Shown in pieces: positions 1 through 64,000 of a DNA stretch of 64,000 nt; the stretch's first letter is position 1; every line of letters starts with the position of its first letter. The notes below the pieces were generated by a model. It saw only the letters and a program-made list of their open reading frames with translations, had not been told where the DNA came from and did no database searches. The DNA comes from Candidatus Bathyarchaeota archaeon (lineage in GTDB: Archaea; Thermoproteota; Bathyarchaeia; Bathyarchaeales; Bathyarchaeaceae), in NCBI GenBank assembly GCA_963697165.1, contig CAVOMX010000018.1, positions 65,313 to 129,312 on the forward strand, read 5' to 3'. Position numbers and translations under genes: made by a program.

Positions 1-87
1 ATTTTTAGTGACAAAGATGTCAAACTATTTAACAACTTATTACACACTATTGATGTGTACTTTTCATGATTAACGTGTGAGTAGACA

Positions 88-1086
88 TTGAAGAGACTTG
101 AAGTAACTGTAATAGGAAATCAAACCGATAGTGTCCAAGAAGTACTCAACAATTTAAATTTATCATATACTTTTTCCTCAGTAAAGATAGAAAACCAAGA
201 GTGCGGGGCATTTTCGAGTCTGTTGCCAGACAAACTTGTCGATAAGGCAATTGAAGAAATATTGAAAAAAATAGACTCACGCCTAAAAGAAAACACAATC
301 AGTATCTACAATGTTGAAGCTCACGTTTCCACACATGTCGATAGAATAACTAAAAAACTGCTCGAGGAAAGCACTCCAGCCAACCCTTTTGAAAGACTGG
401 TAGAAAACGCTGAAAAATTCACAAACATCAACAAAGACATCATATTGATGGCACTATTTGCTACTGTAATCGCTCTTGCAGGTCTTTTTCTTGACAACGC
501 AGTTACCGTAATTGGTGCAATGCTACTTTCGCCTCTACTAGGTCCCATTAATGCATTTGCAGTAAATGCAAGTATAGGAAAAGTAAAGAAACTACTTAGA
601 ATAGAAGTCTCAATAATAATCCTTTTAGCATCAGTAATGGCGTTGTCAGCTATAATCACATTTACACTGACATTTTTCTTTGACTTGACGTTAAGTTCAC
701 AAATTGCTATTCGAAGTCAAACTTCTTTGATTGACGTTGGAATAGGATTAATACTGGGTTTAGCTGGAGGTTTAGCTTTAGTATCTGACGTGTCAGAAAT
801 ATTAGTGGGCGTAGGAGTGGCAAGCGCTCTTTTGCCGCCAGCAGCAGTATCAGGAATAGGTTTGGCTCTTATGAATAATGAACTATTCTCTGGCGCATTA
901 ATACTAACTATGGTGTATCTAGTTGGTCTAGAACTGGGATGTACTGTGATGTTACGCACAAAAGGTGTCCGTCCGCGAAGGTTTTACCAACAAACAGAGG
1001 CAAAAAAACATTCTGCATATTTCATCATCACATTTAGTATGCTGCTGATAATTCTTCTGATAATTGTATATCTAAAAAGCGTTTGA
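88..1086 (+). CDS. DUF389 / TIGR00341-family membrane protein
   Basis: 332 aa; small N-terminal soluble domain then multiple TM helices with 'VIGAMLLSPLLGPI' and 'GVGVASALLPP' family motifs. Confidence 0.85.
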   Translation: MKRLEVTVIGNQTDSVQEVLNNLNLSYTFSSVKIENQECGAFSSLLPDKLVDKAIEEILKKIDSRLKENTISIYNVEAHVSTHVDRITKKLLEESTPANPFERLVENAEKFTNINKDIILMALFATVIALAGLFLDNAVTVIGAMLLSPLLGPINAFAVNASIGKVKKLLRIEVSIIILLASVMALSAIITFTLTFFFDLTLSSQIAIRSQTSLIDVGIGLILGLAGGLALVSDVSEILVGVGVASALLPPAAVSGIGLALMNNELFSGALILTMVYLVGLELGCTVMLRTKGVRPRRFYQQTEAKKHSAYFIITFSMLLIILLIIVYLKSV

Positions 1087-1140
1087 ATCTCAGCCCAAGG
1101 TCTCTACAAGTTTGGATTCAAGAGCCTCTGTTGAAAGAGT

Positions 1141-1464
1141 ATGAACTTGATGGTTTCTTTGCCTCGTAACCTTGACTGGAATGTGGTTAAGATGGCGTAT
1201 GATTTTCAGTCCAAAAACTATGAGCCACTATTTAACATCAGAGAAATAGGTCTTGCAACAGTCAGAGCTTTGGCTTTAGTTTCTGAGTTAGTTCACGTCG
1301 AAAAATCGTGCTGGGATGATCCAATAAAATTCAGTTTGTGTGTGGGCAGAAAAGATGGTGTTCCTTATCATGTGGACATGTCTATTTATGATGAGATGAT
1401 TGAGATTTTAGAGAATAAAGTGAAGCAAGCTAAGGTGGCGGGAAAGAGAAGCTTAATGCCGTGA
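1141..1464 (+). pseudogene. C-terminal fragment of a DUF763-family protein
   Basis: 'IGLATVRALALVSEL...WDDPIKFSLCVGRKDGVPY' resembles the DUF763 C-terminus; no room for the N-terminal two thirds after the gene ending at 1086. Confidence 0.6.
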
Positions 1465-1624
1465 AGAGGCTTCGTGTTCTTGCTATTCACTGATGTGTAA
1501 GTGTTTTTTTGTTTAAACATTTTTTGGGTGATGTTTCAATTTCGAATTCGGATTTGACACGAACATTTAAAAACTTTTTATATCTTATATCTTATCCTAC
1601 AATATTCTATAAGCGTGTCACTCT

Positions 1625-1846
1625 ATGACCAAAAAAGTCCATATTATAGCTGAGTTGCTACCAGAAGCATCCAAGACGCCATTTACTCAGATTGAAGAAA
1701 CAATAAGAAACGAGACAAAAATCCCATGGTGCAATGAAATAAAAGAAGTGACAATAGAGGATATTGACGAATCCTACAAGACCCTGAAAAACCATGGCAT
1801 TTCTAACAGCGTAGCACGAAACCTCATGGAATTGTACACCGAATAA
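1625..1846 (+). CDS. small hypothetical protein
   Basis: 73 aa ORF with ATG start, AT-rich promoter-like upstream region. Confidence 0.55.
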   Translation: MTKKVHIIAELLPEASKTPFTQIEETIRNETKIPWCNEIKEVTIEDIDESYKTLKNHGISNSVARNLMELYTE

Positions 1847-1921
1847 CAAAGCACTCTCACTGAAACAAGTGTCACTGAGTTATGGAACAAAAAACTTGAA
1901 TCAGTAATGTTCAAGTTCACG

Positions 1922-2479
1922 CTAACCTATTTTTCCGCGGATTTCTGTGCTTACCACTATTTTGGCGAACATTTCCTTTTTAGCTCTGCATATGGGACAG
2001 ATATACGGCGGTTCTTCACGGAAACAGACATAGCCGCATTGTTTGCAGTACCATAGTTCCATTTTGATTTCAGATGGCTGTTTGATGTCCTCAACATTTT
2101 TTGTGGGTGTTTCAGTTGTTGATGGTTCACTAAAAATTGTGTATGCTCTAGCCTGTTTTTCTATGGGTCTTCGTTCTGGAATGGGTTGTGCAGGCTTTTT
2201 TCCCTCATAAACATCTTTTGTGACGTATAATCCGCAGTAGCATTGTCCATACTCGTTTACGTCTGGGTCCCGATAGTCACATGGGCAGATTATGTCTCTG
2301 TCAAGCTTCAGCTTTCCTGAAGCCAGTCTGCATGGACACGATGGATAACCGTAACGTTCTTCGTTTTTTTGTAGCCCTTCCAGTAAGTCTTGGAGAAGCT
2401 CTGGGTCTTGGGTTAGATAGTAGCCATTGGCTTTTGCATCGCTCTCGGCTCTTTTTCTAACATTTTCTAGATTTGTCAA
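1922..2479 (-). CDS. ferredoxin:thioredoxin reductase catalytic-subunit-like protein with C-terminal rubredoxin-like domain (FDR-type)
   Basis: CPC, CPC, CYC motifs then C-terminal CKQCG...CPIC. Confidence 0.9.
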   Translation of the reverse strand: MTNLENVRKRAESDAKANGYYLTQDPELLQDLLEGLQKNEERYGYPSCPCRLASGKLKLDRDIICPCDYRDPDVNEYGQCYCGLYVTKDVYEGKKPAQPIPERRPIEKQARAYTIFSEPSTTETPTKNVEDIKQPSEIKMELWYCKQCGYVCFREEPPYICPICRAKKEMFAKIVVSTEIRGKIG

Positions 2480-2760
2480 ATCTCCAGAACCTCTCTTAGC
2501 TTGTCTGGGGATGCGCCAGTCAACAAGATTTTGTTGTCTATGATTAGTGTTGGATATGCAAGTTGTCCTCCGCGGCTTTTTATGTCTTGCATGATTTTGT
2601 TTTTGTCTTCCCAGTTACATACGTCGACGTCAATGTATTCATATCCAATGTTGTTGTCGTTCAGGAATTTTTTTGCACGTTTACACCAGCCGCAGGTGCT
2701 TATTGCATACACAAGAACTTGATGTTTGTTGTTCCTTCCCGGAACCTTAACTGTCTGCAT
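2476..2760 (-). CDS. glutaredoxin family protein
   Basis: 'STCGWCKRAK' active site and 'YPTLII'; stop overlaps start of the FTR-like gene. Confidence 0.9.
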   Translation of the reverse strand: MQTVKVPGRNNKHQVLVYAISTCGWCKRAKKFLNDNNIGYEYIDVDVCNWEDKNKIMQDIKSRGGQLAYPTLIIDNKILLTGASPDKLREVLEI

Positions 2761-2874
2761 CTTATCTCCACTTATTGTTATTATCGTGCCTTGATTTAAC
2801 GTTAATTGATTTTCTGGAACACGAAAACCCATCATTAACGTGCCACGAAGTCAAGAATGAAATAAAATCAATTT

Positions 2875-3894
2875 CTATTTCAAGATCATGTGATCCGAGG
2901 GCTTGCTCCCCAATAGCAACCTGAAGTGGTCATCTTTTCCTTCTTGTTGCACTCTTTCAAGTTTGCCTTCTGCAATCACGGCTTCACCACTTTTTGCTTG
3001 TTCACAAAATCTTCCTCGAAAGGATACAATCTCTTTAATTGGCTCAACTTTTTTGCCTTCAACTATTTCCACGTTGGCGAGCTTGTAGGTGCATGGCGTG
3101 AAGAGTGCTTCTGAATCGTCAGCAACTGTGGCTTTGATTCTTGCGTTGCCTTCTGGCTTGTAGATTATGCTGCCATATTGTTCACTGATTTCGTTGTGGT
3201 CTTTTACGAAGCGGATGAAAAAGTGTTTTCCCATGAATTTGCCGTGGGAAATTTTTCGGGAGTCGGTTCGAACGAAATCTTCGAAAGATGTGATGGTGTC
3301 CTTCGAACGGAAATCGAACAGCTCTTTTAGACCCTCCAAGTCATACGCTTTGACTGGGCTATTCTTGTCTTCTAGCATCTCTTTCATTGTTGCCTGTACC
3401 CTGTAGCCTGTTTTGGACCCGTAAACGACTAGGTCAATGTCAGAATCTGCTTCATGAAGCTTAACTAGGATAGACCCTGAAACGCCCAGTTTGCTCCATT
3501 GGACCCCAGCTTTTTCTTTGAGGTTTTCTATAAACTGTAAAGCTGCTGTTTCTGCTTCGTCCAAATTGTTTCTGTTCCGTAGGTCTTGTAGGCCCCGAGC
3601 GGGCTGATAATGCTGTTTTATGTCCTCTACTGGAACCTCGCAAAGTAACGTATTGAAGACAGGGTCGTTTACTAAGTATTGTGGATATTCTCGTTTTAGC
3701 AGGTCATAGCGTTTTGCAAGTGCATAAAATTTGCTGTATCGTTTTCCATCTCTTTCTCTGTTGCCATTTGGGTCAGGAACATAACGGATGAAGGCTACCA
3801 CCCTGTGTGGCGGATGAACTAATCCTTTAACATCAAAAAAGATGTTACCTTTAGTTTCGAGTAGGTCACCTTCGCGTGCTTTCATGCAGTTCAC
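2875..3894 (-). CDS. predicted nucleotidyltransferase (COG1665-like)
   Basis: 'GVSGSIL...SDIDLVVYG' Pol-beta NTase motif; N-terminal 'VKGLVHPP...RYVP'. Confidence 0.8.
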   Translation of the reverse strand: MNCMKAREGDLLETKGNIFFDVKGLVHPPHRVVAFIRYVPDPNGNRERDGKRYSKFYALAKRYDLLKREYPQYLVNDPVFNTLLCEVPVEDIKQHYQPARGLQDLRNRNNLDEAETAALQFIENLKEKAGVQWSKLGVSGSILVKLHEADSDIDLVVYGSKTGYRVQATMKEMLEDKNSPVKAYDLEGLKELFDFRSKDTITSFEDFVRTDSRKISHGKFMGKHFFIRFVKDHNEISEQYGSIIYKPEGNARIKATVADDSEALFTPCTYKLANVEIVEGKKVEPIKEIVSFRGRFCEQAKSGEAVIAEGKLERVQQEGKDDHFRLLLGSKPSDHMILK

Positions 3895-3998
3895 GTACTT
3901 GATTTAGAAGCTCAGCAGTATTAATTTTCTGAGTGTTTATTATCTTTTTATAAAAAATAATTGGTGGGATTTGGGGCTAAGACGCAGTTTTGAGCGCT

Positions 3999-4715
3999 TT
4001 AGTTTTTGATTATGCTATATATTCCAGATTTTCTGAGGCTGTAGTATAGGGGCAAAGCGATGGCAACTGTGATAATTACTGCAACTATTCTTTCGACAGG
4101 ATAAATGAATATGATGCTGTTCCAAATTTCAGGTATGAGCCCTGGATTAAAGTACCATATTGCTAAGCCGCTGCCGAATATGTGATCAGTTAAGGTGCCC
4201 ACAAACGCGGCGACGGTGACTCCTAGACCCAGCCTCTTTATATTTGATAGCTCGGTTGACCAAACTGCAAGTCGTGTTGAGAAAGCTAATGCAACAATCA
4301 ATGCAATTATATGCAAAAATGGATAAAACATGGCTTCGCGACCGAACGGGTGACTGTAGAACAGGAGAATTGAGGCAAGAATCATTGCCGCTGAAATGTA
4401 GCCTCGTTTTGCTATTGTGAAACCTGCGCTGAAAGCGCCTATGGTTGCTGGCAAAAATGATAGAACACCGAAGATTGCTCCTGCAGGGTTTATGAACATG
4501 CCAATTATTGAGCCAATTAATACTGATATGCCTCCTGATAAGGGTCCGAGGATAATTCCAATTAGTGGGGCGCTTACTACTCCTAGAGTTATGGAGCCTC
4601 CAACTCCTATTGTTATTGTGTATGGTAGGGAACTCAAAATTGTATGTAGTGCTGCAAAAATGGCTATTAATGCGATTCCTTTGGGTGTGCGGAGGTTTTC
4701 GATCATTAATTTCAC
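3999..4715 (-). CDS. ECF transporter S-component-like membrane protein
   Basis: 'ALIAIFAAL' N-terminal helix, 'IILGPLSG' motif, ~6-7 TM helices. Confidence 0.65.
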   Translation of the reverse strand: MKLMIENLRTPKGIALIAIFAALHTILSSLPYTITIGVGGSITLGVVSAPLIGIILGPLSGGISVLIGSIIGMFINPAGAIFGVLSFLPATIGAFSAGFTIAKRGYISAAMILASILLFYSHPFGREAMFYPFLHIIALIVALAFSTRLAVWSTELSNIKRLGLGVTVAAFVGTLTDHIFGSGLAIWYFNPGLIPEIWNSIIFIYPVERIVAVIITVAIALPLYYSLRKSGIYSIIKN

Positions 4716-5301
4716 CTGATTATCGTTGTGTAATTTTTTACACTTGTATTATTTTACACTCTGTATCTTAGTATTTGGTATATAAGATTACCTCCATTTT
4801 TTCCTCTTTTCCTGAAAAAAGGCTGTTTTCAACAAATAGCTGTTATTAGTCTCCTGTTATGAATTGGCAATGGGTCGTTTTGTTGGGTTTGTCGGAACAT
4901 TATTTGGAAGACGCTGGGGTAATTTGAGATTTATGGGCGGGTATCTCTGTTAACCTATTGTGGGTGTTGGGTTGGTTGTTTTTGAAGAGGGCACGCTTGT
5001 TCTTTTGAGAAGGGGTGCTGGAGCCTACCACCGATATGACAGACGTCAGATGGGTTCCATTTGGTGAAGTGGAAAACTGCGATTTGGCAGAGTTGGTTCG
5101 TTCATTCTTTAGAAAACTCAGAAAAGAACTAGAGAAAAAAATGCTGTGTGCTATGAACAGGATATTTATTCTCCACAACACGCTTTCTTTTCCCATGTAT
5201 TTGGTCATAAAGAATAGGCTATTCTTAATCTGTACGCTGAATTCATAAGTTAATTAAATATTGAAAATAATTAGACCGTCATAAGATGTGGAGAGAAAAA
5301 A

Positions 5302-5472
5302 ATGAAAAATACTCCCTTAATGGAAAAACGTGAAAGACTCCAAAAAGTCATGATGGAAACATTACAAAAAGAGGTACAACCATTAAACCATGATTTGCAG
5401 TCAATATTAATTGACGATATGGTAACAGCTTTTTATAATCGATTAGAAGTTATGAAAAAAATCATGGGATAA
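5302..5472 (+). CDS. small hypothetical protein (56 aa, below ORF-track cutoff)
   Basis: GGAGAG SD then MKNTPLMEKRERLQKVMMETLQKEVQPLNHDLQSILIDDMVTAFYNRLEVMKKIMG; directly upstream of wHTH gene. Confidence 0.6.
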   Translation: MKNTPLMEKRERLQKVMMETLQKEVQPLNHDLQSILIDDMVTAFYNRLEVMKKIMG

Positions 5473-5496
5473 ACAAAAAAGGGAGATTTTAAGAAT

Positions 5497-5793
5497 ATGC
5501 GAAGATCAAAAATGGAAATGCACTTAGATATTCTCAGGACTTTAGCCCAAAAAGGTCCACTTAAACTTACACATATAATGTATAAAGCCAACGTTAACTG
5601 CTGCGTACTCAAGGAATACTTGGATTTTCTCACCCTTCAAAACCTTGTTGAAGAAAAGACCTTACGAAAAGAAAGAATTGTCTATGAAATTACAGAAAAA
5701 GGATTAACGGTCCTAAGATACTTTAGAGAATTACAGATTATGTTACCAGTCCTAGAAGAAGATAAAGCAAGCATTCCGCCAATGCTATATTGA
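5497..5793 (+). CDS. winged-helix transcription regulator (COG3432-like)
   Basis: 'RRSKMEMHLDIL...THIMYKANVN...YEITEKG' pattern. Confidence 0.85.
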   Translation: MRRSKMEMHLDILRTLAQKGPLKLTHIMYKANVNCCVLKEYLDFLTLQNLVEEKTLRKERIVYEITEKGLTVLRYFRELQIMLPVLEEDKASIPPMLY

Positions 5794-5968
5794 CCAACAG
5801 AATGTTCGAACAATTGTGTGCACATGTAAAAAGTGACCCCCAATATAAATTTTATAAAATGTTAACAATGCTTAAAATTTGATTTTTGAGTTACTCTAGT
5901 TTTTCGTGTTCATAAGAAAAAATTTTAAAGAAAAAGAACTAGCAATTAGTATGATTTCGATGTTCTTA

Positions 5969-6766
5969 CTACAGCGACAGAGAAGATGGCGTATGTTTTT
6001 GGTTAGGTGGACTTACAAGTAGATTTCTTATTTTGCGTTCGTTGGTATCTACCGTTCTTGGGGAAATATTGAAAACTTCACCGATTTGGCTTTTTGAACT
6101 GCGGTTTTTTGTAATTTTGCATGAATAGTATAGGGCTCCTGCTGCCATTGAGATTGGATTTCCACCCCTTTTTTGAAATTTACTTAAAATTTTCTTGGCG
6201 AGCACTATTGTTTCTTTTTTGTTTGTGATTTGATGTGCATGTTCCAGAAGGTAGTCTTTGGATTTTTTTCTGGTAGTTTTTATTATATTTTTTTTGCCAT
6301 TGATTTTTTTTAGTATCCAGACTTGCTTTAAAACTGATTTATATTCTGTGTTCAATTCTTGGCACATTTGCTTTATGGGGCGATTTTTGTCGTATTCTTT
6401 TAATATTAAGTGAATTAGAGCAATTATTGTAACTCGTTTTTTCTTAGCAAATCTTTGAGATTTTAAGAAGAGGTTTTTTTCTTTTCTTATTTTTTTTGCT
6501 GCTTCTTCTTGGAATGGGAATCTTGGGATTTGTAGTTGACAAGAAATTGTTCTTAAAGTTGTTAACCACTCTTTTAGTGGTTCAGGATCTTCTGGACTCC
6601 AGTTTGAGTACCATTCAGGGTTCCATTGGGTAAACATTGGAAAATAATGCGTGTGATCTATTACTAAACCGCATGTTGTGCACACTTTTTCGCCTTTTGG
6701 TCCTTCTGGCGAAACCGGAAGTCCATTGCATACTGGACATTTTAACATTTTATCTTTTTTCTCCAT
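5969..6766 (-). CDS. divergent TFIIB/TFB-like protein
   Basis: N-terminal Zn ribbon CPVC...GEKVCTTCGLVI; C-terminal cyclin-fold motif 'GGNPISMAAGALYYS...SQIGEVFNISPRTV'. Confidence 0.75.
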   Translation of the reverse strand: MEKKDKMLKCPVCNGLPVSPEGPKGEKVCTTCGLVIDHTHYFPMFTQWNPEWYSNWSPEDPEPLKEWLTTLRTISCQLQIPRFPFQEEAAKKIRKEKNLFLKSQRFAKKKRVTIIALIHLILKEYDKNRPIKQMCQELNTEYKSVLKQVWILKKINGKKNIIKTTRKKSKDYLLEHAHQITNKKETIVLAKKILSKFQKRGGNPISMAAGALYYSCKITKNRSSKSQIGEVFNISPRTVDTNERKIRNLLVSPPNQKHTPSSLSL

Positions 6767-7093
6767 TATGTGTCAAAACGCCGAATTGCTGTAAGTCCAT
6801 AATGGCGTTTGCCGATGTTGGCATATGACATGATACGCTTTTTGTGATTTAATTTATAAAATAGACGGAATACTCATTATAGAAATGTCAAACCATTCAT
6901 ATAGAAGATAATTATAGTTCTTTTATTCTAGAACTAAGTTCTAGTGTTAAGATAAAAACAAAAAAACACTAACTGCCTTAGTCATTATGGATATGAATTT
7001 GGTTAATTTGAATAATTCGAATATTTATTAATTCGAAGTTGATTGCTCTCGTTTTAAATTAGATTAAAAAATAATGTTTTATTGTAGGCTGGT

Positions 7094-7414
7094 TTAGATC
7101 AACAGTTTTGAGAAAATATGGAAGATTCCTGAAAAAACTATTGCACCTATTGAGACATCAATTGCATATAAGCTGTTTTTTAGCACATTCAAGCCTCTGG
7201 TTGAACGTTGCTCACATATTCGGTAACCAACAAAATACACAATAAGTAAATAAAAAAGCAATAGCATCCTAAAAACAGCCCAACTGTCCAAGCCTAAATT
7301 ATTAACAAAGGAATTTAATTCAACGCAGCCTACACTCAGACCTATCTTGGTTACTATCGTGTCTAGCAAAGTGAAGATAGCAAGGAAAGCCATCAATATT
7401 TTGTAAATTACCAT
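7094..7414 (-). CDS. DUF5658-like small membrane protein
   Basis: 'LLDTIVTKIGLSVGCVELN' motif, 3 TM helices. Confidence 0.65.
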   Translation of the reverse strand: MVIYKILMAFLAIFTLLDTIVTKIGLSVGCVELNSFVNNLGLDSWAVFRMLLLFYLLIVYFVGYRICEQRSTRGLNVLKNSLYAIDVSIGAIVFSGIFHIFSKLLI

Positions 7415-7596
7415 TTAATTCATGAATTTTAAAGTAAATAATTGGTGTTATCACTTATGAAGTAAAAATATTGATCCACACTTGACCTTTTTTAAAACAT
7501 TTGAACTGGAGCAGTTACACTGTCTGTAAGTGTTAGAAAAAATGCAATTTTTCGCTGTTTATAAACTTGCTTTGTAAATGGAGTGTTGTGAATTTC

Positions 7597-7749
7597 ATGG
7601 GAGCAATACGAGGAGTAATTACCTCTAGCACTGAAGACAGATTTAGGAAAATTGCCATGAAAAAGTTTGGCTACCGAAAAGGTAGCTTATCCGAAGCACT
7701 GGAAGAGGCCTTACGCCAGTGGATTGAATTAAACAAGACAAGTGTCTAG
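7597..7749 (+). CDS. small ribbon-helix-helix-like DNA-binding protein
   Basis: 'EDRFRKIAMKKFGYRKGSLSEALEEALRQW'. Confidence 0.6.
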   Translation: MGAIRGVITSSTEDRFRKIAMKKFGYRKGSLSEALEEALRQWIELNKTSV

Positions 7750-7924
7750 TTTTAAGTTAAGGCGTTAAATCAGCTTTGAAATCAGTAGAAAATATGAACG
7801 TTAATGAACATAATGATACATATTTTGCGTTTAAAAATATTTTCAAGGAAAATTACGTAGTTTATATACGTACTTTGGAAAGGGTTTATCGAGAAAAATC
7901 TCAAGAGGAGGTGTAGAGAAAAAA

Positions 7925-8367
7925 ATGAAATTTACTAAACTACTAAGAAGCAAAAAAGCTATCTCACCTATATTTGCTAGCCTTATACTCATTGCAATTG
8001 CAGTAATCGCAGGCATTGTAGTTTACATGTTTACATCAGGAACCATTGGCGGTTTGACTTCTGGTGGTACTGCAGCACAAGAAAAAGCAGCAGTACAAGG
8101 AGTAGGTTCTATCACAACCACAAGTTTTGATGTTTACGCTAGCTATGTATCAGGAGGAAACGTCATCACTATAACCGGTGCAGTGATTAAGAACTCAAAC
8201 GGTCAGAGTTGGGTTGGTACAGTCCCGCAGGTTCTGACTTAGGTGTTGATGGATCTCTTGAAACCATACCCGTTAGTGTCACAGGAACATTAACTGCAGG
8301 CTCTTACTCTGTTACCCTGACAAGCAGCAAAGGCGGTAGCTTCACTTCTTCGTCATTCATAGTCTAA
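7925..8367 (+). CDS. type IV pilin (probable major pilin), one frameshift near 8240
   Basis: class III signal peptide SKKA|ISPIFASLILIAIAVIAG; strong SD GAGGAGGTG; shifted frame continues LGVDGSLETIP...GGSFTSSSFIV*; followed by pyrimidine tract. Confidence 0.85.
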
Positions 8368-8478
8368 TAGGCGGTTTTTCTCAACCGCTCTTTTTTCCCC
8401 TTTTTTATTCTAGTAAATGTGCGCTTAAATGGTCTGACATTTAAAGTGCACAAAAATTTCAACGGTAGTGTTTCAGAA

Positions 8479-8976
8479 ATGGAAAATACTAATATCGACT
8501 CAATAGCCAATGCGGTGCCCAAAAAAAAGAGGGTTATGGTTAGCAAAAGTGCTATTTCCCCTATCTTTGCAACTCTTATTATTTTGGCAGTTGTAACTGT
8601 TTTATTTATACCCGTATTCATTTGGACTACAGGAACAACCAGTGAAAATGAAGATTTCTGGGAAGCTTCAGGCATCACTGTAACCGAACGAATTGTAATC
8701 GAAGAAGTTAACCTAAAATCGACTAACTATTGCACAATATACATACGAAACATTGGAAAAACAGCAGTTACAATAAACAACATCCTAATCACTTCACCAG
8801 ACAAAACTAGTCATGTTTACAACTCAGGAGATTTTACTCCTGCACCTGAATATGTTACTCAAGGAGAACTATTAACCATCGAAAACCTGGCGCTTGATTA
8901 CACGACTGGTCTTTACACAATAAAGGTCATCACACCTCGAGGAGTTGCAGATACATATCAAGTTGTGGTTGAATAA
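8479..8976 (+). CDS. type IV pilin-like protein
   Basis: SKSA|ISPIFATLIIL signal; 'ERIVIE...IYIRNIG...IKVITPRG' pilin motifs. Confidence 0.85.
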   Translation: MENTNIDSIANAVPKKKRVMVSKSAISPIFATLIILAVVTVLFIPVFIWTTGTTSENEDFWEASGITVTERIVIEEVNLKSTNYCTIYIRNIGKTAVTINNILITSPDKTSHVYNSGDFTPAPEYVTQGELLTIENLALDYTTGLYTIKVITPRGVADTYQVVVE

Positions 8977-9907
8977 ATTGGGTTTTGCAACCAAATTTAT
9001 CCGTTGTAAAAAGGGACTTGAAACAGTCACAGCATTGTTTATGCTTCTGATTATGTTTACAGTAATAACAGGCATAATAATTGCTTATGTTAACTATAAC
9101 TTGTCAGCTCAAGAACAAATGAGTATTGAGCATGAACGATCGCAAGAAAGAATTACTCTGTTAAAGCAAATAGATGAATACACTAATACTATTTCAAACG
9201 TTACCATCAATAACGTAGGGTCAATCGATGTTATTTTAAGAGCAATTTACATTGATGATGATGGTGTATTCTCTACTTTTGATCCTTCTGTTGGAATGGA
9301 CACTACTTTAGTTCCAAGCAGTTCCATAGTGATTCCAATTGATATTCATCCGTTTAAGGATGCAAAAATTGTTGCAGCAACCCAAAGAGGCACAAGATCA
9401 ATAGATATTCCGCCCCCAATCCAATATCAGGAACCCCCACCGCCAGATACCAATGAATTCTATATGGGTCCTCTTCTTCTCAAGTTTGATGAATTCTGGT
9501 ATCAAACGTTTACTGGAACTTTTAGTCCAGAAGGAGACTGGGACGAAGGATGGGTTGTGTCCAGTGACCCTGGGGAGTATTGTGCCTGGAAAATAGGTTT
9601 AACCAACATCGGTGACAAGAATATTACAATTAATGGTTATTCATGTTTTTCAACATTTCCCAGCGGTTCTTCAGATTATCGCTCGTGGTTTCTTTGGACT
9701 GAAACTGCGCCTAGCACATTGCAATTACCTATTAACGAAACCGTTACATTGTTTTTTGTTCGAGCATCTCCTGAATCAAGTGGTCTAGTAAAGATTTATT
9801 CTAATAACCAAATTTGCATGGTTTTTCTAACGTTTTATGGAGTCTATGATAATGGAGGGGCGTATGCTCAAACGATACCCTTCGAAGCTGCGATAACCAT
9901 CGAATAG
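8945..9907 (+). CDS. large minor pilin-like protein
   Basis: KKG|LETVTALFMLL signal; 'NVGS...RAIYI...AATQRG'; extra C-terminal domain ending YAQTIPFEA. Confidence 0.8.
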   Translation: MQIHIKLWLNKLGFATKFIRCKKGLETVTALFMLLIMFTVITGIIIAYVNYNLSAQEQMSIEHERSQERITLLKQIDEYTNTISNVTINNVGSIDVILRAIYIDDDGVFSTFDPSVGMDTTLVPSSSIVIPIDIHPFKDAKIVAATQRGTRSIDIPPPIQYQEPPPPDTNEFYMGPLLLKFDEFWYQTFTGTFSPEGDWDEGWVVSSDPGEYCAWKIGLTNIGDKNITINGYSCFSTFPSGSSDYRSWFLWTETAPSTLQLPINETVTLFFVRASPESSGLVKIYSNNQICMVFLTFYGVYDNGGAYAQTIPFEAAITIE

Positions 9908-9922
9908 TAGGAGAAATGGATT

Positions 9923-10846
9923 ATGAGAAGTTTGAAAAAGAACAAAAAAGGTGTCTCCACAGTCGTAGGTTCGATGCTTTTCTTAATCATAATAATAATG
10001 TTAGCCTCAACTCTGTTTCTTGGACTCTACGGCTACAACAATAGTGCACAAGAAGCAATCATACTAGAAGAGGCAAGAGCTGAAGAAAAAATAGTAATTG
10101 ATGAACTAGTAACAGACGCAGAAGTCACAGAAATAACTGCGATAAATGTTAAAAATGTCGGCTCAAGTGCAGTCAGGATACGCGCTATTTATGTAGATAA
10201 TACTTTGATTTATGATCCCTTAACTTACATTGATGCAAAAGAGGATGCATTACTAACATTACCAGATCCAACTCCCTACACGTCTACTTCAATAATTACA
10301 GCTGCAACTGAAAGAGGAGTTAAATCTACAATAGAAGAAGGAGATCTGATAGAAAACTATCAAACCCCTCTTGATAACGAATTTTATTTTGGGCCTTTAA
10401 AATTGGATTTTGAAGAATTCTATTACATCAAGGTTTTGGAAGGAACATATGATCCGACTGAAATCGAGCCAGGATGGAATCCTGATTCATCTACAACTTT
10501 GGTTTGGCGAATAACCGTCACTAACATTGACACCAGAACGATTAATCTAACTAAATATTCGTGTCTCACGTTGATTGACAATGCAGGTGGTTCTCAAAGA
10601 CCATGGTACATCGAAAAAATTGAACATGAAACTGGACCTAATTCATCATCGATCCTGCCTCAGGAAACTGTAAACATATTTTACAGATGGGATAATCCGA
10701 TATCACAAAAACATCAAAGCGTTTTTTCAAACGATTGCCAATGCAGAGTAATTTTAACCTTTTTTGGATCATTTGACCTATCTGGTGACAGAACTATTCC
10801 GTATGGTCAGACAATACCGTTTGAAGCTGTTTTAATCGATAAATAA
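9923..10846 (+). CDS. large minor pilin-like protein
   Basis: KKG|VSTVVGSMLFL signal; paralogous to neighbours, ends YGQTIPFEAV. Confidence 0.8.
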   Translation: MRSLKKNKKGVSTVVGSMLFLIIIIMLASTLFLGLYGYNNSAQEAIILEEARAEEKIVIDELVTDAEVTEITAINVKNVGSSAVRIRAIYVDNTLIYDPLTYIDAKEDALLTLPDPTPYTSTSIITAATERGVKSTIEEGDLIENYQTPLDNEFYFGPLKLDFEEFYYIKVLEGTYDPTEIEPGWNPDSSTTLVWRITVTNIDTRTINLTKYSCLTLIDNAGGSQRPWYIEKIEHETGPNSSSILPQETVNIFYRWDNPISQKHQSVFSNDCQCRVILTFFGSFDLSGDRTIPYGQTIPFEAVLIDK

Positions 10847-12099
10847 TGAAGGAAGCAATGAAAATGAAAAAAATTAGAAAGTTTAGACAAGATAAGAAGG
10901 GAGTTTCATCTCTATTCATTGCTATTTTCATTGCTTTATTGTCTATAATGCTAATTTCAACCCTATTTGTTAGTTTAGTGATTTCAAGTTCTGCATTGAC
11001 CGACAATTTGAGGCTTGAACAAGAAAAGATGCAAGAAAGTATTAAATTGCAGGGACCAAATGGATTAGAATTGCTTCCTGATCAGGCCACAGTGAAATCG
11101 TTAAGAGTAAAAAATAACGGAGCAATACCTGTAAGGATAAGGGCGTTATATATTGGTCAAGAATTTATTTGTGATCCTTCAGAAGCTCCAAATCAAGACA
11201 CTTTTATAGCACCAGGAAAAGAAAAATGGATTGATTTATTTTTTGATCATCCAAATTTGCCAATTATCCTCGATGACGATATTATAGAATCTTTGTGGAC
11301 AGTAGCAACAGAAAGAGGCACACGATCATCCGAAACAGGTGCCGATATTCAGTTTGGAAAACCCGGAGAGACAAGTCTTCCGCAGTTCTATATTGGTCCA
11401 CTTATGATTTTTTTTGATATGTTTAACTGGAAAAGTGCTGATGGCGAATGGCAAAGCGGTTGGACAATACCTAAAACTGCTGATGAAGTAACGTGGCGTA
11501 TACTATTAAGAAACGTAGATCAACGTCAAATTACACTTAGAGACACATCTTTCTTTAATTTAGTGTGTAACAACAATATTCCCAACAACATTTTAGACTG
11601 GTATATTGACGATGATGCAGCTAGAAGAGTGTTTAATCCGGGTCAATACCATTATGTGCACTTCACAGTTGACAAAAATGGGAAACCCCAAGGTATCAAC
11701 AGCTTTCAAGAATGGACATCGTGTATTAACTTTCTAGTTCTCACAGGCATATTTGAAGATGGGTCATATATTGGACAAACAATACCTTTTGAAGCAGTGC
11801 TTGTAACGCCTGAACCAGAATTAACTATAACTGCTAACCCATCAACTGTACCGCCTGGTTATGGAACAGAATCTAAATCCCTAATAACTGTGACATTGAC
11901 GGATTCTTTGGGAACACCGATTCCTAATTCTTTGGTTCACTTTTCGACAAATTTGGGTGCTATAACCGAGTTCTCAATTACAGACCTTGATGGGGTTGCA
12001 CAAGTTACTTTCACTGCAGGACTCGTTACTGGAAGAGCTGCTTTGACTGCAACAAGTCAAGGGGCATCTGATTCAACAACTGTAACTGTGAGACGATGA
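10846..12099 (+). CDS. large minor pilin-like adhesin with C-terminal Ig-like (Big_1/invasin-type) domain
   Basis: KKG|VSSLFIAIF signal; IGQTIPFEAV followed by 'LTITANPSTV...ITVTLTDSLGTPIPNSLVHFSTNLG...TDLDGVAQVTF'. Confidence 0.8.
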   Translation: MKEAMKMKKIRKFRQDKKGVSSLFIAIFIALLSIMLISTLFVSLVISSSALTDNLRLEQEKMQESIKLQGPNGLELLPDQATVKSLRVKNNGAIPVRIRALYIGQEFICDPSEAPNQDTFIAPGKEKWIDLFFDHPNLPIILDDDIIESLWTVATERGTRSSETGADIQFGKPGETSLPQFYIGPLMIFFDMFNWKSADGEWQSGWTIPKTADEVTWRILLRNVDQRQITLRDTSFFNLVCNNNIPNNILDWYIDDDAARRVFNPGQYHYVHFTVDKNGKPQGINSFQEWTSCINFLVLTGIFEDGSYIGQTIPFEAVLVTPEPELTITANPSTVPPGYGTESKSLITVTLTDSLGTPIPNSLVHFSTNLGAITEFSITDLDGVAQVTFTAGLVTGRAALTATSQGASDSTTVTVRR

Positions 12100-12156
12100 T
12101 GCCATGTTTACACAGTTTATATTATTTCTCAAAAAAGTAATTATGGAGATGTAAGC

Positions 12157-13777
12157 GTGAAGAAGTTCTGGAATGGTTGGGTAAAACAAAAACAAAATGT
12201 TGAAATTGACCAATTAGTTGTCGAAACCCAAACTAATACATCCAATGATTTTGCTGAAGAAGTGTTAGTTGAGCCCATAGAGATTCCAGAGACGTTTAAA
12301 GAATATTATCCTCTGCTAGATCCCCACTCTTACGCTGCTATAGTAGAAGATAATAAAAATGAACTTAAATATTCACTTTTAGAACCCACTCTAACTTTAG
12401 AGGATAAAAAGTGGATTAAAGAGATAAAAGACATTTTATGGGATGAACTGTTAGTTAACTCCAAAGAACTTAAAAACAAAGATGAATCAGAACAATTTCT
12501 AAAAACAAAAATTGAGGAAAAAGTCAAAGAAATACAAAATAGAAGTTAACATAAACGTATTAGACAAATATCAATACTACATAACACGGGATTTCCTGAA
12601 TTTTGGAAAAATTGATGGATTAATGCGAGACGATAATATTGAAGACATCTCTTGCGATGGTACGGGGATACCCATGTTTGTTTGGCATCGAAAATATGAA
12701 TCTATTCCCTCTAACATAATTTTTGAAACTGCAGAAGAGCTTGAAAATTTTGTTTTTAAACTTGCTTACATGTGCGGTAGACACATCTCGATTGCTCAAC
12801 CTTTACTTGATGGGACTCTTCCAGATGGAAGCAGAGCACAAGTAACCTATGGCACAGAAGTAACACCCAAAGGCAGCACTTTTACTATACGAAAATTCAA
12901 AAAAACTCCTCTCACCATCACTGATCTTTTGGTTTACAATGCGCTTTCACCAGAAATGGCAGCTTACTTCTGGTTTCTTATCGAGAATCGACATTCAGTA
13001 ATGATAGGTGGTGATATCGGAGGAGGAAAAACTTCTATGCTAAATGCAATTAGCCTCTTCATCAGACCGACCTTAAAAGTAGTAAGTATTGAAGACACTC
13101 AAGAGATTAGATTACCTCATCAGAACTGGGAAATGATGGTAACCCGCCAAGGACTGGGTACAAGTGGAGGCGCAATGGGTGAAGGGGGAATCGGATCAAT
13201 TAGTATGTTTGATCTTCTACGTGCTTCATTAAGGCAAAGACCAGACTTTATTATCGTAGGTGAAATTCGAGGTGAAGAAGCCTACGCTCTATTTCCAAGC
13301 CATGGCTACCGGACATCTTGGTTTGACAACAATTCACGCTGAACATGTTCAAGGTGTACTGCATAGGCTTACAACAAGACCAATGAATATTCCACACACG
13401 CAAGTAGAAAACTTAAACGCCATATCTATTGTCCGAAGACTGGTTGTTGACAATGTTTCCTTAAGGAGGACAGTTAGTGTTTCCGAAATGGTTGGTTGGG
13501 ACAGAAAAAAGAAGGATTTCAAACTAAAAGAAATTTTCAGATGGGACGCTGAAAAAGACGTTTTCACTAAAGTGGGAAAAAGTCCCTTGCTTAAGCAAAT
13601 AGCAGATCAATGGGGTTATTCTATGAATGAAATTGACCAGGAACTTAGAAAAACGAAAAGTGATCCTAGAATACATGGTGTTAAAAAACATACGCTCCTA
13701 CGAGGACGTCTCTAAACTGGTTTTAGATTATTTCTGCTGAACCAGAAAAAATCTACAGAAAAGCAAAGGTGAATTAA
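12157..13777 (+). CDS. type II/IV secretion / pilus assembly ATPase (FlaI/TadA family), frameshifted in assembly
   Basis: 'IEDISCDG', Walker A GDIGGGKT, 'SIEDTQE', 'LRQRPDFIIVGEIRGEEA', 'FQAMATGH' across joined ORFs. Confidence 0.9.
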
Positions 13778-13782
13778 AAACA

Positions 13783-14661
13783 ATGATACTTGACCCATGG
13801 AGCTTTGCCTATAGAATCTTCAGCAAAAGAATTGATAGGTATTTACCTCAATTCCAAGATGTTCATATTCAACTCAAAAAAAGTGGAAGACGAGTTACCT
13901 TCAAAGCTTATATTTCCTTTATGTTTTTTGCCTCAACTATTGCATTCGTAGCAACGATGGTAGTGTCTCCACTTGTGTTACCATTCATTCTTGGATTTGC
14001 ATTTTTATCTGTCGCCAATATTTTGCTTAGCTTAATGTTTGCAGGTCTCGCTTTTGTTTTAACTCTAATATTTTTCTACTTATATCCCGGTATAATGGCA
14101 AGTAACCGAAAAATCCCAATCGAAAACAATCTACCTTACATTTCTAGCTTCTTGACACTGCTCTCAAGCTCAAATGTACCACCAAGTGTAATTTTTCGTT
14201 CAATGGCTAGAATTGAGACCCTCTCAGAAGTTAAGCTGGAATTTAGCAACATCGTAAGAGATGTAGAAGTTTTCGGGAAAGATCTTATGAATTCAATCCT
14301 TGAGAATGTGAAATACACTCCAAACGATAAATTACGTGAAATGCTCAAAGGATATGTCGCAACGGTTCGAACCGGAGGTAATCCCACTGAATATCTTAGA
14401 ATTTCTACTGATAATTTAGCAAGAGAAAGAATGAGTAAACTAGATGTAATGTTAGAATCTTTATCTGCTATAGCTGAAATCTACATCTTAGTTCTCGTTG
14501 CTATGCCCCTGCTTTTCGTTGTGCTGCTTGCTACCTTAGGTATGATAGGTAGCGGAGGAATGGGTATGAATCCTGCCTGGATACTCTACCTCTTAACTTA
14601 TGTAGGAATCCCCATAATGGCCGCTGTAATAATTGTATTAGTTTCAACTTTTGAGAAGTGA
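13783..14661 (+). CDS. TadC/FlaJ-like (T2SSF) membrane platform protein
   Basis: T2SSF layout 'IENNLPY...EFSNIVRDVEVFGKDL...TVRTGGN'. Confidence 0.85.
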   Translation: MILDPWSFAYRIFSKRIDRYLPQFQDVHIQLKKSGRRVTFKAYISFMFFASTIAFVATMVVSPLVLPFILGFAFLSVANILLSLMFAGLAFVLTLIFFYLYPGIMASNRKIPIENNLPYISSFLTLLSSSNVPPSVIFRSMARIETLSEVKLEFSNIVRDVEVFGKDLMNSILENVKYTPNDKLREMLKGYVATVRTGGNPTEYLRISTDNLARERMSKLDVMLESLSAIAEIYILVLVAMPLLFVVLLATLGMIGSGGMGMNPAWILYLLTYVGIPIMAAVIIVLVSTFEK

Positions 14662-14668
14662 TTCTAAA

Positions 14669-15509
14669 ATGAAAATAATAAGAAAAACACTCAAAAAAAT
14701 TACCATCATTTCAGCCATAGCAGGGATAGCTTTATTCTTTTGGTGCAATACCATTCTACATTACTTCCTCTGACTTGGACTATGTTCTGGTCTTTGCGTT
14801 TACTGTCGCTGTTTTGCCTCCAGGAATTGCTAGTATAATCCATAATCGATGGCAAAATAAAATAGAAAAAGCAACCCCCGAATTCTTAAGAGATCTATCC
14901 ACATCCTTTCGAACAGGTATGCCCCTATATGCTGCTCTTGAACATGCAGCCAAAAGAGATTATGGTCCTCTAACTACAGAACTCAAATTGATGGTGTCTC
15001 AAATGAGTTGGGGAATGAACTTTAATGATGCACTTATGGAATTTAGCAAAAGAATCGACTTACCGTTAATAAAAAAAGCTACTGTTCTTATCCTGGAAGC
15101 TGGAAGACATGGAGGAGATCTTTCAGAAATCTTTGACTCCACAGCAAAATATGTAGATAATGTTAACGCATGGACCAATAAAAGAAGAATGCAAACACTA
15201 CCTTATGTGGCTATATTCTATTTCTCAGTAATCATATTCCTTTTCATAATCATCCTTATTACAAACATGATATTTGCACCCATGAGCGAAATTGCAGAGG
15301 GAGGATCTGCTGGACTTATAAATCCAATTCTTTCTTCCGAAATAGCTAGAAGAGTGTTTTTGCACACAGCCCTTCTAGAAGCACTCTTTGGCGGTATTCT
15401 CGCAGGAAAAATACATGAAAATTCGTTTCTTGGAGGCTTAAAACACGCAGCAGATACTAGCGATAACCTCAGGATTTGCCTTCTTTCATTTTCTTCCAAT
15501 AACCATTGA
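14669..15509 (+). CDS. second TadC-like (T2SSF) platform protein, frameshifted near both ends
   Basis: 'PEFLRDLS...GMPL..AL....DYGPLTTEL...SWGM...GGDLSEIF'. Confidence 0.85.
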
Positions 15510-15546
15510 CATAACAAGAGGATAGAATAATAGAAGGAAGAAGAAA

Positions 15547-16757
15547 ATGAGAAGAAGAGCAATAACGAAGCGCAACAAGAAAAGGAAGAACAATCATCTG
15601 TTCAATAGAAGCTCTATCGAAAGTAAAGAAAAATCATCAAAGACCAAAGAAACTGATGAATATCTCCAGGAAGAAAGAAAAGAAGCATATCTTGAACGCC
15701 CTTCACAAAATCTACTTAGAAGTCTTTTAAAAAACGGTAATAACGCGGAAATAATCCCGATTTATGATCCAAAATTAGGATTTATTTATCGAACTGCCGA
15801 ACAAGCCTTTGAAGAAGAAATATCCACGCCAAGAAGTTTTAGACTTTCTAGAACGTCTTACACGATTAGGTATACTTGAAAAGAGGTTTTTTGACACTGT
15901 TTCGACATGCCCACATTGTGAATCAACTGCAATGACGCTACATTATTATTGTCCAAAATGTAAAAGCCACAACCTAGTTAAAACTAATCTAACCGAACAT
16001 ATTCCATGTGGTTTCATAATAGAAAGAGAAAAGTATGTCAACGGAAAATGTCCAAGATGTGATGAACCACTCACAGATAAATCAATACAGGAACATGGGA
16101 CGATGGTATATTTGCAGAGATTGTAACGAAAAATTTGAACATCCTGACCTCGAAATCAATTGTCGAAAATGTAATAGAATCTTCACGATCGAAGAATCTA
16201 AAGTTCTAGAAATACCCAAATTTACTCTCAACACAATAAGAAAAAATGAGATAAGGCAAAACGTCGCCAGCCTTCAAAAAATAAGTAAACTCCTACAAGA
16301 CCTCAAATTCCAAGTAGAAATTCCCGGAATAGCCATTGGACAAAAGAGCGGTATGAAACACCATTTTAGCCTAATAGCAAGAAAGGAAATACAGGGAGAA
16401 GAAATTATTATAGCTCTTGACCATGCAGTAAGCGAAAGTGAAGTCCAATCATCTCCACTTATACTTTATATCTACAAGACTTCTGAAGTAAAAGTTGATA
16501 TACCAATCTTTATAGCGATCCACAAACTTAGCGAAAAAGCAAAAAAAGTAGCCCAAGGTCACCAAATTTTGCTGATCGAAGGCTCACCAGAAAGCCAAGA
16601 AACAATTGACCAAATAAAAATAGAAATAGAATTCAGACTTATACAAAAAACCCAGCCACACACAGAAACACCAATTCTGCCAAATGAACAACAAGAAAAG
16701 AAAGAAGACAAAAAAACAAATGGATACACAGAGCGAAATAAAACCACAATTATTTAG
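15547..16757 (+). CDS. TackOD1 (thaumarchaeal output domain 1) Zn-binding protein, frameshifted
   Basis: 'IIPIYDPKLGFIY', 'LERLTRLGIL...CPHC...CPKC...EHIPCG...CPRC...CRDC...CRKC' plus C-terminal 'GQKSGMKHHFSLIA' domain. Confidence 0.75.
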
Positions 16758-16985
16758 CACAATATCCTCCATACATCAACCTCAAAAATCAAACTAAAAA
16801 ATTTAACCGATTCATGAAAACCATAAAGAAAACTGCAAAAAGAGACAAAAGACGCCCTATAACAAACAATGAAAAATGCAATCAAAATTGAAAGCTACCA
16901 AAGCTCTCGTTATTGATTTACATTTCCAGTCAGCTTCACGAAATCATAATGTCTAAAATTGAAGAAAAGAAGGAAACAAGACAGA

Positions 16986-17459
16986 ATGGTTCAACCAGAA
17001 AACCAAAATAACGAAAATTCTGAATATGTAAGCTACTGTGGACTATTCTGTCCAGACTGTCCTCTTGTACGCTGGTAAAGTCTCCGATTTAGCTAGAGAC
17101 CTTACGGAAGGAACTTAGAAGAGTCCAATATGACAAGTTCGCAAAGTATATTTCCAAGTTCCCAGCAGGCAAAGAATTAGAAACAATTCAACGAATGCTA
17201 CACAATTCTTGGCACTCTAATGAAGTTTCGGTGCGAAAGAGGCTGCAGATTGGGTGGAGGAACAGACAATTGTCAAATAAGACAATGCAATCAAGATCAA
17301 AAACTACAAGGTTGCTGGCAATGCAAAAAATATAAAAATTGCACAAAATTAGACTCTTTAAATGCTCTCCATGGAAACTGCGCATCGAAAAAACTTGAAA
17401 CCATCCAAAAAAAGGGTATTTCTGAATTATCCAAGGAAAATAATCCGTGGTATAGCTAA
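16986..17459 (+). CDS. DUF3795-family Cys-rich protein, frameshifted
   Basis: 'SYCGLFCPDC' N-terminus and 'CERGCR...CQIRQC...GCWQC...C' C-terminus. Confidence 0.75.
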
Positions 17460-17505
17460 CAAATAAAATGACTCTGGTGCAGGTGTGAAAACAAATATTG
17501 TCAAT

Positions 17506-17851
17506 TTAGCTTTCAATTTTCGTTTTTTTATTCCATCTTTTTAGAAACAACAATACTATCGCTGAGAAAAGAAGTAGGATTCCTATTAGATAATAATGAA
17601 TAAGTTGTAAACCTATTCCCAAACTGATACTTTCTCCTGTTCGGGAGCCAAAAAATATTAAGCTGAAGTCTTTTCCCCAGACTGTTATATCTTTCCACAT
17701 TACAAATCCAACCTGATATAAGGGCCATTGACCCAATTACTATTAAGGAAATTATTACCACATTAAATGGTGTGAAATAAGTTTTCAATTCTTTTAATAG
17801 ACCAGATTTTTCTTGTTGCTGTTCAAGATTTTCTGTTCCACTTTTCTTCAT
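17506..17851 (-). CDS. small membrane protein, frameshifted
   Basis: two overlapping ORFs each contributing a hydrophobic helix. Confidence 0.5.
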
Positions 17852-18061
17852 AGTAGAGTAAAAAATCAATATCATACTCTCCACTATTACTTTTTTTAGA
17901 GTTAATATAAACTATGTAAACCGTATTCATTTGTCAAAGCATTGTGATATTACTCGAGTTTCTCCCCCAAACTCTTCTTTTCTTCTTTTATGAGCACTGA
18001 ATTTAACTTAGCTATTGTAACAATAATTATTAATTAAATGCTGATTATAAAAAATTTAGAA

Positions 18062-18175
18062 AGAAGGGTTTGCTGAGGCTTCTACACAGTTGTTGATGAG
18101 TAAGGTCACATTCAACCTTTTTTCAAGGGGGAAAGAATGTGTACTCCTGTGCTTGAGCCATTTCAGCCCCATTCT
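18062..18175. ncRNA. bulge-helix-bulge-type hairpin element, copy A
   Basis: GGG-TTT-GCTG-AGGCT ... AGCCA-TTT-CAGC-CCC; inner stems CACAG/CTGTG, GAGT/ACTC, CACATTC/GAATGTG; near-identical to copies at 60043 and 63658. Confidence 0.7.
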
Positions 18176-18645
18176 ATTCCTTTTATTAGTTCAAAAAAAG
18201 GGGGAAGATTTTTTGTGCATTGTATTGTATAAATAAATTTCATCATCCCAAAGCATTAATCAAGATTTTTTCTTTTATTGGTGTTACGAGTTCTGGTCGT
18301 TTTATGTTGAAAAAATGGCAATTGGTTCCGTTGTAGAAAACAGTTGGTTTAGGAAATAGATTGCATTTACCGTTGATTTTTCCCCCGTTGATCAATATTG
18401 GATTATGAGCAATTGATCCGAGTAACGACCATTACTCATTAACAAATAATTATGTAAAGTATTTAGAATATAAAATTTTGCATAAAATGATGAAGAAATA
18501 ACAGTTCCTTTTGATAAACAATTTATTATTTCCCCGAACGCACATTTTCATTCAAACATAAACCTAGGGTATCTTGACTAAGGGGATTTGTCTATAAGGA
18601 TATAGTTGGATTAGACCTTCTGTCGATTGACTTGAAGCTGCCCCT

Positions 18646-19467
18646 TCACGGTGACGCTGGAGCGAGCATCGGTGGATAGGAGTCCGAAGGATATTGAAGG
18701 TGAATCAACAGTATGAGCCCTAAGACTGTGGAATGCCACTTTTCGATATCAGGAGAATCCCAGCTTCCATCAGCATTCTGGTTCGCGATGACACACTCAA
18801 TAAAGGCATCGTCTACCCGTTCGCCCTGACCCGCCAGGCATAGGAAAGCTGCAGCTTCAAGCTCGATGTCATAAACCGACGAGTCTGAATTAATTAATTC
18901 AGCATTAGCACGATATATATCTTCAACAAAATCTTGGGAGATTACCTCTTCACAACCGTTCTCTTGAATCCATATCCAAGCTAGTAGTACATGAGTAAGA
19001 TTGTATCCTCCCTTTTTTGCCGCTTCCTCAAGCATCTCAGGATAATTTTTAGGTAGCCCCAACCGATCACAATATAATGCAGGGATAACGAAAATGTTGG
19101 TTTCACCCTGCTTATTCGCTTCATAAAAATCTGAAGGCGCAGGTTGATTGTTTTTATCTGCAATGCGTCGAAATACAGACATAGTTGGTGCAATAAGCGA
19201 ATTGCTGAAAATTTCTTCGTCAAAACGCTGCAAGGCATCCGCGAACTCTAAAATTCCAAAGCGACGATAAATTACGTCGAGAAAAAGCAGGGCGTACGGA
19301 TCGCGCGAGCCCTCGAAGAAGTCAATCGCTTTTTCGACCGCTACCAAATAATCTGATTGGACTGGTAAGTCTGGCGAAGGGTGCAGCATTAGAAATACTA
19401 CCAATAGACTGCATAACGCGGTTATAGCAAAAGCCAAAAAGAAAGCTCTACGTTTATTGATTTTCAT
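18646..19467 (-). CDS. membrane-anchored/secreted protein with prenyltransferase-like QW motif
   Basis: N-terminal hydrophobic helix; 'QNADGSW' motif. Confidence 0.6.
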   Translation of the reverse strand: MKINKRRAFFLAFAITALCSLLVVFLMLHPSPDLPVQSDYLVAVEKAIDFFEGSRDPYALLFLDVIYRRFGILEFADALQRFDEEIFSNSLIAPTMSVFRRIADKNNQPAPSDFYEANKQGETNIFVIPALYCDRLGLPKNYPEMLEEAAKKGGYNLTHVLLAWIWIQENGCEEVISQDFVEDIYRANAELINSDSSVYDIELEAAAFLCLAGQGERVDDAFIECVIANQNADGSWDSPDIEKWHSTVLGLILLIHLQYPSDSYPPMLAPASP

Positions 19468-19600
19468 AATTGTTTTCTATCCTTCCTTTTGCAAACATTA
19501 AACCAATTTTTTTCAACTTTTCCTAAACTTTTGTTATAAATCTATTTGTCATGCTTATAGGTTAAAAAAATTTTGCATGATCACCTCCCTAAGAATACTT

Positions 19601-19703
19601 GGACGACAAAGGTCAAGCTAAAAAATACTTACTTTTTCATCCTAGGATGTTATTTTGAACTAATAATAGATATAACATTAAGAGTGTCAGCATCTCACTG
19701 ACA
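19601..19703 (-). promoter_or_regulatory. shared promoter cassette copy 1: operator TGTCAG-N7-CTGACA (19685-19703), TATA-like box, 5' leader hairpin (19601-19642)
   Basis: perfect 6-bp inverted repeat; same architecture at 23812, 59643, 63275; lies between divergent TATA-like boxes next to trmB. Confidence 0.7.
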
Positions 19704-19752
19704 AATTTTATATAATTAATAAGTTCTAAATAACGTTGGGGAGAAACAAATT

Positions 19753-20562
19753 TTGGGTAGTGCGGGGAATATTCAAACCTTTACCCGTTTAGGTTTTACT
19801 GCTAACCAAGCAAAAGTATACCTTGCTCTTATTGACAGAGAGTTTTCTGCTGTAAAAGAAATCCAAAAAACCTCAGAAGTGCCTCGCCAAGAAATTTACA
19901 AAATCTTATCCACACTTCAAGAGATGGGTCTTCTACAATCAACATTAACTAGACCCGTCATGTTTAAAACAATTCCAATCCAACAAGCAGTCTCCTTTTT
20001 ATTGGAAAGAAAAATCAAGGAAACAGAAAATCTGCAAAAAGAGGCAGAATCATTGGTAGAGAATTATCAACATGAAAATCATAATAATCAAGTTCAGGAA
20101 TTTAAGCCCCAGTTTGTTTTAATCTCAAAACAAGAAGCATCCATAACGAAAAGGCGAGACGAGATTGATAACGCTCAATTGAGCCTCGATTTCATCACGT
20201 CATGGAAGAGATTTCCACTAACAATTCGTACCTTCAGAGAAAATGGAAAAAAAGCCTTAGAAAGAAAAGTGAAAATAAGGGTTATACTAGAAAAGCCAAA
20301 AGACATGAATGAGCTACCAGAGGAAATGTATGATTTCGAGAAATTCTCTAATTATCAACTCAGATATATTATTGATCCCCCTAAAGCGATAGCAGCAATT
20401 TTCGATAAGAAAAAGGCAATAATCAAAACCTCTGCATTAGGAGGTCTGGCAGACGCTCCAGCTTTATGGTCTGACAACCCATGTTTTCTATCAATATTAT
20501 CTGACTATTTTGAGTTAATGTGGATAACAGCAATAGAACATTCACCAGAACAGATTTTTTAA
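19753..20562 (+). CDS. TrmB-family transcription regulator
   Basis: 'LGFTANQAKVYLAL...VPRQEIYKILSTLQEMGL...RPVMFKTIP' HTH and C-terminal effector domain 'AIFDKK'. Confidence 0.9.
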   Translation: MGSAGNIQTFTRLGFTANQAKVYLALIDREFSAVKEIQKTSEVPRQEIYKILSTLQEMGLLQSTLTRPVMFKTIPIQQAVSFLLERKIKETENLQKEAESLVENYQHENHNNQVQEFKPQFVLISKQEASITKRRDEIDNAQLSLDFITSWKRFPLTIRTFRENGKKALERKVKIRVILEKPKDMNELPEEMYDFEKFSNYQLRYIIDPPKAIAAIFDKKKAIIKTSALGGLADAPALWSDNPCFLSILSDYFELMWITAIEHSPEQIF

Positions 20563-20721
20563 GAACATCCTGATGTGCTCAAAGAGTAATACTAAATGAT
20601 AATTTAGCCGAAATGTTCGTCTGGGTGACCACATCTCCCGATTAATTCCCCCTTTTTCCAGCTTTTCTGAAATAAAGATCACCATATAAAGAGTAGTCTA
20701 ACAAGGTTTAACGCCAGGAAT

Positions 20722-20834
20722 AAGGGGTTTCCTGAGGTTAAACACGGGAAATTATGAGAGAGAAAACATGGAAATTTATACTATTATACTCATTTTTTAA
20801 TCGGTCTTTTTTCCTGTATTTACTCCTTTTCAGT
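20722..20834. repeat. degenerate hairpin element, copy G
   Basis: GGGG-TTT-CCTG-AGG ... CCT-TTT-CAGT; shares ACGGGAA and GAGAGAAAACATGG with copy F; outer helix lost. Confidence 0.5.
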
Positions 20835-20880
20835 ATGCTGGAGAAATTTTGGCCTGAAGAAACGCGAATGAAAAATAATG

Positions 20881-21005
20881 TAGGAAGAAGGGTTTGCTGA
20901 GGCTTTAGCACAGTCGTTGATGAGTGATGAAACAATTATAGGCCGAATAGAGGAGAATCATGTTTCAGTCTTCTGTGTTTGAGCCTTTTCAGTCCCTTAT
21001 TCCTA
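20881..21005. ncRNA. bulge-helix-bulge-type hairpin element, copy B
   Basis: TAGGAAgAAGGG-TTT-GCTG-AGGCT ... AGCCT-TTT-CAGT-CCCTTaTTCCTA; inner stem replaced by TGAAACA/TGTTTCA. Confidence 0.7.
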
Positions 21006-21047
21006 TAATCTTTAACTCCCACAAAAAAAGGGAGGGAAAATTTGGGA

Positions 21048-23776
21048 TTATTTTCGCTTTTTGTAATACCCAGAAAGCTGCTACGCCTACTACTGCTAGC
21101 AACAACTACAGCTGCGATGATTGCGACTTCGGTGGTGATCAAAGGTGTTTCAGGGGTTGGCTCTGGCGAAGGCGAGGGTGACGGTTCAGGTGAGGGTGAA
21201 GGCGATGGCGAAGGTGAAGGTTCAGGTGAAGGCGATGGCGAAGGTGATGGAGAAGGTGAAGGTGATGGCGAAGGCGAAGGTGAAGGTTCAGGTTCTATTG
21301 GACCACCAGGTGAAGTTGCTGGACCTACTGTAACCCATGTAGTAGAAGATGAGCTACCGTAGGAGTCGTCTGCTTCAAAAGATGCAATTATCTTGTATGT
21401 GCCTTCTGCTGTTGGAGTCCAAGCTTTTCCAAAGGTTCCCGAATATCCGTCAGTTGTTACAGTCCCGATATCAACATACGATCCATCTTCAGCTATTGCA
21501 CTAAGAACTACTGGAACCCCAGTAATCGTCTCGTTGTGCCAAATGCCGTCAATTGGATACCCGAAGAATAGGTATTGCATTTGAGTATTCATAGAATCTG
21601 CAGATACGCATGGTGTGCCTGACAGATCTGGACTCATGTCAAGGACACTTCCTGTTATCGTCATAGCCGTTCCTTTTGGTACAGCAGTTAATGGACCCAT
21701 AACTGTTGTTTCGCTTTCACCTTTGCCGAAGACATACATGTATCCGTCATTGCTGGTAATTGTGAGGTATCCGTCTGCTATTGGACCTGGACCTCCCCAA
21801 GTCCATGGTCCCTCTAGTTTCCATACTGGCTCGCCTGTAATAGCGTCCACACAGTTTACTCCCCATCCTCTTGTGATGGGCGGAGTTGGAGTGTGCTCGT
21901 TATTTAATGTGTAGAGTTTTCCATCAGCAATCCAAGCATCTACTATCGAACGAATATACTGTTGTGCCGATCATGTCACGATATGGAGTTTCGTATACGC
22001 TTGATGCTGGGTCTTCGTATTTCCATACTATGTCCCCAGTGTCCCAGTCAAAGGCATAGATACCGTCGTAGGATTGTCGGTAAAACATGCCGTAAGCTGA
22101 CTCTATAGCGTATCCTCCGAAGCTGGCTTCTCCCCAAGGATATTCCATCAAATCGCTTGTCCATGCTAGGGTTCCTGTAGCTAGATTCCAACTTTGAAAT
22201 ACCCGCCTTTGAATAGTATTGCGACTTTTCCATGGTCTGCGACAGAAACTGATCCGCTATACATACCTTCGGAGGGCAATTCAACTTCCCAGAGCTGTTC
22301 ACCTGTTAGCAGGTTATAACCTTGTACTTTTGTTCCATAGGATTGCTCCCATTTGAGGTGGAGTTATACTGCTATATGTTGCACCATAGCCTGATTCGAA
22401 GTCATACAGAGTAGGAATACTGCTTCTCGCGTAGGATGTGTTGCTTATTATATCGGGTTCACGCCCACGGCCGATATTACCGAAACCAGCTGGCTTTTGC
22501 GCAGTGCTCCAGTTGATTAAACGGTATTCAGGGTGCCTGTCGCCGATGATTCTGTATGCTCAACGCATAGCAGTTCCGGTAGTACAACGCTGAGGACGTT
22601 AATGCTGGAATTTCCACGTCTAAACCTAAAGCTCCAGTGAATGGATTATACTTCTTCAGACGACCACCGCCTATGTAAATAAGACTTGCATAGCCTATAT
22701 CTCCAAAAGCGCGCCCTGAACCGCCAGGAACTTCTCCACTTCCCTCATCGTATTCGATGTATTGGGGTGTACCGTCAACATCTGTCTTTTCCCAGTAGAT
22801 TTCACCTGTACGTAAATCATAGCACTGCCAAACGCTTCCTGTAGTTCCATCCGGCAACACTTTTGTAACTGTTTGGTAGCATCTTCCAGCATAGATTATG
22901 TTTGGTGTACCTGGATCCCCGCTCATTTGGAACATTGGGACGTTCGATCCTCTTCTCGCTTCCCCTCCGACTACGCCAGCTATGTCTCCTTGTCGTCTCC
23001 ACACTATGTGAGATGTCTCTGGTGCCTCGCGATACGGAAGGAAATCATATCTGTCACTATAGAATCTGTTTGTGTCAGCTGGCCAGTCTGATCCCACTCC
23101 CGGACCATGCCATGGATAGTTTCCTGCTATTGATGCCCACTCTCTGTTCACAAATTGTATGGGTCGTGTCCAGTAGTCGGTTGGAAGAGCTAGACTCAGG
23201 CCAAGAATATACAATGTCTTCTTGTACTGTCAAGTTCCTGCTTTGCAGTGGAGGTAGGTCTATAGTAGCAATCATCATCAAAGTGGATGGTGACACCAGC
23301 TACGGTCGCACCACCAGCGATATGCTTGGTAGTCTCCTGCTGGGAAATAGCTTCCAGGGAAGATAAACTGGATTGTCCATGTACCAACCTGGTCAACTAT
23401 CCATGGGAACCACGATGTTGAGTCTCCACGATAGGTAGGCAATGTGTAGTTCGGTTTCATGTCCTGAGGGATTTGTGATTACGACTGTGTAATCTGAGTG
23501 GTAGCGGACTACATGAGTTGGGGGCTCAAGCCACATGTTAACTAGGATTTCCTGGTTAACTCCTACGGGGTTAGGTCTGAAGCTGAGATAAGCTTTGGTG
23601 TCGACTTCGAAACTAGGAGTTACGCCAGCAGGAAGAGGTATTGAACCACCTTCTTCCACTCCTCCTGTACCTTGAGCTTGTATTGAAACAGTTGTCATTA
23701 GCATAAAAGCAGAAATCATCATAAGAACAATAACGATTGTAGCTGTTAATTTTGTTTTGTTTATTGAAAATTTCAA
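21048..23776 (-). CDS. large PQQ-like beta-propeller surface protein, paralog 1 (several frameshifts)
   Basis: signal peptide; 'YLSFRPNPVGVNQ', 'LPTDYWTRP', 'CYDLRTGEIYWE', 'YAFDWDTGDIVWKY', 'IADGYL', 'VFGKGES'; Pro-Ser linker, C-terminal TM helix and basic tail. Confidence 0.85.
21160..21295 (-). repeat. coding Pro-Ser (PS)n low-complexity linker
   Basis: hexamer repeats encoding EPEPSPSPSP... just before the TM anchor. Confidence 0.9.
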
Positions 23777-23811
23777 TTTTTTTTCTCCTTTATTTCATTT
23801 TTTTATTTTTT

Positions 23812-23913
23812 TGGGAAAGAAATTAAGCTAAAAAATGCTTACTAATTCCCCCAGAATGTTGTGTTGTAACAAAGATGTATTTAATATTAATTGTTTCAGC
23901 TTCCTAACTGACA
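23812..23913 (-). promoter_or_regulatory. shared promoter cassette copy 2 (leader hairpin 23812-23853; operator TTTCAG-N8-CTGACA 23894-23913)
   Basis: alignable with 19601, 59643, 63275; upstream of propeller paralog 1. Confidence 0.65.
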
Positions 23914-24016
23914 ACTTATGAACCATTAACATATTCTGATAACGATTAGAAGAAACAAATTTTGTTTTGTGTGCCCGAAAAGGTTTATTAACTGTTCTTT
24001 GTTTCTTAGCTACAAG

Positions 24017-24065
24017 TTCCTATGGGATGTGACCCGTTAGGGTTGAACCGAAAGAATGTGAGGAA
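24017..24065 (+). promoter_or_regulatory. structured 5' leader of rpl15e (candidate ribosomal leader)
   Basis: TTCCT/AGGAA closing stem and ACCC-GTTA-GGGT hairpin between BRE/TATA GAAAAGGTTTATTAA (23977-23991) and the ATG. Confidence 0.45.
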
Positions 24066-24071
24066 TAAGAA

Positions 24072-24646
24072 ATGGCATACAAATATATTGCAGAGGCTTG
24101 GAAAAAGCCAAATGAATCCTTTGTTAAGGACCTAATGTGGCAAAGAGCCATAACATGGAGAAAACAACACGCAATTCTTAAGAATCGAAAGACCAACCCG
24201 ACTAGACCGTGCAAGAAACCTTGGATACAAGGCAAAGCAGGGCATAGTAATGGCTCGGGTTCGAGTTAGACGATCAGGATTCAGGAAAAGTAAGACCAAC
24301 TGGCGGTCGCAGACAGAAACGGATGGGTGTCAACAAATTCAAAGTCGGCAAAAACATGAGATTGATTGCCGAGGAACGTGCTGGTAGACGTTTTCCGAAC
24401 TTAGAAGTTCTAAACTCCTACTGGGTATGGGAAGATGGACGCTTCAAATGGTACGAAGTAATAATGGTTGACCCCATGATCTTGCCTGATCATCCAGTAG
24501 CATTCCAGACAAGACGCGTATTCCGTGGCTTAACCAGTGCAGGCAAACAGGCTCGTGGACTACACAACAGAGGATTAGGCGCAGAAAAAGTTAGACCAAG
24601 CAAAAAAGCAATCCTAAAACGAAGAGCCAAACATCAACGCAAATAA
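24072..24646 (+). CDS. rpl15e: 50S ribosomal protein L15e (frameshift near 24182)
   Basis: '[13 protein letters not shown]' and '[37 protein letters not shown]...[10 protein letters not shown]'. Confidence 0.95.
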
Positions 24647-24772
24647 GTACAAGGGGCGTAGCCACGTTTTTTGATGGCACCCAACAAAATTTTCTTCTTT
24701 TTCTTATATTTTTTTGTTTCATGTTACTTGACATATTTATATCAAGTGACGTTATAGAATTCTGATGCGAGA

Positions 24773-25229
24773 GTGAGATATGATTTGTCTCAGCTGCCTA
24801 TAGCCTACGTGGATATCCGATTCTGTGCCCACGCCACCGAAGACCTAGACAAGGTCATGGAGGCAATTCACAATATTTTGCCAAACGACCAAACTGAAGA
24901 AATAGCATTTAACAAAAGCGTCTTAGAGGGGCATTACGGTAACCCAATAACCTTTTTTGAAGCAAGAATCAAGGATAAAGAAACAATTAGGGTATTAGTT
25001 GAGAAATCTGTCAGCTAATCTTGGTTCCTTGGATAAAGATGAGTTAGGCAGAGAAATAAACCGTTACTTTGAGAAAGGAAGTCTCTACATTCGACTGGAC
25101 AAGCAAGCTGCATTTCAAGGCAAAATCAAGCTCGTTACATCAGACCCCATACGCGTACGTATAAGATTTAGAAAATCGAAAATCGACGATGTAACCGAGA
25201 TTTGCAGAGAAATCGGGATGCTAACATGA
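24773..25229 (+). CDS. COG1325 RNA-binding protein (frameshifted)
   Basis: 'HATEDLDKV', 'GHYGNPI', 'LYIRLDKQAA'; usual neighbour of rpl15e/rnp3. Confidence 0.85.
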
Positions 25230-25955
25230 AACGGTTCGCTGACTTGCATCTTCGGGTACCACTAAAAGACATTTCTCAGACAGAAAAGATGGTATTAAAG
25301 CCCAAGAGCTAGGCTACAGCATAATAGGAATACCAATATCACCCCATGCATCACGAGAACAAATCAGCCAACTCAAGCAAATCTGCAGAGACGCAAAAGT
25401 AGATTTTGTTTCACGAATCAACCTTTCTCCCAGAAACTCCAAACGAACTACTAAATGACCTCCGCCAATTCAGACGAAAATTCGAAATCATATGCAGTAA
25501 GATGCGACACAAAAGACGTTGCCAGACAAGCAGCAAAAGACAGACGAGTAGACTTACTCCAATTTTCTGTTACAAACCTCCGCAAAAGATTCTTTGACGA
25601 ACAAGAAGCTGAACTTGCCTCGCAGGCTCTCTCATCACTCGAAATCGAGTTGGCTCCAATACTGCAGTTAACAAGTTTTTCCAGAATCCGCCTTATATCC
25701 AGTCTAAGAAAGGAAGTGGCAACAGCAGAAAGAGCAGGTGTGCCAATCATACTTTCCAGCGGCGCAACAACTGAACAGCTTATGAGAGGACCACGCGACT
25801 ATGCCGCATTGACAACCATCTTCGACTTGTCTTTACCCTCTGCATTGAAGGCTGTGTCGGAAACTCCGTGGGTTACGGTTGAAAGAAACAGGAAAAAATT
25901 GAGTCCAGATTATGTGGCTCCGGGAATACGGGTTGTAGGAAGGAAAACCGTTTGA
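25226..25955 (+). CDS. rnp3: RNase P protein component 3 (Rpp30), frameshifted
   Basis: 'FADLHL' start, 'RRVDLL', 'PIILSSGA...MRGPRD'; operon context. Confidence 0.85.
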
Positions 25956-26266
25956 TTAAACGAGAAAAGAGACGCTATTTAGCTCTCAAAGTTGAATGCA
26001 AGCAGCCACCAGATGAACTTGCAGTATTGGATGCTGTTTATGCTTCGGTTCAGAGGCTCTTTGGCGAGTATGGCGCCAGCCAAGCAAACATCAAACCGAT
26101 AAAATATCTTCCAGAAAAAAGCCAATTTGTTATCCGCTGTTCTCACCTAATGCTTGAGCGGGTCAGAGCTGCCATCGCCTCAACTGTTGAAGTAAACGGA
26201 ATAAAAGCAGCAGTTCATGTAGTGGGCGTCTCGGGAACACTGAAGGCGCTATCCAAAAAGACATAA
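25952..26266 (+). CDS. rnp2: RNase P protein component 2 (Pop5/Rpp14)
   Basis: 'REKRRYL', 'LFGEYG', 'VSGTLK'. Confidence 0.9.
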   Translation: MIKREKRRYLALKVECKQPPDELAVLDAVYASVQRLFGEYGASQANIKPIKYLPEKSQFVIRCSHLMLERVRAAIASTVEVNGIKAAVHVVGVSGTLKALSKKT

Positions 26267-26275
26267 AAAAAGAGA

Positions 26276-26293
26276 AGGGGTTGCGCCCTTTTT
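26276..26293. terminator. short hairpin/T-tract between convergent rnp2 and amt
   Basis: AAGGG-gttgcg-CCCTT followed by T-run, A-run to the left. Confidence 0.4.
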
Positions 26294-26312
26294 AGGCGCT
26301 GACATAGGCTTA

Positions 26313-27628
26313 TTAGTTGTCTTCCATCATGTCTTCGGGGTATGCCAAGGTCTTGTGCAGTGCTATGTCCAGTCCGTAGAGTTCTTCGTCCCTTGTGACA
26401 CGCAGTATTTTCAGTTTATTCAAGGCAGTGAACATTATCAGTCCCATTACTCCAGCCCATAGTGCTATTGATCCTGCGCCGATTAGCCTGTACTCCGATT
26501 TGGTGAATCCATTCACTGACAGTTGCGAATCCGTATATTGGGTGTCCTCCAAGTGCTTGTGCACCGAATAGTCCTGTAGCGATTGTTCCCCAGATTCCAC
26601 ATGCTGCGTGCACTGGGAAACAGGCAGTAGCATCGTCAATGTGCAGTTTGTATTCCACTAGTCCAGTAACGAACGTGGTGATTACTCCTGCGACGATACC
26701 GATTACGAACGCTGCTAGTGGATGAACCAGTGCCGCTCCTGAACATATTGCTACAGCTCCCGCAAGCAAGCCCACCATGCTTGTTAGCACGTGACCTCTT
26801 GAGGTAATTGCTGCACCGAACATGCCTCCAGCCATACACATTGCTGTGGTTAGTGAAACCCATGCTAGTTCTACGTTGATTGTCATTGGATCTGATGCTA
26901 CGCTTGAGCCGACGTTGAAACCAAACCATCCGAACGCCAACAGCCATGCACCGATTACTGACAGCGGAATGCTATGCCCAAAGAACGTCCGCGGCATCTT
27001 GTGTTTACCAACGAATTTTCCAATCCTTGGACCTATAACGTATGCTCCAGTTATTGCCAGCATACCTCCGACCAGGTGAACTACACTTGAACCAGCGTAA
27101 TCGATGTATCCGATTTGTGATAACCAGCCTCCACCCCAAACCCAGTGTTCAACCACAGGATAGATGAAGCCTGCTATGCCTACAGCGGCTAGTATCCATC
27201 CCCAGAACTTGTCACGTTCGGCCAATGCTCCAGGAACGATGCCCACGACGGTTATAGCAAACATCGCCATTTTGAACCATGTTGCAAGGTCAGCAATACC
27301 AGACGGGCTTGCGGGTATGCCATAAGCTCCGGTTTCAGACAGTAATGGCGGCAACGGGTTAGCAATTGTGGGAACAAACTGCGGTAACCCTAATACAGGG
27401 TTAGACTACGTAGTATGCCAGCGGGAAACCTATTAAGAAATAGACAACAAACGCTAGTGTCCATCCTACGTTGATTTGAAGTATCGTATGAGTAACGTTC
27501 TTTTTGCGAACCATTCCTGCATAGAACAGGGCAAAACCTGCTGTTGCCATTATGAAAATGGCTACAGGTGCCCATCCTACGAAGAAGTTCTGCTGGAACG
27601 CCGCCCATACTTCATCTGTCATAGTCAT
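26313..27628 (-). CDS. amt: ammonium transporter (two frameshifts)
   Basis: 'GFALFYAGMVRKKN', 'GALAER', 'HWVWGGGWL', 'DYAGSSVVH', 'GWFGFNVGS', 'IDDA...FPVH', 'EELYGLDIALH'. Confidence 0.95.
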
Positions 27629-27643
27629 TGTTTATCATTCCTA

Positions 27644-28385
27644 TTAATTACCGCCGAACCAAACCGGCTTCAGCGAAAAGGGTATCTCTTCTACTGACAG
27701 CCCACCTGCTGCAATGTTTAGTTTTAGTACTTGAGGTTTTAAGGGTACGCTTCGCGACTTCCGAAGAAGGAAAACACGTGTCCATACTACGTCATGCTTT
27801 CGGTAGTCAAGATATATCAAGTGGTCTACAAGGTATTCGGTGATTCCTGGATTCGGGGGAATACCTTCGGCACTAAATAGCACAGTGGCTCCTTGGCGTT
27901 TGGTTTCTATTAGTAGCTTCATGAAGACTTGCTCGGAATTCATTAGAGTTAGATAACCGCCTAGCCAGTGAAGATAGTGAGTCAATTACAATTCTGGAGG
28001 CACCGGGTTGTGCAGCTAATCCTTTTTCAACGATGCCCATGGCTTCCTGTTTTGTCAACCAGACAGTATTCGCTATGTAGCTTGCAGTGATAGACAAGTT
28101 AACGACTTTTATTGTTCCATTTCGGATTAGGTTAGGGAAGTCGGACCAGAGTTCGCCTCCTGTTCGCATTACTGTTTCAGGGGTTTCTTCTGTTGTGATG
28201 TACAGGCATTTTTCGCCGTTCTTTGCGCCTTTGTAAAGGAATTGCAAACAGCAGATAGTTTTACCAGTACCAGGTTCACCTCGCACCAGTATTGCATCGC
28301 CTTTTGGAATGCCGGGAATAAATTTTTCCAGGCCATCCAGCCCGATGTCGATCCATTCAATATTTGACGTTTGTTGCATTGTCAT
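27644..28385 (-). CDS. single-domain KaiC/RAD55-family ATPase, copy 1 (frameshifted)
   Basis: Walker A GEPGTGKT, 'YITTEE', Walker B 'IVIDSLS', 'EYLVDHLIYL', 'LRKSRS'. Confidence 0.9.
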
Positions 28386-28485
28386 ACTGAATCACCTCTC
28401 ATTCAATTAAAATGAGGTAATATTGACAATTTGTATATAAATATTTCCTTTTCTCTGAATGTTTTTTTAGAAAAATAACTATTAA

Positions 28486-28499
28486 TGAACAATTGTTCA
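28486..28499. promoter_or_regulatory. perfect palindrome TGAACAATTGTTCA upstream of KaiC-like/amt genes
   Basis: 14-bp perfect palindrome; related palindrome at the equivalent position of the duplicate (29859-29876). Confidence 0.5.
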
Positions 28500-29014
28500 A
28501 GATGTCATTAACAAATCAAGCATGACATAATCAATTTTTCAACTGATTAATCCAAAACAATTTATTACTAAAAAATAAATCATTAAAAATCCTTTTAATT
28601 CAAAAAGAGTGAACCGATAAAATATACACATTCATGAGCACACAAAAGATCAAAAACGGTGCGGGCAACCGATTTAAAATCTTTAATTGTAAAAAACATC
28701 GAGCTGTTTTGTAAAGCTTGGCGCTACAACCCAAAGATACATTATCAAAAAAGTATTGAGAATAGTGTGACTCTGTTTGAGATCGAGTCCAGCTCCATCA
28801 TCTGTTATTAATTTGCCAGAAGCAATAGGCTAATAACAAAGCAGTAAAGCCAAAAAGGGCTAACCGTGAATCTCAGTTAAATCCCCATCACTTATGTTTG
28901 TTTTAGGAAAAAGAAAAAGTCAACCTCACAATTAATGTGAGGTAATCTAAACAATGAAGTTTTGCTGAAACACAAAATAAACTTCATGAGTATAGTGATT
29001 GTTTATTCGCTTGT

Positions 29015-29760
29015 TTAGATTTTGCTTTGGAACCACACAGGATTTAGTGCGAATGGTGTTTCTTCTACTGATAGTCCACCTTTTTCGATGTAAAGTTTGA
29101 GTATTTGGGGTTTTAGGGGTACGCTTCGGATTTTCGAAGAATGAAAACGCGGGTCCACTCTGTGTCTTGTTTTCGGTAGTCAAGGTATACTCAAGTGGTC
29201 TACAAGGTATTCGGTGATGTCTGGCGTTAGAGGGATACCTTCGGCGGTGAGTAGTACAGGTTGATCCTTGGCGTTTGGTTTCCAGTAGTAGCTTCATGAA
29301 GACTTCTCGGAATTCTTCGGGGTTAGAGAGACGTTTTTCCAGTGAAGATAGAGAGTCAATTACTATTCTTGAGGCTCCGGGTTGTGTAGCCATTCCTTTT
29401 TCAGCAATGTTCATTGCTTCTGCTTTTTCAATTACACCGTATTGGCTGGCATAGTCTGCAGTGATAGACATGTCAACGATTTGTATTGTTCCATTTTTGA
29501 CTAGTTGTGGAAAGTCTGACCAGATTTCGCCACCTGCTCGCATTATTGATTCGGGGCTTTCTTCTGTTGTAATGTATAAGCATTTTTCGCCACTTCTTTG
29601 CGCCTTTGTATAGGAATTGTAAACATACAATAGTTTTGCCAGTGCCTGGGTCACCTCTCACTAGTATTGCATCACCTTTTGGTAGCCCTGGAATGAATTC
29701 GTCTAGTCCAGTCACTCCGAAGTCGACCCATTCAATTTTTGATACTTTTTGTGCCATCAT
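29015..29760 (-). CDS. single-domain KaiC/RAD55-family ATPase, copy 2 (frameshifted)
   Basis: GDPGTGKT, 'YITTEE', 'QPGASRIVIDSLSSL'; clear tandem paralog of copy 1. Confidence 0.85.
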
Positions 29761-30204
29761 ACTGAATCACATCTTATTCAATTAATAATGTTAGTTATTG
29801 ATTGTTTGTATATAAACATTTTCTTTTTAATGAATGTTTATTGATAAAATAGGTATAAATTGAATAAGTGTTCAATATGTTATTATTAAATCACATAGAC
29901 ATATCAACATTTTCAATTGATTAATACTAGACGATGTTTTACTAATAAACCACGAAAAATGTTGTAAATCAAAATACACCGAACAAACAAAATATACATT
30001 TTATGCTCAAATAAAGACGGTGAAAATTGGGCTGGCGACCAGAGAAATTATCAAAAAATGAAAAAATCAAAAGCTGAACAAAAAACACACAAACCCAACC
30101 AGCAGGTAATCACAAGCATATAGTAGCCCAAAAGGGGGTGGCGCCAAAAACTCTAAATCCAGATTGCATATATAGACAAAAAAAATGCATAAAGGTCTAG
30201 AACG

Positions 30205-31078
30205 TTAGCTTTTTCCTGTTTTGGATAACTCGGTCTTTATTTGCTGTTCTGCACACTCTGCATATGATTTGTCCATCTCAAAGCCGATGTAGTCAACGCC
30301 CAGCCTCATGCAAGCAACAGCAGTATTCCCGATGCCCATGAACGGGTCTAAAACAAGCTTTGTCTTTTCTAGTCCATGAAGCATGATGCACATCATCGGC
30401 AGTTTAGGCGGAAACGAAGAAGGATGTGGTCTTTGCTTTTTTCGCGACCAGATCGTCTCGTATGGAATAAACCAAGTGTCCCCTCGGTCTCTAAGGTCCA
30501 GAACCAGCATTCTTCCATCGTCCAATGTTACTCTTATCTTGATAAGGCACACCAACCGCCAGTTTATCAAGTCTAACTTTTCCGTCTTTAGTGAACTGAA
30601 AAATATATTCATGGCACTTGTTCACGAAACGTTCACTGTTAACGGGTTTAAAGTGACCAACAGCAATATCCCCCCGATGTTCGGATAATCGCCAACATCC
30701 TCTTTTGGTATGGCAATTGATTTAATCCAATGAATAACATTCTGCAAAACAAAATGTTTCCTTGAACCTAAACGCCAGCTCCCAAGCAACCCACGGGTCC
30801 TTAGAGTTGTATCCAACATTCAGAAAAAACGAGCCGCAGTCACTAAGAACACGCTTACATTCCTGGGCAACCTTCTCCATCCAATCAAGATACACGGCTC
30901 TCGAAACCGAATCATTATACGAATTATATTTTATGCCCAAATTGTATGGCGGAGAAGTCACAATTGCATCCACTTCCCCATCCTCAAGAAACCGCCTCAT
31001 ACCCTCAAGGCAATCCATAACAACTATCCTGTTCCTTTCACAACGCAAAACTACGCCAACCTTCCAAACAACAAACAA
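30205..31078 (-). CDS. orphan N4/N6 DNA methyltransferase, beta class (frameshifted)
   Basis: 'TSPPYN' before 'HPSSFP' and 'VLDPFMGIG'; no endonuclease adjacent. Confidence 0.9.
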
Positions 31079-31153
31079 CTAACAAAGACGTTCATATTAG
31101 GAGTCTAATAATACTTCATTGTTAAAAACAGCATCTTTCTCAGAAAACTACCT

Positions 31154-31834
31154 TCAAACGTTTAGGATATCTGGCCTGTCGCTTGCGATGCCATCAACTC
31201 CTTTTTTCATGTATTCAGCAACCTCTTCCTTGCTGTTGATCGTCCAAACAATCACCTTCAAACCCTTTTCGTGAGCCTTCTTGACATTTATAGAGTGAGT
31301 GAAACGATACAACGAAAGCAGATAATTTGCTTTCAAATCCAGAGCAGACTGTATAGGGTTTTTGTGATTCACATAAATCAAACCAGTGGCCACCTCAGCA
31401 TTAAGTTCCCTAACCCTTTGCAGAACCTCTTCATGAAAAGAAACAATTATCACATTATCCATGAGCCCCTTCTGACTGATCAAACCCAGAACTTGTTCTT
31501 CAATACCCACTTCCTTGAGCTCAATCAGAATCTTCACACGTTTACCTACAAAATCTAGCACCTCCGCCAAGGTAGGAACCTTCTCGCCCTTCTCAGTAAC
31601 CAGCCGTTTTATCTCATCTAAAGTAAGCTCATTAACCGAGCCGGTGCCATCAGTAGTCTTGTTTACATCAGCATTGTGAATAACAACAAGTTCATTGTCC
31701 TTTGTTTTTCGGACATCCAATTCAACCGCATCAACCCCAAGCTCGATTGCTCTCTGGAAGCTACGTACGGTATTTTCTGGCTCGTAAGCTCTCGCTCCCC
31801 GATGACCTATCTTCAACATGAAAATCACAACCAA
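31154..31834 (-). CDS. glycerophosphodiester phosphodiesterase
   Basis: 'GHRGA...PENT', 'ELDVRKTKD..LVVIH', 'VWTIN', 'GIASDRP'. Confidence 0.93.
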   Translation of the reverse strand: MVVIFMLKIGHRGARAYEPENTVRSFQRAIELGVDAVELDVRKTKDNELVVIHNADVNKTTDGTGSVNELTLDEIKRLVTEKGEKVPTLAEVLDFVGKRVKILIELKEVGIEEQVLGLISQKGLMDNVIIVSFHEEVLQRVRELNAEVATGLIYVNHKNPIQSALDLKANYLLSLYRFTHSINVKKAHEKGLKVIVWTINSKEEVAEYMKKGVDGIASDRPDILNV

Positions 31835-31859
31835 AACAGAATGCTATACCGTAGTATGC

Positions 31860-32582
31860 TCAGGAAAAGTAAATGAAATTTGCTACACTCTCAGACTTCC
31901 TGATTTTCACTGTATCTCCAGCATTCAATTCAGCAAAATCTTCGTTGTTGTCCGCCAATAGCCACGCAGGTCCCCTAGTGACTGTTAACTTCACGACTGA
32001 ATCTTTTGGAACCACAAGACTCTCTACATTCCCGTAATGAATATTGTTAAAAGAGATACCGATGCCTACTTCGAAGCTTTCTCCACCTGTCGCCTTGTAG
32101 TATGCTGTAGAACCGAAGGGCGTAGCAACAATTACACCGTCCCCAATCAACTCATTATACTCTTTTCCGTCAACAGAAAGAGAAAACCTCACAGCATAGA
32201 TTGGCAACTTTGGGTGAACCTGAATCTCGTTTAATCCAACAAGTTTTTCGCCCTTAGCTTCTGTCTCCAACTTCATCTCAGCATGAATCTGATAATCTCC
32301 CGCCTTAATCTTAGACAAAAGCTCACTCAGGTCATCTAGGGCATAATCGTACATTCTGCACGCTCTTGAAGTTTTGATTATAAGCTTAGGAATCTCCGGA
32401 AACTCTCTTTCACCAAAAAGGACAGTGCCATCGCCGCCATAACAGACAACAAAATCTGGGTTCTTCTCAACAAGCTCAAAACCCGCTCTAGCCAGAACCT
32501 TTTTGACCTCCGAAGGGTCACGCCGAAAAACAACAAGAACCTTTTCAAGCTTTTTTGGTGCCCTCGACAAATTGCCAACCAT
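31860..32582 (-). CDS. NAD(+) kinase family protein
   Basis: GGDGT, LNE, 'GDGVIVATPFGSTAY' motifs. Confidence 0.9.
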   Translation of the reverse strand: MVGNLSRAPKKLEKVLVVFRRDPSEVKKVLARAGFELVEKNPDFVVCYGGDGTVLFGEREFPEIPKLIIKTSRACRMYDYALDDLSELLSKIKAGDYQIHAEMKLETEAKGEKLVGLNEIQVHPKLPIYAVRFSLSVDGKEYNELIGDGVIVATPFGSTAYYKATGGESFEVGIGISFNNIHYGNVESLVVPKDSVVKLTVTRGPAWLLADNNEDFAELNAGDTVKIRKSESVANFIYFS

Positions 32583-32665
32583 GATTCATCAGTCCGCCTC
32601 AACGAGTCCACACATATAGACTGAAAAACTGTGTATGCTTCCGTAAAAACGTTTACGGACACTTT

Positions 32666-33175
32666 TTATTCCCTGAGAATTTCTGGAAGTCTCCTTCGCA
32701 AAATTATTGCAATAGGAACTCCTATTAAACCACCTACAAAGATTTGCGCGATATTAAGTGGAATGCCTGCAATTGCTTGTCCTAACCCTAACAAATATAC
32801 TTCAAATAAGAAATAGCCAACAACCATCTCAACTCCAGCTGCAACGACAGCAAAAACATCCCGAAAAACACTTTTCTTGTTGGTAACCAAACCTGCAATT
32901 AAACCTTCTAAACCTTTGATAATCAATGTGGGCAAGGCGTATACTGAATATCCTGGGAGGTCAGCTAGAGCTGAGCCTAATCCTCCTGCAACTCCCCCAA
33001 TAATCGGGCTGAAAGTTAGTGCAGCAACAAAAATCATAACATCGCCAACGTTAAAGTATCCGCCCATACCGTTGGGAATTTGGACAATTAGGGTTCCTAC
33101 TGTTACAAGAGCAGACATAACCGTCATCAAAGAAATCTGAATCACTGCCTTTTGTTTCTTAACCATTCGACCCAC
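32666..33175 (-). CDS. ECF transporter S component
   Basis: 'GYFNVGD', 'GLGSALADL', 'TLIIKGLEG'. Confidence 0.88.
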   Translation of the reverse strand: MGRMVKKQKAVIQISLMTVMSALVTVGTLIVQIPNGMGGYFNVGDVMIFVAALTFSPIIGGVAGGLGSALADLPGYSVYALPTLIIKGLEGLIAGLVTNKKSVFRDVFAVVAAGVEMVVGYFLFEVYLLGLGQAIAGIPLNIAQIFVGGLIGVPIAIILRRRLPEILRE

Positions 33176-33228
33176 TTAGACAGTACAGATACAGTATTAC
33201 TATTAAAAAGTTAATTAAAAATAAAATG

Positions 33229-33351
33229 TTAGAAACTAGCGACGCCCTTTAGCTCTGAATAATCATACCATGTCCAGAGCTTCTTAATTGCCTCCTTGGA
33301 ATATCCACGTTTTTCCAGCAGTGTCTTAAAAGAAGGCTTAACTTTCTTCAT
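33229..33351 (-). CDS. small hypothetical protein (40 aa)
   Basis: GGGGAG SD then MKKVKPSFKTLLEKRGYSKEAIKKLWTWYDYSELKGVASF. Confidence 0.5.
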   Translation of the reverse strand: MKKVKPSFKTLLEKRGYSKEAIKKLWTWYDYSELKGVASF

Positions 33352-33554
33352 TCCGGAAGGCTCCCCAACTACATAAAATACATACCTGAATGTACAAAAG
33401 ACTTGCGAATTCAAAATCCAGTTTTTGTAGATGTGTACGACATATCTACAGATAGATGATAGAATTGTTACCTGCTGTTGCCTACGCCAAAAACAAACAT
33501 TTTTAAAAAAAAACTTGCTCCAAAAAAACGTCGTGAACATGAAGCAGAAACTGA

Positions 33555-34211
33555 TTAGCCCCATTTTTCAAGAAAAGCTTCCGCCGTTGTTCTCAGCTTT
33601 GTCCTCGGACTATCAAGACATGCCCTAACAAAAGACAGCACTCTCTCTTTCTGATCAACCATGTCAAAAAATAAGCCCAAAGTTTTGATGGTCTGCTGAG
33701 CTAGAACTCTTTTGCACTCTTCTGTCAGATGCGGAGTAAGGGAAACGTCTTCAACCTTCAGCAACTCATCCGTAATTCTTGAAATAAGATAGGGTTTAGC
33801 CAAGGCAATCGTGCCAGAATACCCAACAACATTAGCCACCGTAACCATGTAGTCGCTATTTAGAAAAGTGTAATATTTACCAAAAATTGCGTCAAATCTT
33901 TTGTCCGCGTCAATTCGGGTCAGATTCGAAATAATAGCCAAAGCATTCCATGTTAAGATTCGGTACTTGCTATCCAGCAGGTCAACAAAAGAATCAAAGT
34001 GGGGATACAGTTTCTCTGGATGTTCTCCACTTAAATCCATCAGCACCTTCGCGCAGCCATACCTAACAGCGGCTTTCGAAGAGTCGACACCCGTAAGTAG
34101 CAATGGAATCAAACCAAAATCGCTCTTAACCCTATTGAGTAACTCTTCTTTAGTAACTGTCTTGTCCACAAGAGCCTGAGCCAACTCAGAAAAATCATAT
34201 GTTTTAGCCAT
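33555..34211 (-). CDS. HEAT-repeat-like helical protein
   Basis: 'VRYGCAKVL...HPEKLYPHFD...LLDS' pattern; GAGGAAGAGG SD. Confidence 0.65.
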   Translation of the reverse strand: MAKTYDFSELAQALVDKTVTKEELLNRVKSDFGLIPLLLTGVDSSKAAVRYGCAKVLMDLSGEHPEKLYPHFDSFVDLLDSKYRILTWNALAIISNLTRIDADKRFDAIFGKYYTFLNSDYMVTVANVVGYSGTIALAKPYLISRITDELLKVEDVSLTPHLTEECKRVLAQQTIKTLGLFFDMVDQKERVLSFVRACLDSPRTKLRTTAEAFLEKWG

Positions 34212-34285
34212 AACAGCCTCTTCCTCCTCTCTGCGGAAGTTCTCCAACTGAACAAAAAAGGCAGAAATTTGTATATAACAATTCT

Positions 34286-35524
34286 TCATCCAAAAAATGG
34301 ATACTGAACCAGAGCTTCATCTGCCGAGCTTACTATCAGCGTCGAGTTTTCATTACATTCAAGAGAAATGTATCTTCCATATGCAGACCAGTAGCTGCAA
34401 TTATGCTTCTCGGCAGACGCTTTATACATCATATCTTGAAAAGCTAAATCAAATTCGTGAGCGTCATCCACAGTGTCCCACACAATGTTCCATGTGAAGA
34501 AAAACTCATTATCGCTTTCATAGTAGCTAAAAACGTCCCCACCCCAGCCTTTTGCCGCATCCTCAGCATCAGCCTCAGAAATCCAGTTATCCAACATGAC
34601 AAAAACAAAATATTCCCCAAAACTGTCCGTCTCTGTCAGACTCCAATTTCCAGTTACTGAAGGTGCCTCAACAGTTTTCGCGATCTCTTGAGCAAAATAT
34701 TTTTCTGGATGCATTATCTGCTCAGTCGTGTTAGGTGGACTAGTGTATGCATTTTCAACAGCATCCCAGCCACCACTAGCATACAAGGCTTTAACGAATT
34801 CTACGCCAGAGCGGTATGGAAACCAGTTAAGTTTATTAATAGTATCTGGAAGGCTTGGCTGAATCTCATCCCCGAACAGAAGCACTAATGGCACAGAAAA
34901 ACTCGTTTCACCATCTGTAGTTACCGCCAAAGAAACTGGTATAACTCCGTCGTTTTTGAAGATGTCCGCCATGAAAGTGGAATCTCCCTCCTTCAGGGAA
35001 GTTAGGGCTTTAGCTCCATCAAATGTTGTCCGTGTGGGAAGAGAATAAGTTTCTTGCATAAAATGAGTTAACTCGTGAACAAAAGTTGATTTAGAATTAA
35101 ACTTGTCTGTAACATCAAAGTTCTCTTCAACAACATAGAGATTGCCGTTCCACTTTGCAGCTCGAAAACTTCCAGTCCAATCAAGCCGAGCCTCATACAG
35201 ACTATCACCCTGAGAGATCAGAAATAATGCCTTGTAGATATTCTCTTCTCTAAAAATCGTCTCACGTTCAGAGTCAGACGGTGTGCCCCAGTTTTCAGCA
35301 ACCCATGATTGATTAACCACCTCAAGATTTACTTCTCTAACAGCAACACCCCTAATTTTCTCAAATTCTTGTCTCGCCTCACTCAGCAGTTGCTCAGCTA
35401 ATGTCTTGTATTCTTCACCTTGAGGACGCCCGATACTCAAAAGCTCCCTTACGCCAAATACGCTTACGAGCAGAACCACAATGAGGCACACAACAAAAAC
35501 CGATTTCTTCTTCTCCAGATTCAC
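34286..35524 (-). CDS. Hvo_1808-like membrane-anchored surface protein with HExxH motif
   Basis: N-terminal TM; 'FVHELTH', 'LKEGD', 'FPYRSG..FV', 'PPNTTEQIMHPEKY', 'AAKGWGGD'. Confidence 0.75.
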   Translation of the reverse strand: MNLEKKKSVFVVCLIVVLLVSVFGVRELLSIGRPQGEEYKTLAEQLLSEARQEFEKIRGVAVREVNLEVVNQSWVAENWGTPSDSERETIFREENIYKALFLISQGDSLYEARLDWTGSFRAAKWNGNLYVVEENFDVTDKFNSKSTFVHELTHFMQETYSLPTRTTFDGAKALTSLKEGDSTFMADIFKNDGVIPVSLAVTTDGETSFSVPLVLLFGDEIQPSLPDTINKLNWFPYRSGVEFVKALYASGGWDAVENAYTSPPNTTEQIMHPEKYFAQEIAKTVEAPSVTGNWSLTETDSFGEYFVFVMLDNWISEADAEDAAKGWGGDVFSYYESDNEFFFTWNIVWDTVDDAHEFDLAFQDMMYKASAEKHNCSYWSAYGRYISLECNENSTLIVSSADEALVQYPFFG

Positions 35525-35857
35525 CGCCTCTCCTAACTACTAAATAAAGTGAATGGCTCTATCTAAACTTTAAACTTTATAAATCATCCACAAGGTCGAT
35601 TTAAGGCGCAGCAACGAAAAAGGGAATAGAAACGCATCCAGAATATATGTTGTGGAACTGTGGATAGAAATTGAACATATAGAAGTCCCCCAATTGTTGG
35701 TACCAAAAAAAGTAATATATTAATAAGATACCAAAGTACACTCTTTAATGGTAGCATCTTCTCAATGAACCTCGACAAGACTCTACGTTTTTGTCATTCA
35801 TTTTGAATAGTCTATCAGTTAAACATTGCAAAAAGGAGGGAAAGTAGAGATTTGTCT

Positions 35858-36058
35858 ATGTCTGGAATTCAATTTAAAATGCAAAACAGACTTATTCGTA
35901 AATTTGAGAAAGCAGGAGCAACTTCTATAGAAAAAGCGGTAACATTTGAAGAAGCTAATCTAGATGATCAAGAACAGTATTGGCTAGACTATTTTGCAGG
36001 AGTTTTTCTTGGCGAAATAAAGAAGACCGAAAACAGCAGGTACTACGTAATAAACTAA
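35858..36058 (+). CDS. small hypothetical protein
   Basis: GGAGG SD; 'FEKAGATSIEKA' short ORF. Confidence 0.5.
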   Translation: MSGIQFKMQNRLIRKFEKAGATSIEKAVTFEEANLDDQEQYWLDYFAGVFLGEIKKTENSRYYVIN

Positions 36059-36061
36059 GAG

Positions 36062-36269
36062 AGAGTTACAGATTAACTCTTTTCTTCCAATTGAAACATG
36101 TTTGTTAGCAACAAACTCACCAACAGCTTCAGGGCATTAAGATTACAGTTCTTTTCTATGTTCTTGAGAATCTTGGAGTAGCTTTCTTTGATGGTAGTTT
36201 CGCTGTAGTCTAGTTTTTTGAGTTACCATAAAAAGTTTACAACACCAGTTGTGTATGTGGATTCGATTA
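36062..36269 (-). pseudogene. relic of tyrosine integrase N-terminal domain abutting tRNA-Cys
   Basis: frame read through the tRNA 3' arm: KGSIPFPTSIIESTYTTGVVNFLW*LKKLDYSETTIKESYSKILKNIEKNCNLN/PEAVGEFVANKHVSIGRKE; one stop and one frameshift, no catalytic domain. Confidence 0.55.
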
Positions 36270-36345
36270 TGGAGGTGGGGAAGGGAATTGAACCCTTATA
36301 GAGCAGCTCTGCAGGCTGCCGCCTGAACCATTCAGCCACCCCACC
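36270..36345 (-). tRNA. tRNA-Cys(GCA), intronless, CCA encoded
   Basis: GGTGGGG/CCCCACC acceptor, GCAGC-CTGCAGA-GCTGC anticodon arm, AAGGG-TTCAATT-CCCTT T arm, discriminator T, CCA. Confidence 0.95.
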
Positions 36346-36452
36346 AGACTAAACTTCAATGGTTAAAAAAACTAATAACCTTATCGATGTTCAAATTGCC
36401 TGAGGCGCTACTACGCGTTACCTGATTCTTGGCGAGATCAGGCTCTGTCTGT

Positions 36453-36599
36453 TTACGTTTTGAGGTACTTTTCAGGGTTTTCTTCAAAGGCTATCTTGCA
36501 TCCGGGAGCACAGAAGTAGTAGGTTTTTCCCTTGTACACTGTCTTATGTTTCGCCGTTTTCTCGTCCACATTCATCTTACAAACTGGATCAATTGCCAT
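36453..36599 (-). CDS. YHS/TRASH-domain metal chaperone (48 aa)
   Basis: MAIDPVCKMNVD...YKGKTYYFCAPGCKIAFEENPEKY, directly downstream of copA. Confidence 0.9.
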   Translation of the reverse strand: MAIDPVCKMNVDEKTAKHKTVYKGKTYYFCAPGCKIAFEENPEKYLKT

Positions 36600-36627
36600 T
36601 CATTTTTCACCTCCAGTTCAACTTCAT

Positions 36628-39117
36628 TTAGTTTGGGCTATCAAGTTTTGGTTTAAACCTCTTCAGGAGCGAGGCGTTAGTAACCACAGACACGGAACTG
36701 AAAGCCATTGCCGCAGCTCGCAAATACGGGATCAAGCAAAACACCCATGAATGGGTATAGGATATTCCAGCGGCTACTGGAATCAGGGCGGTGTTGTAGG
36801 CGAATGCCCAGAACAGTCCCTGCTTAATCTTATTCATTGTGGCTCTGCTAAGCTGTATGCTGATTACTACATCTCTTAGATCATTTTTGACCAGCACAAT
36901 GTCTCCTGTTTCTATGGCTACATCGGTTCCACTTCCAACAGCTATTCCAATGTTTGCCTGAGCCAAAGCAGGAGCATCATTAATTCCATCTCCCACCATG
37001 GCCACTATCTTGCCTTCATCTCTGTAACCTTTTAATCTCTGATGCCTTGTCTCCCGGAAGCACCTCTGCTAATACTCTATCAACTCCCACTTGTTTTGCA
37101 ATAGCCTTCGCTGTTCGTTCATTGTCTCCTGTAAGCATTATCACTTCAAGACCCATCCTCTGAAGAGTCCTAACCGCATCCACAGAATACTCCATCAAAG
37201 TATCAGCAACAGCAATCAAACCAGCAGCCTCACCATCAACTGCCACAAGCATAGCAGTTTTTCCATCCTCCTCCAGCGCTCTCATCTTCTCCTCAAGCTG
37301 CCCAATATCTACACTATTCTTGTTCCATCAACTTCCGGTTACCAAGCAAAACCGTCTTTGTTATCATACTTCACTTCCACACCATATCCAGGTATAGCAT
37401 TAAAGAACTCGGGGTCAACAACCTCCAGGTGCCTTTCCATTGCCATCCTCACTATAGCTTCTCCGAGAGGATGCTCCGAGTTCTTCTCTGCAATCGCAGC
37501 AAGCGTTAACAGTTCCTCTTCGCCAAGTTTTTTGACCTTTTTGCAGTTGATGAAGCTTACCAGTTAAGGAAGCAACAGGGATGATGTCCGTGACTTCAGG
37601 CTCTCCTTTAGTCAGGGTTCCAGTCTTGTCAAATACTATTGCCTGAAGTTTGTGAGCTGTTTCCAGTGCTTCCCCGCTCTTGATTAAGATTCCATTTTCT
37701 GCTCCTTTTCCGACGCCCACCATTATGGCTGTTGGAGTGGCTAATCCCATGGCACATGGACAGGCAATAATCAAAACTGCAATAAAGACAGTTAGAGCAA
37801 ATGTGAAGTCCATTAACCCAGAAGATACCATACAACAAACGCGGCTGTTGCGGTTATCATGACTGCTGGAACAAAGTAGCTACTCACAACATCCACTATC
37901 CTTTGGATGGGTGCTTTGGACCCTAATGCGTTCTCAACCATCTGTATAATCTGGGCTAATACAGTATCAGCGCCGACCTTTGTTGCCTTGAACTTCAGCA
38001 TCCCAGTTTTGTTTATGGTTGCTCCAACAACCGGGTCGCCTACCTTCTTTTCGACGGGAATGCTTTCTCCGGTTATCACTTTTTCGTCAACTCCAGAGTA
38101 GCCGTCGGTCACAACGCCATCAACAGGTATCTTTTCTCCGGGTCTAACAATCACAATGTCGCCGACCTGAACGTCTTCTACAGGTATCTCAATTTCGTTG
38201 CCGTCTCGCACTATCCGCGCTGTTTTGGCTCGAAGCCCCATGAGTTTCCGTATCGCCGCGGACGTTCTGCCCTTGGCTGTAGCCTCCAAGCAGTCTGCCT
38301 AATATGAGAAATGTCATGAGCATCACCGCAGTAGAGTAATACAGTTTTCCTACACCCAAAGAATGTGACGTAGACGCTGTAGAAGTAGGCAGCTGAGGTA
38401 CCCATTGTAACTAGCACATCCATGTTTGGGTTTTTGTTTCTTAGCGCCTTGTATGCGCCCACAAAGAAGGTGTGCCCAACAATGAAGTGAACGGGTGTGG
38501 CTAAAACGAACAATAGTAACGGAATAAAATTGGCTATGGGCAGGGTTGGAAGGGCAAATGGTAGAAAGCGCCAGTTACTGTAAATTATTACGGGTATTGT
38601 AACTGCGACAGAAAAAATTAGCTTGTATTTTTAGTGAGCGAGTTTCTCTGTCTCTTTCTTTTTGTTCTGCGTCCTCTACGCCCCCTTCAGGTTCAAGGAC
38701 GTCGTATCCTACTTCGCGTATGACTTTCTTGATTCCCTCTAAACTAATCTGCTCTGTGTTATACTCGACGTTCACTGTTTCTAGTGCAAAGTTGGCGACT
38801 GCCTTGTATACGCCCTCCTTTCGGTTCAATGCCTTCTCTATTGTCTGGGCGCAGACAGCACAGTGCATTCCACTGATCTTTAGAGTAATGTTCTGATGGA
38901 TTACGCTGTAGCCTACTTCGACAATGGCATCCTCGATTGCCTTCTGATTAACCAAGTTAGGGTCATAATCTATGATTGCCTTCTCTGCCGCAAAATTGAT
39001 TGTAGCATAGATTATCCCATTCAATTTGGGTAACCGCTTCTCTATTGTCTGAGCACAAGTAACACAACTCATTCCCCCAATGTCCAGAACAATCCGTTTT
39101 TTCTCTTCTTTAACCAT
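36628..39117 (-). CDS. copA: Cu(+)-exporting P1B-type ATPase (several frameshifts)
   Basis: two HMA CxxC domains, [26 protein letters not shown] and MAFSS motifs. Confidence 0.93.
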
Positions 39118-39406
39118 ATTTTTTGCCCACCTCTCCCTTACGACCATGCACTCTAGTAGAAGCATCAAAGTTTCTTGTTTTATTTTTCAGTTGAACAATA
39201 ACCAGTTACATGAATTTGCTTGACACATTATTCGATATTATTGGATGTTTTAGAAATTATTTAACGATTTCTTTTTTTGCCAAATCTCCAAACTATAGCC
39301 TAGGTTCTACATTCGGTTCAGTGAACATTGAAACCATAATGTTTTAATGACGCCCATCAACTGAAAATCTAAAGACAAAATTACGTTTTTGGAGGTGACT
39401 GTCGCA

Positions 39407-39791
39407 ATGGAAGATAAAGAGCTAGAAAAAATAAAAGAAGAAAAAATAAAGAAAATGTTGGATCAGGCTAATGTAGGCGTAGTTAAATTGAATTCTTCAT
39501 CTTTTGACAGCTTCCTAAACACTGGCCTACCCGTTGTGGTTGACTTCTGGGCTGACTGGTGCATGCCCTGCAGAATGATGGCTCCGGTAATGGAGGAGCT
39601 TGCGCAAGCATACGCAGGAAAGGCATTGTTCGGAAAAGTCAATGTTGACGAAAATTCTCAGATTGCCAGCCGCTATGGAATCATGAGCATACCCCACTTC
39701 CTAATATTCAAAAAGGGCACTCTCAGCCGAGAAGATAGTTGGCGCAGTGGGTCGCGATCCTCTAGAAAATGCTCTAAAGAAGTATCTCTAA
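39407..39791 (+). CDS. trxA: thioredoxin (frameshift near C-terminus)
   Basis: '[10 protein letters not shown]', 'GIMSIP'; shifted tail [20 protein letters not shown]. Confidence 0.9.
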
Positions 39792-39852
39792 ACGACAACG
39801 GCATAATCACCAACTGAAGTAACAAACAATAGAGAATATGGACTGAACATTC

Positions 39853-40987
39853 TTGCCATCAAGTGAACCCAAAGACAACTCAAAGAAGAAAGTCGGCTTC
39901 ATCGTTAACCCCATCGCGGGTATGGGCGGAGCGGTTGGACTAAAAGGCACTGACGGAAAAGAAATCCTAGAAAAAGCGGTTACTCTTGGCGCAAAACCTG
40001 TAGCGCCAGCCCGTGCAGAAACCTTTCTCTCCGCGTTAACACCAATTAAAGAGGACATACAGCTTATGGTCGGAGCAGGATGGATGGGAGAAAACGAGGC
40101 AAAAAACCACACATTTCTGCTACAAAGTTTTTGGCGAACAAAAAAAAGATACACAACCAGAAGACACTGTAGCTCTCGCAAAAAGAATCGCAACTGAAGG
40201 CGTTGAGCTTCTCATCTTCTGTGGTGGAGACGGAACAGCCCGAGACGTACTGGATGGAGTTGATGCCAAGCTTCCTGTTTTGGGTGTTCCAACTGGAGTT
40301 AAGATGCATAGCGCAGTTTTTGCTGTTGACCCCAAAGCCGCGGCGAGGATTGCCGCAAGTTTTCTGAGGAAACAGCTGCCATTGTGGGAAGCTGAAGTGA
40401 TGGACATTGATGAAGAGGCTTTCAGGCAGGGCAGGGTTTCTGCGAGGCTACATGGTTACTTGCTTAGTCCCTATGAGCCACGTTTGATTCAGGGAGCCAA
40501 GATGGCATCTCCCATGACGGAGAACGAGCTTCGAAACCAAGCGGCAATAGCCATCTACGTTATAGACTCTATGAAACCGGATGTGGTTTATGTTGTTTCT
40601 GCGGGAACAACAACCCGCACTATAGGAGACCTCTTGGATGAGAAAAAGACGCTTCTGGGAGTTGATCTCTTCTACAACAGGAAACTTGTAGCCAAGGACG
40701 TGAATGAAAAACAGATTCTTGAGGCGATTGAAGGAAAAGATGCTAAGATTGTTGTTACTCCGATTGGTGGTCAGGGCTTCATTTTTGGTAGAGGAAACCA
40801 GCAGATAAGTCCGGAGGTAATCAGGAAAGTAGGCAAAGACAACATAGTTGTTGTTGCGACCGAGAATAAGATGAAGAACCTGAAAAGCTTGAAGGTTGAC
40901 ACTGGCGACACAGAACTTGACACTGCCTTTCACGGAACGATCAAGGTTTTGACCGACTACAAAGTAGAGCAGACAGTTACCAATTGA
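39853..40987 (+). CDS. ATP-NAD kinase family protein (COG3199-like), frameshifted
   Basis: 'NPIAGMGGAVGLKGTDG', GGDGTARD, 'GVKMHS', 'GGQGFIFGRGNQQ'. Confidence 0.88.
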
Positions 40988-41042
40988 ATAAGTATAAATT
41001 CTGTGAAGCAACCTGTTTTTGTAAGAGTTGGAAGTGACCAAG

Positions 41043-41846
41043 ATGAAGAGACTTGTTACAATGGGTAGAGGAGGCAGCGGAAAAACAACATTTGTTGCCC
41101 TCATGACCAAATACTTCATTGAAAAAGGCGAGACACCAATACTTCTTATCGATGCTGACCCAGACCAGAACCTTTCAGAGATGCTTGGAATCGACCTCAA
41201 AGAAGAAGGAAAAAGGACTGTCTCCGAACTGCTTGTTGAAACCTTCTTAGAAGGAGGCGGCACCACAGTTGGGGTTCCCCCATCAAAGAGAATTGAAAGC
41301 AAAATCTGGGAACTTGGACTCTACGAGGGCAAATCCTTCGACTTCATGGCTATCGGAACAAAATTCATTGAAGGCTGTTACTGTCTTCCAAACAATGCCC
41401 TAAAGAACGCCTTAGACGGATTAACAAAATCCTACAATTACGTGATTATTGATTCTCCAGGTGGACTAGAACACCTAAACAGGAGAATCTCATCTAAGAT
41501 CGACGACATATTCGACATCATTGACCCATCCCAGAAATCATTCCATCACGTAGAAAGAGCATATAAAGTCGCCAATGAAGTAAAAATAGAATTCAACAAC
41601 TTCTACGTGGTCGGAGGCAACAGGGTACCAGAAGAACTGGAAGCAGAAGTTGCGAAAAGAACAAAACTGGACTACTTGGGTAAAATCAGCTACGACAAGG
41701 AAGTTGAAAACTTTGTTCTTTATGGGAAGCCACTGCTTGACCTGCCAGAAACATCAGTCGCCTACAATTCAGTGAAGAAGATACTTCAAAAAGCAGGATA
41801 CTACAATTTCACATATCTTTGTCATGCGGTGCAGTTTGCTCAATAA
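41043..41846 (+). CDS. CooC-like MinD/SIMIBI ATPase
   Basis: GRGGSGKT, 'IDADP', 'GCYC', 'GLEHLNR'. Confidence 0.85.
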   Translation: MKRLVTMGRGGSGKTTFVALMTKYFIEKGETPILLIDADPDQNLSEMLGIDLKEEGKRTVSELLVETFLEGGGTTVGVPPSKRIESKIWELGLYEGKSFDFMAIGTKFIEGCYCLPNNALKNALDGLTKSYNYVIIDSPGGLEHLNRRISSKIDDIFDIIDPSQKSFHHVERAYKVANEVKIEFNNFYVVGGNRVPEELEAEVAKRTKLDYLGKISYDKEVENFVLYGKPLLDLPETSVAYNSVKKILQKAGYYNFTYLCHAVQFAQ

Positions 41847-42340
41847 ACTCTTTTTGCACATTAACAACCTCAGCGCTGTCCTTGGCTTGAGCGTATCCTT
41901 CCAGAAGCTCATGGTTCAAAATAATGAACTGGGGTCCCCACTTAAACTTGGATAACAGTTCTGTTGCCTGTTCACCAAAACCAGCAATGTAGAGCGACGC
42001 AGCCAAAGCCTCCACTGTGCTAAGTTTAGTTGGTTTTCCATAGTTTACGGGATTCGCCGCCACCAAGTAGGGAAGGCAACGTGCGGTCCAGTTTCCTGAA
42101 ACTTCAAAAACTTCTTTTGCGTGTACCCAACTGCAGTCTAGGGCGGCTAAGCCTCTTTTTTCTAGTCGTTCCTTGTCTTCGGGAGAGAAAGCTTTTTGCG
42201 TGAAAGGGTCTAGTATTACTGCGCCTCTTGGTATCTCTCTGGTTCTGTGAACAACGCGAACTAGGTTGTGGCGTTTAAGCTTTAATGTGCTACATTTTTT
42301 GGGGTCACACTGGTTAGCATGATAAACAATAACTGAAACT
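41809..42340 (-). CDS. tsr3: rRNA aminocarboxypropyltransferase Tsr3 (frameshifted; start approximate)
   Basis: 'QCDPKKCS', 'LDCSW', 'LVAANPVNYGKPTKLSTVEALAA', 'FKWG'. Confidence 0.9.
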
Positions 42341-42343
42341 GAC

Positions 42344-43881
42344 CTAGAGCTGATTCAATCGCACCTCCAGATGGCACATGGGATCATCCATCACATGAGG
42401 AATCCACTCAAGAAGGTCTGTTGGAAGCATATGATACCCCTTCTCGACAGCCACAAAATCTCCTGCTGCACCATTGATGAACGCCCCCGCAATCGCAGCA
42501 CTAAACGAGTCAGCGCCCATAGCCAACAAACCACCAACTACTCCAGAGAGAACATCCCCTGTTCCGCCAACAGTCATTCCCGGGTTTCCAGTAAAATTAA
42601 ACTTGACAGCCACTCCGTTAGAGACTACGTCAACAGGTCCCTTCAATAGTATGGTTGCCCCCAGTTTCCTTGCCATCTTCTGAACATCCTGTGCCTTTTC
42701 CTCCAAATTATTCGAAAGCGCATTTCCGGTCAGAATCTCGTATTCTCTGGCATGGGGAGTCAAAACCAGCGGGCAATCAAGCTTTCGTTTGAATTCTGCG
42801 AAGGCTTTAAGCCCGTCAGCATCCAAAAGCAACGGGGTTCTTGTTTTTTCTAGTTGTTCAATAATTTCTTTGGTTGCCTCTTTGGTTTCGCAGTGCAACC
42901 CCAATCCCGGACCCAAAACAACCGCAGTCGCAGACTCCAACTGCTCCTTAAGAGAGAGTAGGTTACTGGAGCTCAAATGCTTTCCCTTCAGTTTTACTGT
43001 AATCAATGCAGGAGACATGGAAGATATTGTTGTTGCAGTATTTTCTGGGAGCAGCTACTGTGACTATGTCAACTCCTGTACGAAGAGCAGCCAATGCCGC
43101 TAGAGCTGGAGCACCCGAAAACGTGTTGCTTCCTCCGATTACAAGGAGCCTGCCGAAGACTCCCTTGTGGGATTCAGGAAGACGAGGCTTAATCGCCAAA
43201 GTTACGTCTCCGGGACCAGTAAACCGTTCAAACTCTTGGGGTAACCCTATGTTCTTTACTACGATTTCGCCAGTGTATTCTTTAGCCTTGGCGAGTCCAG
43301 GTTTTGCCTTGTAAAATGTTACAGTAAGGTTGGCTTTTACGGCGTTGCCCAAAACTTGGCCTGAATCAGAGTTGATTCCTGTTGGAACATCCACGGCGAC
43401 GCGGAACGCCTTCATATTGTTGATTTTTTCTACTATTTGCATGATTGGTGGACGCAGTTTCCCTGTTAAGCCTATCCCAAGAAGAGCATCCACAACAACG
43501 TCTGCCTTAACGTCTGGAATAAGTGTGGAATCTGTGACTTCTTTTAATGGGGATACTGTTTCTGAGGGACTGCAAGGCAATCCAGTTTTTCTTGGCGGAC
43601 TCTGATGCAATGTTTGAGGCTTTTGTTGCAAGTATGACTTCAACCTTGAAGCCTAAACATGTAAGATAACGCGCCGCAACGAAGCCATCGCCGCCGTTTC
43701 CTCCTGAACCACAGAAAATCGCAACCTTCGTTTTCTTAGGATTGAATCGTGAGGCAATCTCGTCTGCAACGTTTCTTCCAGCAGTTTCCATAAGCTGCAA
43801 CAACGAGATGCCGTAATATTCGGCGTTTGTCTCTAGTGCCCGCATTTCTGGGCTAGTTATTGTTTCAGTTACCATCCTCAT
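42344..43881 (-). CDS. nnr: bifunctional NAD(P)H-hydrate epimerase/dehydratase (frameshifted)
   Basis: 'GSGGNGGDG', 'DALLGIG', 'VDVPTG', 'HKG..G', 'GPGLG', 'LTPH..E', 'GGTGDVLSG'. Confidence 0.92.
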
Positions 43882-43996
43882 TAACCCCTACACAATACTT
43901 GAGATTAGTTGTGTTTTGGGTTTTATGGCTGTTTCTCTCGAGTAACCCACAAAACATCAAAGACAATCTTAATCCGAAACTAAACCACCATTTAAT

Positions 43997-44518
43997 GTGA
44001 GGTTGGCACAATTGGACATTGTTAATGTGCCAGAAGTTTCGAATACCACAGCGTGGATGTACGGAGCAATAGTTGTCTTCCTAGCAGCTATGGGAGTAGC
44101 TTTCGCGTTTGCAGGATTTCTTACGCCTATGGGAACAGCGGGAATCGCAGTTTCAATCTTGTTGATTGTTATTGAAGCAGTTATGGTTCTGCTGTTGAGG
44201 TCTCTTTATCGGACCCGATACATCTTGACGGATGAAGAACTTGTGATAAAAACCAGTAAACTTATTGGAGGCAGCAAAACAGTCCCACTAAAAACTATAG
44301 ATTCTGTAGAGACTACTTCTATTCCCTGTGGCATTAGACTGTTTGGTGCCAGCTTCCACGGCGGATACTACCAAGTTCCAGATATTGGTAGAACATTTCA
44401 GTCTATAACCAACTATCACGACGGACTCTTAATACGAGCAAAAAACAAAAATTATATTATAACTCCCAAAGATCGCATGAACTTCAAAGAAGCAATTGAA
44501 ACAAAACGGAAAGTTTAG
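43997..44518 (+). CDS. membrane protein with bacterial PH domain
   Basis: two TM helices then 'TRYILTDEELVI...IRLFGAS..GGYY...IITP'. Confidence 0.7.
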   Translation: MRLAQLDIVNVPEVSNTTAWMYGAIVVFLAAMGVAFAFAGFLTPMGTAGIAVSILLIVIEAVMVLLLRSLYRTRYILTDEELVIKTSKLIGGSKTVPLKTIDSVETTSIPCGIRLFGASFHGGYYQVPDIGRTFQSITNYHDGLLIRAKNKNYIITPKDRMNFKEAIETKRKV

Positions 44519-46314
44519 CTGCCCTCTTTTTTGTCGTCTTGGCAGTCTAACCAACTGAATTTGTTGTGCAACGATTTCGGGTAATACTGTTTCCAGTCAT
44601 ATGCTACCTGTTTGCCCCACTCGTAATAGATTCTGGGGTCAACGTAGCTCTTCAAGAGACGTTGAAATATTGTAGTCTTTTGTCTCCTCCTGAATTGTTA
44701 TCTTCAACTTCATCTTCTCTAAGGTTGTGTCAGCCCTTTGTTTTCTGGTCTGTAGGCTTTGCTTTAGCTTCTCTATCCGCTCTACCTGCTTAACTTTCAT
44801 GTCTTTAATGCGTTGTTTCTGACGTGTTACCGTTTCCCGTTGACGTTTAAGTCGGTTATTCAAGGCGCTAACGTCTTTGCCTTCATTCTTTTTTGTCTCA
44901 AATTGCAACTTAAACTCTTCCAAGCTTCGCCTCAGCTGCCTTCAGCCGTTCCTCCTGATTTGCCATCCGTACCTCATGTTTTTTGATCCAATCGTTTATA
45001 TTCTGTTTAATCTTGGCTTCAGACGCCTTCGTCCGCTTTTTAAGAACGTTTATGCCTTCTTTCTTCTTGTCTAAGGATAATTTCCAAGCTTTTGAGATTG
45101 TACGTTTATGGTTACAAACTTTGGCGGCTTCAAGGTTCGCCATCGTGGCCACATATTTCTTAACATATTCTGGCTCTTCAGGCTCGATTGGAGTTTTGTC
45201 CAGTTTAGTTTTTACAGCATCAGAAGCATAAAGAGTACGGAAAACTTTCGCTGATAGCCCCGTCATTACTTCATCAAGAAATTCGCTCACTTGACTAGAG
45301 CCTACTCCATCAAAGAGTGCTGATTCTGTGTTTGAAGAGAATTCTTCAAGATTTTTGATTACCAATTCAGGAAGTTTTGTGGTGAAAATGTGGGGCACGC
45401 TGTCTTTTCCCAAAAAATTGAATGACACTGTTCCGTCACCGTTGATTTTGAGGTGCTCCTTTCGAAGTGTTGAAGCACCCACAGTGTCTGCTTCATCTGG
45501 GTCTTTTTCGTCGCCAACCCTAATCTTCAGTTTGTCAATAAGAAAACAAACAGTTGCAATTTTTCTCCGTTTCAAATCGTCAGATTCAAGATTTTTCAAA
45601 ATGTGTCTTTTTACCTTAGGAAGCTTTTGGCTGAAATTCTGATGCCTTATCAAATTTTTCGATTTCTTTTTTCTGTTTGAAACTGCATGAATCAGAAAAC
45701 CAGACGTATTTCATTTTTTCGCTGAGCTTATCTTGCCAACGAGCAATCCAGATGGCTTCGGGTTCCCAAACAATTTCATTCCAGTTGCCTTCTGGTCTTG
45801 GCGCGTCATTTGATAAGTTAAGTATGATTTCTTCTTTTTGTGGTCCTTCTTTCCAGCTTCCACGCATTGGATGCTGTCCCCGACCCATAAAGATGGAGCT
45901 GGGTTCTGCTACGTAGTTGGCTAACTCCATTCGTTCACCGTCAACAAAGGCGTAACCGTATTTCTCCTTGTTGGCTTCCCTGACAACTTTTCTTTCAGCC
46001 GCCAACCGCTTCTTCTCTTCTCTGGGAAGATTCTTTTTATATTCTCTTTCCTCTTCGACAAGAGCAACTATTTTTGAGTAGTCAACATCTCCCGGCTTAA
46101 CTTTTATACCTAATTTCTCTGTGAAGTCCTTGTGAAAGTTTTTGGCGAAAACTTTGTCGTCAACGTAGGGGGTTCCCACTTTTTTTGCCCACGCTACTGC
46201 CATCTCTTCCTGCTCAGTTGTTAGCCTAATCTCCTCTCCCTTTACTTTGACGGTGAGGTTTTTTCCCTCGTATCGGGCTGGAACTAGGACACCGTTGTGA
46301 TGAAGATTTTCCAT
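44515..46314 (-). CDS. eukaryote-like DNA topoisomerase IB (frameshifted)
   Basis: 'LHHNGV', 'FMGRGQHPMRG', 'IRVGDEKD..EADTVG', 'FLGKDSV', 'AKVFRT', 'CNH', C-terminal 'TSLKSYVDPR' with catalytic Tyr. Confidence 0.92.
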
Positions 46315-46458
46315 TTGGTTCTCCGCCTGAATAGATTCTTATAGGTTGAAAATAGGCAACTTTAAGTTTTCTCTTTTCGATTGTAAGTTTACCTGTTCAT
46401 AGAACAGGATTTAATGCTTTAGCCTTATGTTATTGTGGAAACTTGCTGGTGAAATGGT

Positions 46459-46932
46459 ATGGAAGTGGATAATCTCCAGAAGATACGTAGTGTAGCTGAT
46501 TACCAGTTCGGAAGAGGTGTTGGAGCTAAACTCTTTCCAGACACAGTTAGAATCGTGTACTCGAAGAATACAGGAAAAATACGGCACATACACTTGGAAG
46601 AAGAAATGTTGGCTACTCTTCAACCTACAACCGGGCTATTTGTTTTAACCATTACTGGAGCCAAACGTATGGTACGTGAAGTAAATCCTCTAATGGGCTG
46701 GGTTAGAATTCAGGATGATGTTGAATCATTCATATTAAAGGGAAGAAGCGTCTTTGCCAAACATGTGTCTGAAGTTGATGAGGAGATAAGACCCAATGAG
46801 GAAGTCATAGTTGTTAACAGTAATAATGAAGTTTTGGCTGTTGGGCGGGCTCTTCTGTCTGGAACAGAAATGAAGGCTTTCAGGAGAGGAATTGCTGTGC
46901 GTGTTCGCCGAGGCGTGACGGAAAAAAGTTAA
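46459..46932 (+). CDS. PUA-domain RNA-binding protein (ArcTGT C-terminal-like)
   Basis: 'ADYQFG', 'GRSVFAKHV...IRPNEEV...AVGRALLSG..M..GIAVRVR'. Confidence 0.85.
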   Translation: MEVDNLQKIRSVADYQFGRGVGAKLFPDTVRIVYSKNTGKIRHIHLEEEMLATLQPTTGLFVLTITGAKRMVREVNPLMGWVRIQDDVESFILKGRSVFAKHVSEVDEEIRPNEEVIVVNSNNEVLAVGRALLSGTEMKAFRRGIAVRVRRGVTEKS

Positions 46933-46972
46933 GAAGGCACATTAACCAGTATAGAATAGGAAGGAAACGTAA

Positions 46973-47329
46973 ATGCGGAGAAAAATGAATCCACGAAACG
47001 CGAAAAGGATGATGCAAAAGATGGGCATGAACATGGGAGAGATGCCCGACGTACAGGAAGTTATTTTCAGAACAAGCGATAAAGAAATCGTGGTAGAAAA
47101 CGCTCAAGTTGCCGTCATTGACATGGGAGGACAGAAAATCTTTCAGATCACCGGAGACGTAAATGAGCGCGCATTAGAGAGTCAGGTAGCTAAAGTATCC
47201 ATCCCTGAAGAGGATGCACAACTTGTTGCAGACCAAACAGGAAAAAGCATAGAAGACGCCAAACGAGCCCTGGAAACAAGCGATGGAGACCTCGCAAAGG
47301 CTATACTTCTTCTCCAAACCGGCGGTTAA
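46973..47329 (+). CDS. nac: nascent polypeptide-associated complex protein
   Basis: 'MNPRNAKRMMQKMG', C-terminal UBA 'EDAQLVADQTG...GDLAKAIL'. Confidence 0.92.
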   Translation: MRRKMNPRNAKRMMQKMGMNMGEMPDVQEVIFRTSDKEIVVENAQVAVIDMGGQKIFQITGDVNERALESQVAKVSIPEEDAQLVADQTGKSIEDAKRALETSDGDLAKAILLLQTGG

Positions 47330-47455
47330 ATAGGCACAATTCTTTAGGTTTTCTTGCTTATTTGACGATGCCAGTTTTTGCTAATGTTAATTGAAGAAAG
47401 TTTTAACAATAGTTCAGTTAGTATATTTGTCATAAATTCTCTTGGGGGAAACGGG

Positions 47456-48592
47456 GTGAACATCACGATAGAAGCTTTTACTGACGAGTGGGGGCCAGAG
47501 AAGATACTGCAAGTGTATGACCCCAAAACGGGAATGAGGGGCGTTCTGGTCATAGACAATACGACTTTGGGTCCGGGAAAGGGTGGAATCAGAATGATGC
47601 CCACAGTAACAACTGAGGAAGTTTTCAGGTTAGCCCGAACTATGACTTGGAAGTGTGCCCTAGCAAAAATTCCGTTTGGAGGCGCCAAATCTGGCATAAT
47701 CGCTGACCCCAAAAAGATTAGTGAAGAACAGAAGATGGATTTAATCAGAGCTTTTTCGAGAGCCTTGAAGCGGGTGAGCCCGAGCCTCTATGTAGCTGCG
47801 CCGGACATTAACACTGGAGAGAAGGAGATGGCTGTTTTCGCTCAAGAGAATGGCTCTATGAAGTCTGCCACAGGAAAGCCTGCGCACCTATGCGTTAAGC
47901 CGGGCGTAAAGTGTGGTATCCCCCACGAGTATGGCTCCACAGCATTGGGTGTGGTACAGGCAGCATTCACGGCGGCAAATTATGTAGCAGACTTGGACAT
48001 TGACAATGCAACAGCAGCCATAGAAGGCTTCGGAAACGTCGGCTCTTTTGTTGCTGAGTATCTGACCCAGATTGACGTAAAGGTTGTGGCTGTCTCGGAT
48101 TCTAAAGGTTGTATATACAACCCTGATGGGCTAGACTATGAGAAACTGTTGGATGTTAAAACGGAAACGGGTTCTGTTATAAATTATCGTCTCGGCAAAG
48201 TGTTGGAGAACAGGGAACTTTTTGAGTTGACTGTGGATATTCTTGTTCCAGCTGCTCTACCTGATGTCATCAACGCAGATAATGTGGAGCAGGTTAAAGC
48301 GAAGATGGTTGTTGAGGCGGCTAACCTTCCCGTACGCCCAGAAATCGAGAAGGTCTTAGCGGATAGGGGAGTAATGGTTGTTCCTGACATTCTGGCAAAC
48401 GCGGGAGGAGTGATATCCTCTTATGCTGAATATCGTGGCTACAACCCCAAGCGGATGCTGGAGCTTGTTCAACGAAAAATCCGAAGAAACACAGTAAAGG
48501 TTATAGAAACTGCCCTAGGCAATAACATTGAACTTAGAGATGCAGCAATGAATATCGCAAAAGAACGAATAATCAAAGCACACAAACACTAA
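47456..48592 (+). CDS. gdhA: Glu/Leu/Phe/Val dehydrogenase, probably glutamate dehydrogenase
   Basis: 'GPGKGGIR', 'MTWK', 'PFGGAKSG', 'APDINT', 'EGFGNVG', 'EAAN', 'PDILANAGGV'; in-frame GTG at 47456. Confidence 0.85.
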   Translation: MNITIEAFTDEWGPEKILQVYDPKTGMRGVLVIDNTTLGPGKGGIRMMPTVTTEEVFRLARTMTWKCALAKIPFGGAKSGIIADPKKISEEQKMDLIRAFSRALKRVSPSLYVAAPDINTGEKEMAVFAQENGSMKSATGKPAHLCVKPGVKCGIPHEYGSTALGVVQAAFTAANYVADLDIDNATAAIEGFGNVGSFVAEYLTQIDVKVVAVSDSKGCIYNPDGLDYEKLLDVKTETGSVINYRLGKVLENRELFELTVDILVPAALPDVINADNVEQVKAKMVVEAANLPVRPEIEKVLADRGVMVVPDILANAGGVISSYAEYRGYNPKRMLELVQRKIRRNTVKVIETALGNNIELRDAAMNIAKERIIKAHKH

Positions 48593-48774
48593 AAAGGGTA
48601 TTTAGTTCAAAGATATTTCCTTCTTAAGTAACAACCATTAATCCGCAGTGTCAAGTCTTTATAAGGGTTAATTTATACAGCCAAATAAACGATTGATGAT
48701 TTGATTGCAGATCATATGTGGGTGATATTAATTCTTCTTAAGCAAGCAAGAGAAGATAGGCATGTGTCTAAGAG

Positions 48775-50038
48775 ATGAATAAGGAATTACTAATTAGCAG
48801 AAAAAAACTTCCTAATGGGATTAGGCTTATTCAATTTCCAAGACCTCAAAAAATGACTGCACAACTTTCAGTTGTTGTTGAGTATGGATCAAAATCTGAT
48901 CCTGAAAAGAATGCGGGTCTTGCCCATTTTGTAGAACATATGTTGGCAGGAGGATCAAAAGAACGGATCAAACTATCCAGATCTATTGAACAAGATGGAG
49001 GCGATGTGAACTTTTTTACAGAATATGAATACACAATAGGCACTGCAGATATTTTACCTGAGAAACTAGGTGCGGCTTCAAAGATTTTATCAAAACTTTT
49101 CTTTGAAGATGGGTTTGAAGAGAAAAAAATTGATTTAGAACAAAAAGTAATTTTAAACGAAATTGCTGATAGTTCCGATGATCCATGGACTGTAACAGAT
49201 GATATGATGAGAAAAAATCTCTACAAAACTCATCCCATCAGAAACCCGATTTTGGGTTATCATAAGACTGTAAGTCAATTGTCTATTGATGAATTGGAAG
49301 AAGCCCACAAAATACATTACAGCCCACAAAATACTATGTTGATACTTTCAGGAAATTTCTCTAATAAAGACGTTGAAACTATAATCCAAGATTTTGTGGA
49401 AATTAAAAAATCTAAAACCAAATTGATGAAACAATAATTGCATCGAGAAAGAAGAACCTGAAAAACTATCAAGCAAAACAAAGACAGGAATATGTCAAAC
49501 TTATCTTGCTATGGGGCATAGAACAGTTTCTGGAAATCATTCTGATTATCCCGCCTTGGAAATATTTTCAACAATAATTGGGGGGATTGGAGCAAGTTCA
49601 CGACTATTTAGAGAGTTACGTGAAAAAAGGGCTCTTACATATGGAGTACAATCATCAAATTGTAATGGTTTGGATTTTGGCTTTTTTTCTATATATTGTG
49701 CCATAAAATCCAGTAAACTAAAAGAAACATCGGATCTCATTCTAAAGGAAATAACAGCCTTAAAAAATAAGAAAGTCTCTGAGGATGAACTATTGAAAGG
49801 AAAAAACATGATAAAGGGTGATCTGTTTCGCGGTATTGATGATTCTTTAACTCTTCATCCCCGTCTTGCGGATATGGAAATTTTATTTGGAGACGAAAAT
49901 GCGTTACCGAAATATTTGGAAAACATAAAATTAGTTTCCGTTGATGACCTGATTGAAGTAGCAAACAAACATTTTGGTGATAGTAATTTTTCAAAGGTTG
50001 TTCTTACTCCTGAACAAAAGGATACTGACGTAAGTTGA
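48775..50038 (+). CDS. M16-family zinc peptidase (one frameshift ~49435)
   Basis: HFVEH inverzincin motif; 'SRLFRELREKRALTY'. Confidence 0.9.
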
Positions 50039-50300
50039 CTTGGCAAGTAATGAAACCTATAGGTGCTACAACAGGATTACATTATAACGGCAGTAATCAA
50101 TCTCCAAGAATGGATAGTTTTAACCTGACTAACATTAAGTTAAATTAATTTATGTTTCTTAATCAGAAATAAACTAGAATTAATTGTTAAAATTTCTATT
50201 TCTTCGTTCTCGGAAGATCTCAGTTTTCACTACCTGAAAAGGGCTTATATTCTTAATTTGTTCAGAGTTTGTTACAGATTTAACACTAAGAGGGTGATGT

Positions 50301-50778
50301 TTGATGTCTTCGTTGAGTAAGATTTGTTTGGAGCCAGTGGGTTTCGTCCAGACAAAGGCAGTTGGCCAGGAAGTTAGGGACAAAAACATAGTTTCGCGGA
50401 TAGTTTTTCGTGAGGAGTTAACTGAAGCTCTGGAGGGGATCAAAGAGTTCTCGCATATATTCGTGCTTTTTTGGTTGACATGAAATGTCGGACGAAGATA
50501 GACGCGTAATAAAGGTTCGTCCACGGGGAAGAAGAGACATGCCACTGCTGGGGATATTTGCAACAAGGACACCTCACCGCCCAAACCCAATCGGGCTCAC
50601 TCGAGTTAAACTCCTAAAAGTAGAAAGAAATGTGGTTTCAGTTAAGGGCTTAGACGCCTTTGATGGCACACCCGTTTTGGACATAAAGCCATTTGACAGC
50701 TGGGACACAACAAAGGAAGTTAGAGTTCCTGAGTGGTGGATGAAACTAGAAAAAGAAAGAACAAAGAAAAAAGAATAG
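50301..50778 (+). CDS. tsaA: TsaA/TrmO tRNA methyltransferase family (one frameshift)
   Basis: 'GIFATRTPHRPNPIG', 'GLDAFDGTPVLDIKP'. Confidence 0.9.
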
Positions 50779-50786
50779 ATGCGAAT

Positions 50787-51995
50787 CTATTCTGTTACTT
50801 TTATTTTTTTGGCGAACTCTTGTCCATACTCGTAGCATTTCTGCAGTTCAGTTTTGTCTGGAACCCACTTGACAGTCATTGCAGGCGCCGCCAATTCCAT
50901 GCCAGCGCTCTTCAAAGAGTTCTCGATGGTGGCGGTAGCTCCTCCGCCCCAGCCATACGAGCCAAATGCGGCAGCAAGCTTGTTTCGTGGTCTTAAGCCC
51001 TCCATTTCTCTGAGAAACGGTGCTACAGTCGGCAAAATGCCATTATTGATTGTCGCAGACCCAACAAGCAGTCCCTTAGTTTCAAGCAATGCAGCAATGA
51101 TGTCGCCGTTATCAGAAACGGGAAGCCTAAACAATGTTGCTTCTATGCCTTCGCTGCTGATTCCTTCAAGCATTGCCTTAGCCATCTTCTCTGTGCTCTC
51201 CCATATCGTATCGTAGACAATTAACACCTTCTTTTTTGCTTCTCCCTTTGCCCACCTAAGATAAGCCGTCACAATCTTCATGGGGTCCTTGCGCCAAATC
51301 ATGCCGTGACTGGGCGCAATCATGTCAATCTTCAAGCCAAGCTTCTGAACCTCTTCAATCTTTCTAGTCACCAGCGTACTGTAAAGCCACAAAATGTTAG
51401 CATAATATTTCGCCGCCTCCTCCATCAGTATGTTCGGGTCAACCTCATCATCGAACCGTTTTGATGACGCTAAATGCTGACCAAAACCGTCGTTAGACAA
51501 AAGCAGAGCATCCTTCTCTATGTAAGTGAACATATTGTCTGGCCAATGAAGCATCGGAGCTTCTAGGAAGCTTAATGTCCTTTCGCCCAAGTTAAGGGTG
51601 TCACCAGTTTTTACAGTTTGGAAATTCCAGTTTCCGAAGTAATGTTTTTCTAGTCCTGCTTTGCAGTTGGCTGTACCCACAACAGTTGCGTTGGGTGCAA
51701 GTTTCAGGATTTCTTTGATTGATCCAGAATGGTCTGATTCAACGTGGTTTGCAATGACATAGTCTATTTTTGATGGATCGATTACTTCTTTGATTCTTTC
51801 GATCATTTCTCCTGTGAATTGGTGATGTACAGTGTCAACTAGGGCAATCTTCTTGTCGACGATCAGGTATGCATTGTATGTGGTTCCACGATGAGTTGAG
51901 TACGTGAATCCATGAAAGTGTCTGATGTTCCAGTCGACTACGCCAACCCAAAAAATGTTTTCTAAAACTTTAACCAGAGGCAAACTAATCCTCAC
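50787..51995 (-). CDS. fprA: flavodiiron protein (FprA family)
   Basis: 'GTTYNAY', 'NHVESDH', 'LHWPD', 'APSHG', flavodoxin 'FGSYGWGG'. Confidence 0.93.
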   Translation of the reverse strand: MRISLPLVKVLENIFWVGVVDWNIRHFHGFTYSTHRGTTYNAYLIVDKKIALVDTVHHQFTGEMIERIKEVIDPSKIDYVIANHVESDHSGSIKEILKLAPNATVVGTANCKAGLEKHYFGNWNFQTVKTGDTLNLGERTLSFLEAPMLHWPDNMFTYIEKDALLLSNDGFGQHLASSKRFDDEVDPNILMEEAAKYYANILWLYSTLVTRKIEEVQKLGLKIDMIAPSHGMIWRKDPMKIVTAYLRWAKGEAKKKVLIVYDTIWESTEKMAKAMLEGISSEGIEATLFRLPVSDNGDIIAALLETKGLLVGSATINNGILPTVAPFLREMEGLRPRNKLAAAFGSYGWGGGATATIENSLKSAGMELAAPAMTVKWVPDKTELQKCYEYGQEFAKKIKVTE

Positions 51996-52274
51996 CTACA
52001 AACAAACGGGTAATCAAGCCCTATTAACCTTACCAATTCTTCCTGATTAGCTGATTTTGCCCAAAAACTACACAGTATCTTAAGAAGTTTCACTTGTTGC
52101 TACTCTTAAAACCTGTTTCTTCTTATGGCTACTCTGAAGGTTGATTATAATAGTGGAACGTTGAATAATTGTTTTAATGAAATGTTTTTTATACTCATCA
52201 CAACGAATAGGTGTTTGGAGATGAAGCTGTCGCATATTATTTGGACGGCTCAAAGAATAGTTGGTGAACAAAAG

Positions 52275-52581
52275 ATGGTTTATTGTACAAAATGTGGTAC
52301 TAAAAACGAAGATGACGCGATGACCTGTGTCAACTGTAAAGAACCGTTAGGCAACTATCAAACTGTGAGACGTGAACGGCGACGAAAAGAGAGTGAGTGT
52401 TTTGGGTTACCCAACGGTGGATCGATTGCGGGTTTAGTTATTGGACTCATAATTATCCTGTGGGGCGTCACTTCGGTTCTCGATATATCCATTAGGAGAT
52501 TTCCTATGGCCTCTGATAATAGTAATCTTTGGGACTCTGATGGTCGTTGGAGCACTATACTCCATTAGAAGCAAGCGCTAA
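52275..52581 (+). CDS. zinc-ribbon membrane protein (frameshifted)
   Basis: 'YCTKCG..NEDDA..CVNC' then 'ECFGLP' and TM helices. Confidence 0.75.
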
Positions 52582-53322
52582 CCTCCTCGCTTTTTTATCT
52601 TCTCTAAATCTACAGTTTTCAGTATCACAACCAGAACAGATCATTTCATGGTCCCACTCAGAAAGCGATATTCTAGTGAAAAGCCAAAAAACAATCAAAC
52701 AGACCACAAAAAGATCAAAAACTAAACTGTGAACCGACTCGTCGATTCCAATCAAAATTGAAAGAGCCCCAAGAACAAAAAGGGCATTCAATGATAAGCG
52801 GATAAGACTTCTAAATTTGAACTGGAACAACCCAAAACTTACCCATACAATTCCCAGCAAAACCAATAGTGAACTATGCTCAGAAACCTGCCAATCACAA
52901 AAAAAGTAGACCACTGCTCCAACCAAAGCCAACAGCCCCCCAAGTAGAAGCCCGATACATGCTGCACAAAATGTCCTCTCTCTTATCCGAAAAATGTGGG
53001 CAGAGAACTTCCCGCAGGTGAGATGATGTCCCTCCAGAACATTTGACGTGCCATGAGAAACAAATTTAGCTGAATCTGAACCAGCGGTTTTCGATTTCTT
53101 CCTGAAATTGAAGAGTCTAAAGCATTGTTTGGGCGAGAATACTGCCAGAATTCCTAGGAGACAAAATATGCTAAAGATTGAACCAATTACTGGTTTTCTC
53201 CAAAGAAAATCTCCGGTGACTGCTGGCGGAAAAACTGTCAACAATATAATAAGAAGTAAACCTAGTAATGACACTAACAGTTGATACTTTATGTCCGGTT
53301 GGATGCTATGTTGCTTAGACAT
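52555..53322 (-). CDS. multi-pass membrane protein with His/Cys motifs
   Basis: ~6 TM helices; 'GHHLTC...H...FCAAC' motif. Confidence 0.7.
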   Translation of the reverse strand: MSKQHSIQPDIKYQLLVSLLGLLLIILLTVFPPAVTGDFLWRKPVIGSIFSIFCLLGILAVFSPKQCFRLFNFRKKSKTAGSDSAKFVSHGTSNVLEGHHLTCGKFSAHIFRIRERTFCAACIGLLLGGLLALVGAVVYFFCDWQVSEHSSLLVLLGIVWVSFGLFQFKFRSLIRLSLNALFVLGALSILIGIDESVHSLVFDLFVVCLIVFWLFTRISLSEWDHEMICSGCDTENCRFREDKKARRLALASNGV

Positions 53323-53335
53323 TTCTGTCCTCTGC

Positions 53336-54760
53336 TTAGAATAATGTTTTAACCTGATTTACGATACCTTGGGAAGCCATGTACCTGTAAAGTCTTCTTT
53401 TCAGTGCCTTACTGGAGAAGATTCCCCCAATTCTTCTACTCCAAGAGCCAAAGAAACTTCTGTAGCAATTGTAGAGTTCCTCCTGCACTTCCTTTACAGA
53501 CAGGCTCTCAGTGGGCATGACCGCATGAACCATATCATAGTTCGCCCAATTCCAATCCTCTATCCACCCGTTCTGTTTAGCCTCTTCAAAAACGGCAGTT
53601 CCCGGAAACGGAGTAAGAATCGCAAAAATTGCCAAATCAGGATTCAAATCATTTACGAAATCCCTCAAATTTGCTATTGATTTGGCTGTGTCCTGACGTT
53701 GCCCAATAATAAACATGCCCTGAGAAAAGATGTCATTCTTCTTCAGAAGCTTCACCGCTTTTCGGGCATCATCTGGAGTAGTCTTCTTTCTGAAAGAATC
53801 CAAGGTAGATGCATTGTGGCTTTCCACTCCCAAGAGAACCCATCGGAGTCCAGCTTTTCGCATCTTAGGCAGAACATCCGCATGTTTCACAACATCGTCG
53901 CATCTTACCTGCATAAACCACATAATATCGTCTGCGAATCCTCGGCTTATGAGTTCGTCACCCAAGTCGCTTGCACGTTTACCCAGACCATAATTGTCGT
54001 CGGTTAACCACAGGAATCTGCTTCCATAGTTCTCGTAACAAAACTCGAACTCATCCGCAATCCGCTTCGGAGACTTTATTCTCCATTCGCTTCCCCAGTG
54101 TCTCCATTGAGTACAGAAGCTACATTGGTGAGGACAACCTCTGGAGCCTTCAATTAAAGCATATCTGGTTTTGTTACCTGCCATGCCAGTAAAGTGATAT
54201 TTCTGGAGCAGATGTTCGACATACTTGTATCCAGGAAAAGGGAGGCTATCAAGGTTTTCGATTAGAGGTCGTGGAGGATTATGTATGATTTGTCCATTGT
54301 TTCTGAAGGAGATTCCATTTACAACCGAAAACGGTTGATCATCAGAAACTGTTTGTGCCAATTCTGTAAGTGTTTCTTCTCCTTCTCCCCGCACAATTAC
54401 GTCGATTTCGGGGTATGTTTTCAGGCTCTCTTCAGCCATAACTGTAAAGTGTTGCCCGCCAACAACGGTTACGACGTTAGGGTTCACTTTCTTTGCAATT
54501 TCGAGGGTTCTAACAGAAATGTAAGTGTTGCATGTGGCAAGAGCGCTTGAAGCCACCATATCGGGGTTAAAGGATTCTATTCGTTTTTCTAGTCCGCTCC
54601 AATCTAAACCCTCGGCATTGCAGTCCAAAACTTGAATCTCTGCATCCTTATGTTTCTGTTCAAGAAATGCTGCCAGTTGAAGAATGCCATAAGGCGGAGG
54701 CAAATATTCTCCCATTACAAACCAGTAATCCTTAGGAGGCTCTACAAATAGAATCTTCAC
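53336..54760 (-). CDS. cobalamin-binding radical SAM protein
   Basis: B12-binding N-domain ('PPYG', 'GGQH', 'GEGE') and CPHQCSFC. Confidence 0.93.
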   Translation of the reverse strand: MKILFVEPPKDYWFVMGEYLPPPYGILQLAAFLEQKHKDAEIQVLDCNAEGLDWSGLEKRIESFNPDMVASSALATCNTYISVRTLEIAKKVNPNVVTVVGGQHFTVMAEESLKTYPEIDVIVRGEGEETLTELAQTVSDDQPFSVVNGISFRNNGQIIHNPPRPLIENLDSLPFPGYKYVEHLLQKYHFTGMAGNKTRYALIEGSRGCPHQCSFCTQWRHWGSEWRIKSPKRIADEFEFCYENYGSRFLWLTDDNYGLGKRASDLGDELISRGFADDIMWFMQVRCDDVVKHADVLPKMRKAGLRWVLLGVESHNASTLDSFRKKTTPDDARKAVKLLKKNDIFSQGMFIIGQRQDTAKSIANLRDFVNDLNPDLAIFAILTPFPGTAVFEEAKQNGWIEDWNWANYDMVHAVMPTESLSVKEVQEELYNCYRSFFGSWSRRIGGIFSSKALKRRLYRYMASQGIVNQVKTLF

Positions 54761-55023
54761 CTACAGTTCACCTTCTAAACAACACCTTTTCGTTTTCGGT
54801 GCTGATTACATTTTCGATTATATTCACATATCACATGAACAATTGCATAGTGTAATCAGAAAGCATAAACAATGTCTAAATCGCATAATATTCATGATTG
54901 TGGTTTCCAATTTAGTGAGGAACATTTCACGCAATCTCTTTTAACAAAAAATAGCTGTAATAAAACAGAATGCCTACGGAATAAGCTTCCTTTTTGTTCA
55001 CCACTTTTGTGGCGCTTAGCAAG

Positions 55024-55197
55024 TTAGAGTCGTGTTTGTAGCAAGTCGAGTTGTACGCTCATTGGATTGTGTGCAAGTTTTCTTCCACAAGAGGGGCATT
55101 TGCAATCATTTTTTGCTCGAATATAATATGGTGAAATGACTTCGCGTCCTGTGAACAAGGTTTTGCCGCAGCCGTGGCAGGATATAGATACAGCCAT
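55024..55197 (-). CDS. small Zn-ribbon protein
   Basis: CHGCG ... CPSCG in 57 aa; GGTGG SD. Confidence 0.7.
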   Translation of the reverse strand: MAVSISCHGCGKTLFTGREVISPYYIRAKNDCKCPSCGRKLAHNPMSVQLDLLQTRL

Positions 55198-55710
55198 TTT
55201 AAGCCACCAGAACAAAATTTGTTTCTAGAAGAGTCTGGATTTCATGGTATCTTTCTTGTTCGGCAAGAATCTGGATGTAACTTAGCCGTTTCATTACCTG
55301 TTCTTTATAGTTTATTTTATTCAACGATTATCCTCCTAATGTTACCGCATTTTGCTGAATTGCATAATAAGACTGGTGCCGAAACGACTTACAGAAGCGG
55401 GGAGAGAGAAGAGTGAAAGTAAAAAGAAAAATATCAATTTTTATATTTCTGCTAAGAAAATAGTGGTAATAAAGAAGAAACAAAAGTTGTTGAAGCGAGT
55501 TTCTAGTGCATCTGTGAAAAAGCATGAACGTCTGAATTTCAGAAAACGTAAATAAGCTCCAAAGACTTTACCAAAACGGTGAAAATCGAGTGAAAATTGC
55601 GGTTTTCAACATTAGTGGATAGATCTCCCGCATCTCCCCTTTTTTATCAAATAATAAATGAAAAATTCTATAACTTATAAATATCAGAAAAATTTTAATT
55701 TGATATGTGA

Positions 55711-55814
55711 AAGAAGGGTGTACCGAGGATTAATACGGGAATTTAGAGAGAAAAAACATGGGAACTCAATACACATGAATTTATTTTTTACTTTAGCCTT
55801 TTCATTCCCTTCTT
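55711..55814. repeat. hairpin element, copy F (degenerate central helix)
   Basis: AAGAAGGG-TGT-ACCG-AGG ... CCT-TTT-CATT-CCCTTCTT: 8-bp outer helix and 3/4/3 spacing kept. Confidence 0.55.
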
Positions 55815-55825
55815 CTGCGTGCGCT

Positions 55826-56722
55826 TCAGATTTCTCCTCTTAGCATGCCTATTCCTAAACCTAAGAGTGTTATGGGCCAGATCTCAGTGAATAGTAGAAA
55901 ATTCCACGAGTTAGTGAGTGATGTATACACGATGAAAATGCAAAAGAATAGACCAAGCGTGATCAGAGCCAGAGCTATTAGTCTTATGGTTAATTTTCTG
56001 TTCCCAGTTCTTGAACCACTGTAGAAACCCGAAATGGTGAAGATTAACGAAAGGGACAGAGTTAATATAGAATTAAGGAATCCTAAGGAAGTAGTTCCTG
56101 AAAAAAGGAAGTCAAGTCCCTCAATTTGAGTCATACCTAACCAACTGAATACGTTAATTATCCATATGCCAGTCAAATATCCTATTGCTGCTACACCCCC
56201 CCATTTTAGAATTTCATATTTATCGCTTCTCTGGAGGCGCCAAACCTTGAGGGATAAGAATATCAAGAGCGGTGAAACCAGAAAGATATACAAAATATAA
56301 GAAATAGGTACAAGCAATGTTACGCTACCACCGAAAAGGATGATGATAGTAGTTGGTAATTGCAAGAACCAAAATATTGCCTCGAAAAGGAGTGCAACTG
56401 TAATGTATTTTTTAATGTCAGCATAAGCTCTAGCCTTGGAACCCCAAAATTGATAAACCGCAAACAAAGACAAACAAACTCCAATGACTCGAAGAACATT
56501 TCCTGTTACTGCAGGTAGATTGTAATAATAAAATCTTGGGGATTGAATTAGTTGAGGACTAAAAGTACGATAAATAAGTTCGAGACTGCTAAATGCCCAG
56601 TAAATCCCATACGCTAAAAGAGAACAAAGTGTAATCGAAACCCAAAACTTAGTCCAACGAGTAAATTCCAAATTGATGCCATTAAAGTAGGTGTTCTTTT
56701 CATTTTGCATTTTTATTTTCAT
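55826..56722 (-). CDS. multi-pass membrane protein
   Basis: 298 aa, ~8 TM helices; flanked by hairpin copies E and F. Confidence 0.75.
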   Translation of the reverse strand: MKIKMQNEKNTYFNGINLEFTRWTKFWVSITLCSLLAYGIYWAFSSLELIYRTFSPQLIQSPRFYYYNLPAVTGNVLRVIGVCLSLFAVYQFWGSKARAYADIKKYITVALLFEAIFWFLQLPTTIIILFGGSVTLLVPISYILYIFLVSPLLIFLSLKVWRLQRSDKYEILKWGGVAAIGYLTGIWIINVFSWLGMTQIEGLDFLFSGTTSLGFLNSILTLSLSLIFTISGFYSGSRTGNRKLTIRLIALALITLGLFFCIFIVYTSLTNSWNFLLFTEIWPITLLGLGIGMLRGEI

Positions 56723-56950
56723 CCTTTCTTTTTTTGTTCTATGAAAAATCTTACTTTAAAACAAACCTATTAAACTGCGTGTGGGTAGACTACCAACCAA
56801 GCATAATCAATGTTATAAATAATTTTATTCACTTACAATAAGCAATAAAAGGTCATAAAAATTAGGTAAATAAAAAAATCTCATAAAAGTAACAGACAAC
56901 AATTTTGGAAGGCATTCAAAAAGATGAAAAAAGAAATAAAATGTTTTGGA

Positions 56951-57052
56951 AGAAGGGATTTCTGAAGGTTTGGAGGGGTTTTAGGATGAAAAACATGGAA
57001 ATCCTAAACAGACAACTTCATTTTTTATCTTTAGCCTTTTTCAGTCCCTTCT
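56951..57052. ncRNA. bulge-helix-bulge-type hairpin element, copy E
   Basis: AGAAGGGA-TTT-CTGA-AGG ... CCT-TTT-TCAG-TCCCTTCT; apical stem TTTAGGAT/ATCCTAAA. Confidence 0.68.
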
Positions 57053-57099
57053 CCTGTTTACTTTGTTTTACTCCCAAAAAAAGGGGGAGGAAATTTGGT

Positions 57100-59618
57100 T
57101 TATTCTCTCCTTCTAAGCAACATGAAAGCGACTACGCCAATAAGTGCGGCTGCAATTATTGCAATTGCGATTGCTACTTCAGTGCTGATCAAAGGTTCAG
57201 GTGTTGGTTCAGGTTCTATTTCTCCACCTGATGCAGGTGCCGGACCAACTGTTACGTATGTTGTATCGGCTGAACTAAAGTAGGATTCTGATCCTAGGAA
57301 AGATGCCTTTATTGCGTGTTTTCCTTCAGCTGAAGGTGTCCAGGTGAATGCAAAGTTTCCGAAAGCGTCGCTAGTTACTTCGTCAATATCTTGCCAATTT
57401 CCATCTGCCATTTGATATGCTAATTTAACAGGCACACCGGTTGGTGTTGGTGGATTGTTCAGTAATGTTGCATTCTGCATATGCAAGTAGTCCATGAACT
57501 CGCTCATGTCGTCATCGGCAATAGCAGGAACTCCGTTCGGGAATCTTACTTGAGACGTGGAGTCTTGGGAAATAGGAGACATATCAAGAACTGAACCCTT
57601 AATAGTAAATGCAGTTCCTTTCGGCACTGCAGTATCCGGTGCAGTTACTGTTGTTTTTGTTCGGACCTTTACCGACGCAATAGATAATTTCATCGTACAT
57701 TCCATCAGCTATAACGTAACCATTAGCAGCAGCCATGGGATAAATTCCACCATTTAAAGTATATTTAAGGTCTCCTGTAGCAGCGTCAATACATACCATC
57801 ATTCCAAGCCTTGGCATAGGATTGATTTGGTATAAAATGGAATAGCCTGCGTATCCGTAGAGATTACCGCCTACCATCACCAGTCCACAAACAAAAGGCA
57901 CTGCATTATTGGGGTACTCAGTCGAAGGTATAGGCTCGGAACGCCATAATGTTTTTCCTGTTGCCAAACTCAAAGCAGCCATCGTGCCATCGGGGAACAT
58001 AAGATACAATTTTTCGTAGTCATGGGTCTCAGCACCGTAGATGGTCCATGTTGAAGCCCATGGAGAATCTGCAAAGCTTTCACTTTCCCACAATTCAGCG
58101 CCAGTAAGGATAGAGTAACAGTGGAACGATGAAGCAACACAATCAAATACAATAAAGCCGTCGACTCCATAGAAACTGATTTGCTCGTTCACTAAGCTCG
58201 GATAATCTATGAGAAATGGACCCCATAATAAAGAACCATCAGTTGTGCTGTAACCCCGGTACTCGTTGGGATTACTCCTCACCAGAATCGTGGACATATC
58301 TGTTGACACTCCGATGGCTATAATGCTGCGATTGGCTAGTGCCGCTGGCAGGTCGCGTGTCCACTCGATTCCTGTCGGCCAATTATTGCTGCGCACTTTT
58401 GTTAAGTTCCAAGCAAACAGGGTGCCACGTGCTGTCCCATAGGCAAGGTTGGTGCCGTCAATTAATTTGTAGTTCCAATAATAGCCGGCACTTAAGTAAT
58501 TCCAGTAGCCCGGATTATTTGGGTTAGCTATGCTGCTCCAAGTAGCGTTAGCAATTTCCCTCCTAAGTGCTCCAGTTTGGGGATCATAATAGCTCCATGT
58601 AGAACCAGAGGTTCCCAACAAATATCCCGTTGTGGATGCTCCATAAGAACTGGCGAGAACTACTGAAGGATCTAAATTGGCTTGTTGATGTGGGTTTCCA
58701 GGCAGGTGTATACCATGATTAATCGAGCCATCTGCCATGTACAAGACTTTTTCCAGTTGTTTGATCGATGCATGCAAACTTGCCGGAATTGGGTATATTT
58801 ATGAATACTTTGCCTTCCATGATTACACAACTAGGAGCATTTATACCAGTGGTATAGCTAAGGCTGCCATATTGTCCGCCTATGAGGCCTCCTGATTTAC
58901 GCGGTTGGCTCCAAAGTATGTGTGCAGTGTTAGGTCCTGAACCATAGGGTTGCCATAAACGACAAGTGGGATTGTTAATACTAGATCCTTGGAGGCTACT
59001 GCCGAGCCAGTCGCCTGAGATTTGGTGCCATTCTCTGTTGTTAGCGCTTATTGGGTAGTCCCAGTAGGTATTTGGTAGTTCTGCCCATGGATAACCATTA
59101 AGCAAACCAGCAAGTTGTTCCTCTTCTGTTACAGTAAAGGAAAAAGAGTTACTCGTAAGAGCCATATATTGGACCGTTCCAGACTCATCAGTTAATTCAT
59201 GTGCAGGCATCGTAAACGAGACACTCCATTCACCCACCATATCAGGTTCATAAAAAAAGTATAAAGCTGCAAGTGATTGGGTTTGTCCTGGAACATATTG
59301 ACCTGTACCATCGACGGGCATAAAGGTGTCTTTTGTTCCATTAGGTCTTACGAACGTTGCTGTTACTCCGAAAAAGCCTCGAAAATCTGAATCATAATCA
59401 TAGTAGTTAGGTAAAGGAAAGACCCATAGGTTCACAGTTGCTGTTTGGCCAACTCCAATTAGTGTTGGTGCGACGGTGATGTAACCTACAGTTTTCACTG
59501 GCTGAGGAACACCAACCTGAGCATTGACTGAAACATTCGCAACTAATAGAAAACTAGAAGTTACAAATATTGCAAGTGTAATTATAGCTGTCAATTTTGT
59601 TTTGTTAATTTTTTGCAT
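57100..59618 (-). CDS. large PQQ-like beta-propeller surface protein, paralog 2 (frameshifted)
   Basis: signal peptide MQKINKTKLTA..., 'NREW', 'PNTAHILW', repeated 'TG..LW' blades, 'VPKGTAFTIKGSVLDMSP', TM anchor and RRR tail. Confidence 0.85.
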
Positions 59619-59642
59619 TTTTCATCATCCTTTTTTATTTTT

Positions 59643-59744
59643 TTGGGAAAAAGAATTAGGCAAAATGCTCATTCATTTCCCCAAGAATATTATCTGTGTA
59701 AATAAGAAGTATATAATTTTAATTGCATCAGCATCTAACTGACA
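59643..59744 (-). promoter_or_regulatory. shared promoter cassette copy 3 (leader hairpin 59643-59684; operator CATCAG-N7-CTGACA 59726-59744)
   Basis: same order and spacing as the other three copies. Confidence 0.65.
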
Positions 59745-60042
59745 ATCTTTAAATCATTAATAATCAAATCATCAGTTTTCAGTATATATTTACCGTAAAA
59801 ATTCTTACCCACTCCCAACTCTAAATGAAACCTCAATAAACCCAACAAAACACCCCCAGGTGTGCTTAAAAGTTCCAAAATATCGCTGAAAAGGTTTATT
59901 CAGCCTATATTGGAGATGTCACCCGAAGTTATCCCGCAAACTCCCCCTTTTTAAAAGAATTACATACCCTATTACTCAAATTGATTACATTTAGTAAAAG
60001 TATTAGTTTATATTCAAAGTTTGATTATGAGCAACTAAAGGA

Positions 60043-60149
60043 AGAAGGGTTTGCTGAAGCTCTAGCACAGTTGTTGATGAGTGATGGTCACATCCAACCT
60101 AGGGGAAAGAATGTGTACTCCTGTGTTTTGAGCCTTCTCAGCCCCTTCT
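60043..60149. ncRNA. bulge-helix-bulge-type hairpin element, copy C (strict BHB on minus strand)
   Basis: minus strand AGAAGGG-GCUG-AGA-AGGCUC ... GAGCUU-CAGC-AAA-CCCUUCU. Confidence 0.75.
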
Positions 60150-60236
60150 GTTTCTCTTGGTAGTTCCAAAAAAAGAGGGAAGATTATTTTTATGCATTGT
60201 ATTGTATGAATAATTTTCATCATTCCAAAGCATTAA

Positions 60237-60425
60237 TCAAGTTTTTTTCTGTTGTTCTAATCTACTGTCTGCTGAATCGTGTTCATCTGCTATTTCGGAG
60301 ACTTCTTTTCTAATGGCAAGTTTTGTTTCTTTCTCTGGAAAGCCTTCTTCTGGTCCGCAATAGACTAGCTTAAAATCTGGTACCCGATGATGCCAAATCC
60401 CGCTCTTACGTTTTCGACGACTCAT
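60237..60425 (-). CDS. small hypothetical protein (62 aa), repeated family
   Basis: GGGGGAG SD; 'PDFKLVYCGPEEGFPEK' recurs at the right window edge. Confidence 0.7.
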   Translation of the reverse strand: MSRRKRKSGIWHHRVPDFKLVYCGPEEGFPEKETKLAIRKEVSEIADEHDSADSRLEQQKKT

Positions 60426-60555
60426 TGACAACTCCCCCAAATAGCCAAATCATTTTCATTATTCTCCTTTCTATTTTAAACTATCAAACCTCCTTTCAAT
60501 CCTCAAATTTCTATTTGGCTACTCCACACAAAAAAAGGGGAGGGAAAATTGTGGC

Positions 60556-63233
60556 TTATTTTCGTTTTCTGAGTGCCCAGAAGCTAACTACGCCTATGAT
60601 GCTGACGATTGCGACAGCTGCGATAATAGCTACAGTGGTTAGTAGTGGTGTTTCAGTTGACGGTTCGATTGGAACATTCGGTGATGATGCTGGACCGACT
60701 GTAACTGCGGTTGATGCTCCTGAACTACCATAAGATTCGTCGCCTGCAAATGATGCAATGATCTTGTAGGTCCCTTCTGCTTCGGACGTCCATGGTAGTG
60801 CAAAAGTACCATAGTAGCCATCTGAAAGGTTACAACGCCGATGTCAATGTATGATGCCGTCGAATCGATCGCCGTTAATGTCACAGGAACACCAGTTATT
60901 GTTTCGTCGCCCCAAAGCCCTCGATTGGCATCTGCAGGTGCAGGTACTCCATTTGTGTTGCCATTGATTCTTTGGAGACACATGGTGTATCTGGCTGAGC
61001 AGGAGACATATCAAGTACAGTGCCTTTTATTGTTAAAGCCGTTCCTTTAGGTACTGCAACATCCGGAGCTGTAACTGTTGTTTCGCTTTTACCCTTACCG
61101 AAAGCATATGTGTACCCGTCATAGCCTGAGGCTGTCAGATAACCGTCGGCAATAGGACCTATAGATCCCCATATCTTTGTCTTCCATATGAGCTCGCCTG
61201 TTGTAACATTCATGCAGTGAATACCCCAGCCTCTAGTGATAGGTTGAGTAGGTGTGTGCTCAGTGTTGTATGCGTAGACTTTTCCGTCAGCAACCCAGCC
61301 AGCACCATTGAAAGAATACATCGTGTTGCCATCCTCATCCGTATAGGGAGTTTCGTATTGACTAAAAGCTGGCGCTTCATACTTCCAGACTATGCTTCCG
61401 TCATCCCAGTCAAACGCGTAGACTCCAGAGTAGCCGAATCGGAAGAACATGCCATAGGCTGTGCACATACTGTAAGCTCCGAAGCCACATATGTCCCAAG
61501 GACTGTCCATCTGCTCGCTCTTCCATAAGAGGTCCCCTGTATATGAGTCAAAGCACATGTAATATCCACCATTACCTGTAATGGGCGAATCCTGCATCAG
61601 AATAGCAAGTTTTCCGTGTTGAGCTGCTGAGCCGAGTGCATGGTATACAGATTCATAGAAACTTTTGTCCCATAGCAATTCACCCGTTTTCAGACTATAA
61701 GCGGCTATCCGTGTTCCATACCTGATTCCCGATGCGTTATCGTAGGGGATATATGCATATGGAAAACCCGAAACTGGCGTTTCGAACCAACTTGTTTCCT
61801 CGCAACGAAAAACTATGCCTGACTCATAATCTCGCATCTGAGCAAAGTTACCTATGTTATTGCGCGGCCAGGTTATGTTGCTTATTATCCTATCATTGAA
61901 GTCGCTACTACTTCCAGCGGTAGTCCAGTTGATCAAACGGTAAATGCCTGCTGAGGGGGTTCCGTATTCTCCAGGTCCTCCTGTAGAGCTAAGTGTCTGC
62001 ACGCTTAAGGCGTAGCCGTTCATGCAGTACTCAGTAGAAGTAAATGAAGGAATATCATGGTCCAAGGTCATAGCTCCAGTTGATGGATTGAACTTATGGA
62101 GTTTATTTCCGCCTATCCGTACAAGACTTGCTGTTGGACCTGGTTGATGCTTCAGCTCCGGGTACGGATGGAAGTCCATAGGAATATTCAATGTATGCCG
62201 GTGCAGATACACCAGTCCGTTCCCAGAATATTTCCCCAGTACGTATATCATAGCACGTCCATACGCTCTGTGTCTCCCCATTAAATGGTTTTGTAACACT
62301 CTGGTAAGCCCTTCCCTGATAGACAATATTTGGAGTTCCGCCACCACTAGTCATGCTAAGATACGCATTGTCCCCTCCGTGGATACCTGATATTTGGTTC
62401 AATTGTCTCCATGCTACGTGCGCACTTTCTGGTCCCTGTACCCATGGAGTGAAACGTTGGCAACCACTGTAGTAAGGGCTCGTTCCAGGGTAGAGTTCGT
62501 CCCATACAGGACCTCCTGATGGGCCCCTCCACGGGTAGTCTCCTAGTATTGTCCACCATTCTCTGTGCTCCTTAACTGCGGGTCGCGTCCAGTAGTCTGT
62601 TGGTAGATCAGATTCAGGCCAAGAATACACCATTTCCTCTTGCACTGTAAGTGTTCGCTCTGAAGTAGAAGTGGGTTTATAGTACATTGATCGAGTGAAG
62701 CTGTCGGTATAACCACCCCTTCTGGTCTCCGTGGGCATAGTGTAGTTTCCTGGTGGGAAATATTGTCCCGGGACGTCAAATTTTAGTGTCCATGTGCCAA
62801 CCTGATTTGGAGTGAATTCAAACCATGCCGTTGAATCCGCAAAGTAGGAATCCACCAATATGACTTCTTGTGTTCCATCTGGCTTAGACAATGTTACCTT
62901 GTAATCTGTGAAGTATCGAGTAAAACAAGGACCAGGCACACTCCACATGTTCACCAAGATGGGCTGGTTAACCCCTACAGGGTTAGGTCTAAAGCTAAGA
63001 TAGGGATCGACTTTTAATTCAACATCGGGAGTAACGCCTGCAGGCAGTCGTATACCACCGCTATCCTGCAAATTCTCAGCATCTTCTCCCCACCATCCCA
63101 TGCCATATTCTTCATTATCAATATACCATTGAGCTTGCACTAGTGTGATAGAAGGTATTATGAGAAAAGAAATTGTTAAAAGAACTATGATGATTGTTGC
63201 GGTTAGTTTGGTTTTGTTCATTGAATTTTTCAT
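60556..63233 (-). CDS. large PQQ-like beta-propeller surface protein, paralog 3 (frameshifted)
   Basis: collinear with paralog 1: 'YLSFRPNPVGVNQ', 'LPTDYWTRP', 'CYDIRTGEIFWE', 'YAFDWDDGSIVWKY', 'EHTPTQPITRGWG'; TM anchor and RKRK tail. Confidence 0.85.
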
Positions 63234-63274
63234 TTTTTCACCTTTTTAGTTTTTTTACATTTTTTATTTTTGAT

Positions 63275-63370
63275 GGGGGATCAAGCTAAAAAATACTTGT
63301 TTTTCCCCCTAAACTGTTCTCTTATACAGAACATGTATTTAACATTAAGAGTGTCAGCCCCTGACTGACA
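63275..63370 (-). promoter_or_regulatory. shared promoter cassette copy 4 (leader hairpin 63275-63309; operator TGTCAG-N7-CTGACA 63352-63370)
   Basis: perfect inverted repeat; 'CAAGCTAAAAAATACTT' and 'AACATTAAGAGTGTCAGC' identical to copy 1. Confidence 0.7.
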
Positions 63371-63451
63371 ACTTCTGAATCATTAATACATTATAAATAT
63401 GATAGCCCCTGACTGACAACTTCTGAATCATTAATACATTATTAATATGAT
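63356..63451. repeat. 48-bp tandem direct repeat (2 units, 1 mismatch)
   Basis: AGCCCCTGACTGACAACTTCTGAATCATTAATACATTAT(A/T)AATATGAT at 63356 and 63404. Confidence 0.9.
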
Positions 63452-63657
63452 AGGAGAGAAACAAATTGTCTCTTAAAAAAATATTCGAATTATGAACTCG
63501 GTTACATTTTTAATCATTCTAAACCCTAAGGAACTTGGAGCGAAGAATAAAAATAATGCTTGATAATGAAATAGTATCCATTGATTAGGACTTTTTTAGC
63601 AACATTTTTCGGTTCCTTTTCTCTCGAAATAAGTTATTCTACAATTTCGTACTAAAC

Positions 63658-63765
63658 AGAAGGGTTTGCTGGGGCTTTAGCACAGTTGTTGATTAGTGAT
63701 GGTCACATCCAACCTAGGGGAAAGAATGTGTACTCCTGTGTTTTGAGCCTTCTCAGCCCCATTCT
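63658..63765. ncRNA. bulge-helix-bulge-type hairpin element, copy D
   Basis: GGG-TTT-GCTG-GGGCT ... AGCCT-TCT-CAGC-CCC; interior nearly identical to copy C. Confidence 0.7.
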
Positions 63766-63849
63766 ATTCCTTTTATTAGTTCCAAAAAAGGGTGAAGATT
63801 TTTTGTGTATATTGCCCTGTTTGAATAAAATTGCCCTAATGGACTATAG

Positions 63850-64000
63850 GTAGCCATTTTTTCTTCTATTGTTTCTATTTCCTTTGAGTTGAATCGTGCA
63901 TATTTTTTGTTTCAGAGACTTCTTTTCTAATTGTAAGTTCTTTTGTTTTCTCTGGAAAGCCTTCTTCTGGTCCGCAATATACTAGCTTAAAATCTGGAGC
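63850..64000 (-). CDS. partial paralog of the 60237-60425 small protein (start outside window; end approximate)
   Basis: APDFKLVYCGPEEGFPEKTKELTIRKEVSE. Confidence 0.7.

What the first reader, a model, noticed from the sequence alone, without database searches (positions are those of the whole stretch)
18062..63765. Dispersed family of seven non-coding hairpins with splicing-endonuclease bulge-helix-bulge geometry
Seen: copies at 18062-18175, 20722-20834, 20881-21005, 55711-55814, 56951-57052, 60043-60149 and 63658-63765. All keep a 3-nt bulge, 4-nt central helix and 3-nt bulge on the opposite arm, and all but 20722 keep an outer helix. Interiors diverge, with whole-stem replacements (CACATTC/GAATGTG, TGAAACA/TGTTTCA, TTTAGGAT/ATCCTAAA). 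On the minus strand, the sense of the neighbouring genes, each A-rich bulge (AAA/AGA/ACA) lies 3' of the central helix. Established: that is the BHB motif cut by archaeal EndA, with products ligated into circles. Copies C and E are strict BHB; A, B and D are relaxed bulge-helix-loop forms; F and G are degenerate. None lies in a tRNA or rRNA; they follow surface-protein, membrane-protein or small genes. Inference: an undescribed family of 3'-region introns, circular sRNAs (predicted excised lengths 92, 94, 86, 86, 79 nt for A-E) or mRNA processing sites. Caveat: G-U wobble evidence is split between strands, and TATA-like tracts lie ~35 nt to the left of several copies. A plus-strand RNA with mirror-image U bulges therefore remains possible.
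Basis: partly seen in the sequence, partly recalled or inferred. Interest (0 to 1): 0.9.

Follow-up and report, generated by a model that had tools for sequence, protein, structure and literature searches.

The report
Surface-gene-linked double-bulge hairpin RNA family
The seven hairpins are real copies of a conserved, undescribed non-coding element that sits just behind genes for membrane-anchored surface proteins in some Bathyarchaeia, looks like (but mostly does not strictly match) the cutting signal of the tRNA-splicing enzyme, and in part reads as antisense to the start regions of such genes.

Summary
Observation confirmed and enlarged. The 7 copies belong to a family with 22-23 copies in this 2.0-Mb genome. 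It occurs in 21 of 24 sampled species of the genus, in a second family of the order, and on at least 121 metagenome contigs. Rfam, viral contigs and four paper searches gave no match.

The element is a 125-150-nt rod with strong covariation. Its base is an outer helix, a net 3-nt bulge, an invariant CUGA/UCAG helix and a second 3-nt bulge. Only the window's minus (gene) strand has true BHB handedness.

The bulge spacing is 5 bp in most copies (37 of 59 parsed) and the canonical 4 bp in 9-11, including copy E.

The element follows, in fixed orientation, genes ending in a C-terminal membrane anchor plus basic tail (47/57 and 49/56, against 1/57 and 4/56 on the other side), just past their oligo-T tract.

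Interiors of one subfamily (B, D, E) copy the ribosome-binding and start region of sister surface-protein genes. A gene-sense RNA would therefore be antisense to it.

Best reading (about 0.4): a gene-sense small RNA module, possibly released by the two-subunit EndA. Expression and cleavage are untested, and wobble pairs show no strand bias.

The parts
18048..18186 (-). Copy A (subfamily 2), 3-5-3 base
   Evidence: CM hit. Plus-strand coordinates: outer arm 18058-18068, TTTG 18069-18072, CTGA 18073-18076, bulge ATT 18160-18162, TCAG 18163-18166, C 18167, CCC 18168-18170.
20707..20853 (-). Copy B, no outer helix, in tandem behind copy C; carries a start-region-like segment
   Evidence: CM hit. 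TTTC 20728-20731, CTGA 20732-20735, bulge 20827-20829, TCAG 20830-20833, followed by TATG rather than CCC. Start-region-like motif at 20763-20777.
20872..21012 (-). Copy C, 3-4-3 plus one A*C (minus strand) or G.U (plus strand) position
   Evidence: CM hit. TTTG 20893-20896, CTGA 20897-20900, bulge 20986-20988, TCAG 20989-20992, T 20993, CCC 20994-20996.
55698..55825 (-). Copy D, weakened central helix; abuts the stop codon of ORF 55826-56722 with no T-loop hairpin; carries a start-region-like segment
   Evidence: CM hit. CCGA 55723-55726, bulge 55799-55801, TCAT 55802-55805. Motif at 55753-55767.
56937..57064 (-). Copy E, strict 3-4-3 (hBHBh'-like on the minus strand); the apical loop presents the complement of a start region
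   Evidence: CM hit. GGGA to 56958, bulge 56959-56961, CTGA 56962-56965, bulge 57038-57040, TCAG 57041-57044, TCCC 57045-57048. The minus-strand fold puts UUCCAUGUUUUUC in the apical loop. Motif at 56990-57004.
60029..60161 (-). Copy F (subfamily 2), 3-5-3
   Evidence: CM hit. TTTG 60050-60053, CTGA 60054-60057, bulge TTC 60135-60137, TCAG 60138-60141, C, CCC from 60143.
63644..63776 (-). Copy G (subfamily 2), 3-5-3 with CTGG in place of CTGA
   Evidence: CM hit. TTTG 63665-63668, CTGG 63669-63672, bulge 63750-63752, TCAG 63753-63756.
21016..21039 (-). Small T-loop hairpin / oligo-T tract between the gene end and copy C (gene sense: CCCTCCC-T7-GTGGGAG)
57071..57090 (-). Small T-loop hairpin / oligo-T tract between the stop codon (57100-57102) and copy E
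60164..60182 (-). Variant T-loop hairpin (TTCC-A7-GAGGGAA on the plus strand) next to copy F. Equivalents lie next to A (18190-18207) and G (63780-63792).
60522..60558 (-). First T-loop hairpin (60522-60547) and stop codon (60556-60558) of an anchor-coding frame ending ...SFWALRKRK*, 365 nt upstream of copy F in gene sense
57100..57705 (-). Gene upstream of copy E: 201 aa, weak Big_3_5 match, C-terminal membrane anchor ...VAFMLLRRRE*
20936..21850 (-). Gene upstream of copy C: 304-aa ORF with a Pro-rich linker. Its frame runs through the anchor region, the small hairpin and into copy C.
   Evidence: Flank read.

Best explanation
The hairpins are copies of a conserved non-coding element that is expressed as RNA in the sense of the neighbouring genes (the window's minus strand).

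Position. Each copy lies about 6-45 nt beyond the C-rich/oligo-T tract that ends a gene for a secreted protein with a C-terminal membrane anchor and basic tail. It would be made either by read-through of that tract or, in stand-alone copies, from its own promoter.

Fold. The RNA forms a rod: outer helix, net 3-nt bulge, invariant CUGA/UCAG helix, 3-nt bulge, two further helices, an unpaired pyrimidine block (UCUCCU-like, resembling the 16S anti-Shine-Dalgarno end), an AUG-containing helix and a variable tip.

Action. The symmetric double-bulge base is a recognition platform for a dimeric protein. The two-subunit splicing endonuclease is the best candidate. It would cut both bulges as relaxed hBH/HBh' sites and release an RNA of about 80-90 nt that a ligase could circularise. 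The released interior acts as an antisense RNA against the ribosome-binding and start regions of surface-protein mRNAs. This would couple expression of one surface gene to translation of its sisters or of itself.

Shown: the family, its structure, covariation, handedness, gene linkage and orientation, the start-region homology of one subfamily, and the presence of EndA genes.

Inferred: the transcribed strand, read-through, cleavage, circularisation and regulation.
For: Family and spread:
- 23 copies by nhmmer and 22 by CM in the genome.
- 21 of 24 species of the genus.
- With a broader model, a second family of the order: 5 of 15 genomes, in genera g28 (3/3), g34 (1/5) and g41 (1/1).
- At least 121 metagenome contigs.

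Structure:
- 91.5% of cells paired against 77.2% in shuffles and 38-57% when slid.
- 17 of 21 pairs show double changes, in 172 cells against 44.5 expected (the alignment was fitted to the model).
- The alignment-free register test agrees.
- CUGA/UCAG is kept in 55-57 of 58 copies.

Handedness: native tRNA introns of this genome place the bulge 3' of the central-helix strand, and their bulges are AAC and AAA. Only the minus strand of the element matches this.

The 5-bp objection is softened. In two native introns the minimum-energy fold also extends the central helix to 5 bp. The 16S processing stem has internal loops rather than clean bulges.

EndA: two separate subunits of 185 and 193 aa. 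The best PDB matches are tRNA-splicing endonuclease chains.

Strand:
- The orientation to the anchor gene is fixed: 47/57 and 49/56 copies, against 1/57 and 4/56 on the control side.
- The same holds in family f9, in 10 of 13 copies.
- The left flank is unconserved.
- The three-species stand-alone locus in g28 has a conserved TTTAAAAA box about 49 nt upstream and T-tracts downstream in this sense.

Antisense content:
- A CUCC-type block occurs in the minus-sense interior of 91 of 147 copies, against 21 of 147 on the other strand.
- Copy C1:74 matches 18/18 nt, and copy C16:22975 matches 21/22 nt, at the start region of gene C6:6302. C1:74 also matches C6:31092 (18/18) and C12:159359 (18/19). 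All are in the same sense as the element's plus strand, and all three starts encode signal-peptide-like N-termini.
- B, D and E align with these start regions.
- In genome G005, start-region-like sequences lie about 2.6 kb upstream of two elements on the gene strand and share the A-rich AUG core and a purine block with element interiors.
- In copy E the complement of the AUG lies in the apical loop.
Against: - No transcript data could be had, so the strand, read-through, cutting and circles are all unshown.
- An oligo-T tract that looks like this genome's general terminator lies between the gene and the element. It does not resemble the tRNA promoters (AAAG-CTTAAAWA).
- The bulge spacing is 5 bp in 37 of 59 parsed copies and the canonical 4 bp in only 9-11. 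Both states show their own covariation. A strict 4-bp ruler is therefore not being selected.
- The invariant CUGA/UCAG and the invariant GCCUCAGCAAACCC arm suggest sequence-specific recognition, which EndA is not known to need.
- Wobble pairs are symmetric between strands: 46 v 41, 25 v 27 and 38 v 32. tRNA acceptor stems of the same genome show 8 G.U against 0 A*C.
- Start-region matches were found only for the B-type subfamily. For the C-type and A-type interiors no site outside the elements matched better than the reversed-pattern control.
- The shared start-region core is A-rich and of low complexity.
- No intron-less ("spliced") junction exists in the genome.
Confidence: 0.4

Rival explanations
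1. A purely cis-acting 3' structure. The hairpin would be a back-up or bidirectional terminator, an insulator, or a 3' exonuclease block for highly expressed surface-protein genes. It would not be cut by EndA and would have no trans-acting role.
For: - It always lies just after the gene's oligo-T tract and in fixed orientation.
- The outer helix is purine-rich on its 5' arm and U/C-rich on its 3' arm, so both strands read as a hairpin followed by a U-rich tail.
- The plus strand has several T-runs in its second half.
- Paralogous gene units end sharply at the far end of the hairpin.
Against: - A terminator or stabiliser needs neither two size-conserved bulges, nor an invariant CUGA/UCAG, nor the conserved inner loop and helix.
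- Stand-alone copies with their own promoter-like box exist.
- One anchor gene has the T-loop hairpin but no big hairpin.
- The start-region homology of the B-type copies is left unexplained.
Confidence: 0.2
2. A DNA-level palindromic element. It would be MITE-like, or a folded-strand recombination site (attC-like) marking surface-gene cassettes. Template switching between the arms would keep them complementary.
For: - No wobble bias between strands (against the tRNA control).
- The mismatch spectrum looks like neutral decay of many copies.
- The element is multicopy and lineage-restricted.
- Same-orientation arrays and tandem pairs occur.
- Conserved bulges and a variable tip recall the extrahelical bases and variable terminal structure of attC sites (recalled, not tested).
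Against: - Orientation to the gene is fixed at 47/57 against 1/57, and the position is fixed. A cut-and-paste MITE would not behave so.
- There are no terminal repeat tips and no target-site duplications.
- No IS200/IS605 TnpA or TnpB was found in the genome, which is 81% complete.
- Of 11 tyrosine-recombinase matches, none lies in contigs C18 or C19 beside the arrays.
- No GTTRRRY/RYYYAAC core was seen on inspection of the alignments.
- No hit in viral contigs.
- Template switching would erase the bulges, yet they persist across two families.
Confidence: 0.13
3. A plus-strand RNA. It would start in the variable flank, carry mirror-image U bulges and a sense copy of a ribosome-binding site plus AUG (a decoy for ribosomes or for a start-region-binding repressor). 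It would then run antisense into the anchor-coding 3' end of the gene, ending at the T-rich complement of the Lys/Arg codons.
For: - The plus strand folds slightly better: lower energy in 52 of 80 copies, by 2.3 kcal/mol on average.
- 52 of 125 copies have GGAG plus a start codon on the plus strand.
- A T-rich tract follows on that strand.
Against: - The upstream flank is unconserved and has no positioned TATA box.
- The stand-alone locus has its promoter-like box on the other strand.
- The mirror handedness has no known reader.
- The plus-strand energy advantage is expected from G+T richness alone.
Confidence: 0.1
4. A small protein-coding gene on the plus strand, starting at the GGAG...ATG inside the hairpin.
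For: An SD-like block and an ATG at good spacing in many copies. ORFs of 60-128 aa overlap some copies.
Against: ORFs from that ATG range from 3 to 123 aa, with shifting frames and unrelated sequences. 73 of 125 copies lack the signal. The indels are not in threes.
Confidence: 0.02

Closest known systems
BHB introns outside tRNA and rRNA: the cbf5 pre-mRNA intron of Crenarchaeota and the 5'-UTR intron of HVO_1309 in Haloferax volcanii (PMC7714728, passages read)
   Same: A double-bulge helix in a protein-gene transcript. The predicted product is a small, possibly circular RNA. The enzyme type is present in the genome.
   Different: - Those are single-copy and canonical 3-4-3, and cleavage has been shown.
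- Here there are 20-40 copies per genome, all 3' of genes.
- The spacing is mostly 3-5-3 and the central helix is invariant in sequence.
- No cleavage data exist.
rRNA processing stems with BHB that give circular pre-rRNAs (PMC7714728 and PMC12918454, passages read)
   Same: A long helix formed by the 5' and 3' flanks, with the double bulge near its base. This genome's own 16S stem is a relaxed form.
   Different: The enclosed RNA is about 80-90 nt of regulatory-looking sequence, not an rRNA. The element is multicopy and linked to genes.
3'-UTR-derived trans-acting small RNAs of bacteria, such as CpxQ and SroC (recalled, not looked up)
   Same: A regulator encoded at the 3' end of an mRNA, released by an endonuclease, that pairs with ribosome-binding regions of other mRNAs.
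   Different: - Those are released by RNase E and depend on Hfq.
- They are single genes.
- Here the proposed releasing enzyme is EndA, and the element is a repeated module on a whole gene family.
REP/BIME, Correia and other palindromic intergenic repeats or MITEs (recalled)
   Same: Multicopy imperfect palindromes of about 100-150 bp in 3' intergenic regions. They are lineage-restricted and can affect mRNA ends.
   Different: Here the orientation and position relative to one class of genes are fixed. There are no TIR tips or duplications, no partner transposase was found, and the inner architecture and bulges are conserved.
Integron attC sites (recalled)
   Same: A 3' position behind genes, conserved unpaired bases with variable stems and tip, species-specific families, and no RNA-type wobble bias.
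   Different: Here there is no GTT/AAC core, no adjacent integrase, the arrays are loose, and the genes are paralogous rather than unrelated cassettes.
Mobile BHB tRNA introns of Thermoproteales (Fujishima et al. 2010; recalled)
   Same: Families of similar BHB-bounded sequences at many loci of one genome.
   Different: Those sit inside tRNA genes at BHB sites that restore a tRNA. These sit behind protein genes and restore nothing recognisable.

Membership tests
Canonical hBHBh' substrate of archaeal EndA | Two 3-nt bulges on opposite strands | tested here: met
   The register test on 70 of 80 anchored copies shows a 3-nt bulge on one arm and a net 3-nt excess (4 v 1) on the other, and neighbouring registers fail. 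The first bulge keeps its length but not its sequence (AAA, AAG, AUA, AUG, GUA, GUG, UAG, UUA, GAA).
Canonical hBHBh' substrate of archaeal EndA | Bulges separated by exactly 4 bp (definition from passages read in PMC7714728 and PMC4090602) | tested here: not met
   Of 59 parsed copies (out of 80), 37 are 3-5-3, 9 are 3-4-3, 2 could be either, 6 have G.T at the fifth position and 5 have no pair there. Copy E meets the feature. The family as a whole does not.
Canonical hBHBh' substrate of archaeal EndA | On the transcribed strand, each bulge lies 3' of its central-helix strand | tested here: inconclusive
   The handedness rule was derived from this genome's own tRNA introns. The minus strand of the element fits it and the plus strand is the mirror image. 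Which strand is transcribed rests only on gene orientation and on one promoter-like locus.
Canonical hBHBh' substrate of archaeal EndA | Cleavage in both bulges and ligation of the products | not testable with these tools
   No RNA data could be obtained. No intron-less junction exists in the genome.
Relaxed hBH / HBh' sites accepted by two-subunit (alpha-beta)2 EndA | A 3-nt bulge flanked by two helices at each site, and an enzyme of the lenient type | tested here: met
   - Each bulge is flanked by helices: an outer helix of 3-13 bp, a central helix of 4-5 bp and an inner helix of at least 5 bp.
- There are two separate EndA-family ORFs of 185 and 193 aa.
- That such enzymes are lenient is taken from PMC7714728 and PMC4090602 (passages read).
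- Whether they tolerate 5-bp spacing was not found in what I read.
MITE / non-autonomous transposon | Terminal inverted repeat tips, target-site duplication, orientation independent of neighbours, related autonomous element | tested here: not met
   - No duplications and no conserved tips.
- Orientation fixed at 47/57 against 1/57.
- No TnpA or TnpB found (genome 81% complete).
- No viral-contig hit.
Integron attC | RYYYAAC/GTTRRRY core pair and an integron integrase at the array head | tested here: not met
   No such core appears at the helix base in alignments A2-A4 (by inspection). None of the 11 tyrosine-recombinase matches lies in contigs C18 or C19. The attC definition is recalled.
C/D box sRNA | Terminal C (RUGAUGA) and D (CUGA) boxes forming a K-turn | tested here: not met
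   CUGA and UGAUGA do occur in some copies. They are in the wrong order and spacing, and UGAUGA is not conserved across species. Rfam C/D models score 11-14 bits against a gathering score of 50.
Antisense small RNA against translation start regions | Extended complementarity to the SD/AUG region of target mRNAs, with an exposed seed | tested here: inconclusive
   Met for the B-type subfamily: matches of 18/18, 18/19 and 21/22 nt to three signal-peptide gene starts, and the seed lies in a loop in copy E. Not found for the C-type and A-type interiors. The core is of low complexity. Expression is untested.

The most novel reading that the evidence does not exclude
Each anchored surface-protein gene of these Bathyarchaeia carries, just past its terminator, a cassette that the tRNA-splicing endonuclease cuts out of read-through transcripts and a ligase closes into a stable circle of about 80-90 nt. 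The circle is antisense to the ribosome-binding and start region of sister surface-protein mRNAs. Transcription of one coat gene would then silence translation of the others. This would be a post-transcriptional one-at-a-time switch for surface variation, built on the splicing machinery.
Probability: 0.15. Interest if true: 0.92.

Novelty: new variant of a known kind. Interest (0 to 1): 0.72.

Why it matters
Only two protein-gene transcripts are cited as EndA substrates in the paper I read (PMC7714728): cbf5 and HVO_1309. A family of tens of copies per genome would be something new. It is conserved across at least two families of an uncultured archaeal order and tied to one functional class of genes.

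If the reading holds, it would widen the biological role of the splicing endonuclease from RNA maturation to gene regulation. It would also give a first handle on how Bathyarchaeia control their many surface proteins.

It has an unexplained, strictly conserved double-bulge platform with an invariant CUGA/UCAG core. It also has a testable link to translation start regions. It is directly testable with existing sediment metatranscriptomes and with a simple in vitro cleavage assay.

Tried and rejected
- RNA evidence: the look-up of sequencing runs listed no RNA holder, only two DNA runs with small shares.
- RNAalifold on the MAFFT alignment gave a meaningless 6-pair consensus. I used named structures and anchor-based counts instead.
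- Rfam: the gathering threshold gave only tRNA-Cys. The permissive scan gave only far-sub-threshold microRNA and C/D hits.
- K-turn and C/D readings were rejected on inspection.
- Plus-strand small-ORF reading: rejected.
- Transposon partners: no Y1 transposase or TnpB. Tyrosine recombinases are present but not adjacent.
- "Spliced" empty junctions: none with matching context.
- Homologues of the gene upstream of copy D in 7 of 25 genus genomes lack the element and are not syntenic downstream, so no insertion boundary could be read.
- The oligo-T tract as a promoter: it does not resemble the genome's tRNA promoters, so this stays open.
- Start-region targets for the C-type and A-type interiors: none above control.
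- Window genes: the B-type start motif occurs in the window only inside copies B, D and E.
That statistic is missing, and the antisense claim rests.
- Paper searches found no description of such a family. The library covers open-access papers and bioRxiv only.

Full report
**1. Is it there?**

The seven stretches align as one family (7 sequences, mean column identity 61%). Each folds into a long hairpin on either strand.

The window is contig C18:65313-129312 of a 1.99-Mb, 25-contig genome that is 81% complete. An nhmmer profile iterated on that genome finds 23 copies, one of them partial. A covariance model (R1) built on 22 of them finds 22.

Rfam gives nothing but tRNA-Cys at 36270-36345. 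A permissive Rfam scan gives only far-sub-threshold hits.

Pfam hits in the window (TackOD1, TrmB) fit an archaeon.

**2. Anatomy**

On the window's plus strand the base of the element reads as follows:
- Purine-rich outer arm ending in GGG.
- Four bases, mostly TTTG, ATTT or ATAT.
- CTGA, then GGCT.
- The interior.
- AGCC, then TTT, then TCAG, then one base, then CCC and a pyrimidine-rich outer arm.

I tested the geometry without an alignment by anchoring 70 of 80 copies on CTGA...TCAG. The inner helix pairs only if three bases are left unpaired before TCAG. The outer helix pairs only in the 4-versus-1 register. Registers shifted by one base fail.

Across 58 copies from other species of the genus (alignment fitted to the model):
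- 91.5% of cells pair, against 77.2% in shuffles and 38-57% when slid.
- 17 of 21 pairs show changes on both sides, in 172 cells against 44.5 expected.
- The four central pairs CUGA/UCAG hardly vary (55-57 of 58).

The single base after TCAG pairs in one of two ways:
- With the first of the four bases, giving a canonical 3-nt bulge / 4 bp / 3-nt bulge.
- With the last of the four bases, giving 3/5/3.

Of 59 parsed copies (out of 80), 37 are 3/5/3, 9 are 3/4/3, 2 could be either, 6 have G.T and 5 have no pair. Both states show G:C to A:T covariation.

In the window:
- E is strict 3/4/3.
- C is 3/4/3 plus one mismatch.
- A and F are 3/5/3.
- G is 3/5/3 with CTGG in place of CTGA.
- D has a weak central helix.
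- B has no outer helix.

The interior is not free. Read in minus sense it holds:
- A helix CACRG/CYGUG.
- A helix AAAUGAAAA/UUUUCAUUU.
- Between their 3' strands, an unpaired UCUCCU-like block (91 of 147 copies, against 21 of 147 for the same pattern on the other strand).
- A variable tip.

**3. Handedness and the enzyme**

In this genome's own canonical tRNA introns, the bulge lies 3' of the central-helix strand. The cut falls after the second bulge base, and the bulges are AAC and AAA. Only the minus strand of the element has that handedness, with AAA bulges.

In two of those native introns the minimum-energy fold also extends the central helix to 5 bp. The 16S processing stem has a 4-bp helix flanked by 3x1 and 1x1 loops rather than clean bulges.

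The genome has two separate EndA-family ORFs of 185 and 193 aa. Their best solved relatives are tRNA-splicing endonuclease chains.

Passages read in PMC7714728 and PMC4090602 define BHB as a 4-bp helix with two 3-nt bulges. They also say that the heteromeric enzymes accept variable bulges and independent hBH/HBh' sites. I found no statement on 5-bp spacing.

**4. Context**

In gene sense (window minus strand) the order is:
- Gene end encoding a hydrophobic helix plus basic tail, for example ...FWALRKRK*.
- 10-35 nt.
- A C-rich run and T6-7. In this genome these usually form the loop of a small hairpin, CCCTCCC-T7-GGGAG.
- 6-45 nt.
- The big hairpin.

How often an anchor end lies on the gene side (automated test):
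- Genus set: 47 of 57 copies.
- Metagenome set: 49 of 56 copies.
- Opposite side, as control: 1 of 57 and 4 of 56.

Several unrelated anchor classes are involved.

A broader model (R2) finds the element in a second family of the order: 5 of 15 genomes, in genera g28 (3/3), g34 (1/5) and g41 (1/1). There 10 of 13 fetched copies again follow anchor genes and a CCCC-T6-AGTC tract.

Twelve paralogous units in this genome are similar from inside the gene to the far end of the hairpin. Similarity drops sharply after that point.

One anchor gene (C6, small hairpin at 8940-8960) has the small hairpin but no big one.

C-rich/T-rich tracts also follow other genes. They therefore look like the general terminator and are unlike the tRNA promoters, AAAG-CTTAAAWA.

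The flank on the other side of the element is unconserved and has no positioned TATA box.

Genus g28 has a stand-alone locus conserved in three species. It carries a TTTAAAAA box about 49 nt upstream of the hairpin in minus sense and T-tracts downstream. The same promoter-like motif recurs before the next gene.

**5. Strand and level of selection**

Wobble pairs do not favour either strand:

| Test | G.T | A.C |
|---|---|---|
| Basal helices, own-genome alignment (22 copies) | 38 | 32 |
| 1x1 mismatches in no-GU folds (80 copies) | 25 | 27 |
| Genus alignment | 46 | 41 |

In the genus alignment there are also 60 other mismatches and 1042 Watson-Crick cells. tRNA acceptor stems of the same genome show 8 G.U and 0 A*C.

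Individual copies therefore look weakly constrained. This fits a multicopy family, or maintenance at the DNA level. It does not tell the strands apart.

**6. What the interior says**

I tested this here.
- The interior of copy C1:74 matches 18/18 nt at two gene starts (C6:6302 and C6:31092) and 18/19 at C12:159359.
- Copy C16:22975 matches 21/22 nt just upstream of the first of these.
- All matches are in the sense of the element's plus strand.
- These starts encode signal-peptide-like N-termini, MEILKNKTKLTAIF... and MENLRNKKTKFTAIF....
- C12:159359 and C6:31092 are themselves followed by elements of other subfamilies.
- Window copies B, D and E align with these start regions over about 35 nt.
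- In E the complement of the AUG sits in the apical loop of the minus-strand fold.
- In genome G005, start-region-like sequences lie about 2.6 kb upstream of two elements on the gene strand. They share the A-rich AUG core and a purine block with element interiors, and one encodes MKKYTKIQTKLFAFF....
- The 16S rRNA ends ...GGAUCACCUCCU, so the UCUCCU block resembles the anti-Shine-Dalgarno sequence.

Limits:
- The core is A-rich.
- C-type and A-type interiors (copies C, A, F, G) found no target above control.
- The planned genome-wide tally with shuffled controls failed.

**7. Weighing**

- A small ORF is excluded.
- A MITE is unlikely: orientation and position are fixed, there are no duplications, and no partner transposase was found.
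- An attC-like site lacks the core and the integrase.
- A plain terminator or stabiliser leaves the bulges, the invariant core and the inner architecture unexplained.

The reading that covers most features is a gene-sense RNA with two working parts:
- A double-bulge base that serves as a protein platform, with EndA as the best candidate.
- An interior that is antisense to start regions.

I put this at about 0.4. The EndA step alone I put at about 0.3.

**8. Novelty**

- No Rfam family matches.
- No viral-contig hit.
- Nothing turned up in four paper searches (open-access and bioRxiv only).
- The nearest described cases are the single-copy BHB introns of cbf5 and HVO_1309.
- The same family was met once before in this scan, in another genome.

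Noticed in passing
window 60183-60521 (also right of copies A and G; C1:4010-4362; C9:56180-56537): Subfamily-2 copies are separated from the anchor gene's first T-loop hairpin by a conserved stretch of about 340 nt. It holds a 67-aa ORF (60237-60440, minus strand) with no family match. A second, variant T-loop hairpin follows it.
   Followed up: partly
window 20936-21850 (minus strand): The gene upstream of copy C has lost the stop codon of its paralogues. There are extra bases in the anchor-tail region, so its frame runs through the small hairpin into copy C. This could be a pseudogene, an assembly error or a real extension.
   Followed up: no
L210, L211, L212 (genus g28), about 170 nt upstream and about 100 nt downstream of the hairpin: A conserved motif TTGTCAGAAG-N-GGCACTTAYTCCAWRTSTTTAA occurs twice, before the hairpin and before the next gene. 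It looks like a shared regulator site plus TATA box.
   Followed up: partly
G009 (for example C14:194146-194426, 197335-197602, 200732-201004) and window 20707-21012: The elements often occur as directly abutting tandem pairs on the same strand, repeated every 3.2-3.4 kb in arrays of paralogous surface genes. In one pair the second copy is a perfect 3-4-3 form (L053).
   Followed up: partly
genome contigs C11:138381-138756 and C16:44184-44408: ARAGORN predicts very long tRNA introns: 284 nt in tRNA-Arg(CCT) and 132 nt in tRNA-Gln(TTG). It also predicts several non-canonical intron positions and a 'tRNA-Pyl' and a 'tRNA-Stop' call with introns. None was verified.
   Followed up: no
genome contig C14:25951-27446 and flanks: The 16S rRNA processing stem has a 4-bp helix (UCCG/UGGA) flanked by 3x1 and 1x1 internal loops instead of clean 3-nt bulges. 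It is a relaxed BHB.
   Followed up: partly
G185:C523:1276-1405 (family f24): This is the single high-scoring hit (91.7 bits) outside the order's two families. It lies on a 1.4-kb contig of a 550-contig genome with 5% contamination, behind a typical anchor gene end. It is probably a stray contig of the main genus rather than a true occurrence.
   Followed up: no
window 63233, 59618 and 56722 (minus-strand gene starts): Several surface-protein genes of the window share an N-terminus (M-x-x-x-N-K-T-K-L-T-A-...) and an A-rich start region with an AGGTG or AGGAT block. The paralogue family is thus conserved at both ends.
   Followed up: partly
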